Origin: Macrostomum lignano
Taxonomy: Eukaryota
Assembly (NCBI GenBank): GCA_002269645.1
Contig: NIVC01000085.1
Span: 744,001-808,000 of the forward strand
Length of the DNA: 64,000 nt
Direction of reading: 5' to 3'
Shown: one piece after another, positions 1 to 64,000 of the stretch
Position numbering within the stretch: the first letter of the stretch is position 1
Layout: each line of letters opens with the position of its first letter
Program-made: the position numbers and the translations under genes
Notes under the pieces: model-generated
The model's database searches: none
Seen by the model: the letters and a program-made list of their open reading frames with translations, nothing else
What the model was told of the DNA's origin: nothing

Positions 1-2
1 CT

Positions 3-406
3 TTTCATAGCGCGAATTTGATGGTGAAGAATGTTTGCAATGCGTATTTGAAGTCCGGTGGTCGAGTGCAGCATTACGAAGCCATTGAGTCGGACGACCT
101 TGTCAAGCTTGCTTCTTACTTCGACAGAAGCAATCCAACACGTTTGCAAGAAGAGGTATATTTCAATGTGTTATTTTATTTCGGCAATCGCGGCAGAGAA
201 TGGCTACGAGGTCTCACTGTTCGTTCATTCCGAGAGAAGGCCCTATCAAACGGAGCTATGGCGATCGAGTTGCAAGGCAGCACCTCAAAGAATGTAAAAG
301 GCTCGAGTGACATGCGACTCTGCGACGACAATAAACAGGCCTTGATGGTGGCCAAGCCGGAGACAAGGCACTGTCCAGTTCAGGCCTTCCAGCTTTATTT
401 GTCCAG
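3..406 (+). mobile_element. Crypton/DUF3504-like tyrosine recombinase fragment (N-terminal part of catalytic domain), 3'-truncated and fused in frame to an ankyrin exon
   Basis: The frame is open from the window edge. It contains HYEAIESDDLVKLASYF, LQEEVYFNVLFYFGNRGREWLR (R-G-x-E, first catalytic Arg), STSKN and HCPVQAFQLYLS, which match my recollection of the CryptonA/DUF3504 family. The HxxR and catalytic Tyr region is absent after 406. Confidence 0.7.
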
Positions 407-3355
407 CTGGAAATGCACGAAGCACCTGCTGCATCTGCTGAGGCAGCTCAGGTTTAACGAGTGCTCAACGTACGGAAACTCGAAGAGGTCGCGGCTACTC
501 GGACTGAAGGACCACCGCGGTCGGACAGCATCGGACCTGGCCAGACTCAACGACCATTCAGAACTGGCCAACTACATTGAGCTGTACGTGAGCATTTGTA
601 GTTAGAGTATTTGCTTTCTGCAAATTAAACATTCTCATCAGTCAAATTTTTTATTTCGTACAATACTTACTTCGGGGAACTCTGTGTGTACATCTACGGC
701 TCGTATTAGTTAAGTTGTTAAAAATATGTTCTTCTTCTAATTAACGTAATTGTATAGTAGGCCAATTTTTTATATTCGCTGTCACAGAGAAATGCGGCTG
801 GTTTTCCATTACAATGGCTCCATCACTGGTCTGGATTTTGTGGTGAGTGAGTCATCTGTGTGCCCATGTGTTTACGGTGTAAAATGGTGCCAAAAAATGT
901 ATTTGTCTTTCAGGAAAGCTGGCTAAAGGATATGAAAAAGCTGATTGAGGATGAAAACTACTCAGCGTTGGTTCAGAAAGTGAACCGCATCAACTGTGAT
1001 TTGCCTAACAGCCAGGGCAACACATTCTTGCTGATGTTTATGCATGTAGCTCAGCCTCAGCAGCGCAGCAATCCAGATACTACGAATCTGAATCAAGAAA
1101 CATTTTTGAAGAAGCTTCTGCAGGTGTGTGATCCCACGTGTGCAAATACATACGGGATGAGTGCCTTGCATATTGCAGCCTACAAGGGCAATTCTGCGGC
1201 AGCCATCGCACTGCTGAACGCTGGAGCCACGGCTAATGTCTACATGTGCTTGGAATGGACTCCCCTTATGCAAGCAGCTTTTTGTACCCAGCAAGATGCC
1301 GCAGCATCAGTTTGCTGGATTCTGCTTTGCGCAGGTTCTAATTGGAGTCTGAAGAACCGGGAAGGCAAGACTGCGCTAGATTTAGCAACTGAGCAAGGAA
1401 GCCACAAGATGGCTGAGCTTCTGCGTAGGTGAGTTTCATGTTGTACCAATTTATTTTGTAACTATCGATAAATTATTAGATATATAATTTGTTTTAATTA
1501 GCTATTTGAAATTTTACTGTTTTCTTGATTTTTTAGAAATCATGATAAGGACTGGTGGACTGAATTACCGGACCAGACACGAAGAGGTCAAGTCAGTACT
1601 ACAGACAGTTTATTTACCGAAAGGTTTGTCCCGTAATGTTTATTTCCAATACCCGATTTGCAGGAATTGTAAAAATATACTGACATATCCCTCGATAATT
1701 ATCTCGAATATTTTTATGTGAGCTTTACATTATTTCTGAGAAATAATTGGACGATTATTAATAGACCGAAAAAAAGTATATCAGAATTTATTCCATGTCA
1801 TTTTTTTGCAATTTCAAAACACCAAGTCAATAAGTGAAAATGAAAATTCCCGGTCATAATTCAACATTAGGTCGTCCATTAATGGTATTTCAGGTTAATT
1901 AGTCTCTTGTCCCTAAATTTCAGCTTTCGTGAAAACGATGCCTGGACTACCAGACCACAGTATCAGACTGGGAGTGGTGAATCTGGTGCCAGCTACAGCT
2001 ACGAATATAGAAGTCCGCCTGCCGCCTACATGCGCCAAGCTTCTCAGTGCACCCCACAGTCGCTTCAAGCAGTTGATCAACATTCTGCTGTCGAGAGTGA
2101 TTGCAGCTCAAATTCGAGGTTTGTGCCTGAATATCTACAATTTCGAAAGCTTTTACAAAAAACACCGGGTTTGATATTCAAAATTTTTTACCGAAGTTAT
2201 TAAAATACCAAAGAATGATGCGATCATGGGCGGCGAGAGCTTGCGGCACCGGGGGCACGTGCCCCCCCCCCCCAGAAAATGCGTCCACATGGTAATTTTT
2301 AGTGCTTTTTCTGATTTTAGGTCCTAATTAGCAGCTTATAAAGGTACCTGTGCCCCCCTTGCTCTGTGCCCAGTGCCCCCTCTCAAATATTAGGCTCCGC
2401 CGCCCCTGGATGCAATTTATATTTTAAAATATTTAACAAGCCTGCACAAATTGTCGCACTGCTTTTTACAGGTTTTCTAAACTATCTACCTAAGCCCTTA
2501 ATTTCAACTGTATTGCAGTCGCAGCGATGAATGTTATCCGGTGACAAATCCCCAAGGATTCTGCGTTATCATTAACATCAGCAAGTTCGAATCCAGCAGC
2601 GAGGGGGAGCGTAAAGGCTCCCAATTTGACGTGGAACGAGTCAGTGAGCTCTTCAGCAAACTGGGATTCATCATTGACGTACGCGAGGATCTGACTGCAG
2701 ATGAGATCGAAAACTACTTAGATTGTGTAAGAATTTGGAAAGAACTGGAACGCCATGGCGCTTTTGTCTGCTTCCTTATGACTCACGGTCGCGAGGACTG
2801 CATCGTCGGTAGCGATGGAAAGCCCTGCAAGATTTTCGATCTCACGAGAAAGTTTCAGGTGATTTATTTGCACTTGATCCAAACACTCAAAAGAACTCAT
2901 TGCAACGCTGTACCATTTGCAAAAACCTGTTTCAGCCGAAATTGTGCAGCAGTCTGGCTGGCAAGCCAAAAATTTTCTTCATCCAGGCCTGCCGTGGCCT
3001 CGAAAAAGACGAATTGTTGGTGAAAAGAGAAACAATCGACAATGCAGGTGGTCGATTCGAAGGAACTTCGGTTGTCTATCCTTCTAACAGTGACTTTCTG
3101 ATTTTTTACGCCACCCCCCGCGGTCAGGTTGCGTTTAGAGATGAAAACACCGGCTCATACTTCATTCAAACAGTGTGCGAACTAATTGAAAAGTACTACC
3201 AGACAGAAGACTTGATGAGCATCATGGTTCGAGTTAACAAGCGCATGGCGAAGAAACCTTACAGGGATGGCGACCAGTATTTTCATGTGGTGGGTGAAAT
3301 TACTGGGCACCCAACTCGCAAGATCTCCCTCGATCCAAGCAGAGCATGCGATTAA
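404..3355 (+). CDS. Ankyrin-repeat caspase, copy 1 (caspase intact, 5' ankyrin exon truncated)
   Basis: Exons 404-587, 914-1428, 1537-1623, 1924-2118, 2519-2858 and 2936-3355 all have GT-AG boundaries with compatible phases (0,2,2,2,0) and no internal stop. ANK motifs: GMSALHIAA, EWTPLMQAA, GKTALDLA. Caspase motifs: GFCVIINI, ERKGSQFD, FLMTHG, KPKIFFIQACRG, SDFLIFYAT, AFRDENTGSYFIQ. AATAAA at 3354-3359. Confidence 0.88.
2225..2408. mobile_element. hAT-like MITE in caspase gene intron
   Basis: Imperfect TIRs CATGGGCGGCGAGAGC / reverse complement CAGGGGCGGCGGAGCC. 8-bp TSD GATGCGAT (2217-2224) / GATGCAAT (2409-2416). Confidence 0.75.
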
Positions 3356-4486
3356 TAAAGACGAAACTGCTCACCATAAACACGTAAACTATAACAATTG
3401 AGTGATGTCTCTGAGTTTCAGCTGATTATTGTTCTTTTTCCAGCTTTAACCAAAGAGTTTCTAAGGCATGCTAGCGTCTAACATCGTGTTTTACGGTAAC
3501 TATGACTATACGTATAACTAACTATCCATATACCTCTACGAGAATCGTAGCTGAAAAGCGGTGCCTATTTACTCCTAAAAAATTAACCCTTTTATTTAGC
3601 TACTGCAGCCAGTGACAGACTTATATATTATTAGTGGGCTTTTTACTATAGACCTTTCCCGCTGCTGCTAGAGAGGATGCGAGGGCAAATGATGCGGGGG
3701 TTTGAGCTTTGATGAGTTTCATCAAACACGTACCGGTCTAACTGTAGAGCAATACGATCTAGAGAGAGTCTAGAGGCTTTTGACAAGAGTGACAAAATCA
3801 AGAAATCAAGGACGTATCTTCTTCGAATTTAGCACATATTACGGTTAGAAAATATCTATCTCTCAGTTTGCTATTTTTGAGGGCAAACAAAGCCACATAT
3901 ACATATATTATCGCGGGCCGCACGCATAGATGCTCATTGACTTGAAAGCCTACTACTTAAAGCTATTTGGATCTCCAGCTAGCCCTCCTTTTTATTTGTT
4001 TACCCCTATTTTTGCTCTCGAAACGTCCCATTTCTGCATGCCTTTCAAAGTACCTACAATTTCAATTACTAGGAGCCTCGAGTTCCTGTCGTTCGGCTTA
4101 TCTTTATGACGTACTGTACGGATTGCTCAAGTTTTTTTCTGCGATTGTTTATTCAAATTGAAAATTATTTGTTTTTCTATTCTCCTACTAATTACGTACG
4201 CACGTACAAATTATATAGATTTGCTTCCACTCCAATGTCACGTATAGCAACTAATTGTTTCTAAGAAAGGCTTGTTTTTAAGACAGGCTACACTCTAGTT
4301 GAACTACGTATCTGGTAATGGCTATATTTTGTAGCAAGAAAAATAATACTGTCTGCCGCAAACAGAGTAAAATTTATTATCTACAATTCTCTAGTGCGAG
4401 TGAACTTCTCTTTTTAGAATTAGCATAACAGAAGTAGCAAGCCGCGGCTTTAAATGTTCTTAAAGGAGAAAGAATTATTCATAGAT

Positions 4487-4787
4487 CGGGGGTCGGCAAA
4501 CTTCGGCCCGTGAAACCTCTCTAGCCTGCGAAACCCTCGGGCCCTTCGAAATTCACAATAGCAGTCCGGCCCGCTCAAGGTTTGTGTCTCTTAAAAAAAA
4601 ACGGTGACAGGGACTTAGTAGAAATGTTATTGTTTTTACGCTCGTACTATATCATTTTTACTATCAGTAGACTACTACGTATGTGTATCATATTTTGTAT
4701 GAATTCTGTGTATATTCATTGCATCGGCTTTTATATTTCGACAAGTGATGAGTTTTTAACAAATAGATAATTTTGCCCAGCCCATCG
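4487..4787. mobile_element. Probable hAT-like MITE (GGGGTCGGCAAACT terminus)
   Basis: Left end CGGGGGTCGGCAAACTTCGGCCCG and degenerate inverted right end TTTTGCCCAGCCCATCG. The same left-end motif recurs at about 41935, 49094 and 57478. No clean TSD was found. Confidence 0.4.
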
Positions 4788-6090
4788 TAACTCTCAGCCA
4801 ATCACAATTCGCTGTATCATCTATCGTTTTGATCTATTATTTATTTAAATGATCGTTTTTCGTCGCTACTCAAAAGAAATAAATAAAACTTGACCAACTC
4901 AGCAAGCTAAATATATCGTTTCTAGGACTCTAGGACTTGCGTATTCTGTTGTGTTCGGTTTTTTTTCTGCCAAGGTACTAAAGGAATCATAAGGTACTAA
5001 AACTTCAGTGCATCTGTATGTATACCAAAATAGCCTAAATAGTCTTGTGGCTTTTAGTTTAAGCGTTTAAACCGCCACAAGACCAGTCATACACTCACAG
5101 GAAGTCCAAGGGAATGAAATTTTTAAAGGTAAAAATTATGCGGAAACCGCATAGATCTTATAGGGAATATAAGTTCTATGGAAAACCGATTGCACTCAAG
5201 GTTTTGCATCATTTAATAAACGTAGTGTGACGCACATTATATTTTTTATACATCAAGTTGTGATTTATACTTGCTATACGAGCTATCTGTGTATATACAT
5301 AGCTTATATTCAATATCCAACCAATATTTATTTAATTGCCACATGTAATTTCGATCAAGTGACAGGCAGAGACTAGTATTTTAACAAATATTTATATCTT
5401 ACGTTTGATAAAAATCAGCTAGTTCTGACTCCATGCGAATAACGGTTTATAATCTGCAGTTGTTCTCATACAGATAAATTTTTCTTGCTGAATCGAGTCC
5501 GGTATGCATGTATGCACGAAGCTGCCCGAACCGACGCCGAGGTTTGCTGCTGTGCGAGGCCTCAGCTGACTGCCAGTCAAGGACTACTTATATGCTAGTG
5601 GTCCTTGGTATGCATGTACGTATTTACTCGGCGAAGGTGGTAGGAATACAGTACTATAGTAGTAGTATATTCTGGTTATCTATGATAATATTGTCGTGAC
5701 GTTATACGGATATGTTTCCAGTAAAGTATAAAGTTAGCATAAAATATTGTTTACTAATGTAGCTTCTTCTGGAAACTTCTGCGCCCTCCCCCTAGCTATA
5801 CTACGAGCGTAAAAAAAGCATTCTAGAAATTTCTCTCGCACGTCCCCAAGGCTATAAATAGAAACACCCCGTACTAAAACCGAGACCTCTCTCTTACTCG
5901 CTCTCTCTTCTTCGCGTTCTAATTGCTTACTGCTACAAATACACACACTTCTCGCTGCCGAGCATTCTGTCGGCCTGAATTATCAACCATAACCCGAGAT
6001 CTCTGTTCGTGCTTTCACAAAGATACAACAAATATGTTATAAGTTTTGACTAAGTTGCATTTTATTAATAATTTAAAAAACAAATAATTG

Positions 6091-6365
6091 ATTACATGTA
6101 CACCTGACCTAATGGGCAGATGCGCAACCGACAGCTCAACAGCAGCTATTGCGCGGCGCATCTGAAGGCTGCGTACGGCTGTTCAGTCCAAGGACTGAAG
6201 GCGGTTTGCCGCACCCCAGCTAATGCTGGCACCCATTTTACGCTGTTTGAACTGAAGCAATGCAGAGTGCGTCTTGCTCAAGGACACAAATTGTTCCAGT
6301 GGAATTGAGAATCGAACCCTCGACCTTCAAGTCGTGAGTCCGACGCTCTCACCACTAGGCTACAA
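6091..6365 (-). mobile_element. tRNA-derived SINE with CORE-like central domain
   Basis: The minus strand reads TAGCCTAGTGG (A box) ... GGTTCGATTC (B box), then GTGTCCTTGAGCAAGACGCAC...CATTGCTTCAGTTC...AAAATGGGTGCCAG, resembling conserved SINE central domains. Its 3' end recurs as a fragment at about 23250-23305. Confidence 0.65.
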
Positions 6366-7265
6366 ACCTCTACGTTGCATACAGACTGATTGATCTGTGT
6401 CCAAGGCTGCCGCACGCCAAACGAGCACTAAAACAAATTGGATGTTTAAATATAATGGGTTGAATTTCTTGGAAAAATAACCCAATTAAACAAACTCACA
6501 TAAACGATCTATAAAAAGCCAAGAATATTTGAGAATACATCTACTAGCCTCTTTCTTTTATTTTCTTTATTGTTGTTCGCAGACCGAGTACAAGCTTTCC
6601 AGCTTCTTTTATCTGCTTTCCTCCAAAGTACTCCGAATGGCCCAATTCAGCTCTTTCTCACTCCACCGTTCTCATTGCTATTATTTTCTATTTCTACTGT
6701 TGAATAGAGTGTGCACACGCTTTTTCCCCTGTGCATCCCCGACTGCTCACACAACTATCCTATTGTTTGTTCTCTCTTCTCTGTAAACACCGTTGCAGGT
6801 AAAAACACTTACAACTGCAAAAAGTAGAAATTAAACATATTTTAAACTAGGCACAATGGAAATTAAACACATTTACAACGGCGGCTGTCATTAATTGCTT
6901 CTGACTTCATTATCCCTGGGAATTAAGTCTTGCGTATCCATAAAACGGTGGCTGGCTATTTAATTTCTGCATTCATACTCGTACTTCTGCCATGCATTGA
7001 AGCTTTCCTTCTGCAATCGCCTTTGAATCGCATGTAAATATTTGCTTATTTGACCTCGCCCTAAATTAAGTCAGCTCAGCGACCCAAAAAACTGTATATA
7101 CATATTGAATACAAAATTTCACATTAAGAAACCGACACTAAAGCGTGAATAGGATCTGTGAGAACTTGCTCTGTCACAAGCACTTCCAATTTAATCACTG
7201 AATACCAAATTCCGAGCCTGAAACAGTATTCAACAGATAAATCTTCACCAACCTTTGAACTTCAA

Positions 7266-7655
7266 AACACCCGACAGGTAGCTACTCTCATAATTTTCGA
7301 ACTTCTGAACACCCGACAGGTAGCTAATCTCATCAACTTTCGAATTTCTGAACACCCGACAGGTAGCTACTCTCATCAACTTCCGAATTTCTGAACACCC
7401 GACAGGTAGCTAATCTCATCAACTTTCGAATTTCTGAACACCCGACAGGTAAATGTAGCTACTCTCATAACTTTCGAACTTCTGAACACCCGACAGGTAG
7501 CTAATCTCATCAACTTTCGAATTTCTGAACACCCGACAGGTAGCTACTCTCATCAACTTTCGAATTTCTGAACACCCGACAGGTAGCTACTCTCATAACT
7601 TTCGAACTTCTGAACACCCGACAGGTAGCTACTCTCATCAATCTTCAAACTTCAA
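7266..7655. repeat. 43-bp minisatellite, about 9 units (CACCCGACAGGTAGCTACTCTCATCAACTTTCGAATTTCTGAA)
   Basis: Tandem units read directly from the sequence, with GCTACTCTC/GCTAATCTC variants. Confidence 0.95.
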
Positions 7656-8554
7656 ACACAGAGCATTATATTGCTTTTATAACTAACTGAAAAGTTAACG
7701 AACCCTTATGAAAACAAACACAGGCAAAGTTTGTCTGACGTTGTCGTGTCGTAGCAATAAGAATGACTCTTCTATTTAAGAGAGCTCTTAGCTGAGCAAA
7801 GAATACGAAACTTCAACTGATAGCCAAACCGACCTTTATGGTTGCAACAGGCGGTAAGCAACATGCCGCCTACAATACCAGTACAGCGCGATCAAACTTT
7901 AAGCTTTAGCATATAGATAGAAAGATGCAACGTGCATCTTTCAACAACACTAAGTACCGGTACATTGGTAATGAGTACACTAGATATTAAGTACGCAGAT
8001 ACGCAAGGCGAGTCAGAGAAATTAAGTAGGAAGGACAATAATTTTTGTAATCCTCGAAAAAAACCTCAGTACGATGAGGTAAGTAGCAAGTTCTTATATT
8101 GACGGGATTTATTTGCGGGACCACTGAAATAATCTAAGGATCAAGTAAAGAAAGTTTTTTATAGCTTGTTATCGAGATTCAAGTTGCCAACGACCATGGC
8201 GGACGATTCAGCTACAGAGAGAGTTAAAGATAGGAAAGTCAGGGCTATTACGACATGAGATTCCGGTATACGAGCGTACGCCTTATTCACGCCAAAGTGT
8301 GTCTAAGTAAACGTGTGCTGTAACTGTGTGCTCAGTTTCACACGCTTTACAAAAATAATTTGGAGTGATAAACCGCCAGAAATAACTCAAACTCTGAAGG
8401 AGCAGTTAAAATAGTTGAATTGATGAACTCTGAATTAGTTGCTATTAGTTAAAATAGCAACTAATAGAAACCACTGACCACTACTTCCAGAGATTGTGAA
8501 GTTTTAATAACACTAGTAAAGTTTCGATCTAGTAAAAGTCCAACTTAAAGAATT

Positions 8555-8880
8555 TTCGACCTAATGAATTTTTGATCAATGAATTTTCGTCATAATGAAA
8601 TTTCCACCTGATGACTTTTCGACCTACGAATATAGTCTCCACAATAATGCGGGTTCGACATAATGAAGTTTCGAAATAATGAAGTTCCGACATAATGAAG
8701 TTTCGGTGTAATGAAGTTTCGGCATAATGAAGTTTCGACATAATATAGTTTCGACATAATGAAGTTTCGACATAATATAGTTTCGACATAATGAAGCTTC
8801 GACACATTGAAGTTTAAACCAAGTGAAAATGTGACCTAATGAAATTTAAACCTAATGAAGTTCCGACAAAATGAAATTCA
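8555..8880. repeat. Degenerate 16-bp tandem repeat (CATAATGAAGTTTCGA)
   Basis: The core of near-perfect units is at about 8655-8815, with degenerate flanks. It may be the subterminal repeat array of a TIR element. Confidence 0.85.
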
Positions 8881-9257
8881 GACAATTTAATTCAGACGAT
8901 AATTTAAACTACCAAGTCAAACATTTACTTATAAAACAACAACTTTGACACACGGTGCTGCAACTGATGCAGCTGTGGAATAGGAGCCTGAAAATTTGCC
9001 TCGCGACTTTCAGCTGACAAAGATTTACCGTATCGACTTTAAAATACTTTCCAACAAATGCTTCTGTGGAAGGATCTGAAGAACAATGATAAACACGAAG
9101 AATAATCAAGGTTAGTTATGCCAGGGAAAGTTTTTTATGTTTTAATTTATATTTGCTCAGGACTGTGTGGATTGCGTTTGAAACCAGAGCATTACAGTTT
9201 GTTTGAGTCCATGCTCAGCTAACCAACTGAGACAGTCGGCCACCGCACCGCTCGAGC

Positions 9258-9912
9258 TCAGCCACGCACGAACAGAGTCCACTCGGGCCCGCTCAGGTAG
9301 CCAGGCGGGTACACGAACTCCAGCAGGTGGCAGGCGAGCTCCTGTCGGGAGAAAACGGCGGCCCGGCAGTCGGCTCTGGCGCTGCACTTGGCCGTGCACT
9401 GAATTGCCGACTTAGCAACAACCGGCCAAACAGAAGAGATATTAAATGTCACGGGAGGGCTTGACTGCTTCACTCTCCAGTAGGTGTTCAGCGAGTCCTG
9501 GGTACCCGGGTAGCTCAGGTAGAACACAGAGTTGCGGAATGAAGCTCCACACTTCTGCAGTTTGTTGCCGGGGCAAGCCATACCACAGTTGCCATCGCTC
9601 ACCAAGCCATGGGATCCGTACGAGTTGCCGCAGTAGCACTCCCTGCCGTACTGCACCCCGAAATAGAGGAAGCTGCCTATTGAGCAGATGCCGCTGCACA
9701 GCTCGTGTGACATCTCTGCTTCTGACTTTCCCGTAACCATCGACTGTAAACCCGCCGATCTTGCTAACATCACTGAGCCCGTTCAGGTCTCTCGGGGACA
9801 AATCATTTTTGTAGCAGCCCAGGTATGCAAAGCGGACAAACCTACAGGTGACGCAAGTGAGCAGGAGGGCAGCGCAGAACAGAACGGTCAGAGCCGCTGC
9901 CGGGCGGAACAT
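9258..9912 (-). pseudogene. Secreted WSC + PAN/apple-like gene, copy A (1-bp frameshift near 9716; intron collapsed)
   Basis: Signal peptide MFRPAAALTVLFCAALLLTC, WSC motifs YLGCYK..RDL and ECYCGNSY..C..C.GN..QKCG, and PAN-like CTAKCSARADCRAAVFS...CHLL. The reading frame shifts between the ORFs at 9442-9924 and 9258-9773, which may be an assembly error. Confidence 0.8.
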
Positions 9913-10004
9913 TTCGCTGCTCAAGAAAGAGGCTTGGAGCAGCTTTGGTCCTTGAAACTGTAGCGTTGGCAGTTTTGCTTCTTCATCTCTTCAGCGGAAG
10001 CAGA

Positions 10005-10040
10005 TTTATAAGACTTTGATGGCATCGCTCTTTTACCAAT
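10005..10040 (-). promoter_or_regulatory. TATA box plus reverse CCAAT box upstream of WSC copy A
   Basis: TATAAA on the minus strand at 10005-10010 and CCAAT at 10036-10040. An equivalent arrangement is at 33546-33590 (copy C), a TATA at 20151-20156 (copy B) and a CCAAT at 54882-54886 (copy J). Confidence 0.55.
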
Positions 10041-11331
10041 CAGCAATGTTTCTGAAAACCCGATTCAGCGAGATGCTTTGAATGCCTGCTCAGGTATTTA
10101 AGTACCCCTGAGGCTTGTCAATCATTCCCTCTGGATCTGTGTTTGGCTCCATTCCCTCTGGAATAAGCTGCTGTCATGCAACAAAATCTGATCTAGCTTG
10201 ATAGATACGCCCCGGGCATGTGCTTGCTAGGACTGACTGCCGTTTTTTATCACCATAAAAGACTGACAAGCATGGATATATCTACAATAGGCTTTCCATT
10301 ATGCAAGGCAAAAGCAGCATTTTTGTGAATTTTTAGAGCGTCAAACTTCTCCCTTTTTATCCTTGAGGAGTGGCATTACAGGATTATTAACAGGCCGCAA
10401 CTTTGTCGCTATTGGCAATTGCTGCCGTGCATGCAGTAGAATTTTAGCATCCCATGATAGCCAGCTCGATAAATTTGTGATACACTTACTTTATTCTGAA
10501 TTCAGAAATCCAGAAGCAAACATATTTTTAGTACAGTGCTACAAAACTGGAAGGAAACTTCGTGTCTTTTGAGGGTCGTATATTTGACTAAAATTGTACA
10601 TGGCTTACCTTCTTACATGCGGAATTCTGTGGCACAATCCATGCATATCATGGCCCCGTTAACTTTGGCGAGAGTAAAGCTTGATTCTGAGCAGAAGGCA
10701 AAGGTATAATTGAAGTTTGGTACACTACAAGGCGTCCTACCTACGACCTAATACTTGTACTTTGCTTTTTGGACTCGTGATTGTCTCATCACCTTAACTT
10801 TGCGCCCGTGACGGTGAGTTTTGCTTAGCTGTACAGATGACCGGCTACAGATGTCTGTACTCTGGCATATCACCGACAGGTTTAAGGCTCGCTTCATCTT
10901 GAAGCCACGGTGACGACAGAGGCGAGACTGACCGAATCCCGGTGCTTGTCCCAGAGACTCTTGAATCGCAGTTGTCATAGTCAATTGACTCGATTCGTGC
11001 TTGGACTTTATTATTCAAATTTTAAGAAGCTTCATTCTTTCCGTTTTATTTTGATGATGAGCCTATTTGTAATTACCTTCCAGTGCATCTTCGGGATTTT
11101 CTGGTCTTACTAGCAATAAACCTCCACATTTTCCCATGTCCGAAATGCAAGAATGATGTTGCGTATTGGAAATGAAGTCTATTTCTATGTTCTAGGGTAC
11201 TTTGCAAAGCAGACAGTAAGATAAAACGGGACGAAACTTTTTAGATACCAAGTTTATATACAGTTAAGAGTACGATCAGTTTTTTGCAATGAACATCTTT
11301 AAAACGGAGCAAAATAATAATTTAAATGTAT

Positions 11332-11871
11332 TTACTGCAAATTAAATGCAAAATAATGATTTAAATGTAAGAAGCACTTAATTGAAGAGCAGCAAAGCAG
11401 AAAATACTGTTGTTTTTTTAAACGGGGATTTTGAAAAGATTGGCTTTTTTGCACAGAGCTGAATGGGGCTTCGACATGGAGAAATTTGCTCGATAAAAAT
11501 CTGCCTAGAAAATGTACTATAGAGACAGAAACAGCTGAAATTTTGTTGTAACTTTGTTTAATTACCGATCTGTGATGGCCTTTCGTGAACAATAGCTTGA
11601 TAAAATTGCGAATGCACCTCGAATGAAGAACATACTTTCGTAAGGGAAGGGACCTGAGAAAAGACTCAAACGTTGAGCAGACCGGATTGCTTAATGTTTT
11701 CAAAGTACCCGAGGCCAGATAGAGAGGCTTCATTGGCCGCATGTGGCCATAGTTTGCCGACCTATCAACTAATACGCTGGTGGAACGTCTCAAGCGGCAT
11801 GTCGGGACCCCTTGTTTCTCAGATGAATTTAATCCCGTACAGAAAAAAACAGAAGTCACTGCAAGAGACAA
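11332..11871 (-). other. Degenerate ORF, possibly transposon-derived (Penelope post-RT region or tyrosine-recombinase box II-like)
   Basis: The 179-aa open frame contains CSTFESFL...LLFTKGHHRSVIK and KYVLHSRCIR. These weakly resemble two different TE families and cannot be assigned without an HMM search. Confidence 0.25.
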
Positions 11872-11919
11872 AACGTATATTTTTTAGCGATTGTGTTTTT
11901 TAAACAGATCAATGTAACT

Positions 11920-12545
11920 TTGACTTACTTGACTTAGCTGCAGGGCTGTCCCAGGGGGACACAGCGGGAAGGCGCGAGCGCCCATTCCGCTAATCCCTGA
12001 ACGGCCGACGCGTCGCTACGGATGAAGGGTTGGCGCCGCCCAGGGAGGTCCCCCAGTGTCGCCAGTAGCTATGGTGCTCTCTGGAAAGGAGAGTTCAGCC
12101 CTGCGGGTGGCCCGGAGGTAGCGCATGAGCTGATTAAAGTTTTCGGGTTTGCACGCTTCAGTATAAGATGTCTGTGGCCCGAGGTAAGTGAGTCTGGCTC
12201 GCGTAAAAGCGGGACACATGCTGACGAAATGCCCAGCGGTTTCGTCACCTGAGTTACAGAAACTGGTTGCAGGTACTGGTGCCTAGAGAAGCAGCCGTGA
12301 CCTGAGAGGGTCATAGTGGCAGCCCGGATGTCTCTGCGCGAGAGGCGCAAGAGGAGCTTTCGGAGCTGGTGAGAGGGCTGAGGGACAGCGCCTCTGGATT
12401 GCCTGCAGGTAGTGAGTGCAGTTCGCCCAAGTCGAGCGATGCTGGGTCCTGATCCACGCTTTGATGCGCGAGTCGATGACACAGCCAGGAATCGGGAAAA
12501 GGGGTTCGGGACCGAGAGATGAGCCGGAGGCGCCAACTTCTCTTT
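11920..12545 (-). mobile_element. 3' end of a non-LTR retrotransposon (LOA/R1/I-group-like), 5'-truncated
   Basis: The minus strand encodes RDIRAATMTLSGHGCFSRHQY and then, in another frame, FCNSGDETAGHFVSMCPAFTRARLTYLG, the C-terminal CCHC knuckle of LINE ORF2. A GC-rich 3' UTR follows, with an AAGTC/AAGT tandem tail at about 11920-11937. Confidence 0.65.
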
Positions 12546-12548
12546 TAT

Positions 12549-12601
12549 CTATATATAACCTCTGTATATATATATATATATATATTTCTCTATATCTATA
12601 T
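12549..12601. repeat. (TA)n microsatellite
   Basis: TA dinucleotide run at the 5' truncation point of the LINE fragment. Confidence 0.85.
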
Positions 12602-15600
12602 GTAACCTCTTTTATCATGACTTGCCTGTTTGATTGCTGCTTTCATTTTTGCAATTTCAATTTTTTAAGCTGAAAATCAGCAAATGCACGATGGGATCTG
12701 ACCTGTTTTGCTTAATGATCCTATAACAGTCCACTAATATTTGCTGGCGATCAACATTACTGGCCGGCCCTAGCTTCGATGCACATATCAACGGCACTAC
12801 TTCGATTTCTAGAAGTTACTGCACAGCTTCATCCGCATCGCATCTCAGTACTCCAGTTGGAACCGATGGTCGAGGCTTAGGTCGACTCTGGCCATATAAC
12901 TGAATGGGTTCCCATCCACGGTGCACTAAGTAACAGTGGTTGCTGGCATTCAGCAGGAATGCGGCCTTGCCATTGGACAGTATTAACAAGATGTGCCTAA
13001 ATTTCACGTGACATCTTACGTCCTCAGGTACAGCTGGAGTCAACCAGGATCCCTAGTATACCAATCAGCCAAGTAATCGATTTTCCCTTCTTTCCAGCAT
13101 ATGCTTGCCCCTAGTTTGAGTTCAAAGTCCCAGGAGTTCTTTCAGGCCTAATTCTGCTCTATACTATCGATCTCATCTCAATTTTGCTCTTTTATCATGC
13201 TCCAATAGAAGTTAGATTCTACATAAAATATTGGCTCGTGGCTTCTACATACATACCACGTGGCTTCGTAAACTCCAATCATTTAGGCGTTCTATATGAG
13301 CACAAGATAGCTCAACGTATGAAAATTATTGTGATTCCATCCCAGCACGCTGCAATGCTTAAAATTAATTTTATACTTTTGTCTGACTAATTTATTCAGA
13401 TTTAGTCCTTCTACCAAGGCGCTGTCGAACAAGCGACGGAGCTTTAAGTGATGTCAGCAGTTTGCCTACGTCGGCAGGGGCTACCATTCGCTCCATGAAG
13501 GTGTTTCTTTGGTAGGCACAAATGGGTACTAATAGTAGCTCAGTCAACATATATTGACTGCAGACTCTTTCCGTACTTTCTGTTACTGTCAGCTATTTTT
13601 AGCCACTTGAATCACACCGAAGACCTACCTAAGCTATTGTTTGTCTCTATAAAATCTGGAAAGTCTTGTAAAAAATGGGGCTCAGGCTGTCACAGTTGCA
13701 TTCTGTCCTACCAATTCACTGCTACCTGCTGTGTACGTCTGCTTTCAGTGAGCTTTGTGGCTACTAAATGGGCAGTTGGTTCTCCAAACCAGCTCCGATC
13801 CCAACCTTCCAACCAACCTTCCCCGACAGGGAGGTAAGTTACTACGAGTAATAATCTTTCAAAGATCGAATAAAGTTCGAATCTCATTGTCAGACCTTTA
13901 TTTGCGACCCTTTTTATTGTAATACTTATGACACGTGACATGATTTTGTGATAATGCGAAATAGCAATGCTAAAATTTCAGCTAGGGGACTCACGGGCAA
14001 ATTCTTTTGTGAGCGTGGTGAGATACAATACTTCCAGCTCTTCAGCCGGTTAAGGAAATCTACATATGCTGTAGAGACATATGCTGTAGAGACACTCCCA
14101 GCTGGTCATTGAAGCTGACTTCAGCCAGTTACTGCTCGAGGCAACTAAAGAGCTCATGACCAAGACCGATGCAGCCGAACGGACCGTCCTTATGCTGGTG
14201 GCCGACGCTTATGAGACTCCAGTGCAGGCTGAAAAGTGCATCTGGCTCTTATATAAGCTGGGCGCAGATCCCAAAGCAACTGACCGGTCGGGCGACACGG
14301 CCGCACACTTGGCAGCCCGGCGAGACAACCTGCGAGTGCTTGCGCTGATTCCATTTGAAGCGAAGTGGCTGCAAAATGAGAATGGCGCCACTCCGCTGAT
14401 GGAAGCCGCACGGGCTGGCAGCTGGAAATGCACGAAGCACCTGCTGCATCTGCTGAGGCAGCTCAGGTTTAACGAGTGCTCAACGTACGGAAACTCGAAG
14501 AGGTCGCGGCTACTCGGACTGAAGGACCACCGCGGTCGGACAGCATCGGACCTGGCCAGACTCAACGACCATTCAGAACTGGCCAGCTACATTGAGCTGT
14601 ACGTAAGCATTTGTAGTTAGAGTATTTGCTTTCTGCAAATTAAACATTCTCATCAGTCAATTTTTTATTTCGTACAATATTTATTTCGGGGAACTCTGTG
14701 TGTACATCTACGGCTCGTATTAGTTAAGTTGTTAAAAATATGTTCTTCTTCTAATTAACGTAATTGTATAGTAGGCCAATTTTTTATATTCTCTGTCACA
14801 GAGAAATGCGGCTGGTTTTCGATTACAATGGCTCCATCACTGGTCTGGATTTTGTGGTGAGTGAGTCAGCTGTGTGCCCATGTGTTTACGGTGTAAAATG
14901 GTGCCAAAATGTATTTGTCTTTCCAGGAAAGCTGGCTAAAGGATATAAAAAAGCTGATTGAGGATGAAAACTACTCAGCGTTGGTTCAGAAGGTGAACCG
15001 CTTCAACTGTGACTTGCCTAACAGCCAGGGCAACACATTCTTGCTGATGTTTATGCATGTAGCTCAGCCTCAGCAGCGCAGCAATCCAGATACTACGAAT
15101 CTGAATCAAGAAACGTTTCTGAAGAAGCTTCTGCAGGTGTGTGATCCCACGTGTGCAAATACATACGGGATGAATGCCTTGCATATTGCAGCCTACAAGG
15201 GCAATTCTGCGGCAGCCGCCGCACTGCTGACTGCTGGAGCCAGGGCTAATGTCTGCATGTACCTTGAAGTGACTCCCCTTATGCAAGCAGCTTTTTGCAC
15301 CCAGGAAGATGCCGCAGCATTAGTTTGCTGGATTCTGCTTTGCGCAGGTTCCAATTGGAGTCTGAAGAACCGGAAAGGCAAGACTGCGCTAGATTTAGCA
15401 ACTGAGCAAGGAAGCCACAAAATGGCTGAGCTTCTGCGTAGGTGAGTTTCATGTTGTACCAATTTATTTTTTAACTATCGATAAATTATCAGATATATAA
15501 TTTCTTTTAATTAGCTATTTGAAATTTTTACTGTTTTCTTGAATTTTTTAGATTTCATGATATGGACTGGTGGACTGAATTACCGTACCAGACAAGAAGA

Positions 15601-16143
15601 GGTCAAGTCGGTACTACAGACAGTTTATCTACCGAGAGGTACGTCCCGTAATGTTTATTTTCTATACCTTTTGCAGAAAAAGTAAAAATGTACTGCAATA
15701 TCCCTCGATAATGACAATCTAAAATATTTTATGTGACTTTTAAATTACTTCTGAAGAATAGCGATTAGACGATTAACAGACCGAAAAAAGTATATCAGAA
15801 TTTATTCCATGTCATTTTTTGCAATTTCAAAACACCAAGTCAATAAGTGAAAATGAAAATTCCCGGTACTCACTCTCAGTATCAGACAAGGAGTGGTGAA
15901 TCTGGTGCCAGCTACAGCTACGAATATAGAAGACCGCCTGCCGCCTACATGAGCCAAGCTTCTCAGTGCACCCCACAGTCGCTTCAAGCAGTTGATCAAC
16001 ATTCTGCTGTCGAGAGTGATTGCAGCTCAAATTCGAGGTTTGTGCCTGAATATCTACAATTTCGAAAGCTTTTACAAAAAACACCGGGTTTGATATTCAA
16101 ATTTTTTTACCGAAGTTATTAAAATACCAAAGAATGATGCGAT

Positions 16144-16330
16144 CATGGGCGGCGAGAGCTTGCGGCACCGGGGGCACGTGCACCCCCCCCCCCCCCAGAA
16201 AATGAGTCCACATGGTAATTTTTAGTGCTTTTTCTGACTTTAGGTCTTAATTAGCAGCTTATAAAGGTACCTGTGCCCCCCTTGCTTTGTGCCCAGTGCC
16301 CCCCTCAAATATTAAGCTCCGCCGCCCCTG
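16144..16330. mobile_element. hAT-like MITE (paralog of 2225-2408)
   Basis: Same TIRs, with a perfect 8-bp TSD GATGCGAT at 16136-16143 and 16331-16338. Confidence 0.8.
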
Positions 16331-16681
16331 GATGCGATTTATATTTTAAAATATTTAACAAGCCTGCACAAATTGTCGCACTGCTTTTTACAGATTTGCT
16401 AAACTATCTACCTGAGCCCTTAATTTCGTAAAGGCTCCTAATTTGACGTGGAACGAGTCAGTGAGCTCTTCGGCAAACTGGGATTCATAATTGACGTACG
16501 CGAGGACCTGACTGCAGATGAGATCGAAAACTTCTTAGATTGTGTAAGAAATTGGAAAGAACTGGAACGCCATGGCACTCTTGTCAGCTTCCTCATGACT
16601 CACGGTCGCGAAGACTGCATCGTCGGTAGCGATGGAAAGCCCTGCAATATTATCTATCCCACTAGAAAGTTTCAGGTTATT

Positions 16682-17808
16682 TGTAGAGTGCTATACCTCC
16701 CAAGAAAAGTCATACAAATTGTTAACGTACTACTTATTAGTTTTATTCAGTAGTATAGCAAGAAACAAGTATAAAAATAAGTACTGAATCACATGCGTAA
16801 CTTTAGTCAACCAATCAGAAGAGAGGAAAGTCGAACATGTTATTCTTGGCAACCCACCAATCATGCGTGACCTACAATTGTCAAGTTAAACCCCATCTGC
16901 CATTCATCATTGGTCACGTGTGACCTACTTTTGTCAAAACAAACCCTGCCTGCGATTCATCATCTGGCTTGCACCCGGTCTGCACCGGATGAACCAATCA
17001 AATGCGACAGAAAAACACCAGATACGGTAACCAATCATTCGCGTTTACAGTAGACTAGTTGCGCAACTTTCTACCCTGTTATGCTTGACAGCCACCGAAT
17101 CGTGACCCTTTGAAATTTACAAAAAAAGTGATGGACGACCTCGAGAGAGGTTCGTTTGCCTATAAATACAAGTGTTCCGGAACGGACCCGGAGCCAACAC
17201 TTCTCTGAGAGAGAAAGCTCCGAAGAGGAAGCTGCAGCAGACTTTTGAAGCAACTCGAGACTCGGTCGAGTTCTTACGGTAAGCCTTACTCATTTGCGCC
17301 TGTTGGTTGAGACGTCTCGCTCAAGTCTAGTCTACGCTCGTAGTTAAGTCTGTTGAGACTCTTGAGTCTGTTTAGACTCCACTGGTTGCAGTCTCCAGAA
17401 GGACTGCCCCTGATAGATCTTAGAAGACTATCAGTGGTCTCCGGAGCTATTCCTAGAGTGCAAAGAGGCACTGCTAGAAGGAGTAGGCTTATATTATACC
17501 GCAGTTTGGCGCAGGGATCCCCATTGTAATTGGAAGCTTCCCATTGGTCCGAACTACAGACGCCGGCCGGCACAAGACGATGAAGAAACTCGGACCAGGA
17601 CTACAGAGTCAAGTCGGACAAAAGGCCTGATTGACAGATCTGTGACGAGATCTACAAGGACTCAAAGAAGAGATCTACACCTCCGGATTAAAGGTAATTA
17701 AATACCTTCAGTTGACTTACTGCGTTGCCTAGCTACAGAGCTAGAAGTGATTGTTCCTTGATTACAGTTAAGGACTGGTAATAAGGAACAAATCAGATTT
17801 TTTTAAAA
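16682..17808 (+). mobile_element. Insertion in caspase copy 2 intron with LTR-like promoter features
   Basis: Absent from the 77-bp homologous intron of copy 1. It carries several CCAAT boxes (about 16811-17036), TATAAATA at 17161 and a GTAAGC donor at 17279. TGTAG...CTACA occurs at 16682/17737, but no TSD was found. Confidence 0.4.
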
Positions 17809-18691
17809 ATTGATTTAAACACTGAAAAGAACTCATTGCAACGCTGTACCATTTGCAAAAACCTGTTTCAGCCGAAATTATGCAGCAGTCTGGCTGGCAA
17901 GCCAAAAATTTTTTTTCATCCAGGCCTGCCGTGGCCTCGAAAAAGACGAATTGTTGATGACAAGAGAAACAATCGACACTGCAGGTGGTCGATTCGAGGG
18001 AACTTCGGTTGTCTATCCTTCTAACAGTGACTTTCTGATTTTTTACGCCACCCCCCGCGGTCAGGTTGCGTTTAGAGATGAACAAAACGGATCATGCTTC
18101 ATTCAAACAGTGTGTCAACTAATTGACAAGTACTACAAGACAGAAGACTTGATGAGCATCATGGTTCGAGTTAACAAGCGCATGGTGAAGAAGCCTTACA
18201 GGGATGGCCACCAATATTTTCATGTGGTGGGTGAAATTACTGGGCACCCAACTCGCAAGATCTCCCTCGATCCAAGCAGAGCATGCGATTAATAAAGACG
18301 AACCTGTTCACCATAAATTCATAAACTGGAAATTGAGTGATGTCTCTGAGTTTCAGCTGAGTTTCGTCTAACAATGTGTTTTATAACCTTTCATTTAACT
18401 CTACGCGCATCGCAGTTAAAAATGTGTGCCTGTTTATTCCTTCAAATTTTAACCCAGGGGCTACTCAAGTAGAAGAGCAGGAAACCTCGTTTCTTGGGAA
18501 ATTTGAGAAGACAGTTTTTCAGAAAAATACACTACGGAGATAGGAAGTATTCTCTCTCTGTGCCGCCCCAGTCTGCACTTTTCGCAATTCACATTTTTGC
18601 TTGTTCAATAGCAAACTAATGAACTGCAGCATTGACTGTTACCATAATTTTTTCTATTTTCACAAGCATTGAAGTTTGGCTGGACACATTT

Positions 18692-18935
18692 GTAATTAAA
18701 CACATTTACAACTGGTCTCAGTTGCAATAAAACACATTTACAACTGGTCTCAGTTGCAATAAAACACATTTACAACTGGTCTCAGTTGCAATAAAACACA
18801 TTTACAACTGGTCACAGTTGCAATTAAACACATTTACAACTGGTTACAGTTGCAATTAAACACATTTACAACTGGGTCACAGTTGCAATTAAACACATTT
18901 ACAACTGGTCTCAGTTGCAATTAAACACATTTACT
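18692..18935. repeat. 32-bp minisatellite, about 7-8 units (AACTGGTCTCAGTTGCAATTAAACACATTTAC)
   Basis: Tandem units read directly from the sequence. Confidence 0.95.
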
Positions 18936-19324
18936 ACGATGGTTGATGTTGATAGCTTTGAGTTGAATATCACTGGAGAGTAAGTCTTACTTTGCCACAA
19001 AATGGTGGGCTTTCTGCCAGCTGTCTCCTAACTTTTTGCAAGCATGCTTCTGCCTAGTAAAACTTTATTTTTTAAGTTGCTTTTGAATAACGTGGATTTA
19101 TGTGAATTTTTCTATTGCAGTAGACCTTTGTCATAACGGAAGTCAAGTCGCTGAAAGTCGCTGAAAATTTGCGAGAAAGAGCATCAAAATTTGTTTTGCT
19201 TTTTTACTTTTTATTTGTGTCATGACGGGACGGTCGGCATCACGCATTGTAGCAGGTCATTCAATTTGCTGGAGTCCCTGTTCAGCTCATCAGCTGAGCC
19301 AGTCGGTCACCGCACCGCTCGAGC

Positions 19325-20061
19325 TCAGCCACGCACGAACAGAGTCCACTCGGGCCCGCTCGGGTGGCCAGGCGGGTACACGAACTCCAGCAGGTGGCAG
19401 GCGAGCTCCTGTCGAGAGAAAACGGCGACCCGGCAGTCGGCTCTGGCGCTGCACCAGAGCAGGCAGTCCTCGACGGACTGGGCAGCGACAGGCCAGACGG
19501 AAGGGGCACCGGATGTCACGGGAGGGCTGGACGGCTTCACTACCGTGTAGGTGTTGCAGTTTGAAACTGAAATTGAAGAAATGTGCATCAGTTCATTAGT
19601 AAGAATACGGCCACAATGACTGCCGCTACTGAACAGTAAAAGTGAAAGTAACCTGGGTAACTCAGAGAGAACACGGAATTGCGATAGTATCCGCCACACT
19701 TCTGGAGTTGGTTTCCGGAACAAGTCTTGCTGCAGTGGTCTTTGCCCACCAATCCATGGGATCCGTACGAGTTGCCGCAGTAGCACTCTGTGCTGAACTG
19801 CACGCCGAAGTAGAGAAAGCTGCCTACTGAGCAGATGCCGCTGCACAGCTCGTGCGACATCTCACTGTTGCTTACTCTGCCGCCAGCTCCAACTCTGAAC
19901 CCGCCGATCTTTCTGACTTCACTGAGTCCGTTCAAGTCTCTTGGTGACCCATGGTCTTTATAGCAGCCCAGGTATTCGAAATGGACGAGTCGGCAGGGGA
20001 CGCAAGTCAGCAGGAGGGCAGTGCAGAACACAGCGGACAGAGCCGCTGCTGGGCGGAACAT
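19325..20061 (-). CDS. Secreted WSC + PAN/apple-like protein, copy B (intact)
   Basis: Exons 20061-19653 and 19566-19325 give 651 nt (217 codons), with an 86-bp GT-AG intron. Signal peptide, WSC and PAN-like cysteine patterns are present. An alternative ATG is at 20073, and AATAAA lies on the minus strand at about 19209-19214. Confidence 0.88.
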
Positions 20062-21031
20062 TTCGCTGCTCATAGAGAAGTTCGGGGCAGCTGAGGTTGG
20101 TGGAACCGCAGCTTTGACTGTTTTCCTTTCATCTGTTCAGAGCAAACACATTTATACATGTAGGTGCCTGAGCTCGCATTGCTCGTCGACCAACTGGCGA
20201 TATTTTTCTAAAAATTGGATTCGATGATCAGCTTAGGATGCCTGCTCAGGTACTCAAGTACCCTTGAAAGCATGTCAAGCTTTAACCTGAAGAATTTTTG
20301 GTCCACATTCATTTTGGAAGAGTGTCAAATTTCGTCCATTTTATCGTCATTTTTCCAAAAAACCATATTTGTTTTAGCTACTGAAATATACAATAATAGC
20401 TAAAAGAAATTTCTCAATAAAAATTACTACCTGCTTTCCGTACTTATGCACTATTTAAAACCGATAGGCACTCAAAAATTTGAAAAAAAATTGTATCTTT
20501 GGCTTTAAAAAACTGTGCTTCATAATTTCTTTAAAACAAGTAGTAGCTGGCTTTGCAGCATTGAGTCTAAATACTTCATCGGTAATACACAACATTTCAA
20601 GTTCAACTGTATTAATTTTGTAGAATCAAAATACAAATTCTGTAATACTAATAATAAAAGAAGGCAAAAAATGCGGCCATCATGGTTCTGACACTTTGAA
20701 AAAAGTGACAATAATCGAAATAAATAGATTTTTTATGAAAATCAAAGAGAAAGATCTGCTTTTAAATACTTTTCTTCAACTTCCCTCAAACTTTCATACT
20801 TTCCCTTTCACGCAAACCATATTTAACCCACTTCTAGCATTGGTGATACAAAATGAAGAACCAAACAAGTCAGCACATACTACTACTTCTGCTATTTGTA
20901 CAAAAATAGCTAAGTCGAATATGCTCTACATCATAAACCCATTGCACATTGGCGAACAAGTGACAGACGTAAAAGGGAATCTTAGTAAGCATCTGTGGGG
21001 TCTAGAATAGACAGGCTACAAGACTGGCTAA

Positions 21032-22770
21032 AATTGGTCTCAGTTGCAATTAAACACATTTACAACTGGTCTCAGTTGCAATAAAACACATTTACAACTG
21101 GTCTCAGTTGCAATAAAACACATTTACAACTGGTCTCAGTTGCAATTAAACACACTTACAACTGGTCTCAGTTGCAATTAAACACACTTACAAATGGTCT
21201 CAGTTGCAATTAAACACATTTACAACTGGTCTCAGTTGCAATTAAACACACTTACAACTGGTCTCAGTTGCAATTAAACACATTTACAACTGGGTCTCAG
21301 TTACAATTAAACACATTTACAACTGGTCTCAGTTGCAATTAAACACACTTACAACTTGTCTCAGTTGCAATTAAACACATTTACAACTGGTCTCAGTTGC
21401 AATTAAACACATTTACAACTGGTCTCAGTTGCAATTAAACACATCTACAACTGGTCTCAGTTGCAATTAAACACACTTACAACTGGTCTCAGCTGCAACT
21501 AAACACATTTACAACTGGTCTCAGTTGCAATTAAATACATTTACAACTGGTCTCAGTTGCAATTAAACACACTTACAACTGGTCTCAGTTGCAATTAAAC
21601 ACACTTACAACTTGTCTCAGTTGCAACTAAACACATTTACAACTGGTCTCAGTTGCAATTAAACACATTTACAACTGGTCTCAGTTGCAATTAAACACAT
21701 TTACAACTGGTCTCAGTTGCAATTAAACACACTTACAACTAGTCTCAGTTGCAATTAAACACATTTACAACTGGGTCTCAGTTGCAATGTAACACATTTA
21801 CAACTGGTCTCAGTTGCAATTAAACACACTTACAACTGGTCTCAGTTGCAATTAAACACATTTACAACTGGTCACAGTTGCAATTAAACACATTTACAAC
21901 TGGTCTCAGTTGCAATTAAACACACTTACAACTGGTCACAGTTGCAATTAAACACATTTACAACTAGTCTCAGTTGCAATTAAACACATTTACAACTGGT
22001 CTCAGTTGCAATTAAACACATTTACAACTGGTCACAGTTGCAACTAAACACATTTACAACTAGTCTCAGTTGCAATTAAACACATTTACAACTGGGTCTC
22101 AGTTGCAATTAAACACATTTACAACTGGTCTCAGTTGCAATTAAACACATTTACAACTGGTCTCAGTTGCAATTAAACACATTTACAACTGGTCTCAGTT
22201 GCAATTAAACACATTTACAACTGGGTCTCAGTTGCAATTAAACACATTTACAACTGGTCTCAGTTGCAATTAAACACATTTACAACTGGTCTCAGTTGCA
22301 ATTAAACGCACTTACAACTGGTCTCAGTGGCAATTAAACACATTTACAACTGGTCACAGTTGCAACTAAACACATTTACAACTAGTCTCAGTTGCAATTA
22401 AACACATTTACAACTGGGTCTCAGTTGCAATTAAACACATTTACAACTGGTCTCAGTTGCAATTAAACACATTTAAAACTGGTCTCAGTTGCAATTAAAC
22501 ACATTTACAACTGGTCTCAGTTGCAATTAAACACATTTACAACTGGGTTTCAGTTGCAATTAAACACATTTACAACTGGGTCTCAGTTGCAATTAAACAC
22601 ATTTACAACTGGTCTCAGTTGCAATTAAACACATTTACAACTGGTCTCAGTTGCAATTAAACACATTTACAACTGGGTCTTAGTTGCAACTAAACACATT
22701 TACAACTGGTCTCAGTTGCAATTAAACACATTTACAACTGGTCTCAGTTGCAATTAAACACATTTACAAC
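21032..22770. repeat. 32-bp minisatellite, about 54 units
   Basis: Uninterrupted tandem array of the same unit with no spacers. Confidence 0.97.
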
Positions 22771-23070
22771 GACGGTTGATAATAATTGCTTGTGACTTCA
22801 TTATCACTGCGGAGTAAGTCTAACGTATCCACAAAACGCTGTCTCCTTACTTTCTGCCCTCATGCTTCAGCCAAGCAAAGCGTTTGTACTGCATTAGCCT
22901 TTGAGTTGAATGCCAATAGCTCGCATTTACTTTTTAGACCTTGGACAACAGGAAGTCAGCTCGGAAACTCAATAAAACTAGTTGTACACGCTCGTACATG
23001 TGAGGCTAAAGCAATGCGAACGATAAAAAGCGCGCACCAAAGCAGCTAGGTCTTTACAGTCGGCTTCAGG

Positions 23071-23100
23071 CAGACAGACATACAGGCAGACAGACACTCT

Positions 23101-23168
<68 letters not shown>

Positions 23169-23197
23169 TACAGACAGACAGACAGACAGACACACAG
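23071..23197. repeat. (GACA)n microsatellite
   Basis: Read directly from the sequence. Confidence 0.95.
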
Positions 23198-23699
23198 AAT
23201 CTCTCAATAAGCAATACTTTTTACTACGTTGCATGATGATAATAATAATAGATTACACCTGACGTAATGGGCAAATGTGCAACCGACAGCTCAGCCGCAG
23301 CTATTACGATCTATAAAACCCTAAAATAAACTAGATCCCGATAAACTATTAGTATATGGATTTGAGAATACATCTTACTTGCCTCTTTCTTCTATTTTCT
23401 TTATTGTTGTACGCACAGCGAGTACACGCTTTCCAGCTTCTTTTCTCTGCCTTACTCTAAAATACTCCAAAAGGCCCAACTCCTCTTTCTCACTCTCTCA
23501 CTCCGCCTCTCTCGCACCGTTCTCTCTGCTATTTTTTTTACTGTTCAATAGTGTGCAGACACTCACTCCCTTTTCCGCTGTGCATCCCCCACTGCTCACG
23601 CAACTCTCCTGTATTGTTTGTTCTCTCTTCTCTGTACACGTATTTGCAATATGACACATTAACAACGACGGTTGATATTAATTAATTACTATATTAATA

Positions 23700-24090
23700 T
23701 TAGGTAGCTACTCTCATCAGCCTTCAAAATTCTGAGCTCCTGACAGGTAGCTACTCTCATCAGCCTTCAAACTTCTCAACTCCTGACAGGTAGCTACTCT
23801 CATCAGCCTTCAAACTTCTGAGCTCCTGACAGGTAGCTACTCTCATCAGCCTTCAAACTTCTCAACTCCTGACAGGTAGCTACTCTCATCAGCCTTCAAA
23901 CTTCTCAACTCCTGACAGGTAGCTACTCTCATCAGCCTTCAAACTTCTCAACTCCTGACAGGTAGCTACTCTCATCAGCCTTCAAACTTCTGAGCTCCTG
24001 ACAAGTAGCTATTCTCATCAGCCTTCAAACTTCTGAGCTCCTGACAGGTAGCTATTCTCATCGGACTTCAAACTTCTCAACTCCTGACAG
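23700..24090. repeat. 43-bp minisatellite, about 9 units (CTCCTGACAGGTAGCTACTCTCATCAGCCTTCAAACTTCTSAR)
   Basis: Tandem units of a diverged relative of the 7266-7655 unit, in homologous flanks. Confidence 0.95.
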
Positions 24091-24744
24091 TAGGCATTTA
24101 ACCTGAAATTTTGCGAAGCTTTTTTTTAGTCCAGCGATTCCCCAAGATCGATAAAACGCAGAGACACTGCAGAAATCCAGACAAGTTATTATGAAGAGTC
24201 AAGCACAGACACTGCAGTAAAACACAGAGCATTATACAATATATTGCTTTTTAGAACCAACTGAATAGTTGACAAACCATTATGAAAACAAATGGAGGCA
24301 AAGTTTGTCTAAAGGTACGACTATTGAAAGTCAGTCTAAGAAGACCTTGTCGACTTTTTTTAAAATCTACAGCTGTCGCCGAGTTCGTAGCTGCTTCTGG
24401 CATAACAGACGGTCGATCCTATAGTTCAAGAAAAATGAGTATTTACTATGGTAGAATCTTTTGATTGAGTGCTCCATCTATTCTGATGGAGAAGAGAGAT
24501 TTCAGAAAGTTGCGTGAAGCTCGCAATAAGAAAACAAAAAATACAAACGCGGGAGAAGAGTTTCCTACTTTTTTATTGTACGTAGCAAATGGTCTATTCT
24601 TGGCATGCGCTGCTTCGTTTTAATGCTCTCTAACTAGGTTGACACAAAGCTATCATTTAACTCGATGAGCATGAAAACAGTAAGTTCAATTTTTCGGGCC
24701 ATCCTGCAAGTTTTTACGGATATAAGATGCGGATTTCACAAGCT

Positions 24745-24750
24745 TATAAA
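24745..24750 (+). promoter_or_regulatory. TATA box of CTLD-TM gene G1
   Basis: TATAAA about 70-80 bp upstream of the ATG, conserved at 26961 (G2), 42521 (G4) and 58199 (G6). Confidence 0.55.
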
Positions 24751-24818
24751 GTCTGCTTTGTTTGTCATGAGAGCAGACTAGAAACACGTCTCGTTCGATT
24801 CTCACTGCTTAGTAGACG

Positions 24819-26133
24819 ATGCAAACCTTTACGTTGGTCTACGGCATCATCGCTTTGCTTCTAGCCACCTCACAGCAGGTGGACTGCGTGTTCTGTCCGC
24901 CAGGATGGCTGTTGACAGCCTCGCGCGGACTGTGCATCGGGACTCCGTCGTTCCAAGCCACTGAAGGCATTCCGGCAGCTGCGGCCGCTGATTTCTGCGG
25001 CAGAGCCGTCAGGCAGGCTGGTCTGGCGAGCACAGCAGCCGACCCGGATGTGCTTCGGTTGGGGCAGAAGCTGGCGAAGGGACGGCGACTGTGGGTTTCC
25101 GGCTGTTCGAAGGCTTCAATCAAACGGAATGTGTAAGTCTGCTGTCTGTCTGGTGGTGTTGTAGATAATAGTCTCGAACGGCCCGGGCTCGATTCCAAGT
25201 ACAGTCATTAATTTGGGGCTAAATTGGAATCTCGACTTGAGTCTGCTCGTGCATGAAATTAATGGCCTTTCTTTAGCGCCAACCATCAAGGCACAGTGAA
25301 GTATATACATGTCTAACGATAATATATTCAGGGTCCCTGTACACCTCTGTGAAAGTGTGCCTGTTTTTATGACTGATAGTTTTGTGTGCTTGCTCAGGGG
25401 AGTCGTTGGAATGAGCAGTAATGAATCTCGCCAGTTGTGTGACAATGTCTCTTAATTAAAGGGTGCACACAGTCCCTGTCTCTAGCTGAAAGGCTGCTGT
25501 CTATTGCTGGGTTCCGCAGTTGAGGCTCATTAGCTTAGGTCTCCGCGTGCACGAAAATGGGCCGGGAGCAAATGGGCCAACCCACAAGGGTTAATTTCTG
25601 CATACTTTTGCCCGAGTGTACTGCGTGCATGTAATTTTGACGAACCGTAATTGCCTTTTGGCAGTGCCGAAAGGAGTCAGAGACTTGATTTAAAATAACA
25701 CTGAACAACAGACGAATAGATAAACCGTATAACTTCTCTGCAATGTTGCAGCGAAAGTCGCCAGTGCTGCGCAGTCAATCCTGATGATGGCAGCATCATG
25801 CGGACAGCATGTTCAGAGCTGCTCCTTCCTTTGTGCTCGGCGTCACCCTTGCTGAGTCGGCAGAAGCGCTTCTACTACGATTTCAGCTACACCAACGACT
25901 ACTCAATATACCCTACAACAGTGCTTCCATTGACAAGCAGTCCTGATGCAGCAACGATTGTCATTGTGATTTTTGTCACTATATTACCGATAGTCCTTTT
26001 TGCGCTGCTTGTCTGGTGCTGCATGCGCTGCTGCTGCAAGAGTAAGACGGTTGTAAAGCCAGCGCCACCGCCAGAGCCTGAACCTGAAGTTGAGGTGATC
26101 GGCATTGTGACTGTTCACACTGTGCGATATTAA
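24819..26133 (+). CDS. Type I membrane protein G1: signal peptide, C-type-lectin-like domain, RQKR site, Tyr-rich stub, TM, Cys cluster
   Basis: Exons 24819-25132 and 25752-26133 give 696 nt (232 codons), with a phase-2 GT-AG intron. Motifs CPPGW...C, A...C, LAS, LWVSG, CC...C...C fit a long-form CTLD cysteine skeleton without EPN/QPD/WND. A hydrophobic TM is followed by WCCMRCCCK. Confidence 0.8.
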
Positions 26134-27038
26134 CGACTGCTGGCTGCTGTACATGTACGAGTCGTACGTACTTCTATTTTTCGGTATACACTAGTATTCA
26201 GTGGATGTCTTTGCAACAAATAATCTTTAGCGACACTGCAATTGCGAGCTTAAAGGAATTAATAAATCACATTGCGCGTTTTTTTCTATGTAAGATACGT
26301 TCAAGAATATTAGATTCATGTAAATATCTTTAATCAGCGTTACTTTCATACTCTAACAAGTTTTATTCAAATTTACAATACTTTGTTACAGCTTTTTGAA
26401 GGAACAAATGCTTTTTTAACAAAAATTCCAACAATATACAGCTCGTACAAGGTAAACGTGTTGTTTAGTATTTTAGTTCGATATTAGTTACTCATGTTCA
26501 CGAGTAGAGCAACAGACATGCATTTTGCAAGCATGCAGGCGATTAAATTTAAAATATACTCGTATTATTATTATTTTAACGAATGCACTTCTACTCTGTT
26601 TTCCAAAGAAATATTTGTAAGCATGCACATTATAGCTCGCACTAAAAAGACATAAAGGTTGCAAATGCGGGAGAAAAGTGTTTAAATTTTTTAGCTCGTA
26701 TTGTACGTGGCAAGTGGTCTATTCATGGCATGCGCTGCTTCATTTGAATGCTCTCTAAGCTGACTCAAAGCTCCCATTTCATTCAATCAGCACGAAAACC
26801 GTCGATTCAATTTTTGGCCATCCTGCAAGTATCACAGATATATGATGCGGATTTCATTCGCTTATAAAGTTTGCTTTGTCTGTGAGCACGAAGAAAATCA
26901 ATTCAATTTTCGGGGGATCCTGCAAGTTTTCACGGATTTAAGATGCGGATTTCACAAGCTTATAAAGTCTACTTTGTTCTCATGAAAGCCAACAAAAAAC
27001 ACGTCTCGCTCGAGTCTCACTGCTAAAGCTAGTAGACG

Positions 27039-28015
27039 ATGCAAACCTTTACGCTACTCTTCAGCATCAGCGCTCTGCTTCTAGCCGCCTCACAGCAGGT
27101 GGACTGCGTATTCTGTCCGCCAGGATGGCTGTTGACAACCTCGCGCGGACTGTGCATCGGGACTCCGTCATTCCAAGCCACTGAAGGCATTCCGGCAGCT
27201 GCGGCCGCTGATTCCTGCGGCAGAGCTGTCAGGCAGGCTGGTCTGGCGAGCTCAGCAGCCGACCCGGATGTGCTTCGGTTGGGTCAGAAACTGGCGAAGG
27301 GACGGCGGCTGTGGGTTTCCGGCTGTGCGAAGGCTTCGATCGAACGGAATGGGTAATGCTGCTGTCTAGTGCTGTCTTTTCAGGGGTTCAGCGTTTAGCA
27401 CGACTGTGCAGACTCTCACGGCTCATTAGGGGTTCGATTCCCGTGTGAGCGCTAGCTGGCTCATAATTTCAAGTCTCGTTGCACGAAAATGTGACCCCCG
27501 GGGCTTGTCATGCAATCAACGACCATGAGGGCCAACCACCCCAGGCACAGAGCAGGTCAGGGTTGTTGCACACAGTACGGAAAGCCCACCTGGAGACCCG
27601 ATTACTATATACTTTCTCCATCGGTTTTTCTGTGGAACGCTTCTGAGGGTCACAAGAGTTAACCTTATGCGTACCTTTATTGATTAAGTAAACGAATCTA
27701 AGCCGTATAACTTTTCTGAAATGTTGAAATGTTGCATGCAGAGAAAGTCGTCAGTGCTGTGCAGTCAATCCCGCTGATGGAAACATCGTGCCAACAGCTT
27801 GTTCAGAGATGCTTCTTCCTTTGTGCTTCGCGCCCCCCTTGCTAAGTCGGCAGAAGCGCCAAGAGTCAGGCAGTTCTTTTTTAGGAACGGTTATGGGTGG
27901 GATTTTCGGAGTTATAGCAACGATAATTGTTTTTGCGCTTCTGATCTGGTTCTTCTGCAAAGTCTGCACAAGTAATATCGTTATTCCAGAGTCTCAGCCT
28001 GACATTGAGGACTAA
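27039..28015 (+). CDS. CTLD-like type I membrane protein G2
   Basis: Exons 27039-27352 and 27742-28015 give 588 nt (196 codons). After RQKR it reads QESGSSFLG-TM-CKVC-tail. Confidence 0.8.
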
Positions 28016-29497
28016 TTCTAGCTAGACTGTACACGTATACATGTATTGATGCACTCAAACTTTATAGATATCCGTAAAACAAAACCCTTTGGCGCCACTA
28101 CAAAGTGATAGGACGCGCACTGTGTGCACATACTAGTAATTACCGTATTTTTGCATATACGTGTAAATTAGATTTTGTAAATCTATCAACTATTATAATA
28201 GTGAATTTTGAACTCTGTACAAGGACAACTAAAGCAGCCTATATTATACAGGAAGCGACACACGCGTTTCATGGGGAAAAAGTTTTGAAGGCCACTTTAG
28301 ATAAATATTTAGCTGGATACTACAGCTTTGCAATTAACATTTATTTATATTTGTTTACAAATTCTACACGGCTAATCGAACCCTTAAAAGAGCTAGAAAT
28401 GGAGTTTAAGGCACGTAATTAATTTTAGATAGTAAGGCATACCTTGGTGAAAAAATGGGTTGCGTTAAGAAAAGTGAAATAAAAAAATAAGTTAAGCCAG
28501 AGCCGCGAATGCTTTTTTCTTAAATGAGAATAAGTTTCGACGTTCTCTGCGAAAAAAAGATATTTCCACGTGCATCCTGTAATTGCCTCGCAATATTATT
28601 ATCAAATCGGTTCTAAAATAAGCGAGTGAGTTATATTATAAATAAACATCTTGTTTCGCATGAGTCAAATGCGTCGTATTATTCACTTGTACGCGTTAAA
28701 CCTCAAATATATCGCTAACCTGGCCAGTTTGGGCCCCGCGATTTGATTTTCTCGGCTTCTCGCTCAGCTTAACCCGCGGCCTTCAGACTTTACACATCCA
28801 TTTAAAAGTGACATTGTTTGGAAAAGTGCATGGCCTTCAAAGCATTTTCCATAGATTTCAAGTTTTGCGTCCTTCTATTTTAGTAGTCCTTGAATCTGTA
28901 ACGAATTTAATTCAAATTTCTCCTATTACTCGTACAGTTTTTGAAAGTTCCGATTAGTAAACTTCAACGCGTCTGCTTTTGAACAAACTGTATCTTAGTG
29001 CTTAAACAACTTTATTGTGCGTTGGTTTGCCCTTTTTATTCATTTTTCAGAGCAAAAAGTATATTATTTTTGAAATACTGCAAATTACTAGCCTCGTATC
29101 ATGAAACAAAAAGTATAAACGCTTCTACATATGTATTTTGTCCCCAAGGAAAATTGATGAAAATTCACACTCGATGCAGTGTAAATGTTTTGAAACTGCA
29201 CCTCGAGCCGGTTTCGGATTTTGTAAATGAATGGAGAGCGGCTGATGAGAGAGGAAGTATGAAGCGAGCAATTTTGGCGTTTACGAAACAATTGGTTCTG
29301 TGCTCTGTAGAGGTTTTAAAATTTACGGCTATTAATGTGAAAATAATGAACGTACACTGTGCATATTACTTACTATTGACAGTAGTGCAAGCGCCGCGAT
29401 TAGGCCTCGAGGCCCAAGGTAATTAAGAAGCCATGCAAGGATTAACCTTGGGAGCGCACCCAACCCCCGCCAAGGTGTTTTGAGTCGTGCCTTTTAG

Positions 29498-29818
29498 TAC
29501 TACTCATACTCTACAACAGTGCGTCCATCAAGCAGTCCTGATGCATTAACAATTTTTCTTGTAATTGTTTCCATTATTGCACCGATAGCCATTTTTATCC
29601 TTCTGGTCTGCTGCTGCGTGAAATGCTGCTGCAAGAGTAAGACGGTTGTAAAGCCAGCGCCGGCGCCAGAGCCTGATGTTGAGGTGATCGGCATTGTGGC
29701 TGTTCACACTGTGCGCTATCAACGACTGCTGGCTGCTGTACATGTACGTACTTGTATTTTTCGATGTATTGTTTCGTGGATGTCCTTCTTTAGCAACACA
29801 CTGCAAAAGACGAGCTAA
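29498..29818 (+). pseudogene. 3' fragment (G3) of a G1-type CTLD-TM gene: Tyr stub, TM and tail only
   Basis: YYSYSTTVRPSSSPDAL-TM-CCCVKCCCKSKTVVKPAPAPEPDVEVIGIVAVHTVRY. The G1 stop TAA is CAA here, so the frame reads through. No upstream CTLD sequence is present. Confidence 0.75.
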
Positions 29819-30856
29819 AAGGACTTTATTAACAGTATTGTGCGTTTTTCCATGTAATACATGTACAAGAATATTTGATGCATGTAAATCATTTTTTAAT
29901 TCAGCGTTACTTTCAAACTCTAACGAGTTTTATTGAATTTTTGATAACTACAACTATTTGTTAAATACAAGATTTCGGTATTTTTTCGTATTCGAGCATG
30001 TTATTTTTTACTCATATTTACGAGTAGCGAGACAAACGTGCATGGATTCGAGTTGAAATAGATAAATATAAAACACAAATTATACGCTTCTATTTAGTCT
30101 TCCAGAAAAAAATTGTAAGCATGCACACTATACTCGTAGATACAGTGTAAATCATTCTAAACCCCTTAAATCGGCTTTGTGGGTGTACTGTAAATAGGTG
30201 AATGGACAGAATGAATTTGTAAATGTGGTGCTTTTTTGACGTTAACGAAATAAAATTACAATGAATAAAGTTACGATGAAGTGAATCTACTGCTACAATA
30301 GAATGTGAAAGGGTTATTTTTTGCTTTTATTGACCAACAGAAAGCCGCAAGGAGCAGCTTGACTTACGTGCGTTGTGTTTGACTTTCATGCAAGTAGCCT
30401 AGTTCTCAACGATAAAAGAATCATCGAAAATTAAAACCACATAACAACGCTAACAACAAAGTACAACAAGACAGAACCTTACTTACTTACTTACTGGTAC
30501 TTACTTAGTTAATTACTTTCACACTTTGAATCTATCACCATAAATCTATTCCAACTTTCCAATCAAAATCAAAGAGAAAGATCTGAGTTTAAATGAGTTT
30601 CTACAATGTCCCTCAAACTTTTAAAATTTCACTTTCGCGCAAACCATATTTCAACCACTTCTAACTTTGGTGATACAAAATGAAAAACTAAAAAGTCAAC
30701 ACATACTACTACCTCTAATATTTGTACTAAAATAGCCAAGTAGCATATACTCTACATCGTTAACCCATTACACATTGGCGACCAAGTGACAGAAAAGGAA
30801 TCTCAGCAAGCATCTGTGGGGTCTAGGAGGCTAAAAGACCAGCAAAAATTGTTCAG

Positions 30857-31137
30857 AGTTGCAATTAAACACATTTACAACTGGTCTCAGTTGCAATTAA
30901 ACGCTTTTACAGTGGGTCTCAGTTGCAATTAAACACATTTACAACTGGGTCTCAGTTGCAATTAAAAATTTACAACGGGTCTCAGTTGCAATTAAAAATT
31001 TACAACTGGTCTCAGTTGCAACTAAACACATTTACAACTGGGTCTCAGTTGCAACTAAACATATTTACAACTGGTCTCAGCTGCAACTAAACACATTTAC
31101 AACTGGGTCTCAGTTGCAATTAAACACATTTACAACG
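30857..31137. repeat. 32-bp minisatellite, about 9 units
   Basis: Same unit and same flanks as 21032-22770. Confidence 0.93.
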
Positions 31138-32024
31138 AGACGCTTGATAATAACTGCTCCCAACCTAGTTATCACTGCGGAGTATGTCTAACGTATCCAC
31201 AAAACGACGACTCTCTTTACATTCTGCATACAAGCCTCTGCAAAGCAATAAGCTTTCGTACTGCATTTGCTTTTGAGTCGAATGCAAATTTAGCTTATAT
31301 TTGCTCATTAGACCTTGGCATACCGGAAGTCAGCTCGGCAAATCAATAAAACTATGCATACAAAATCCAAATTAAAAAAACTGATTCCAAACCGTGAATG
31401 GTAACTGGGAGAATTTGCTTTGTGACTTTCAACCTACTCGCTGAGAAACAACTATGAGCCTAAAAATATGTAAAAGATAAATCTTCATCAACCTTTGATC
31501 TCCTGACCCCAGAGCATGAAACAGGAAATTTTAGTAAGTTTTTTCAAGACCAGCGATTTACAAAGCTCAGTAAAAACGCCTAAAGCTGAAGAACTCCATA
31601 ACTACCTGCATACACAAATTTATTGAGTCAAGCACAGACACCGCCATAAAACAAAGAGCATTGTTGTAATTTGGAACAAGCTGAAAATTTGACCAACCAT
31701 TATAAAGACAAATACGGTACAGGCAAAGATTGTCCAACGTATTGAAAGTCAGTGTAAAGTCTTGGCGCCGTCTCTGATTCCGCAACTGCGTGTGACATAA
31801 CAGACTGTCGATCCTTTAGTTCAAGCAAATTGAGTATTGAGCCTGTTGTACTTTTAGCTGCGTAGCAGCCTTTGCAGGTGCAAGTGGACTGACTGTGAAC
31901 CTACTTTGGCTTGGCTGGATCAGCAATCTAGGGGTGCCTGCTTGTCCGTTTGGTTGTTTGCAGCTTCTCAAGGTTTTACAGGTGAGGTAAAACCTATGCG
32001 AAGGTAAAAATCATGCAGGTCCTT

Positions 32025-32544
<520 letters not shown>

Positions 32545-32730
32545 TTGGATGCAACACTTCGCCGCAAAAATATTAAAAACACAACTTAAGTTTTGCAATT
32601 GCCAATGTTTCTGCTCGAATTTATATTTGTTGTATTGAACAGATCAAGCCTCAGATTCAGGTCATTACAATTTGCTTGAGTCCATGCTCAGCTCATCAAC
32701 TGAGCCAGTCGGTCACCGAACCGCTCGAGC

Positions 32731-33477
32731 TCAGCCACGCACGAACAGAGTCCACTCGGGCCCGCTCAGGTGGCCAGGCGGGTACACGAACTCCAGCAGG
32801 TGGCAGGCAAGCTCCTGTCGGGAGAAAACGGCGGCCCGGCAGTCGGCTCTGGCGCTGCACCGGAGCAGGCAGTCCTCGACGGACTGAGCAGCGACAGGCC
32901 AAACGGAAGGGGCACCGGATGTCACGGGAGGGCTGAACTGCTTCACTACCGTGTAGGTGTTGCGGTCCGAAACTGATATTGAAAAAATAGCATCAACTCA
33001 ATAGTAAAAATACTTAAAAAATGACTGCTGCTACTGAGCAGTACGAGCAAAAGTCACAAAAGTACCTGAGTAGCTCAGAGAGAACACAGAGTTGTGGTAT
33101 ATGCCGCCACATTTCTGCATCGGGTTTCCGTAGCAGGCCATGCTGCAGTTGCCTTCACCCGCCGAGCCATGGGATCCGTACGAGTTGCCGCAGTAGCACT
33201 CCCTGCGGAACTGCACACCGAAGTAGGCGAATTTGCCCGCCGAGCAGATGCCGCTGCACAGCTCGTGCGACATCTCCATGCTTGCGACTCCCCCGTAACC
33301 ATTAACTGTTAACCCACCGAACTTTGTAACTCCAGTGAGCCCGTTCAAGTCTCTAGGTGTCTCAATAGGGTCTTTATAGCAGCCCAAGTATTTAAAGCCG
33401 ACGAGTCTACAGGCGACGCAAGTGAGCAGGAGGGCAGCGCAGAACAGAACGGACAGAGCCGCTGCTGGGCGGAGCAT
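32731..33477 (-). CDS. Secreted WSC + PAN/apple-like protein, copy C (intact)
   Basis: Exons 33477-33066 and 32972-32731 give 654 nt (218 codons), with a 93-bp GT-AG intron and the same domain motifs as copy B. Confidence 0.88.
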
Positions 33478-33796
33478 TTTGCTGCTCAGACAGAAGCTTG
33501 GAGCAGCTTCGATCTGTTGCGTCTCCAACTGTTTAGAGCAAGCAGATATATAAGTGCCAGATTCAGATGGAGCGTCGCTTCTTGACCAATCAGTGGTGTT
33601 CTTGAGCAGAGATCGAGAGATCCAACTTTAGTGTGTACACCGTATATGGCAATTTTCAAATCAGGGCCAATATGAATCTTTTTTACTTGTGGGAGAACCT
33701 ACCTAAGTAACTGCTGGCCTCCTACGTGGCTTGCAGGTCGGTTGTTGACTTGATTTGCGGCAGTACCCAAAAGCTCACTCAAAGACAAACTGCTAA

Positions 33797-33969
33797 TTTT
33801 GGGGGGGGAGGATCTAGTTTGGGGGGAGGATGCAGTTTGGGGGAAGGATCCAGTTGGGGGGGGGCGGTTCCAGTTTGGAGTCGGGATCCAGTTGGGGGGG
33901 GGGCGGATCCAGTTTGGAGGGGGGATCCAATTTGGGGGGCAGATCCAGTTTGGGGGCGGATCCAGTTTG
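33797..33969. repeat. G-rich degenerate 18-22 bp tandem repeat (GGGGGGCGGATCCAGTTT)
   Basis: About 9 units, each with a run of G. Confidence 0.85.
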
Positions 33970-34784
33970 AGGCAGTAGCTAAACTATCTTGTATTAGAGA
34001 AGTGGCTGCTTGGCTTGAAGGATCTTTTTGGGCTTCCAAGCTGTGCGGACAGTCAGAGAGAGAAGAAGAATTTTTTTTGCTAGCCGTTCCCGATCTCTTG
34101 CTGGTCTCCATATCAAGTTCGCAGCACTGCACAGGTGTAGCTCATGCATTTCCCAGTGGTTAATGTGCAGTTGCTTCAAATGAATACGCTGAAACTATGA
34201 AACCATGTGAAAGATTTTTGTTTAAATTTTCAGGAAACCACTGGCAGGGAGCAAGTGCTTAGTAGCAACCCGAGTGCTTTTATCCAGCTTCTTCTCACAT
34301 TTCTACATTTCTGCATGCGTCAAATGCTTCTTTCGCATTTGTCTTTGAGTCGCCAAATTTACATTAGGGAGGTTTTGGCGAAACTTTGTTGGCATACAAA
34401 TATTTGGCCATTAGACCTTCGCTTAACCGCTTAGTCAGATGGAAGACCCAAGAAACTAAGAGTGAGAGATTCCATGTCAAACATTTGATGCAGTCAAACT
34501 CACAGTTTCCATGCATATAGAGCTCTGAAACTGACGAAACTGTGAAAAACATTGGGTATTTACTCTAAAGTTTTCAGCTTGCTCTACTGTGGAGGAAAAA
34601 CTTTGAGTATGAAAGACTATCCAAATTTTGTTATCCCAATGGAACGGTAAGTGTCTGATTTTGTTTTGACTGGCTCGAGCTCAAAGCTGTGTTGCTTTCT
34701 ATCAAAGCAGGTCATTTCTGCATGTTTGCTTGAGTCCATGCTCAGCTCATCAACTGAGCCAGTCGGTCACCGCACCGCTCGAGC

Positions 34785-35260
34785 TCAGCAACGCTCGAAC
34801 AGAGTCCACTCGGGTTCGATCAGGCAGTCCTCGACGGACTGAGCAGCGACGGGCCAAACGGAGGTGTACCAGATGTCACGGGAGGCCTGGACTGCTTCAC
34901 TACCCGGCGTCCGTTTCCGTAGTAAGATAGTTCTTCGTAAACATTCAACTACTTTGCGTTGAAAGTTACAAAACATACCAGAGTAACTCTGTGAGAACAC
35001 GGAGTTACGGAATGAAGCTCCACGATTCTGTATTGAGTTTCTGGAGAATCTGTTCGACTTGCGGCAGTAGCTTTTCTATGACGTAGAGGATACCGCTGCA
35101 CAGCTAGTTCGACATCTCTGTTCTCGCTCTGATACCACCGGCATTTTGAGGTCAACACTGAAACCGCCAAGTATCTAGTTGATTCCCATGAGCCCTATCA
35201 AAGCCTCTGGGTGACCAATAATCGTTCTAGCCTGCAGGTGACGCAAGTTGGGCGAGACAT
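34785..35260 (-). pseudogene. Degenerate WSC + PAN gene, copy D
   Basis: Recognisable ATG region, WSC and PAN remnants with several internal deletions in the signal peptide, WSC and PAN regions. Confidence 0.75.
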
Positions 35261-36065
35261 TTCACTGTTGGAAGAGAAGCAATTGGGATGTCTAGGGAAT
35301 CGCTGTTTCTCCATCACCATCAGAGCATGCGGATTTTTGACAGACGTACATGTACATTGAAGCAGCTAAAAATTACTAACTAGCTTAAAGGCTTTCAAAG
35401 CAGAAGTATCAAATTCTCACTGATTCCCCTGATACACACAGATCAAGAGTCTGAGATACGGTCGTTTGGATGTGTTTTTTTCGTTGTCGTTTTGAAATTT
35501 TTCACTGCGTTTGTATAGATGAGTTCTATCTATAGTAGTACATCAGAAAGGTCCCTTTGCCTCGCCCCGCATCGAAGCATCACATCACCCAGCAGGCAAT
35601 CGACAAAATTTCGACTCGGCGTTGATAAATGTATGTGGCCAGCAAGCTGGTGTCGCTAACAGACGGCTTGAACGAGCCTGTCAGTGTGCCATAAAGGTGA
35701 CTCGCTAATTGCCTCATACTACTGTGTGCCTATAAGGGGAGTTTCTGAAGGTCCATCGGGCTGATGACAGCCTCTATGTCGTGGTGCCACCTTCACGCCG
35801 ATGGCAGCTCTTTCAAGGTGTATTTTGTAGTGTTAGTGGTTACCGTAAGAAGTGAATGCAAAGAGGTAGAATGAATTGATCAGCGATGGAGCGTAAGCTG
35901 CGGCTAGCTGAAGTAGAATTCTTTTGTATGGGGAGAAATTTTTGGGAGTAGCTCTACTGGAAGTAGCATAATTTAATTTAACGGTAATTTAGTTTAATTT
36001 AACTAAGATTGACGGCTGAAAAACTGCTTGTTCTGCTCTGCGCTTTCGTTCGGTGCTTTAGTTCG

Positions 36066-36158
36066 TATACCCACCTAGCCACCTGAGCGGGCCCGAGTGG
36101 ACTCTGTGCGTGGCTGAGCTCGAGCGGTGCGGTGACCGACTGGCTCAGCTGATGAGCT
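36066..36158 (+). pseudogene. Inverted fragment (E) of the WSC-PAN gene 3' end
   Basis: Reverse-orientation copy of the HLSGPEWTL..stop and 3' UTR start. Confidence 0.75.
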
Positions 36159-36964
36159 GGCGGACAACGATCTGTAGCAAATCTCATCGCGTACGAATTC
36201 CGGCTCTGAGGAAAAAATTATGTGATGAAAATTCTTGTACAGGACCAGCTAAAAAGGGTTGCGCCGATGTGAGGAGAATGGATAAGAAAGTGCAAACCAA
36301 CACAAAGAAGTCACTATATACTGGTTAGAAAGAGGAACTTCTACACAGCTTTTGACGGTTGTAGGCCCATAGAGAGTTAAGGAATAAGTCGTGAAAAAAA
36401 TGGAACTCTTTGGCACCAGAACCAATTGGCAGTCTTACGTGTAGCGTAAGTTCAGTCGTAAGACGCTTTCTCAAAACTTGTAAAGAATGGTTGATAAAGA
36501 TAAAGAGCAAAGGCGGTGGTTCTGTGTTTGCTGAATGAAAAGAATCACTTAAAGAGTTGAAGTACTTAGGTTACGTTTATTTATAGTACTGAACTGAGTA
36601 TTACCGGAAATTTCTAGAAGTTTCGTTAGTTACAACAAAATTAAATATTCTAAATGCTATTACGTAGCACTGCTGTACAAATGCATTAATAAATATGACA
36701 ACAATAAATTTTATACTTAATATTTAGAAGTAAAACTAACATTTGATTAAACTAAAGGAAATTTCTAGAATGAACTTTAACTTGCACTACAAAAAGTAAT
36801 TTCTCGAAGATTCTAATTCTAAAAATAAATATTGCGCGATACGTACTTTCTAAAATTGATGCTTTACGCTACAAACTAACTTAGACTTTGCGTGGCTTTC
36901 GCTGTTCGTAAGTCGTATCTGAAACGAAAAGTTGCATGTCTATGGTCATAAATCTGTAAATATT

Positions 36965-37304
36965 TATACTTAGTCTATCGTAAGTTGCTTTAGAGAAAGA
37001 CCCACCTTCGATAAAGTTTAACTTGACTTGGCTTGACTAAAGCTTCACGTACTATGCGATTAGTGCTTAAGTGCGTCTTACGACTGATACCGAGCAGTCG
37101 TAGGGTTAAGATCAACCTTACGAAAGACCATAAACATACGAACGTTTCGAGAAACAGGACTCTATTGCGCAAAGTTACGAACTCGTAAAGTTGCGATCAA
37201 TCTTACGCATAGCTAACTTGCGAGCCCTTCGAGCAACCCGTAAGTGTAGCTTACCCAACTTACGTCTATGGTCGATCGTAAGTTGCTTTTGAGAAAGACC
37301 CCCC
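36965..37304. repeat. Probable DNA-transposon terminal remnants
   Basis: Direct repeat CGTAAGTTGCTTTNGAGAAAGACCC at about 36979-37003 and 37277-37301. The family is not determinable by eye. Confidence 0.4.
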
Positions 37305-37318
37305 TGCATTCTTCTGTA

Positions 37319-39090
37319 AGGGAGTCTTCACAAGCGCTAATTTTCATAAGCGCTAACTCACCTACTTTGACAAGCGCTAAACTTCACAAGCGCTAAACTT
37401 TACAAGCGCTAAAGTCAATAGTTTTGAAAAAGTCAATTGAAAGTCAATAGTCAATTGAAATTCAATAGCTTTAGCACTCAGAAGCGACAAAATTTTATTG
37501 AAGTAAACCTTAGATCAGAACACATTTAATAACCATCGAAGCATAGCATTGGGGTGGGTGACAGAGATAAGGCATGCAAGATGGAATAGAGAATGAGCAA
37601 TGATGTACATAGAGTACGCAAACCCTCACCAGACAAAATCCCACCCCAAACACTGACCCCAGAGCCCACAGTCCATAGATGATCAGAGTCAGTCAGAGTC
37701 CAACACTGCCCCCCATCAAATTAGCACTTGTAGCAGACCGGACGTCTTGGTCGGAGCTCATAGGAAGGCCCACCAGCATTCGCGCTGTCATTCTGAACCG
37801 TCGGCTCGTCAGCTGATTCCGGAACGACCATCTTGGGCGTACCAGCTGGGGGCTGCAGATGCTCAGGCTCGCCAGTGCTGTCATCCTCCTGATTCTCTGG
37901 ACGGTCGCTCCATTGGTTGCGGTGGGCCAGACGCAGTCCTCCACACGGCAAATCAGTTGGTGTCTCCAGAGCAGTATTTTGGCCATGCTGAACCACGAAC
38001 TTGGCCTTGACGGGTCCGGTCTCTGGGCGCATCCGAAGCCAGATGGCATCTCCGACTTGTTCAGGCATTGATAGAGAATGACGCAGCCTCCTCCCCCACA
38101 TCACGATGTCCGGTGACGCTGGTCTAGATCCACTCGGCCGGCCAGTCCTCACGGTCAGGAGCAGCTTCTGCAGAAATCGTTGAAATGGGACAACTCGGTT
38201 CCAGGTTCTCAGGCCGTCCTTCAGGCTCCTTACGAGCTTTTGAGCCTGTCCGTTTTATGCCGCGTGGTATGGTAGAGTGTGGACCTCCCTGCAGCCGATT
38301 TGAGTTTAGCCACTGAGACAGTCGGGTCGATTTAAACTCAGGTGCGTTGTCGGATACCAAGGTTTGCGGCACACCGTTGCGAGCAAAGACAGCTCTCAGG
38401 ACTCTCATGACAGTGTCCGTTGACTTGTCCGGAACCGGAATGGCTTCAGGCCAGCCTGAGTAAGCGTCCGACAGTAGCAGCAGCAGGCCGACTCCCGAGA
38501 CTTCGCAGTGGTCCATGTGGACGCGGCTCCATGGAGTTGTCTCCGGTTTGACAAAATCCCACCCCAAACACTGACCCCAGAGCCCACAGTCCATAGATGA
38601 TCAGAGTCAGTCAGAGTCCAACACTTCACAACCGCTAAAACACAAATGTCGGCCACTTTCACAAGCGCTAAACTTCACGTAACGTTTCGCATTTTCAAAG
38701 TAGACAGTGAAATTATTATAGTATATTAACATTTTAGCGCTTGTAAAAGAAGCCGACATTCGTGTTTTGAGGATTGTAAAGGTTAGCGTTTGTGAAGTTT
38801 AGCGCTTGTGAAGTTTAGCGCTTGTGAAGTTTAGCGTTTGTGAAGTTTAGCGCTTGTGAAGTTTAGCGTTTGTGAAGTTTAGCGCTTGTGAAGTTTAGCG
38901 CTTGTGAAGTTTAGCGCTTGTGAAGTTTAGCGTTTGTGAAGTTTAGCGCTTGTGAAGTTTAGCGTTTGTGAAGTTTAGCGCTTGTGAAGTTTAGCGCTTG
39001 TGAAGTTTAGCATTTGTGAAGTTTAGCGCCTGTGAAAGTAGGCGGCAAATTTTTAACTATTATAAAGTTTAGCGCTTGTGAAAGCGACCC
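37319..39090. mobile_element. Non-autonomous TIR element with 16-bp subterminal repeats (TTCACAAGCGCTAAAC), hosting a nested Gypsy remnant
   Basis: Repeats lie in opposite orientation at the two ends (37327-37415, and 38783-39030 with about 15 units). A perfect 8-bp TSD CTTCTGTA is at 37311-37318 and 39091-39098. Confidence 0.8.
37499..38623 (-). mobile_element. Internally deleted Gypsy LTR retrotransposon (integrase core, PPT, 3' LTR)
   Basis: Integrase motifs PWSRVHMD, DAYSGWPEA, VFARNGVPQTLVSDNAPEF. The polypurine tract GGGGGGCAG is directly followed by TGTTGG at 37705. The first ~72 bp of the LTR are repeated at 38623-38552 and joined straight to the integrase. Confidence 0.88.
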
Positions 39091-39891
39091 CTTCTGTATA
39101 CTACTGTAAATGTTTACATTACATTTACATAGAGATCGAGTTCTCTGGAGTTTATCACACTATGCTCGAAGATAGAGGAAAATCAAGCAAGTTAAGAAGA
39201 GGGCTGCGATGAAAAATATCACCTCGGTAACAGAGAAACAGTTCTGTAGGAAAAAGGATGGAAGGAAGGCCGGAAATCTGCACGTAGACGCAGGGCCAGA
39301 TACCCTGTGACCGAAATCCCGCCAAAACAGAGGAGCCACCGGCGCTCAGAAAAAAATGAACAATGCCCGCACCCTGGCTTACAAATCTAATTTTAGGCGG
39401 GACAATAAGCTATTTGTTTTAAATAAGCTCGTAGATTTTCTAAATTTCTTCACTCAGACAGCTACATGCATTTACGACTTTTTTAAGTGCACCAAACGCT
39501 TCTCTTGAGCAAATCCGTTTAGGGAATAAAATCAGATATTTATACCGCCTCTATTCTGCTTCTCTGCACATACGGAATCGAATTTTTTAAGCTTTACCAA
39601 TGCGAAGAGTTGCAGTTTTTGCTTAAAAAAGCTGAACGATTCCAAGCCGTCTAGTGAAACATCAAGCGGAAGTGTCACTATAGTTTTGAATGCATGTGGC
39701 ACAAAACAAAAATGTTAAGCAACGGATGCTTGAGTCAATAGTTTGTTTTTTCTGCAGTAGACTGAGTAGAATAATGAATAGTTCAAAGTCCTAAATTTTA
39801 TTTGTCTCAGAACGAGGCATTGATGCGCCAAAACCAGGTCGTTACAGTTCAATTGAGTCTATGCTCAGCTTATCAGCTGCACCGCTCGAAC

Positions 39892-39988
39892 TCAGCCACG
39901 CACGAACAGAGTCCACTCGGGCCCGCTCAGGTGGCCAGGCGGGTACACGAACTCCAGCAGGTGGCAGGCGAGCTCCTGTCGGGAGAAA
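39892..39988 (-). pseudogene. WSC-PAN relic F (3' end only; gene body deleted)
   Basis: The PAN 3' end abuts the promoter block (GTGACCGATTCAGATGG at about 40001), which in the paralogous copy J lies about 700 bp away. Confidence 0.75.
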
Positions 39989-41443
39989 AGAGAAAAAAAA
40001 GTGACCGATTCAGATGGCAACGCTGTTTGACCAATCGGCGGTGTTTTGCAGAAGCGTGTCGCCCTCCATTGGGCTGTTGGGGATTTCTGATTTCCTACTC
40101 AAATAGGTCGTACTTTAAGGGCATTTCAAGCTATCCAAAAAGACAATTAACAGAAATACACAGGGCCTAATTTTCCCAGGTCCCGCAAACAACGGTGTGG
40201 CGAACTATCCGTGCAGGATGAGTCTGGCTTGGCCTCTACCTTAGCCAGTGATGCTCTCATCTGCCTCTATTTGGTGAAATGATAGTTCAAGCGACCTTGA
40301 CTCCTATTTTGCACATTGCAAGGCGCACTTACTCGTGCCGTTGGTGTTAAGGCAGGCCTCCTGGGTCTTGTCAAGCTTATTCCTTGGCGACGTAGGAGAT
40401 CCTAGTGAGACCATAAACTCACCTCTAAGGTCCCAGTGTAACTCCGTGCCAATGGAAGCTTTACCATGCAGGGAGTAGTCTGGTAGTTCCCCCATGAGCC
40501 CCTGTATCCCACGGTATTTTCTCTTTAAGGATGCAGCCTTGTGGCTCTGTGCATGTGTTCTCCAAGAAGTCACACCTTCATTGTCACTTTAATCTAATGA
40601 TTTCTATCCGAAGGTTAGATTACTAGAGCGTGCTTAAAGCAAAAAAACAGAACAACCCCTGGTTAACTGACTATTTACTGGCGGTTACAATTTTCTCAAA
40701 AGCGGATTTCTCAAAAAGTGTGGTTGCTCGTACGAGCGTACATGTATGCTCAAGAAGCCACATTGGCTTGTAGTGTAGTTGAAGTGCTCGCCGACTGAAA
40801 TTGCCGATGCTGCTCATTCCAGTGAGTTTTCTCAAAGGTCTCTACCTCCATTGTCCACAAAGAGGCTTGCCGGCAACGCAAGCAATTAGGACAATACAGT
40901 AGTTTTCTAGGATTGAAGAATAGTGTAGTACGTTTTTCACAGAAAATTTTGTAGGACGTATTTTGCGCATCGTGCGCTCAGTGTAGTGCTTATAGTAGCA
41001 TTTCTAACATTTAAAAGCATCGTTTAACTTTCTTGGTAAAAATATCAAGACATTCGATCATCAGACAGAAGCCTACAAAGCTTAACAGACAGCAACCAAA
41101 AAGTGACGTCAATGTAGACGATAAATTCTACGAGTAGACTAATGACAAATGTAGAAAAATAATTTGAATCGTAAAATGTCTTCTTACATACAGTGTAGTC
41201 CGAAAAATAATTAGCCATAAAAGAAACGTTTGACTATGGCTGACTGATAAAGGCGAAACACTCTGTCTGACTGAGCGAGGTTTTATCCTCCCCCCAATTT
41301 TAGTGTGTAACAGTTGACACGGATACGTACGCAGTCACGCAAAATTGGAGAGCTGAGTGTGCAATAGATCTGCTTTTCTTTATACGCTCCTATTTCACAG
41401 ATCACATTCTCCGTTTTTTAACTTCACCCCCCAGAGCCGTTTA

Positions 41444-41727
41444 CACTGTGAGTGCAAAACATCCGCACAACATCCGTAAGAAATAACGTAGAAAGTAGAA
41501 AGAACGTAGAAATACGGATATTAGAAATACGGATGTTGCGGATGTTGGTTACAAAAACGTCCGCATTTTTTTGTTAAAAAAGGAGCAAAATCGGTTTAAA
41601 ACGACTTAGACGTTAATACAGATGTTTTAATACGGATATTGTAGTAATATCCGTATATAGCCACGCTGCGGATGTTCAATACGGATGTTCGGCGGACGTT
41701 TTTTTCGGATTTTTTGGCACCACAGTG
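41444..41727. mobile_element. MITE with CACTGTG termini flanked by TA
   Basis: TA-CACTGTGAGTGCAAAA ... TTTTGGCACCACAGTG-TA, with internal inverted ATCCG/CGGAT repeats. Absent from the paralogous sites at about 48900 and 56470. Confidence 0.7.
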
Positions 41728-42600
41728 TATACAAGCGTATAACAAAAAGTTCGTCTGTTATTGCCGACGGCGTGTCGTTTTCCGTGATTTTACAAAGTGA
41801 TAAAAATATTATTTTAAGCTTTATTTACTTACCCGAGAATTATAGGGTTGCTGCAGAGTTAAGTTTTTCATTAAATCCGGTTTTAACCATTCTCCGAGTT
41901 GTTTTACTCTTTCAATTATATCCACCTATAAACCAGGGGTCGGCAAACTCCGGCACGAGCCTCTCTATCCGGCCCTCCGGTCCGCTGAAACTTCACTATG
42001 GCAATCCGGCCCTCTCAATTCTTTACCCTAAATTCTTTTTAAAGGGTAAACCCGCTTGGCGAAAACTTCCAGTCTAAAGCAGTGAATGAGTTGCAGTTTT
42101 TGTCAGACAAAGAACTGAAAAGAACTGTGAGCTATGGGTTAAATAACTCATGGTGGCTGTGCAGTATCTGCGAGCCTTGTCTCATATCCGTCGGTGTATC
42201 CTAACCCTAAGCTATGGCGGAGTCTTTTGAACTCGTACATCCTATTCTGATGGAGAAAAGAGCCTGGCAACAAAAAAGGTCGCACTAAAAAGCCATAAAA
42301 ATTTCATGGCTTCATATTCGCTGCGACGAGTTTTTCAATTGCAAGCAAACGATCCTCCTATTCATGACAGACTCGCTGCTTCGGTTGAATGCTCTCTATA
42401 TAACTAAGTTGACTATTCATGCAAAGCTCTCATTTAATTCAATGCGCACGAAAACAGTAAATTCAATTGTCCTGCCAGCCAAGTTTCTGCGGATATACAA
42501 ATGCAAAAATCTCTCAGGCTTATAAAATAGTGTTGCTTCGTGTGCCATGAAATACACAAATTTCCACGTCTCGTTCGAGTCTCATTGCTAAAGCTAGACG

Positions 42601-43574
42601 ATGCAAACCTTTACGTTGGTCTTCGGCATCCCCGTTTTGCTTCTAGCCGCCTCACAGCAGGTGGACTGCGTGTTCTGTCCACCAGGATGGCTGTTGACAG
42701 CCTCGCGCAGACTGTGCATCGGGACTCCGTCGTTTCAAGCCATTGAAGGCATCCCGGCAGCTGCGGCCGCTGATTCCTGCGGCAGAGCTGTCAGGCAGGC
42801 TGGTCTGGCGAGCTCAGCAGCCGACCCGGATGTTCTTCGGTTGGGTCAGAAGCTAGCGAAGGGACGGCGACTGTGGGTTTCCGGCTGTGCGAAGGTTCCG
42901 ATCGAATGGAATGGGTAAGGCTGCTGTCTAGTGCTTTTTCGGGGGTTCAGTATTTAGCACGACTGTGCAGTCTCTCACGGCTCATCAGGGGTTCGATTCC
43001 CGTGTGAGCGCTAGCTGGTCTAATAAGTTTAAGTCTCGTTGCACGAAAAGGTGACCCTGGGGCTTGTCATACTATCAATGAACATGAGGGCCAACCACCC
43101 CAGGCACAGAGCGGGTCAGGGTTGCTGCACACAGTACGGAAAGCCCACCTGGAGACCCGATTACTATATACTTTCTCCATCGGTTTTTCTGTGGAACGCT
43201 TCTGAGGGTCACAAGAGTTAACCTTATGCGTACCTTTATTGATTAAGTAAACGAATCTAAGCCGTATAACTTTTCTGAAATGTTGAAATGTTGCATGCAG
43301 AGAAAGTCGTCAGTGCTGTGCAGTCAATCCCGCTGATGGAAACATCGTGCCAACAGCTTGTTCAGAGATGCTTCTTCCTTTGTGCTTCGCGCCCCCCTTG
43401 CTAAGTCGGCAGAAGCGCCAAGAGTCAGGCAGTTCTTTTTTAGGAACGGTTATGGGTGGGATTTTCGGAGTTATTGCAACGATAATTGTTTTTGCGCTTC
43501 TGATCTGGTTCTTCTGCAAAGTCTGCACAAGTAATATCGTTATTCCAGAGTCTCAGCCTGACATTGAGGACTAA
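42601..43574 (+). CDS. CTLD-like type I membrane protein G4 (near-identical to G2 in exon 2)
   Basis: Exons 42601-42914 and 43301-43574 give 588 nt (196 codons). Confidence 0.8.
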
Positions 43575-46500
43575 TTCTAGCTAGACTGTACACGTATACA
43601 TGTATTGATACACTCAAACTTTATATATATCTGTAAAACAAAAAACCTTTGGCGCCACTACAAAGTGATAGGACGCGCACTGTGTGCACATACTAGTAAT
43701 TACCGTATTTTTGCATATACGTGTAAATTAGATTTTGTAAATCTATCAATTATTGTAATAGTGAATTTTGAACTCTGTACAAGGACAACTAAAGCAGCCT
43801 ATATTATACAGGACGCGACACTCGCATTTCATGGGGAAAAGTTTTGAAGGCCACTTTAGATAAATATTTAGCTGGATACTACCGCTTTGAAATTAACATT
43901 TATTTATACTGTTTACAGATTCTACACGGCTAATCGAACCCTTTAAAGAGTTAAAAATGGAGTTTAAGGCGCGTAATTAGTTTTAGATAGTAAGGCATAC
44001 CTTGGTGAAAAAATGGGTTGCGTTAAGAAAAGTGAAATTAAATTTTTTATGAGAATAAATTTCGAAGGTCTCAGAGAAAAAAAGACATTTCCACGCGCAT
44101 CCATTCAAAAGTGACATTGTTTGGAAAAGTGGCCTATAAAACATTTTCCATAGATTCTAGATTCCATAGACATTTTCAAATACGGCTCGCATGTGACCCA
44201 TTCAGATGGCAACGCTGTTTGACCAATCGGCGGTGTTTTGTGTCGCCCTCCATATGGGCAGTTTGGGATTTCTAACATTGTACCCAAATTGCCTATTTCA
44301 AGTTTTGCGTCCTTCTACTAATAGTAGTCCTTGACTCTGTAACAAATTTAATTCAAATTTCTCCTACTACTCGTACAGTTTTTGAAAGTTCTAATTAGTA
44401 AACTTCAACGCGTCTGCTTTTTAAATAAACTGTATCCTAGTGCTTAAGCAACTTTATTGCGCGTTAGTTTGCCCTTTCTAGTCATTTTCAAAGCAAAAAG
44501 TAGATTCTTTTCGAAATACTGCAAACTATCATGAAATAAAAAGTGTAAACGCTTCTACATATGTATTTTGTCACCAAGGAAAATTGATAAAATGAAAATT
44601 CACACTCGATGCAGTGTAAATGTTTTGAAACTGTACCTCGAGCCGGTTTCGGATTTTGTAAATGAATGGAGAGCGGCTGATGAGAGAGGAAGTATGAAGC
44701 GAGCGATTTTGGCGTTTACGGAACAATTAGTTCTGTGCTCTGTTGAGGTTTTAAAATTTACGGCTATTTGAAAATACTGAACGTAAACTGTACATATTAC
44801 TTACTAATGACTGTAATGACTCCCAAGGTAATGAGGAAGCCACGCAAGTATTCATGCAAATACTTAGCCCCCGAGAAGGTGTTTTTAGTCGTGCCTTTTT
44901 AAATCAAGGCCAGAATTAGGTGACGTGATCCTTCGCGGTCTGATCCTCTCCTACATACATGTACATGTATGCCGCAGGGAAAGACAGATGGGAGGGATCA
45001 AACCACTGCACTTTGAGACAAGAAGATGTCTCTGGAAGAATCTAATGCCAGTTTAGACCCAACAAGGACTAAATATATAGTGGCCGGGTCTTTGTTTTGG
45101 ACCTTTCATATCTCCCTAATTGAAAGGAAGAAAGAAAATAAATGGAACGAAGGAATTAGAACGAAAGGAAAGAAATGAATTTGAAAGGGACAATGTTTTG
45201 TTATTATAGTCAACCAACACAACAGCTTCTTGTATATATTGTACTTGAACACAAACGATAAAAATTATCGTAAAGTAAAATCACATTAGATACTCGTAAA
45301 AAATGTTAATTAATCAGCCTGGCACTCGAAAAGAGGATTGTCTTCTTATCATCTGCAAGAATATATCACAAGATTAAAACCACACTTAAAATTCGACAGA
45401 AGTCTCGAATTTGGATTTAAGGATTTAAAAAATTTCGGTTTTAGCTAAAAGGCTTGTCTTAACAAAAATAACTATAGTTTAAAAAGCTTTGGGGAAAAAT
45501 TTGTTAGGAGTGTAAAGCACTTACAATATTTTTTAAAAGTCTTATTTATCTGTATTAGATAGTTTTGATGGGTTTCGGCTTTTTCGGCCCCTTTCGGGAA
45601 GCCTTCGGGCTTCAGGTCTCAGAAATAAATCAATTAGAGTCCTGGCCCCCCACTCCTGTCAGATGGTCAGCCCCATGGTAGCTTGATCGTGTGGCGAGCA
45701 GTCTAGGTCCTATAGCTAAGAGAGGGACAGCGAGAGACAAGCAGGGAGAATTTTGAAGGTAGAGATCAGCTAATCCGCAAATTAACTAACCCGCTTCCAC
45801 CAGCCCGTGTGTCCTGGCTCACCAAACCAGGGCTCTCGAAATCGGGCTTCCGACTAGAGGGGGCTTAGCACTTACCAGCCAACTAGTGTCTTTTTGCTGT
45901 CAATCTCGAAGTCATAGCCGATGATAAGGGACACTGCTGGGACTAGATCGCATTGGCCATGCAGGTACAGAGGGGACTTGTGCAGGGGATTCTTGCAGTG
46001 GCGAGTCTATTGGGTAGCTACATGTACTATTACATTGCTAAATACGAAGATATGTACTTTTGGCCTTCAACGCGCCAACTAGCATCTCATAGCGCTGATG
46101 ATAGGCTAACTCGAACCTCAGAGACCGCATGATTCATCACCCGAGCCGCTTGGCTAACCTAGAGTGCACAGAGTACATCTCTGGAGCCGATTCTGCACTA
46201 TTGGCAATTTTGCTAACTGATTTGATAGATTGATCAACTGAGAACTGCCTTGCCATTGGTCCACTGTGACCGGCGCCTACTAGCTTAGCTACTCATCTGA
46301 GCCATCGGCGAACACAAAAATAAAACCGATAAAAATAACTGTCAGATTTAACCCTCTCACTGATTCACTTCACACCTCAGATTGAATTGGAGTTTCAGAC
46401 TACTAACACTATTATTGAATGATTTCTGCCTCAGCAACAGCACTACTGAACAAAATTAGCAAAAGTGTGCGCCTAATCCAGCTACTGAAACAGGGGACAG

Positions 46501-46659
46501 AAAAGGGATCACCCAATCAAGCAAGTCTAGGTAGCCTCTCACCCAGCCAATCAGAAACTCAACAGCCGGAGACCAGGTAATCCACAGTGACCGAATCGGC
46601 TTAGTGCTTCGCAGCTGTAGACCCGGGATGATGCTAATGTCACAATCTTCGCAGAAAGC

Positions 46660-46960
46660 TAGCAGGTGATGATCTTTAACCTTGATGTTCGCTGCTGACG
46701 ACCGGGGGGATTCGTCCTTGATGATGACGGGGGAGTCGCGATCCGGGGATCAAGAGACGACGGTCGCGTGTAGCAGCCGGGTGTCTGGTGACAGGTGACC
46801 GGCCAAGTTGAAGTCCGAGCGGGCCAAAAACGCCGGTTTATATAGCCGCCGACTGGACTGCAATTTGTTATAATGAAACACTTTGACGCTGATTGGCTGA
46901 GCCGATTTGTCATAACGCACGTCGAATTTTCTGATTGGCTGAGCTTGTTGCCACCCAAAC
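46660..46960 (-). promoter_or_regulatory. Orphan promoter-like cassette (CCAAT x2, TATATAAA, downstream donor-like site)
   Basis: On the minus strand: CAGCCAATCAG at about 46940 and 46897, TATATAAA at 46844-46837, a GC-rich leader, then AAG/GTTAAA at about 46680. No matching CDS was recognised. Confidence 0.4.
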
Positions 46961-48109
46961 TCACGTGACCAGAAGATCCTATCAGTTCCCTCGGGGCCAT
47001 AAAAATACGCGAGGTGCAGTCATAAATCACTCAAAATCACTACACAATGATTTATGACCTTTCGCGTAGGAATGACAAAATTTATGAAAAAATACATTAA
47101 AAAGATTTTATTAAGTAGAAAGTGAAGATGGTGAAGAGAATTCACTAATCGCTAATCCCAAAGTACTTTTAGGAGTAAGACGCATAGCTGTCAAAGCTGT
47201 CACACGCTTGAGAGAACACGATCAATAGTCTCTGACCTCACAAATCTGATGGCCTGTCAAAAATGATGAGAAAAAAGCTACCGCCCGCATCCTCTCAGAC
47301 CATCTGGCGCCAGCCTCAGCATTGATTGAGGCGCAGGTGGCTGTCAGACCAGCTCAAAAGCAATGATTTATGACCCCAAAAGTAGCAAAAACTGCACCTA
47401 TGCTATTATAACTACAAGTATGGCAGATTCATATGGCTACAAAAGTCCTACTAGTATGAATTCTAGGAAAATTACATAGAAACGAGAAAAATGCCCATAA
47501 CCTGCTGTTAGTAGGCTAGCAAGTTTGGAGCCCATGTGCGAGCGTGAAATTTGGGAAAAAGTGCGTCCTCATCAGTTTAATTATCATTGTAAATTACCTA
47601 CTTGTCGAAACAATTTTCATAACATTTTCACACAACGCTAACACTTTCAAATATTGTAACTCGTATTCATACACCATTTAAAAGTCCAACCTTAAAATCC
47701 AACCTTTGAACGAGTATTAGCTCGCAAATACATCGATTTATATTGGCCAAACGCCAAACTTACTACTACTACAGTACTAGCTCGTAGTAAATTCAAGCAA
47801 GTGGCCGACACTGACTCAATTCAGTGTTGAAGCGTGCCCATTTTGTCTTTTATCAAGCTGTCTTAATAGCATGGACATGAAAGTGAAGCATATTTATACT
47901 TATACCAATTTTTTTGGTAGATACGCTCGTATTTACTTCGATTTATTATCATTACTTATTTACTTTCATTTATCTTACGCTCGTATGGCGTTATGTTGCG
48001 CAAAATGGAGAGCTTGCGTGCACAGCAGCCATCCACCTAGTGCTTTATTTGCGTGCATGGAAGCCGGCTATTAGCCGCAGTATAGGCCTAGCTAGTGAAC
48101 TGGACCCTT

Positions 48110-48190
48110 TCCTTCAAGTCCATGCTCAGCTCACCAAATGAGCCAGTCGGTCACCGCACCGCTCGAGCTCAGCCACGCACGAACAGAGTC
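48110..48190 (-). pseudogene. WSC-PAN relic G (last codons and 3' UTR start)
   Basis: TLFVRG-stop and the downstream GCTCGAGCGGTGCGGTGACCGACTGGCTC sequence are shared with the intact copies. Confidence 0.7.
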
Positions 48191-48499
48191 TCATCGGGGA
48201 GGTGACCCGTGGTCGCGAACTCGTGCTCGTGCGCCATGCAGTAGATTGAGGCATTTGAGGAACTCCCCAAACTCCTGAATCCTGAATCCCAATGCGAAAT
48301 ACTAATAAGGTGAAAAATGGAATTGCATCTAGTGTCTTTAATGAAGAAGCGAAATTCGATTGCTGTCGCTCCCACTATCAGCTCCTACCAGAGATCTGTA
48401 GGAGGTGCTACAGAAGCACTGCTGACTGAGCTGTATACTACGGGAAGCTGCTCAGAGAGCAGACCCTGCTCACTCTAGTGAGTCCTCCCATAGGCCAAG

Positions 48500-48884
48500 A
48501 ATCCGCCCCCGGAATCCGCCCCCGGAATCCGCCCCCGGAATCCGCCCCCGGAATCCGCCCCCGGAATCCGCCCCCGGAATCCGCCCCCGGAATCCGCCCC
48601 CGGAATCCGCCCCCGGAATCCGCCCCCGGAATCCGCCCCCGGAATCCGCCCCCGGAATCCGCCCCCGGAATCCGCCCCCGGAATCCGCCCCCGGAATCCG
48701 CCCCCGGAATCCGCCCCCGGAATCCGCCCCCGGAATCCGCCCCCGGAATCCGCCCCCGGAATCCGCCCCCGGAATCCGCCCCCGGAATCCGCCCCCGGAA
48801 TCCGCCCCCGGAATCCGCCCCCGGAATCCGCCCCCGGAATCCGCCCCCGGAATCCGCCCCCGGAATCCGCCCCCGGAATCCGCC
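48500..48884. repeat. 13-bp perfect minisatellite (GGAATCCGCCCCC), about 29 units
   Basis: Read directly from the sequence. It explains the 13-aa-periodic ORFs on both strands. Confidence 0.97.
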
Positions 48885-49714
48885 ATCACAATCTGCTCCC
48901 AGAACCGTAAGCTTACAAAATAATATCGTCTGTTAATGAAGAATTATTATCCGTGATTTACAGTGATAAAAATATTATTTTAAACTTCATTCACTTACAC
49001 GAGAATGCAACTGCAGAGTTAAGTTTTTCATAATTCCCAGTTTTAACCAGTTTCCAAGTGGTTTTATTCTTTCAATTTTATCCACCTATACACCAGGGGT
49101 CGGCAAACTCCGTCACAGAGCCTCTCTATCCGGCCTTTGGGTCTTCTAGAAACTTTACAATGGCAATCGGGCCCTCTTTTTTCTTCGAGCACCCCATGCA
49201 GATTCTTTTTCTTGACGCTTGCCGAAAGCTTCCAGTCCAGAGCAGTGAAGGGGTTGCAGGTTTGTCAGACGAACGAACTGTGAGCTATGGGTTTAATAAC
49301 TCATGGGTGGCTTTGCAGTGTCTGCGAGCCTTGTCTAATATTCCTTCGGTGTATCCTAACCCTTGCAATCTAATGGCGGAATCTTTTGAATGCGTGCTCC
49401 ATCTATTCGTGGAAATAAATGAAGCTTGCACTAAAGTCATAAAATTTGCATATTCGTTGCGATGTGGTTCTATCGTAAGCAAACGAGCAGGCGCTGCTTC
49501 GGTTGAATGCTCACTGGACTATTCAAAGCTCTCATTTAATTCAATGCGCACAAAAACAGTCAATTCAATTCTCCTGCCAGCCAAGTTTTCGCGGATATAG
49601 AGTATATAATAAGATGCGAAAATCTCACAAACTCATAAGGTTTGCTTTGTGAGTCATAAAAAACAGACAAATTTCCACGTCTCATTCGAGTCTCACTGCT
49701 AAAGCTAGTAGACG

Positions 49715-50660
49715 ATGCAAACTTTTACGCTGGTCTTCGGCATCAGCGCTTTGCTTCTAGCCGCCTCACAGCAGGTGGACTGCGTATTCTGTCCGCCAGG
49801 ATGGCTGTTAACAACCTCACGCGGACTGTGCATCGGGACTCCGTCATTTCAAGCCGCTGCAGGCATCCGGGCAGCTGCGGCCGCTGATTCCTGCGGCAGA
49901 GCCGTCAGGCAGGCTGGTCTGGCGAGCACAGCAGCCGACCCGGATGTGCTTCGGTTGGGGCAGAAACTGGCGAAGGGACGGCGGCTGTGGGTTTCCGGCT
50001 GTGCGAAGGCTTCGATCGAACGGAATGAGTAAGGCTGCTGTCTAGTTCTGTTTTCGGGGATTCAGCATTTAGCACGGGCCAACCACCCCAGGCACAGCGG
50101 GTCAGGGTCCCGCTGACGAAAGCTCCCCTAGAAACTGGATTAAGATTGCTATATAGTTTATCCATCGGTTTCTACAGGAAGCTTCGACAATAAACTCTCA
50201 AGAGAGTGAACCTTATTTACATGTAACTTTATTGATCGAATATACGAATCTAAACCGTACAACTTCTCCACAATGTCGCAATTGTTGCAGTGAAAGTCGT
50301 CAGTGCTGTGCAGTCAATCCCGTTGATGGAAAAATCACGCCAACAGCTTGTTCAAAGCTGCTCCCTCCTCTGTGCTCCGCGCCTCCCTTGCTGAGTCGGC
50401 AGAAGCGCCAATACTCTTACTACTACTACTACTTATACTCCACAACAGTGCCTTCATCATACTACTCAAGCAGTTCTTATGTAGGAACGGTTCTAGGTGT
50501 GATTTTTGGAGTTATAGTACCGATAGTGATTGTTGTGCTTGTGATCTGGTGCTGCTGCAATTGCTGCAAAAGCAAGACGGTTGTCGTAAATCCAGTGCCT
50601 CAGCCCCAGCCTATGGGTATGGGGGTGAACATTGTGAATGTTCAGAATATGCAGCATTGA
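49715..50660 (+). CDS. CTLD-like type I membrane protein G5
   Basis: Exons 49715-50028 and 50291-50660 give 684 nt (228 codons). After RQKR it reads QYSYYYYYLYSTTVPSSYYSSSSY-TM-WCCCNCCK-Pro/Gln tail. Confidence 0.8.
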
Positions 50661-52136
50661 GGACTGCTATAGCTGCACTCAAACTCTATATGGATGTCTC
50701 TACAACAAAAAACATTTAGCACCACTGCAAAGTGAGAGAACCTAGCTACTGTACATGTAACTACCGTATTTCATTTTATTCCATATACATGTAAGTCATA
50801 TAGCTTTGATAAATATATATCATGCTTTATTTCAAACTCTGTAACGAATTTTATACGAATTTCTTATATTACAGTTTTTAAAAGTTCCAACTAGTAAACT
50901 GCAACGTGTCTGTTTTTTTAATAACTGTATTTTAGTGCTTAAAGAACTTTATTTTGCGTTAGTTCGCTATTTTTACTCATATTTTAAAGCAAAAAATAGA
51001 TTGCATACTGCATTATCATGAAAAAAGTATAAACGCTTCTATTTTGTCACCAAGGAAAAATCGGTAAAATTTCACACTCGATACAGTGTAAATGTTCTGA
51101 AACCACCTCCGGTAAGTGAGTGGAGCGGTTAATCGGTGAAATATGAAATGCGCAATTTTGGCGTTCACGAAATAAAGTTCTGTGCTCTGTAGATCTTTTA
51201 AAACTTACTGCTTTATAAATGTGAAATAACGGGCTTTACATACTACTTTACTAATGGCAGTAGCGCAAGCTCTGCGATTAGGTCGCAATCAGGCCCCGCG
51301 CAACCGTAAGTCAAAAGAAGAAGTAGTCAACAGAAATTCGCTGAGGAGACACCGGCGGCCGGTATCTCGAAAGAAGGTGCGAAGCTCACGGCCGTTGTCC
51401 GGGTTGGTTAGCTCGTCCATCCGCTGGTTAATGTGGCCGAGGTGTTTTGAGCCGTGCCTTTTTGAATCAAGGACAGAAGGTCCGCGGTCTTCTCTCTCCT
51501 ATGCCACAGGGAAAGACAGGTGGGAGAGGGATCAAACCGCTTTGCAACAAAATATCTTTGGAAGGAAGATGGCAATTAAGACCCAATGACCACTAGAAGT
51601 TACTGGTAACTTCTGCATGTATATATGTATAGTGGTTCTTGTAAGGATCTTGCATATCTGCCTGAGATCGGTTCTGTTACATGTAAGTGAGAACAACAGA
51701 TATTCAGAGACTTTCCTGTTCAGGTTTGGGCATCGCAGAGCGGGTCTTCCTGCTTGGCCTAGCTGTATTCGGTGCAACACTAGCCTGTTCCACTGGAGCT
51801 GCATGGTGTTGCTGGTGGTGCCACCTGTAGCTGCTGATATGCGGTTGTTTGCAACCTAGGCATGGGTAGCCTCATCAGACTCATGGTTGACTCAAATGGT
51901 TGACTCAAAAAGCCGCATATGGGTAGCTGCCCGGCAGCTCCTTGGCGAGAGAATCCGCGAGATCGCTGCCCAATGATATATTACTACTGTCGAGAAAAAA
52001 ACTTTGATCATGACAGATTATCCAACTTTTGTTATGCCAAAGAAATGAAAAGTGCCTGGTTTAAGTTTTCACCGGATTTCTGTTGGTTTCTATTAAAGCA
52101 GGTCATTTCTGCTTGCTTTAGTCCATGCTCAGCTCT

Positions 52137-52471
52137 GGACTCAGAGATGTCAGAGATGCCTGTGGCCGCGGCGAACAGCTGGAACTGAGCCAGCCACTTG
52201 CTCCACTTTGTGTGCCGCACGAGGGGCTCCTCGCGCAAGTTCAATGGAGGCGGGGTCGGTAGGCCTGCCTGCGACGCCATTGTAGTGCGCTTGTGTCGGT
52301 GTAGAAGTTGGGCTCTCATGGCATATATATACTAGTTTGAGTACATGCGAGCTAGTGAGCACAACGTGCCACTGTTGCGTAACAGTGCAAGAGCGTACGC
52401 GCGATGCAAAGGCACGTGGGGGGAGGCTAGAGCGAGAGCCAAGGAGAGACCCGACATAACAGTGCACTACA
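52137..52471 (-). mobile_element. Gypsy 5' LTR, PBS and gag N-terminus fragment
   Basis: A 191-bp LTR at 52281-52471 has 8-bp inverted termini TGTAGTGC...GCACTACA. On the minus strand it is followed by A-TGGCGTCGCAGG (PBS-like, overlapping the ATG) and MASQAGLPTPPPLNL...WSKWLAQFQLFAAATG (gag-like). It replaces the WSC D-equivalent body in this paralogous unit. Confidence 0.72.
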
Positions 52472-52998
52472 CATTGTATCGCCCAGCAGGCAGTCGACGA
52501 AATGCCGAGGGCGGAGCACTCATCCTCGACAGTTGAGTGCCTGCAGCATCATTTGCACCAGCTGTGAGCATTTCGACTCGTCGCAGATGATGAGGCCTGT
52601 CAGCTGGAGTCGCCAACGGCACAACAGGCTGCTTGAACGAACCAGATTGCCATGTAGGTGACACGCTTATCGCCTTATACTACTGTGTGCTTATAAGGGG
52701 TGTTTCTGAAGGTCCACCGGGCTGATGACCTCCTCTATGTCGTGGTAACAGCTTCAGGCCGATGATAGCATTTTCGATGTGTATGCTGCAGTGTTAGTGG
52801 ATACTGTAAGAAGTGAGTCCAGATAGGTAGATTGGTTGGTTGGATCAGAGATGGAGTTGGAGATAGGGTTGGCTTAAGTAGACATATTTTGTATGAAAAG
52901 AAATTATTGCCAGTCGCTCTACTGAAAGTAGCATTGATTAAATAAGCGGTCATATTACGCAAAGTAGTGGAACTTCAAACCGCAAAACGAGCTCGTAG

Positions 52999-53002
<4 letters not shown>

Positions 53003-53036
<34 letters not shown>

Positions 53037-53063
53037 TGTGTATGTGTGTGTGTGTGTGTGTGT
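53003..53063. repeat. Compound (AG)n(TG)n microsatellite
   Basis: Read directly from the sequence. Confidence 0.9.
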
Positions 53064-53335
53064 ACATTTAGTTAGACAACTGAGATTGAGAGGGAAAAAC
53101 TTGAGGCGAATCGCAATTGCCTTCGCCCAATGCCTTCGGTCGTGGGGTACCAGTTACTTCTGACACAGCACGTTGAATTGTTGAATAAATGTGAGGTTTT
53201 CCGTCAGTTCCTCAACACATTTTCCTTGCGCTCTCCTAAATAATGTTCAAAGGGTCTTCAGAGTAGTTGAATCTGTTATTCAGAATTTATAATTGCAGAA
53301 GCGGTAAACGCGTCTGACTCTCGATCACACGACCG

Positions 53336-53425
53336 TCTGGCCACTTAAGCGGACCCGAGTGGACTCTGTTCGTGCCTGGCTGAGCTCGAGCGGTGAGGTG
53401 ACCGACTGGCTCAGTTGATGAGCTG
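53336..53425 (+). pseudogene. Inverted fragment (I) of the WSC-PAN gene 3' end
   Basis: Reverse complement of about 54004-54092 with few mismatches; paralog of fragment E. Confidence 0.75.
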
Positions 53426-54044
53426 TTGGACAAAGATCTGTAGCGAATCTCATCAAATCTTACGGAGTCAGTCTCCGAGAAAAATATGCACGGATGGGAC
53501 AAGAGGGTTGGGCCAGGAAAATTCGTGTACAGAGCCAGCTTGGACGGGTTGCACCGGTCACTATACTGGGTAGAAAGCGGAGCGCATCGCAGAACTCCTG
53601 TACAGCTTTTAACGGTTGTAGGCCCGGGGAGAGTTCAGAAATAAGTCGTGAAAAAATTGGAACTCTTTGGCACCCAATTGGCAACGTTTACATGAAGATC
53701 GAGTTCTCTGGAGTTTATCAAACTATGCTCCAAGATAGAGGGAAATCAAATTTTTTGCTGCAAAAAGCTCAAGGATTCCAAGGCGTCTGGTGAAATATCG
53801 AGCGGAAGTGTCACTATAGCTTCGAATGCATGTGGCACAAAACAATTCAAAGCAACGGATGCTTTAGTCAAATGTATAGCTTGTTTTTTGCAGTAGATAG
53901 AGTAAAACAATCGATAGTTCTAGGTTTTCAATTTAATTTGTCTCAAAAACGAGGCATTGATGCGCCAAAACCAGGTCGTTACAGTTTGCTTGAGTCCATG
54001 CTCAGCTCACCAAATGAGCCAGTCGGTCACCGCACCGCTCGAGC

Positions 54045-54779
54045 TCAGCCACGCACGAACAGAGTCCACTCGGGCCCGCTCAGGTGGCCAGGCGGGTACA
54101 CGAACTCCAGCAGGGGGCAGGCGAGCTCCTGTCGGGAGAAAACGGCGGCCCGGCAGTCGGCTCTGGCGCTGCAGCAGAGCAGGCAGTCCTCGACGGACTG
54201 GGCAGCGACAGGCCAAACGGAAGTGGTACCGGATGTCACAGCAGGGCTGGACTGCTTCACTACCGTGTAGGTGTTGCGGTCGGAAACTGAAATTGAACGA
54301 AAGTGCATGGTCTCATAATTCCATAATGACTGCCGTTACCGAGCAGTAAAATAAAATTACAAAAGTACCTGTGTAGCTCAGTGAGAACACAGAATTGTAA
54401 TAGTAACCGCAAACTTCTGCTGCTGGTTTCCGGAGCAAGCATTGCTGCAGTTGCCTTCACCCACCAAGCCATGGGATCCGTACGAGTTGCCGCAGTAGCA
54501 CTCTTTGCCGTGCTGCACACCGAAGTAGGCGAATTTTCTCGCCGAGTAGATGCCGTTGCACATCTCGTGCGACATCTCAGTGCTTAGCCATACTCGATCT
54601 TCACTAACGACATCAAATCCGCCAAGTTTGGTGAGCCCTCTGAGTCCCTTTAAGTCCCTGAGTGACCCATTGTCTTTATAGCAGCCCAGGTAGGAGAAGC
54701 GGGCGAGTCTGCAGGTGACGCAAGTGAGCAGGAGGGCAGCGCAGAAGAAAACGGGCAGAGCGGCTGCTGGACGGAACAT
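54045..54779 (-). pseudogene. Secreted WSC + PAN/apple-like gene, copy J (1-bp frameshift near 54410)
   Basis: Exons 54779-54368 and 54286-54045, with an 81-bp GT-AG intron. AAG TTT GCG GT stands where the paralogs have KCGG, and WSC Cys residues are replaced (GIYS, QKF). Confidence 0.8.
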
Positions 54780-56576
54780 TTCGCTGCTCGGTGAGAGGCT
54801 TGGGGTGACGGTTAGTTTCTGCAACGCTCCAGGTTTTAAAAGTGTCGAAACGTGACCGATTCAGATGGGAACGCTGTTTGACCAATTGGCGGTGTTTTGG
54901 AGAAGCGTGTCGCCCTCCATTGGGCAGTTAGGGATTTCTGATTTCCTACTCATACTTGAAGGGCATGCCAATCTTTGAGAACAAAATAGACAATTGGCAG
55001 AAATACACAGGGTCTAATTACCCCAGGTCCCGCACACAATGGTGTGGTGAACTAATTGTGCAGGATGAGTCCTGGTTTGGCCTCTTACCTTAGCCAGTGA
55101 TGCTCTCACCTGCCTCTATTCAGTGGGACGATAGTTCAAGCGACCTTGACTCCTATTTTGCACATTGCAAGGTGCACTTAGAAAGGTACTCGTGCCGCAG
55201 GTGTTAAGGCAGGCCTCCTGTGTCTTGTCGAGCTGATTAGTTGGCGTAGGTGGTCCTGGTAAGACCATAAACTCACCTCTAAGGTCCCAGTGCAACTCCG
55301 TGCCAATGGAAGCTTTACCAGAGAGCAGTCTGGTAGCTTAAGGTTCCCCATGGGCCCTTGAATCCGACGATATTGTTTCTTTAAGGATGCAGCTTGTGGC
55401 TCTGTGCATGTGTTCTCCAAGAAGTCACACCTTCATTGTCACTTTAATCCAATGGCTTCTATTCAAAGGGTGAAGTGGATCACACAGTGCCTCAGGCTTC
55501 GGACACAGACTCAAACCAGATGTCGTGATGCCAGTGTTGGTCGGTCCGGCCCTTATATACATTTAGATTATAATTTAGATATTTCCTCGTCAGGAACGGT
55601 GACCCAAACGCCGGCGGTCCGGAACTCGTGTCTGTCAATCTGTAGCAGATTAAGACATTTGAGGAACTTCGTACGAGCGTATGCTCAAGAAGCCACATTG
55701 TCTTATAGTAGTTGAAGTGCTCGCCGACTGAAATGGCCGATGCTGCTCGTTCCAGTGAGTTTTCTCAAAGGTCTCTACCTCCTTTGTCAACAAAGAGGTT
55801 TGCCGGCAGCGTAAACAATCAGCACAAAAAGTAGTTTTATGGGATTGAATAATAGTGTAGTTTGCCACAGACCGTTTTTTTGGACGTATTTTGCGCATCA
55901 TGCGCTCAGTGTAGTGCCTATAGTAGCATTTCTAGCATTCAAAAGCAGTGTTTAACTTTCTTTGTAAAAAATATTAAAACATTTGACCAGCAGACAAGCC
56001 TAACAAAAGTATAAATGCTTAACAGACAAGATTTTTTTGTAGGGGCCGCAACCACAAAGTGACGTCAGTGTAAGCGATAAATTCAATTTAGACTACTGAG
56101 AAATGTATACAAATAAAAATTTGAATCGTAAAATGTCTTTTTAAACACAGTGTGGTCCGAAAAAAATTTTAGCCATAAAAGAAACGTTTGGCAATGGCTG
56201 AGCGATAAGACAAAACACTCCGTCTGACTCAGCGAGGTTTTATCCCCCCCCTCCAAATTTTAGTGTGTCACAGTTGATATCAGCGTTCAAAACTCAGCCT
56301 TCAGCGGAGAACGACGTGGTTGCAGCCGCCACCAGATAAGTCCGCAGGAACCCACGACCTTCGCACAGGGCGAAGGCCTGCATATCAATCACTCAAAGAG
56401 CTGCGCAACCAAGCTGTGAGGCCCACCAAGACATCAGAGCGACGGATCAAGACTACGAGTCGCTCCCCCCGGAGCCGTAAATATACCAAAAATATTGTGG
56501 AAGTGCAGCTCGTCTAACAAATAGTAGGAAAATAAACGTCAACAAAAACATAAAAAGTAAACTTTGTTTAATTCTA

Positions 56577-56614
56577 GCCAACGCGTTTCGTCAAACACAA
56601 GACGTCGTCAGGGC
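56577..56614 (-). ncRNA. Minimal type I hammerhead ribozyme motif (sense copy in 3' pseudo-LTR)
   Basis: The minus strand reads GCC-CTGACGA-C-GTC-TTGTGTTT-GAC-GAAA-CGCG-TT-GGC: core CUGANGA/GAAA, stem II GTC/GAC, stem I GCC/GGC and palindromic ACGCGT stem III. Confidence 0.72.
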
Positions 56615-57262
56615 AAATTCACTCAACCTAAGATCACACCACCAATATATTTAAGCAAAAATCACTGTACAGTCCAGAGGCGGGTCAAAACAGTCCGGTA
56701 GAATTTAGAAAGTGCCAAGTACACAACAAAGTGAGAGAGAAAAAAAAAATAAAAAAGGCACGGCTCTGCTCACAGTACTCTTAGCTCACGCTCCACCCCA
56801 TTGCCAGCAAGCTGCACATTCAGGTTGGGTTTGTGCATTCTGATATACGAAGCTTCGATAATCTTAAGCTTATGGTCAAATTTGCACCCATCCAGCACTT
56901 AAAAGAGCTGAATCGGTTCACCGTCACAGCATTTTTTACAAACAAGCAGATGGTCATTAATCGCAGAGCTTTTTAGCCAATGTTCCCTAGCTCTAGTGTG
57001 CAGGTGTCGCTTCGTTTTTCCAATGTAGGAAACGCTCTGATCCTCAGAGCAGCGAAATTGGTAAACAACACCAGCCCTTAGAGCAAGTGGAACAGCTGAT
57101 TGCCAAGTACCAAGTGCCAAGTACATAACAACTCTCACTTTGTTATGTACTTGGCACTTTCTAAATTCTACCGGACTGTTTTGACCCGCCTCTGGACTGT
57201 AACAGTGATTTTTGCTTAAATATATTGGTGGTGTGATCTTACACACCATGTTGATTGAATTT

Positions 57263-57300
57263 GCCCTGATGACGTCTTGTGTTTGACGAAACGCGTTGGC
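57263..57300 (+). ncRNA. Minimal type I hammerhead ribozyme motif (inverted copy)
   Basis: GCC-CTGATGA-C-GTC-TTGTGTTT-GAC-GAAA-CGCG-TT-GGC. It differs from the other copy only at the variable N7 position. Confidence 0.72.
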
Positions 57301-57800
57301 TAGAATTAAACAAAGTTTACTTTTTATGTTTTTGTTGACGTTTATTTTCCTACTACCAAAAATATCGTCTGTTATAGAATTAGGCAATTGCTGCAGAGTT
57401 AAGTTTTTCATTAAATCCAGTTTTAACCAGTCACCGAGCTGTTTTACTTTTTCAATTCTATCCACCTATACTATAAACCAGGGGTCGGCAAACTTCGGCA
57501 CGAGCCTCTCTATCCGGCCCTCCGGTCCGCCGAACTTCACTATGGCAATCCGGCCCTCTCAATTCTTTACGCTAAATTCTTTTTAAAGGGTAAACCCGCT
57601 TGGCGAAAACTTCCAGTCTATAGAGCACAAAACTCACAAAGCTGCAGTTTTTGTCAGACAAAAGAACTGAAAAGAACTGTGAGCTATGGGTTTAATAACT
57701 CATGGTGGCTGTGCAGTATCTGCGAGCCTTGTCTCATATCCGTCGGTGTATCCTAACCCTAAGCTATGGCGGAGTCTTTTGAATGCGTGCTCCATCTATT

Positions 57801-57985
57801 CCGATGGAGAAGAGAGCCTGCAACTCTTCTCTCCGATGGAGAAGAAGGATGGATTCTCTTCTCTCTCTCTCTGCAACTCTCCGATGGAGAAGAGAGCCTG
57901 CAACTCTTCTCTCCGATGGAGAAGAAGGATGGATTCTCTTCTCTCTCTCTCTGCAACTCTCCGATGGAGAAGAGAGCCTGCAACT
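57801..57985. repeat. 80-bp tandem repeat (about 2.3 units)
   Basis: CCGATGGAGAAGAGAGCCTGCAACT recurs at 57801, 57881 and 57961, but is single-copy at the paralogous site about 42248. Confidence 0.9.
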
Positions 57986-58278
57986 AAAAAGGTCGCACTA
58001 AAAGCCATAAAAAATTGCATATTCTATCGTAAGCAAACGATCCTATTCATGAACAGGCGCTGCTTCGGTTGAATGCTCTCTATATAACTAAGTTGACTAT
58101 TCAAAGCTCTCATTTAATTCAATGCGCACGAAAACAGTGAATTCAATTGTCTGCCAGCCAAGTTTGCGCGGATATATAGATGCAATATCTCTCAAGCTTA
58201 TAAATTAGGATTGCTTCGTGTGCCATGAAAGACACAAATTTCCACGTCTCGTTTGAGTCTCACTGCTAAAGCTAGACG

Positions 58279-59340
58279 ATGCAAACTTTTACGTTGGTCT
58301 TCGGCATCAGCGCTTTGCTTCTAGCCGCCTCACAGCAGGTGGACTGCGTGTTCTGTCCGCCAGGATGGCTGTTGACAACCTCGCGCGGACTGTGCATCGG
58401 GACTCCGTCATTTCAAGCCGCTGCAGGCATCCGGGCAGCTACGGCCGCTGATTTCTGCGGCAGAGCCGTCAGGCAGGCTGGTCTGGCGAGTACAGCAGCC
58501 GACCCGGATGTGCTTCGGTTGGGGCAGAAGCTGGCGAAGGGACGGCGGCTGTGGGTTTCCGGCTGTGCGAAGGCTTCGATCGAACGGAATGGGTAAGGCT
58601 GCTGTCTAGTTCTGTTTTTCGGGGGTTCAGCATTTAGCACGGCTGCCGACTCTCACGGCTCATCAGGGGTTCGATTCCCGTGTAAGCGCTAGCTGGCCTC
58701 ATAAGTTAAGGTCTCCTGCAAGAAAATGCGATCCCGGGGCTTGTCATACTATCAATGACCATGAGGGCCAACCACCCCAGGCACAGAGCGGGTCAGGGTT
58801 GCTGCACACAGTGCCGAAAGTCCCCCTAGACACTTGATGACTATAATATTTTGTCCATCGGTTTCTGTGGAAAGCTTCTGAGGGTCACCTTTATTGATCA
58901 ATTAAACGAATCCAAACCGTATAACCTCTCCGAAATGTCGCAATTGTTGCAGTGAAAGTCATCAGTGCTGCGCAATCAATCCCGCTGATGGAAACATCAC
59001 GCCAACAGCTTGTTCGGAGCTGCTCCCTCCTCTGTGCTCCGCGCCTCCCTTGCTAAGCCGGCAGAAGCGTCAATACTCTTACTACTACTACTACTTATAC
59101 TCCACCACAACGCGTTCACCTTACTACGACTCGTACTATTACTCAAGCGGCGCTTATGTAGGATTAGTTATCGGTGTGATTTTGGCAATTTTAATACCAA
59201 TAGTGATTGTTGTGCTTGTGATCTGGTGCTGCTGCAAGTGCTGCAAAAGCAAGACGGTTGTCGTAAATCCAGTGCGTCAGCCTCAGCCTATGGGTATGGG
59301 AGTGAACATTGTGAATGTTCAGAATATGCAGCACCACTGA
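58279..59340 (+). CDS. CTLD-like type I membrane protein G6
   Basis: Exons 58279-58592 and 58953-59340 give 702 nt (234 codons). After RQKR it reads QYSYYYYYLYSTTTRSPYYDSYYYSSGAY-TM-WCCCKCCK-tail. Confidence 0.8.
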
Positions 59341-61362
59341 TTGAGGACTGCTGGCTAGACTGTTACTTTTGTAGCAATTGATACACTCAAACTTTATGAA
59401 TGTCCGTATAATTCAACAAAAAACCTAGCTTTTAGCGCCACTGCAAAGTGACAGGACCTAGTGTACCATGTACTTACTGCATGTACACATTTAGATTTGG
59501 TAAATATATTAATAATTGTTTATTTTTAACTGTAACGAATTTTATTCAAAGTTCTTATATTACAGCGCTTTTGAAAGTTTCAATTTATAAACCAAACGCT
59601 GATTATTTAAATAACTTCTGTATCACTTATAGTGTTTCAAAACTATATTGTAGTTCACCATTTTTACTCATGCAGTTTTACTCATAGAGCAAAAAATAGC
59701 GTATTTGAAATAATGCTGCAGTATCATGAGATATAAAATATATACACTTCTATTTTGTTTTTTTCACCAAGGAAAACTTGGTAATTCATATTCGATACAG
59801 TGTAAATCTTTTGAAAGCACCTCCGGTTTCGGGTTTTGTAAGTGAATGGAGAGCGGCGATCAGTGAAAGTATGTTAATTAAGTGCGCAAAATTTTGGCGT
59901 TCACAAAACAAAGTTCTGTGCTCTAAGATTTTTTTTAAAATTTACGGCTAATATAAAATGTGAAAAAGAATTCGTACACTATGCATAAAACTTACTAATG
60001 ACAGTAGCGCAAGCGCCGCGATTAAGCCGCGCGGCCCCGCGCAACCCCTTTGTAATTAATAATTAACCACAAGGACTAACCGGCCCCGTATAGTAGGTGT
60101 TTTAGGAGACGTGCCATGCCTTTTTAAATCAAGGGTATAAGGTGACGTGATGCACTTCGATACTCTCCTACATGTATATATGCCGTACAGGGAAAGACAA
60201 ATGGGAGGATCAAACCACTTTGCGACCAGATATCTCTGCTGCTAGAGCCTTATGGCAGTTTAGACCATTGATGAAGGAATAGAATTCTATTCCAGCTTCA
60301 TCCATGGTTTAGACCCAAAAAGGACTAAATAGTTTCCGGGTCCTTCTTAGGACCTTGCACATATCCCTAGCTGAGGTCGCGTTACTGATAAGTGAGATCC
60401 AGGGGACGGATATTCCGACTTTTTCTGTTCATGTTTGGACATAGCAGCTAGATGTAGCAGTCCGACCTGATCTACATATATACATCAAGGACAGCTGAAG
60501 TTACGTTATATATAGGACGCGACACTCAGCTTTCGTGGAAATTTTTTTGGAGGCCCGTAAGCCGTACAAAATTCTACGTACATAAGCTTAGGATTCGACC
60601 GCTACCAACGAAGTGCCTATCAACAATGTACAAGGAATATCTAGGCAATTGGCAAACATTTTTCTAAAAGGACTAGTACGGAGAGAATCAGCCATCTGTC
60701 GTGATGCTCCAAATCCTCAAAATCGTAGGCTGCGAAAGCTTAGATTAGCTTTCTACGTGCAACTATTCGAAAATTACATACATGTGATCGAAGACCAGGC
60801 CTCCAATAAAAGTTACACGATACGCGAGTGTTGCGTCCTACTACTTCAGTTGTCCTTGATATACGTCTAACTGCCCAGCGATCCTTGGCGAGAGACCGTG
60901 AGATCATCGCCCAACCAACAAGCTAGGATAATACATGTACTGTACGTAGATATCACTGTGTGACGAATTTGAGAATTCAAGAAGTTCATAATTTAAATTT
61001 AACATCAGGGTTTTAGCTAAAAGGCTTGTTTTAACAACAATAACTATAGTTGTAAAGGTTTTTTGGAAAGAATTTATTAGTTAGTGTTAAGTACGTACAA
61101 TATTTAAAAACAGACTTATTGAACTTTAATGAATAGTTTTATTTTTTAGTAAATTAGCTACTTTTTAAATCAACTTTCATGACACTTTCTGTCAACTTAC
61201 CTAGTGTTAAATTCATTCAAGTAGCGTATCGTCTCAATTCAATGTTGTGTTGAAGGTTGAAGCCTGCCCATTTTGTCCAAGCAAAAGCATGGACATGAAA
61301 GTAAAATATATTTTAGTCATACCGAAATTTATATATTTAGTAGAAATTTTCTTGGATTTATG

Positions 61363-61728
61363 CAGGGTTTTTTTTGTGCGCAGAGTGTGTGTATGCACCC
61401 TAAATTTTAAAATCGCACCCTGAAATTAAAAAAGTAGGTGCGGTCTTATAACCATTTTTCTTTAAAGGCTTAACCATACTTAAGCTATTTTTCATGCACT
61501 GCCTTAAAATATGAAACAAAAGAACTCTTTAAATCCTATTAAGTCATATAGGCGATATAGCCTATGCCATTGCTATAGGCTATAGCCTTATGTAAGATAT
61601 TAAAATATACATTCCCAGTTGTCTGAAACAAGACTCAAGAGAAATTGCACTCTGAGCCTTAAAATCGCACCTTGAAATTTAGCACAAGGTGCGATTTCGC
61701 ACCTTGTCTCTGGCGAAAAAAAACCCAG
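61363..61728. mobile_element. hAT-like MITE
   Basis: TIRs CAGGGTTTTTTT / reverse complement CTGGGTTTTTTT, perfect 8-bp TSD GATTTATG (61355-61362, 61729-61736), and internal CGCACC/GGTGCG repeats. Confidence 0.8.
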
Positions 61729-63414
61729 GATTTATGGGCCTATCAATCTATCAAGTTACACCTTTTAAACTTTGTCCAACTCGGAATATTCCAACCATTA
61801 TTCCGACTTGTAATGCGGTTAAATTACAAGTCAAAATAATGGTTAGAATATTCTGACTGATTAAGCCCTATTAAACACTATTGCTAGAGTCTAAATATCA
61901 TTCTGACTCTTATTTTGACTGATTATTTAAAACATTGCAAGAGTCTAAATATCATTCTGACTATTGAATGCACAATTTTTTACATTTACTTTGACAAAGT
62001 ATGTACAGAATAAAGCAAACTTTTAAATAATGTTAGCCCAAAATTTTAAACTAAAATAAATAAAATTAAATTATGGGTTGGATTAGGAGTTAGTTAGTTG
62101 CTGTCTTGGGATGATTTCTTTTTGCATTGCACTTCATTTGAGTATTTTGTCTTTTCTTTGTGAAGGCTTTATTTGGCTATCTTTTTGTTACTTGTAGAGA
62201 ACAGAGATTCTATACAGATGTCCCCCAATGGGGGGGCGAAGATTACTAATGGAAATCTAATTTCAATCCATCACTTAGTCTTTTAAATTTGGTACCCTAT
62301 TGGAATAAATGTTAAAAACCCGCGGACGTGCACTTTAGAAAAGAGTCAAACTATTTTACCGTGCTTTAGGATTATTAGAGATGTTCCAAAAGATCTGCAG
62401 TTTCGTCGAAATCAAAATTTGCTAACTTTCCAAAATCAAAATTGAAATTTCCCGAAATCATAATTCAGAAAAACAAAGTTTAGTATGATCAACACTCACT
62501 TTTTTACTTTCAATTTACTGCTTAAGCAAAAAGTAATACATGTATATGTAGTAGAAAGTAGTTTATTTTTAGCGACTCTTTAGACACTACCAAAATTTTC
62601 ACTTCTAAATTTTTTTCTAAATTGAAATTCGCTCTAAAAAATTTCAAATTTTAGAAAATTGAAATTGAATTCTCAGAACATCTCTAAGCTTAATAAATTA
62701 CGAGTGTATAAGCCCCTTCAACAGGAAAGAATGGTCGAAAGAATCTAGTTATTAACTTTAGCAGTTTGAACCTAACCCCCAGAAATCGACATTTATCCCC
62801 ACAACAACCTGAAATTATCCCTTCATCTAATCTTGCACAATAGACTGCAGTCATTCCTTAGCAGCCGGCATTCATCATCCACTTTTCATTCTACAACTTT
62901 TATTAAAATGAAGCATGTATACCCTCAGCGGCATAGAATTGTCCCCTTAGCAAAAATATTTCACTTAGCAGCCCACGGTAATCCCCTCAACAACTTGTAC
63001 TTAATTTCCACAGTTATTATCTACTCAAAACTCAATAGTTAGTTATTAGCCTCAGAAGTCTGCCATTTTCTCCCAATTAGTTGGCAGTTTTCCCTCTCAG
63101 CAGTCTGCTGCTATATGCTCATAAGCAATACCTTCAGTAGTTTCTTTTTCAGAACCGTCTGCAGTTTAGCAATTTCATAATTTCATGAAACTATGCCATA
63201 TACCCATTGATGGGATCAGTACACTCGTAATACATGTACTCAAAGCAATTTTTACAAATCAAATTTGCTTAGCAACTTGTGCCAAATAGCAAAAATAGTT
63301 CATTAAGTTATAACTAATATAACCAATCCGCCTTGTTAATTAAGCAAAAAACTTCCAATTAGTCGAAGCGCAAGCTAAAATGAAATAATTAGTTCAATTT
63401 TAATTGTCCGCTGC

Positions 63415-63495
63415 GAGGCAGACTCGAACCTGGGACCTTACACTTATCCTAAACCTGTTCCTAGTGCCTACAGTGCGGCTACTCCGCCTATTGAT
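63415..63495 (-). other. Degenerate tRNA-like (SINE head-like) sequence
   Basis: B box GGTTCGAGTC on the minus strand. No convincing cloverleaf or canonical A box. Confidence 0.3.
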
Positions 63496-64000
63496 CGGAG
63501 GGTGACAAAATCAGCCATATATGCTTTGGCACTGCAGTCAAATACACAGCAGTGATAGGCTGCTCAGTGCACGGGTTGCATGCAGGCAGAGCCAATTCTC
63601 AGTTAAGTGAAATCTATAAATTAGATTTAAGTCTGGAGGAACTACTTTACAGTCTGCAGTTTGTCCCCTTTGCAGACTTCAATGATCCCTTTGACAATAT
63701 GCAGTTCCCCTCAGCAATCTGCAGTCATTTCATTTGCAGTCTACAACTGTTTCATTAACAATTCTCACTTATCCCCTCAGCACTCTCTGCAGTTCTTCCT
63801 TTAGCATTGAAGCAGATACAAGAAATTTTAACTGTCTTCTTTCCAGACAATTTTGCATCTTTTGGCGAAAATGCGATCAAAATCGGTCAAGAATTGCAAT
63901 CTCTGGAGCGTTATGGACATTCAAGCATACAAACAAATATGAGAGATATAGTATATTTAGATTGAATAGATTAGATAGAAGATAGAAGATTAAATCTCTA

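Follow-up and report, generated by a model that had tools for sequence, protein, structure and literature searches.

Two tandem, damaged ankyrin-caspase genes in Macrostomum lignano and a possible recruitment-driven mode of activation in their family

The window, a 64,000-nucleotide stretch of the Macrostomum lignano genome (GenBank assembly GCA_002269645.1, contig NIVC01000085.1, forward-strand positions 744,001 to 808,000), carries between positions 404 and 18292 two tandem ankyrin (ANK)-caspase paralogues, each of them partly broken (Table 1). The original prediction had treated this span as a single gene, but a self-comparison of the window aligned 404-3425 with 14419-18360 at 94-96% nucleotide identity, revealing that two side-by-side copies had been merged. 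The sequence motifs on which it drew are all present, far beyond chance according to Pfam and an alignment to caspase-3. The proposed ANK-plus-caspase architecture holds at the level of the gene family, whereas each window copy displays it only in part: the full intact feature set occurs in neither of the two, a complete ANK module 1 being confined to copy 2 and an intact caspase to copy 1. The ANK-caspases encoded here are 85-98% identical to M. lignano proteins, and the ancestral gene comprises seven coding exons, nearly intact in a paralogous locus with a single-copy arrangement (L001) and in the models P0002 and P0003. We are highly confident that the window holds two tandem paralogues derived from this seven-exon ancestor, each with its own damage.

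Table 1. Positions of the two ANK-caspase copies and the adjoining recombinase ORF in the window
Feature	Position	Strand	Evidence and remarks
Truncated Crypton-like DUF3504 / tyrosine-recombinase ORF	3-403	+	99% identical to L001 6726-7128
Copy 1 exon A remnant, distal half of ANK module 1 (SWKCTKHLL...GRTASDLA...YIEL)	404-583	+	GTACGT donor at 584
Copy 1 micro-exon A2 (EMRLVFHYNGSITGLDFV), beta-hairpin connector joining both ANK modules	788-842	+	AG/GT-bounded
Copy 1 exon B, ANK module 2, C-terminal GKTALDLATEQGSHKMAELLR	914-1428	+	Pfam Ank families, splice sites
Copy 1 exon C, Ser/Tyr-rich linker, 65 codons	1924-2118	+	Splice sites
Copy 1 exon D, caspase large-subunit start (beta1, ERKGS, THG)	2519-2858	+	Peptidase_C14 E=2.4e-44, caspase-3 alignment
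Copy 1 exon E, catalytic QACRG, putative cleavage site ETID|N, AFRD-bearing small subunit, TAA stop	2936-3355	+	Caspase-3 alignment
Copy 2 exon 1, start codon and MGSWFSKPAPIPTFQPTFPDRE, N-myristoylation-type MGxxxS	13768-13833	+	ATG, GTAAGT donor
Copy 2 exon A, whole ANK module 1	14102-14598	+	AG/GT-bounded, in frame with exon 1, Ank_2 E=2e-23
Copy 2 micro-exon A2	14802-14856	+	Splice sites
Copy 2 exon B, ANK module 2	14927-15441	+	Exon model
Copy 2 exon C remnant	15877-16037	+	Acceptor and first 34 nt missing; nearest AG in wrong phase
Copy 2 exon D remnant	16427-16675	+	Deletion of the acceptor and of the initial 91 nt (beta1 strand)
Copy 2 exon E	17872-18292	+	1-nt insertion at 17909, +1 frameshift ahead of QACRG

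Copy 1 has lost its 5' end. Positions 1-403 of the window correspond to L001 6726-7128, while positions 404-4592 correspond to L001 10646-14840, and similarity of copy 1 to both copy 2 and L001 begins exactly at 404, with the first 317 nt of exon A gone. As read from this comparison, a deletion of about 3.5 kb took the promoter, exon 1 and half of the exon for ANK module 1, leaving a predicted in-frame fusion to the DUF3504 ORF. This ORF is foreign to the ancestral ANK-caspase gene: its full-length counterpart in L001 (6503-7441) matches DUF3504 with E=4.6e-10 and, weakly, Phage_integrase, and the junction, across which the ORF stays in frame with copy 1, cuts the DUF3504 domain in its middle. 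Downstream of the junction the exon series is regular. The micro-exon A2 recurs in the models P0001-P0006 and is kept in divergent paralogues, and the phase-symmetric exon C is skippable, being missing from model P0003.

The caspase of copy 1 is complete. Its model matches Peptidase_C14 (PF00656) with 152 bits (cut-off 21.4), and alignment to caspase-3 equates ERKGS with R64, THG with H121, QACRG with C163 and AFRD with R207. The catalytic His-Cys dyad and the S1 arginines expected to give Asp specificity are in place, as had been predicted for THG, QACRG and the two Arg-containing S1 motifs. Both S1 arginines are invariant in four paralogues. Model P0005 has lost the catalytic cysteine (QAGRG); the linker aspartate is present in the Cys-bearing paralogues and absent from the QAGRG paralogue. 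Small counts underlie all the dN/dS values, which are 0.14 for the caspase domain of copy 1 versus L001, 0.48-0.55 for the caspase remnants of copy 2 versus copy 1 and L001, and 0.32-0.54 for the ANK cassette; all lie below 1, giving no signal of positive selection in the caspase domain, the copy 2 remnants or the cassette.

Copy 2 shows the complementary damage. Its exons 1 to B together make up an uninterrupted ORF of 377 aa, which starts with MGSWFSK, includes the entire bipartite ANK cassette and, upon read-through from exon B into the intron, ends with AELLRR and a stop. In its caspase part, the losses listed in Table 1 are joined by a CAA to TAA change at 16439, directly 3' of RKGS, and the intron between exons D and E contains an additional ~1.1 kb. 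With this stop, the loss of beta1 and the +1 frameshift before QACRG, the catalytic His-Cys dyad is not encoded in one reading frame, and copy 2 is, on the reading of its sequence, unable to specify an active caspase. The 1-nt insertion sits within a homopolymer and might stem from faulty assembly, an explanation that is unlikely for the two deletions and the TAA. Probably, copy 2 is decaying into an ANK-only gene, comparable to the ANK-only paralogues at other M. lignano loci. Because both genes are damaged, the locus exemplifies gene birth and death and is not a site for functional study.

What the intact gene looks like is best seen in the relatives of the two copies. L001 contains an ORF of 694 codons interrupted by one TAA, which could be an assembly error because Leu stands at this position in P0003, the corresponding model from a second assembly. 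The encoded order is an MGxxxS N-terminus, a bipartite ankyrin cassette of ~330 aa, a Ser/Tyr-rich tether of ~70 residues and a complete caspase domain. Given that M. lignano gene models can be fused or truncated, as illustrated by P0188 (2968 aa) and by P0001 (a fusion with a transposon ORF), and that the 'short' caspase models begin inside the cassette, the ANK and caspase parts might in principle be separate adjacent genes joined by gene prediction. The exon structure argues strongly against such an artefact. Across all exons of copy 1 and L001 the splice phases fit together (exon B ends in phase 2, and exons C and D start in phase 1), the introns are short (77-500 nt), and in the exon models no stop or start codon separates the two parts. 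Moreover, Pfam detects both ANK and caspase in P0002, P0005, P0006, P0267 and P0331, and at least five divergent M. lignano subfamilies, which are 33-47% identical and come from different loci and from two assemblies, share one order of domains and one junction (..AELLR-linker-FYPVTNPQG..). We thus consider the artefact very improbable; that ANK repeats and caspase belong to one gene, as originally proposed, is borne out.

The ankyrin region had likewise been described correctly in outline, with two modules ending in GxTAxDLA caps (GRTASDLA in module 1, GKTALDLA in module 2) and followed by a Ser/Tyr-rich segment (SGESGASYSYEYRSPPAAY). Pfam matches to Ank_2 range from E=1e-12 to 2e-23. Modelled with AlphaFold (pLDDT 87.5, pTM 0.86), the cassette has about 4 + 5 helix-pair repeats with a beta-hairpin between them. 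In the model of full-length P0002, residues 361-431, the equivalent of exon C, are predicted to be disordered (pLDDT about 25-30), and this disorder, together with a pTM of 0.55, argues that the cassette does not pack rigidly onto the protease. The nearest structures are other scaffolds with two serial ANK modules of about 4-5 repeats, namely DARPin-DARPin fusions and the tankyrase ARC2-3 cluster (Foldseek E 1e-13 to 1e-9); as the TM-scores reach only about 0.35-0.40, we take this as generic likeness of the ANK fold, implying neither specific homology nor shared function. Among 1.84 billion representatives, all matches to the whole cassette came from M. lignano, where the cassette lies N-terminal to a caspase or to an STE-type kinase (resembling ASK1, MAP3K2 and PAK), or, in one model, is preceded by an SH3 domain, or stands alone. 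Its identity across caspase, kinase and cassette-only proteins is about 50-58%, with many invariant positions.

The ankyrin prodomain does take the place of a CARD or DED. Pfam searches of the full-length relatives gave no match to CARD, DED or Death at E<=1, and none of these domains was found in any open segment upstream of the ATG of copy 2. The conserved Met-Gly start in turn argues that the true N-terminus has been reached. Exon 1 of copy 2 matches the N-terminus of P0004, and three subfamilies keep the MGxxxS start: MGSWFSK in copy 2 (13768), L001 and P0004, MGSAASS at the start of P0012, and MGSGSSV ahead of the cassette in P0006 and P0188. All three variants fit the short N-myristoylation motif (Met1-Gly2, a small or uncharged residue at 3, Ser/Thr/Ala/Gly/Cys/Asn at 6, no Pro at 7), from which lipidation is predicted.

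The ANK-caspase type is thus real, and it is not new, having been described in flatworms in 2024. Prior characterisation of the architecture, which the original prediction had named as grounds for refutation, is largely supplied by the in silico work of Horkan et al. (Genome Biol Evol, 2024; PMC11463336), who named 'ANK caspases' as a platyhelminth clade, proposed them to be initiators and placed them as the sister group of DED caspases, and reported that flatworms have lost FADD. The same study cautioned that unusual prodomains may be gene-prediction joins. It was in Schistosoma that ANK caspases had first been noticed (Lee et al., Trends Parasitol, 2014). By described architecture, the M. 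lignano proteins resemble the published clade, being flatworm caspases in which an N-terminal ANK prodomain replaces CARD/DED and for which an initiator role is proposed. The two differ in distribution. ANK caspases were reported to be parasite-specific and lacking in free-living flatworms, with the M. lignano entry limited to a 'kinase pro-domain' caspase and the ANK clade given one M. lignano caspase as its sister (Horkan et al., 2024; PMC11463336), whereas M. lignano, itself free-living, carries no fewer than five ANK-caspase subfamilies and so does not conform to a restriction to parasites. In a rough neighbour-joining tree that does not settle their deep position, the ANK-caspases of M. 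lignano form a single clade (92% bootstrap) and fall outside both the caspase-8/10 and the caspase-3/7 groups. With caspase-8/-10 they share the series of long prodomain, tether and protease and an xETxD-like site in the intersubunit linker, but they lack a DED or any other death-fold. With caspase-3/-7 they have all catalytic and S1 residues in common, as well as a GSWFIQ-like loop and a linker aspartate in the same place.

Among the mechanisms considered, recruitment-driven activation appears the most likely for the M. lignano ANK-caspases, although we infer it tentatively and would place it somewhat short of an even chance. The zymogen would be anchored to membranes via the predicted N-myristoylation, and the ANK cassette may act as a protein-protein recruitment module, by analogy to CARD and DED in classical initiators. 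Clustering could then lead to dimerisation and to autocleavage at the linker aspartate (ETID|N in the window subfamily), yielding an Asp-specific protease, while cassette-only proteins and the Cys-less P0005 might serve as decoys or regulators. Because the cassette is common to STE-type kinases, the SH3 model and stand-alone proteins, it probably recruits various effectors to one shared partner or platform. An initiator status is plausible in view of the long prodomain, the roughly 70-residue disordered tether and the linker Asp site. It is set against the possibility that these proteins are effector-type or otherwise specialised caspases, that is, constitutive dimers cut by an upstream enzyme such as the M. 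lignano CARD caspase, with the cassette serving localisation, substrate selection or autoinhibition. Such a role would agree with the best solved-structure matches, which are PDB entries of caspase-3/7 (E about 3e-34), with the high rank of caspase-3 sequences in a profile search and with the alignment of ETID|N to IETD|S, a caspase-3 site that is cut by an upstream caspase. In a full-length single-sequence search, however, the top non-Macrostomum match is caspase-8 (34% identity), the prodomain exceeds 400 aa, compared to about 25 aa in caspase-3/7, and is followed by a disordered tether, the packing of cassette against protease is modelled without confidence, and the published phylogeny has ANK caspases as sister to DED initiators (PMC11463336). 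On balance, we regard an effector-type role as unlikely.

Still less probable is the sensor role favoured by the original prediction, in which the ANK repeats would directly recognise a pathogen or damage ligand and switch on the attached caspase, forming an NLR-free route. ANK scaffolds do bind peptides and proteins, and the lineage-specific expansion, with copies in tandem, pseudogenes and a cassette under only moderate constraint, is a pattern that is often immune-like. Yet a cassette so well conserved among proteins with a caspase, with a kinase or with neither is more in keeping with a common cellular partner than with diversified recognition of ligands, positive selection is missing from the dN/dS values, and the presence of the cassette on kinases, with SH3 and alone points to a shared interaction module, leaving the sensor proposal unsupported. 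Taken as a whole, two damaged tandem copies belonging to a recruitment-activated ANK-caspase family constitute the best explanation, which we favour by slightly better than even chances.

A comparable modular logic is found in death-fold systems, where one interaction module precedes a caspase or a kinase or stands alone: CARD is carried by caspase-9, by caspase-2 and by the kinase RIPK2, and CARD-only and cFLIP-type decoys exist. P0005 resembles cFLIP in having lost the catalytic cysteine. Differences lie in the module itself, an ANK solenoid instead of a six-helix fold, and in the kinase partner, which is RIPK or IRAK there and STE-like in M. lignano. In its broadest and rather doubtful form, the recruitment reading would have the Macrostomum ANK cassette take over the death-fold job, providing a membrane-associated, lineage-specific platform for caspases, STE-type kinases and possibly SH3-containing proteins, with built-in decoys, as a death-fold-independent signalosome, and would have ANK caspases predate flatworm parasitism. 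If this were true, the published 'parasite-specific' view would be overturned, and ANK caspases would be open to study in a transgenic free-living model. ANK-prodomain caspases have been named only recently, are biochemically unstudied and are presumed to stand in for the FADD/DED-caspase pathway that parasitic flatworms have lost. That the free-living and genetically tractable M. lignano holds a whole family of them offers an experimental system; should orthology to the parasite clade hold, it would correct their published distribution and argue against an origin tied to parasitism. Finally, a modular signalling system is suggested by finding the cassette on kinases, by its pairing with SH3 in one model, and by proteins that consist of it alone.

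Comparing the window with itself, we found that 404-3425 aligns with 14419-18360 at 94-96% nucleotide identity, so that 404-18292 represents two tandem copies of one gene. The original prediction had read this region as a single ankyrin-repeat (ANK) caspase gene; the features that it recognized are real, but they belong to two genes. Entries from the free-living flatworm M. lignano match the predicted protein at 85-98% identity, and the 759-aa model P0001 carries a flag naming the window as its source. To model the exons, we inspected splice sites, aligned relatives by tblastn and consulted a paralogous locus with a single copy of the gene, L001 (NIVC01002066.1:143632-166808). The ancestral gene that emerges has seven coding exons, each bounded by AG and GT, with compatible phases throughout.

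Features of the window and coding exons of the ancestral ANK-caspase gene
Feature	Position	Strand	Description
ANK-caspase copy 1	404-3355		
ANK-caspase copy 2	13768-18292		
Exon 1			MGSWFSKPAPIPTFQPTF.DRE
Exon A			ANK module 1, C-terminal end GRTASDLA
Exon A2			55-nt micro-exon, EMRLV...DFV
Exon B			ANK module 2, closing with GKTALDLA...AELLR
Exon C			Ser/Tyr-rich, 65 codons; missing in model P0003
Exon D			beta1, ERKGS, THG
Exon E			QACRG, ETID, AFRD, stop
WSC-domain gene	9258-9924	minus	between copy 1 and copy 2
WSC-domain gene	19325-20073	minus	paralogous
WSC-domain gene	33031-33528	minus	paralogous
WSC-domain gene	54378-54824	minus	paralogous
32-bp satellite (TGGTCTCAGTTGCAATTAAACACATTTACAAC)	21035-22770		largest array, 54 copies, 94% identity
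32-bp satellite	18690-18934		smaller array, directly after copy 2
32-bp satellite	30857-31136		smaller array, at about 31 kb
43-bp minisatellite	7245-7641		about 9 copies, downstream of copy 1
43-bp minisatellite	23702-24090		about 9 copies, downstream of copy 2
Second block, four times	24574-29500, 41778-45060, 48947-51300, 57388-60266		66-90% identity
Retroelement integrase core	38124-38594	minus	rve, E=2.9e-11; transposon remnant
GIY-YIG ORF	56899-57465	minus	weak match, E=3.6e-4; transposon remnant, possibly Penelope-like
(ACAG)x130 microsatellite	32025-32544		
13-bp x 30 repeat (GAATCCGCCCCCG)	48499-48884		perfect

Each of the two window genes is defective, in complementary ways. Copy 1 has kept exons A2 to E undamaged and, with them, a complete caspase domain (Pfam Peptidase_C14, E=2.4e-44). 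Alignment places ERKGS, THG, QACRG and AFRD at caspase-3 R64, H121, C163 and R207, with ETID/N at the place of the caspase-3 IETD/S processing site. The front end is missing: likeness to copy 2 and L001 sets in abruptly at 404, positions 1-403 match L001 6726-7128 at 99% identity, and 404-4592 corresponds to L001 10646-14840. According to these breakpoints, copy 1 is an L001-type gene minus about 3.5 kb, a loss that took the promoter, exon 1 and 317 nt from the start of exon A. On its upstream side the junction adjoins a Crypton-like ORF. Its 192-aa part at the left window edge had no Pfam match; the full ORF in L001 gave DUF3504 (E=4.6e-10) and, weakly, the tyrosine-recombinase family Phage_integrase. 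The ORF is broken mid-domain at the junction and, by chance, is in frame with copy 1, which explains the chimeric nature of the annotated model P0001.

Copy 2 retains an intact ORF of 377 aa across exons 1, A, A2 and B, followed by a broken caspase half. Exons C and D are both missing their acceptors and 5' ends (34 nt of exon C; 91 nt of exon D, encoding the beta1 strand), CAA is changed to TAA at 16439, immediately 3' of RKGS, and one additional base at 17909 causes a frameshift ahead of QACRG. This additional base falls within a homopolymer run and may reflect a sequencing error; the remaining three lesions are not homopolymer-type changes. Rescue by another in-frame acceptor was considered and rejected: the sole in-phase AG past the stop follows a poor polypyrimidine tract, and a protein made from it would remain without beta1 and the S1 Arg region and would run into the frameshift. 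Copy 2 encodes at best an ANK-only protein; reading through the exon B donor yields ...AELLRR and then a stop. Nei-Gojobori estimates of dN/dS, based on small counts, were 0.14 for the caspase domain of copy 1 vs L001, 0.48-0.55 for copy 2's caspase remnants against either copy 1 or L001, and 0.32-0.54 for the ANK cassette in all pairs, values that agree with a loss of protease function in copy 2. The D-E intron of copy 2 also carries about 1.1 kb (16682-17810), probably an insertion; the intron lacks this segment in copy 1 and L001 and is only 77 nt long there.

The paralogous locus appears damaged as well. L001 holds a 694-codon ORF interrupted once, by a TAA two to three codons into exon E (13169-13177) and shortly before QACRG, which explains why the NCBI model P0004 ends at ...KFQPK. 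At this site the window copies have TTG and TTA, both Leu, and P0003, from another assembly, likewise has Leu. A disabling change is present in all three genomic copies examined of this subfamily (copy 1, copy 2, L001). The window locus itself is the wrong place for functional study.

The absence of a death-fold prodomain, as originally proposed, was borne out. Five full-length relatives (P0004, P0005, P0006, P0012 and P0011) had no matches at E<=1 other than Ank families and Peptidase_C14, with no death fold. Nor did a death-fold domain turn up in the plus-strand stretch from the upstream WSC gene to the copy 2 ATG, of which the ten longest open segments were scanned. The N-terminus has a Met-Gly start matching the N-myristoylation consensus. 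Because this start recurs in three divergent subfamilies (MGSWFSK, MGSAASS, MGSGSSV), the sequences argue against a further 5' coding exon.

In M. lignano, proteins combining ANK repeats and Peptidase_C14 fall into five or more clusters that share 33-47% identity with the window's protein (the P0004 group, the P0005/P0012 group, P0006, P0267 and P0331), and an additional group, P0011 and P0031, has a different, longer ANK array. In a neighbor-joining tree (221 columns, 100 bootstraps), the M. lignano ANK-caspases formed one clade with 92% support, outside the caspase-3/7 and caspase-8/10 groups, the deeper nodes being unresolved. The 'short' caspases P0007, P0008, P0071, P0072 and P0074 do not make up a separate short-prodomain class, as they nest within ANK-caspase subclades and P0007 and P0074 start inside the cassette; most likely, these models are truncated predictions. 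P0005 reads QAGRG, having lost the catalytic Cys, and also misses the linker Asp.

The architecture has already been described, in silico only, in a survey of 60 lophotrochozoan genomes that named the 'ANK caspases' (Horkan et al. 2024, PMC11463336). In that survey they make up a clade with maximal support, placed as sister to DED caspases, and Schistosoma is where such caspases first came to notice (Lee et al. 2014, per PMC11463336). They are said to be limited to parasitic platyhelminths and missing from free-living flatworms, and one annelid ANK caspase is viewed as convergent (PMC11463336). The literature searched held no other mention of ANK caspases and no functional data. Neodermatan (Schistosoma-type) ANK caspases were not retrieved with full-length, caspase-domain profile, cassette profile or P0267 (most divergent paralogue) queries, which returned only M. 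lignano ANK-caspases and ordinary caspases or generic ANK arrays. That a bacterial protein of 780 aa, P0368 from a Thermodesulfobacteriota MAG, has both ankyrin repeats and Peptidase_C14 shows that the combination can arise independently. New here are a free-living flatworm with a diversified ANK-caspase family, which corrects the published distribution and offers a tractable system; a cassette common to kinases, found with SH3 in one model and also alone; a myristoylation-type N-terminal motif; and one Cys-less member and several damaged copies within the family.

The cassette is 50-58% identical across proteins, with many invariant positions. In P0014 it occupies residues 84-384, ahead of a protein kinase domain at 414-681, an order that recurs in P0018, P0213 and P0253; P0225 has an SH3 domain and then the cassette, and P0189, P0210, P0013 and P0016 consist of the cassette alone. 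Among solved kinases, the linked domain is closest to the STE group (ASK1/MAP3K5, MAP3K2, PAK1; E about 1e-27), which speaks against a RIPK/IRAK-type identity. We searched 1.84 billion representative proteins exhaustively with the cassette profile in HMMER; the output was largely swamped by long ANK arrays matching in multiple stretches, leaving single-stretch, whole-profile matches as the informative ones; among the matches listed, these were all from M. lignano, and the remainder of the best 150 were long generic ANK arrays. For the M. lignano caspase with a kinase pro-domain reported by Horkan et al. (PMC11463336), a possible explanation is that cassette-kinase and cassette-caspase genes lying side by side were merged into one model; oversized merged models of this sort do occur, as P0188 (2968 aa) illustrates.

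Modelled alone, the cassette was predicted confidently (pLDDT 87.5, pTM 0.86) as two runs of helix-pair repeats, about four and then about five, with a beta-hairpin between them. Its closest solved structures, with TM-scores of about 0.35-0.40, were DARPin-DARPin fusions, tankyrase ARC2-3 and ankyrin, all generic two-module ANK scaffolds. The full-length model of P0002, an ANK-caspase, retained both cassette and caspase fold, with a pLDDT of about 25-39 for the Ser/Tyr-rich tether (residues 361-431) and the intersubunit linker. Given an overall pTM of 0.55, the domains resemble beads on a string without confident interdomain packing.

The analysis shows the domain order, the intact catalytic apparatus of copy 1, the disordered tether, the lack of any death fold and a cassette shared with other proteins. 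For the mechanism we make a tentative proposal, which we consider the likeliest of the readings although somewhat short of even odds. N-myristoylation would tether the zymogen to the membrane, and the cassette would recruit it to a partner or platform also bound by cassette-bearing kinases and cassette-only proteins. Clustering would then promote dimerisation and autocleavage at the linker Asp, and cassette-only and Cys-less members might act as decoys. The main rival, in which the protein is an effector-type caspase whose prodomain serves in targeting or autoinhibition, seems rather unlikely to us. Direct sensing by the ANK repeats, the activation route of the original prediction, is possible but unsupported, and we regard it as improbable. 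A gene-fusion artefact is very unlikely.

The four WSC genes of the window have hydrophobic, signal-peptide-like N-termini (Pfam WSC E=4.6e-15 at 19588-20070). As one lies between the window copies and three lie upstream of the single ANK-caspase gene in L001, WSC and ANK-caspase genes appear to duplicate together. The 43-bp minisatellite also follows the L001 gene (16832-17352) and is therefore part of the duplicated unit. Within the second block is a small ORF at 50232-50660, Cys-rich, with a stretch resembling a transmembrane segment and no Pfam match; a region paralogous to it lies near 58.9-59.3 kb. The (ACAG)x130 and 13-bp repeats create long spurious ORFs on both strands.

Follow-up and report, generated by a model that had tools for sequence, protein, structure and literature searches.

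Single-CTLD membrane proteins of the layilin, CD302, and chondrolectin type (PF00059) are composed of a signal peptide, a small Cys-rich α/β domain, a stalk, a helix, and a short tail. In protease-activated receptors and in adhesion GPCRs with their Stachel, proteolysis bares a new tethered N-terminus, which is received by the 7TM carried in the same molecule. Among membrane-anchored proteins, transmembrane collagens and ZP-domain proteins are reported to be released at dibasic furin-like sites (PMC10538796). The proteins of the flatworm Macrostomum lignano reported here resemble each of these systems in part. They have the same layout as the layilin-type proteins but differ in the head, which gives no Lectin_C match and almost lacks the long loop. 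With the ZP-domain proteins and transmembrane collagens they share an R-x-K-R motif placed between a conserved module and a poorly conserved anchor; they are, however, much smaller, the site is unusually near the membrane in two of the genes (G2 and G4), and cleavage is putative. A Pfam scan of G1, G2, and G6 detected neither Zona_pellucida nor collagen domains, so that the design principle alone is shared. The likeness to the tethered-ligand receptors is one of concept, as the M. lignano remainder has a single helix, a short tail, and a stub that is of low complexity or nearly absent.

The window, i.e. the whole stretch of 64,000 nucleotides that was analysed, carries on its + strand an array of five intact two-exon genes (G1, G2, G4, G5, and G6) and one pseudogene (G3). 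The intact genes lie where the sequence-only reading had placed them, with ORFs, splice sites, and the nine head Cys intact; G3 is a sixth copy, beyond these five. Repeats and transposon fragments abound in the array region. The features are as follows:

24819-25132, + strand: G1 exon 1, encoding the signal peptide and mature-head residues 1-84, ending in phase 2
25752-26133, + strand: G1 exon 2, encoding the remainder of the head, RQKR, the Tyr-rich stalk, the membrane helix, CCMRCCC, and the end ...VHTVRY, followed by the stop (product of 231 aa)
25858-25869, + strand: G1 RQKR codons
27039-27352, + strand: G2 exon 1
27742-28015, + strand: G2 exon 2, with the Tyr stalk deleted, a short tail ...QPDIED, and two juxtamembrane Cys (product of 195 aa)
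27848-27859, + strand: G2 RQKR codons
~29497-29722, + strand: G3, a 5'-truncated fragment of a G1-like exon 2, pseudogene
42601-42914, + strand: G4 exon 1, 93% identical to G2 exon 1
43301-43574, + strand: G4 exon 2, giving the same protein as G2 from the exon junction on (product of 195 aa)
43407-43418, + strand: G4 RQKR codons
49715-50028, + strand: G5 exon 1
50291-50660, + strand: G5 exon 2 (product of 227 aa)
50397-50408, + strand: G5 RQKR codons
50418-50433, + strand: (TAC)5.3 microsatellite inside the G5 stalk
50473/50474, + strand: internal AGCAG↓T acceptor of G5, used by the database model P0003
58279-58592, + strand: G6 exon 1
58953-59340, + strand: G6 exon 2 (product of 233 aa)
59059-59070, + strand: G6 RQKR codons
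59080-59095, + strand: (TAC)5.3 microsatellite inside the G6 stalk

G3 retains the end of the Tyr stalk, the membrane helix, CCCVKCCC, and ...VHTVRY; its head is absent and its stop codon is lost (TAT CAA). The possibility that it serves G2 as an alternative 3' exon was considered and rejected, as it is without a stop, begins within the stalk, and appears in no gene model.

All five copies share the donor G↓GTAA(G/T), the acceptor (T)GCAG↓, and a phase-2 junction. The spliced G6 product is identical to GenBank PAA91506.1 (BOX15_Mlig000673g3, Macrostomum lignano), labelled "hypothetical protein"; since the M. lignano annotation comes from genome-guided RNA-seq assembly (PMC5730564), this identity supports the expression and the two-exon splice of G6, and the joining of the two exons presumed at the outset is borne out. 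G5 and G6 fall in one annotated gene range of 9.6 kb, while G1, G2, and G4 are without public annotation. In the database model P0003, exon 1 is spliced to the internal acceptor, RQKR is skipped, and the Cys framework would be halved; this model may be a real isoform, but more probably reflects an artefact of prediction or else a minor product. The papers found by literature search do not mention these loci.

All five genes encode small type I proteins in which a signal peptide, a head, and a stalk precede a single membrane helix and a tail that is short. With its 124 residues, the head carries nine Cys and ends in LLSRQKR; the Pro-rich linker SAPPLLSRQKR joins it to the stalk. As claimed earlier, the signal peptide and head are near-invariant, with 86-95% identity over residues 1-144 among the five genes and an invariant LLSRQKR, and protein conservation falls sharply directly after RQKR. 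In each of the five genes this R-x-K-R motif occupies residues 141-144, and the database models P0001 and P0002 have it as well; it lies 8 residues past the last head Cys, exactly at the end of constraint, i.e. at the domain/stalk boundary. Its residues never vary, although synonymous changes occur in and beside its codons (Ser AGT/AGC; Arg CGC/CGT). All five proteins present the sequence required by a convertase, R-x-K/R-R in a presumably accessible lumenal or extracellular segment; when ectodomains are shuffled, 5.9% of them contain an R-x-[KR]-R motif by chance. No Cys is present in the extracellular stub, and the residue that follows the motif is Gln in four of the five genes. An N-terminal Gln could cyclise to pyroglutamate after cleavage.

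The head had been taken for a C-type lectin-like domain (CTLD), an assignment on which the searches were negative or uninformative. Searched against Pfam-A with hmmscan at E<=10, G1, G2, and G6 showed neither a Lectin_C (PF00059) nor an Xlink match, and the weak matches that did appear (TMEM52, Prominin, and Baculo_F) owe their scores to membrane-anchor composition; phmmer against the PDB found nothing relevant, with chance matches to clumping factor only. When the family was aligned by hhalign to seven CTLDs, each confirmed as Lectin_C by Pfam, the score of 12.8 (Prob 0.36%, P=0.17) was not significant: column-shuffled controls scored 10.6 +/- 2.0, and 9 of the 60 reached the real value. The comparison with Link-module alignments, also made with shuffled controls, was not significant. 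Two AlphaFold2 runs gave a low pLDDT (41.1 with the head alignment and 38.8 with the full-length alignment), owing to an alignment without depth, and the membrane helix is the sole part modelled confidently (pLDDT 61-80). Foldseek against the PDB found no match at E<=0.001, CTLDs making up 3 of the 34 sub-threshold matches.

The resemblance to a CTLD lies only in motifs recognised by eye. The predicted make-up of the head is α/β (three strands, two helices, three strands), and the CTLD-like landmarks C-x2-CPPGW...C, A..FC (within a predicted helix), GLAS, and LWVSG follow one another as in a canonical CTLD. In such a fit, C26/C39 would stand for C0/C0', C60, in the predicted helix, for C1, and LWVSG for WIGL. 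Towards the C-terminal end of the head, the spacing C111-13-C125-7-C133 is that of rat MBP-A, and hhalign pairs these Cys, without statistical support, out of nine in total. The long loop is nearly absent, with ~14 residues from WVSG to the CC pair, the EPN, QPD, and WND sugar/Ca2+ motifs are missing from the head, and the PROSITE-type C-terminal CTLD signature is not found on reading the sequences by eye. A long loop with Ca2+/sugar motifs defines the true C-type lectins, not all CTLDs. A compact lectin-like binding module is a possible description of the head.

Three tail types follow RQKR, and the sequences previously quoted for them are exact; they are not, however, unrelated classes, as an in-frame alignment at the DNA level reveals one homologous sequence, in which G2 and G4 are without the Tyr stalk through an in-frame deletion. 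In these two genes the extracellular stub after RQKR has only ~8-10 residues, and the tail extends ~8 residues past the hydrophobic stretch. The Tyr content of the stub is 29-45% in G1, G5, and G6. A (TAC)n microsatellite forms the core of the Tyr-rich stalk, and P0002 has one Tyr fewer in the stalk than the near-identical G6. On this alignment, stalk, helix, and tail make up a single homologous segment of three sub-types with roughly neutral between-class divergence, and (TAC)n slippage together with a single in-frame deletion is seen as the source of its length changes. A juxtamembrane Cys cluster, attributed to all the genes, comprises five Cys in G1, G5, and G6; in G2 and G4 it is reduced to two (FFCKVC). 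The Cys of the cytoplasmic side read WCCMRCCCK (G1), WCCCNCCK (G5), and WCCCKCCK (G6), with a Lys after the cluster that is consistent with the positive-inside rule; they lie at the cytoplasmic end of the helix, in the position expected for S-palmitoylation, the acylation itself being only putative. The tails of G1/G3 and G5/G6 have in common KSKTVV, a stretch rich in Pro, and an alternating hydrophobic C-terminus.

The head shows a dN/dS of 0.25-0.45 in every pair, the most diverged included, at dS 0.10-0.22, and is, to judge by these rates, the constrained, functional part of the protein, under purifying selection. The N:S ratio of the tail is significantly above that of the head (Fisher p ~1e-4, between-class pairs), with tail dS of 0.24-0.60. 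Between classes, tail pN is close to pS, and there is therefore no sign of diversifying selection on the "unmasked" peptide. The cytoplasmic tails of G5 and G6 differ by 2 non-synonymous versus 3 synonymous changes (pN 0.02 vs pS 0.15), which suggests that this tail is itself functional and more than a disposable end. Exon 1 has a pS of 0.11-0.135, compared with 0.29 in the exon-2 portion of the head: the near-invariance of the head is in part due to the homogenisation of exon 1, whose alikeness among the paralogs is most likely kept by gene conversion or recombination. Between G2 and G4, the intron, exon 2, and downstream DNA are 96-100% identical but exon 1 only 93%, and variants of these two genes are shared in a mosaic fashion with the other paralogs. 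The G1 intron cannot be aligned with the others (47-51% identity), and G1 exon 1 is 93-94% identical. The contrast of constant head and variable tail, initially regarded as a designed hypervariability of the remainder, is traced instead to differential constraint, exon-1 homogenisation, and microsatellite slippage.

A HMMER search with the head against 1.84 billion representative proteins found no homologues outside M. lignano, and a word-indexed search of 5.8 billion proteins returned three M. lignano clusters only. P0004 and P0006, bacterial repeat proteins that score via many weak repeats, and P0005, which shares just a short C-PGW...C motif, were judged spurious as relatives. Pfam and protein database searches agree with the view that no described family matches.

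We favour, at about an even chance, a M. lignano-specific membrane-anchored family whose head would be released by a convertase and whose membrane part would be mainly an anchor. A furin-type proprotein convertase of the secretory pathway would cut after RQKR and free the head as a soluble protein of ~13 kDa; as the stub has no extracellular Cys, nothing would hold the head covalently. The membrane part would serve chiefly for trafficking and anchoring, as it does in other precursors that are tied to the membrane, and would not be the active portion. Such a release is suggested by the invariance of RQKR at the boundary where constraint ends and by the precedent of the ZP/transmembrane collagen precursors. 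The chance frequency of the motif (5.9%) and the G2/G4 site, whose distance of ~8-10 residues from the membrane may limit protease access, argue against it, and the conserved cytoplasmic tail of G5 and G6 suggests that the anchor is not disposable. The same points would fit uncleaved type I receptors or adhesion molecules, a possible though doubtful alternative in which the head binds a common ligand, RQKR is a mere basic linker, and the three tail types give differing sorting, signalling, or lipid-raft behaviour through palmitoylation. Indeed, a motif that occurs by chance in 6% of cases is weak on its own, the G2/G4 site is very near the membrane, the G5/G6 cytoplasmic tails evolve under purifying selection, and KSKTVV, the Pro-rich stretch, and the hydrophobic C-terminus are common to G1/G3 and G5/G6. 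An uncleaved receptor is harder to reconcile with an invariant RQKR that marks the precise limit between domain and stalk within a Pro-rich and presumably exposed linker, and with tails that diverge almost neutrally between classes and, in G2/G4, stop ~8 residues after the hydrophobic stretch.

The low dS of exon 1 and a mosaic history could also mean that the array is evolutionary debris, i.e. decaying and functionless recent duplicates whose heads are alike only through recent duplication or conversion; G3 is a clear pseudogene, G1, G2, and G4 are unannotated, and the surroundings are full of repeats and transposon fragments. We consider this unlikely, given the intact state of five ORFs, all splice sites, and nine Cys, the head dN/dS of 0.25-0.45 in every pair, and a G1 intron of 47-51% identity next to an exon 1 of 93-94%. 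The sequence-only reading had proposed that a common cap is shed and that the paralog-specific tethered peptide is the functional part, as a ligand, a tag, or a Tyr-crosslinked or sulfated peptide. Paralogs do differ in the stub, it is Tyr-rich in G1, G5, and G6, and the Gln found after the site in four of the five genes could, by general peptide chemistry, become pyroglutamate; such a role is nevertheless very unlikely. The G2/G4 stub is almost nil, and the Tyr run is a (TAC)n repeat prone to slippage, which differs even among near-identical copies. Stalk and tail have no non-synonymous excess (pN close to pS), the tail types are just three and all homologous, and the molecule offers no partner such as a 7TM to a tethered ligand. 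We hold it to be barely credible that both halves work, with a new minimal, Macrostomum-restricted, CTLD-like head freed by a cut at RQKR that would leave a functional, pyroGlu-capped, Tyr-rich, paralog-specific stub; equally remote are the roles conceivable for such a stub, for instance the tagging of cell types, or attachment to a surface or egg-shell matrix by oxidative cross-linking of its Tyr. Were the stub also functional, one gene would encode a two-product precursor with constant and variable halves both used.

If, as we favour, the head is released, it would represent an extracellular domain of a new, orphan kind, perhaps with a stripped-down lectin-like fold, and the family would provide a compact and genetically tractable example of a membrane-anchored precursor. 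Transgenesis and RNAi work in M. lignano. The array documents a lineage-restricted tandem family largely missing from public annotation.

Two database resemblances concern composition. The helix, Cys cluster, and Pro-rich tail of G1 match TMEM52 (PF14979) weakly, at E=0.005 and 17.3 bits, which is below the curated cut-off of 26.4; the match is limited to G1 and to its biased anchor, the head being unrelated, and G2 and G6 have none. No BRI3 Pfam match is seen at E<=10; BRI3 is not known to have a signal peptide or a Cys-rich ectodomain, and it differs in topology. G6 and near-identical copies nonetheless bear the automatic UniProt/UniRef name "Brain protein I3", which probably stems from a compositional resemblance, the M. 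lignano proteins being like BRI3 in their Tyr/Pro-rich low complexity and Cys-rich hydrophobic segment; for G6, this name is probably wrong, an annotation artefact.

By ORF listing and motif searches, the exon encoding MQTFTL...CPPGW...RLWVSGC was found in five copies in the window, each followed after 262-619 bp by a second exon, which encodes ...QCCA(V/I)NP...LLSRQKR and a hydrophobic segment. Together they specify a conserved Cys-rich extracellular domain that ends at RQKR (the head) and a stub made up of stalk, membrane helix and tail. The donor G↓GTAA(G/T), the acceptor (T)GCAG↓ and the phase-2 junction are common to all five genes, and the spliced products are intact: 231 residues for G1, 195 each for G2 and G4, 227 for G5 and 233 for G6. 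ORFs, motifs and splicing agree on five intact genes spanning 24819-59340, exactly the coordinates put forward in the sequence-only reading. A further copy, headless and missing its stop codon, is therefore a pseudogene:

About 29497-29722: G3, a G1-like fragment that begins within the stalk

The G6 protein is identical to GenBank PAA91506.1 (BOX15_Mlig000673g3; contig NIVC01000085.1, assembly GCA_002269645.1). The M. lignano annotation derives from a StringTie/TACO RNA-seq assembly guided by the genome (PMC5730564). A transcript-derived gene model therefore backs the G6-type junction between the two exons, on which the sequence-only reading had been made to depend beforehand. GenBank holds only the G6 type, labelled "hypothetical protein"; G1 and G2 are absent from the protein collection, no gene is called at G4 in the public annotation, and the automatic UniProt label "Brain protein I3" is without support. 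The gene range of PAA91506.1 covers 9,626 bp, from the start of G5 to the end of G6 (window 49715-59340, equal to 10001-19626 of the sequence L002). The two genes may be annotated as one transcriptional unit, possibly a precursor of the polycistronic or read-through kind reported for M. lignano (PMC5730564). In P0003, a possible isoform entered in UniRef as a 167-residue "Secreted protein", exon 1 of G5 is joined to an internal acceptor (AGCAG↓T at 50473/50474), so that the head loses its second half and both RQKR and the Tyr stalk are left out; by eye, the DNA alignment shows this acceptor sequence in G1, G2/G4 and G3 as well, whereas G6 lacks it. A 123-residue alternative-frame ORF over exon 2 of G5 and G6 (window 50348-50719 and 59010-59381, + strand) has its simplest explanation in the 88% DNA identity of the two genes and not in a coding function.

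In each protein, an N-terminal signal peptide, about 20 residues long, is followed by the mature head (residues 21-144) with nine invariant Cys (23, 26, 39, 60, 96, 110, 111, 125 and 133) and, after the last of these, the linker SAPPLLSRQKR. The stalk of G1, G5 and G6 comprises about 17-22 residues, 29-45% of them Tyr; in G2/G4, RQKR is separated from the membrane helix by only about 8-10 residues. The hydrophobic helix is the sole part modelled confidently by AlphaFold (pLDDT 61-80). On its cytoplasmic side, Cys residues (five in G1, G5 and G6, two in G2/G4) are followed by Lys, and the tail is about 8-30 residues long. The extracellular part of the stub contains zero Cys, and therefore no covalent bond would join head and stub if RQKR is cut.

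The head had been read as a CTLD-like domain from the sequence alone. By eye, its landmarks follow the CTLD order (C-x2-CPPGW-x8-C, A..FC in a predicted helix, GLAS and LWVSG), its C-13-C-7-C spacing is identical to that of rat MBP-A, and both AlphaFold runs, on the head and on the full length, placed two helices between two sets of three strands. Neither a long-loop region nor Ca2+/sugar motifs are present, and none of the formal tests supports the fold: Pfam hmmscan at E<=10 gave no Lectin_C or Xlink match, phmmer against the PDB nothing relevant, and hhalign against seven CTLDs, each first checked as Lectin_C in Pfam, a score of 12.8 (P=0.17), compared with 10.6 +/- 2.0 for shuffled controls, 9 of 60 of which reached the real score. 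The AlphaFold2 pLDDT was 41 for the head and 39 for the full length, and Foldseek returned no PDB match at E<=0.001, CTLDs accounting for 3 of the 34 sub-threshold matches. With likeness confined to motifs seen by eye, the putative label "CTLD-like" is a lead only. The homolog search proposed along with it, when word-indexed, matched M. lignano proteins only, and an exhaustive HMMER run on 1.84 billion representative proteins gave no true homologue outside M. lignano. The head is thus an orphan domain, and its structure prediction fails because it has no relatives. Two database proteins, P0001 and P0002, are copies on other contigs, 96-97% identical, and the genomic stretch L001 is a copy of window 53752-61316 (97.5% identical), consistent with the known redundancy of the neopolyploid M. 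lignano genome (PMC5730564; PMC10733133).

DNA identity declines from 5' to 3' across the genes. Over all pairs it is 91-97% in exon 1 and 82-100% in the head portion of exon 2; for the tail, compared between classes, it is 62-75%. The G1 intron is unalignable with the other copies (47-51% identity). A head dN/dS of 0.25-0.45, at dS 0.10-0.22, indicates purifying selection. Between classes, pS is 0.11-0.135 in exon 1 and reaches 0.29 where exon 2 encodes the head, the latter value similar to the tail dS of 0.24-0.60; the step in silent divergence falls at the intron, not at RQKR, and exon 1 has therefore been additionally homogenised. What changes at RQKR is the amino-acid constraint: in between-class pairs, the non-synonymous/synonymous ratio rises significantly from head to tail (p about 1e-4). 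G2 and G4 share 96-100% identity over the intron, exon 2 and the next 300 bp, yet exon 1 reaches only 93% (27039-27352 versus 42601-42914, 23 of 314 positions differing), and the 300 bp upstream are unrelated (55%). Among the exon 1 variants, ten occur in G4 alone; the remainder are shared, as a mosaic, with G1, G5 or G6. This pattern points to gene conversion, with an unsampled paralog as donor, or to a breakpoint close to the ATG. The history of the family is reticulate.

The remainder after RQKR had been described as hypervariable, in three classes. Three sub-types do exist, but DNA alignment relates them by indels and drift. The stalk core (TAC TC. ACA ACA GTG C.T.CA) and the membrane helix and KSKTVV segments are common to G1, G3, G5 and G6, and G2/G4 corresponds to the G5 type minus the entire Tyr stalk, lost via an in-frame deletion at whose junction CGC CAA stands directly before (G/T)A(G/C) TCA (G/A)GC AGT TCT T, codons ahead of the membrane helix. 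The Tyr run of G5 and G6 is a perfect (TAC)5.3 microsatellite, within which P0002 differs from G6 by one Tyr, direct evidence of slippage. The tails are thus one homologous sequence, and "hypervariable" is an overstatement. In the tail, pN (0.31-0.41) roughly matches pS (0.21-0.47), with no significant pN excess in any whole-tail comparison (one-sided p 0.08-0.84); the lowest sub-region value, p=0.05, comes from eight stalk codons. Tail divergence is neutral-like and does not reflect diversifying selection. The cytoplasmic tail of the G5/G6 class is conserved (2 non-synonymous versus 3 synonymous changes) and may therefore have some function.

RQKR itself is invariant in all eight sequences available, despite synonymous differences in and beside its codons, and is located in a Pro-rich linker eight residues past the last Cys, exactly at the end of constraint. 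Proprotein convertases have R-x-K/R-R as their consensus. Documented cases of membrane-anchored extracellular proteins released at such sites include transmembrane collagens and ZP-domain proteins (PMC10538796). The motif alone occurs by chance in 5.9% of shuffled ectodomains, and this rate, together with a site about 8-10 residues from the membrane in G2/G4, weighs against cleavage; we give the predicted cut at RQKR about an even chance. On the best reading, these proteins would be membrane-anchored precursors, with the conserved head as their functional product. The chief alternative, a surface receptor that stays uncleaved and carries class-specific tails, would gain from both points against cleavage and lose from the invariance and placement of RQKR. 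The proposal of the sequence-only reading, in which cleavage unmasks a paralog-specific functional stub, is made improbable by stub anatomy and stub evolution: the G2/G4 stub is short, the (TAC)n run slips and the tails diverge in a neutral-like manner. The family is genuine, evolves under selection and occurs in the M. lignano lineage only; it is a new orphan within the broad class of small type I membrane proteins that bear a convertase motif.

Interleaved with the family are four diverged copies (76-87% DNA identity) of an opposite-strand gene with a WSC-domain exon (Pfam E=3e-15, 1e-11) and a PAN/Apple-domain exon (E=5e-8); over the stretch examined, the public annotation calls no gene at any of these copies:

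9181-10010, - strand: WSC/PAN gene copy
19253-20092, - strand: WSC/PAN gene copy
32658-33528, - strand: WSC/PAN gene copy
53968-54824, - strand: WSC/PAN gene copy

The window also carries tandem repeats and two transposon remnants, of which the one at 56899-57465 is possibly derived from a Penelope-like element:

21029-22770, 30857-31136 and 18680-18934: 32-bp satellite, unit AGTTGCAATTAAACACATTTACAACTGGGTCTC, one array of about 1.7 kb and two shorter arrays
32025-32544: tandem repeat (ACAG)130
48499-48884: tandem repeat, 13-bp unit GAATCCGCCCCCG, 29.7 perfectly identical copies
38774-39036: tandem repeat, 16-bp unit, 16 copies
57800-57985: tandem repeat, 80-bp unit, 2.3 copies, 100% identity
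38124-38594, - strand: integrase core domain ORF (rve, E=3e-11), transposon remnant
56899-57465, - strand: ORF with a weak, sub-threshold match to the GIY-YIG nuclease (E=4e-4, 21.2 bits versus a cut-off of 22.6), transposon remnant

Outside the family, in the first third of the window, 404-3425 and 14419-18360 form a segmental duplication of about 3 kb with 93-97% identity.
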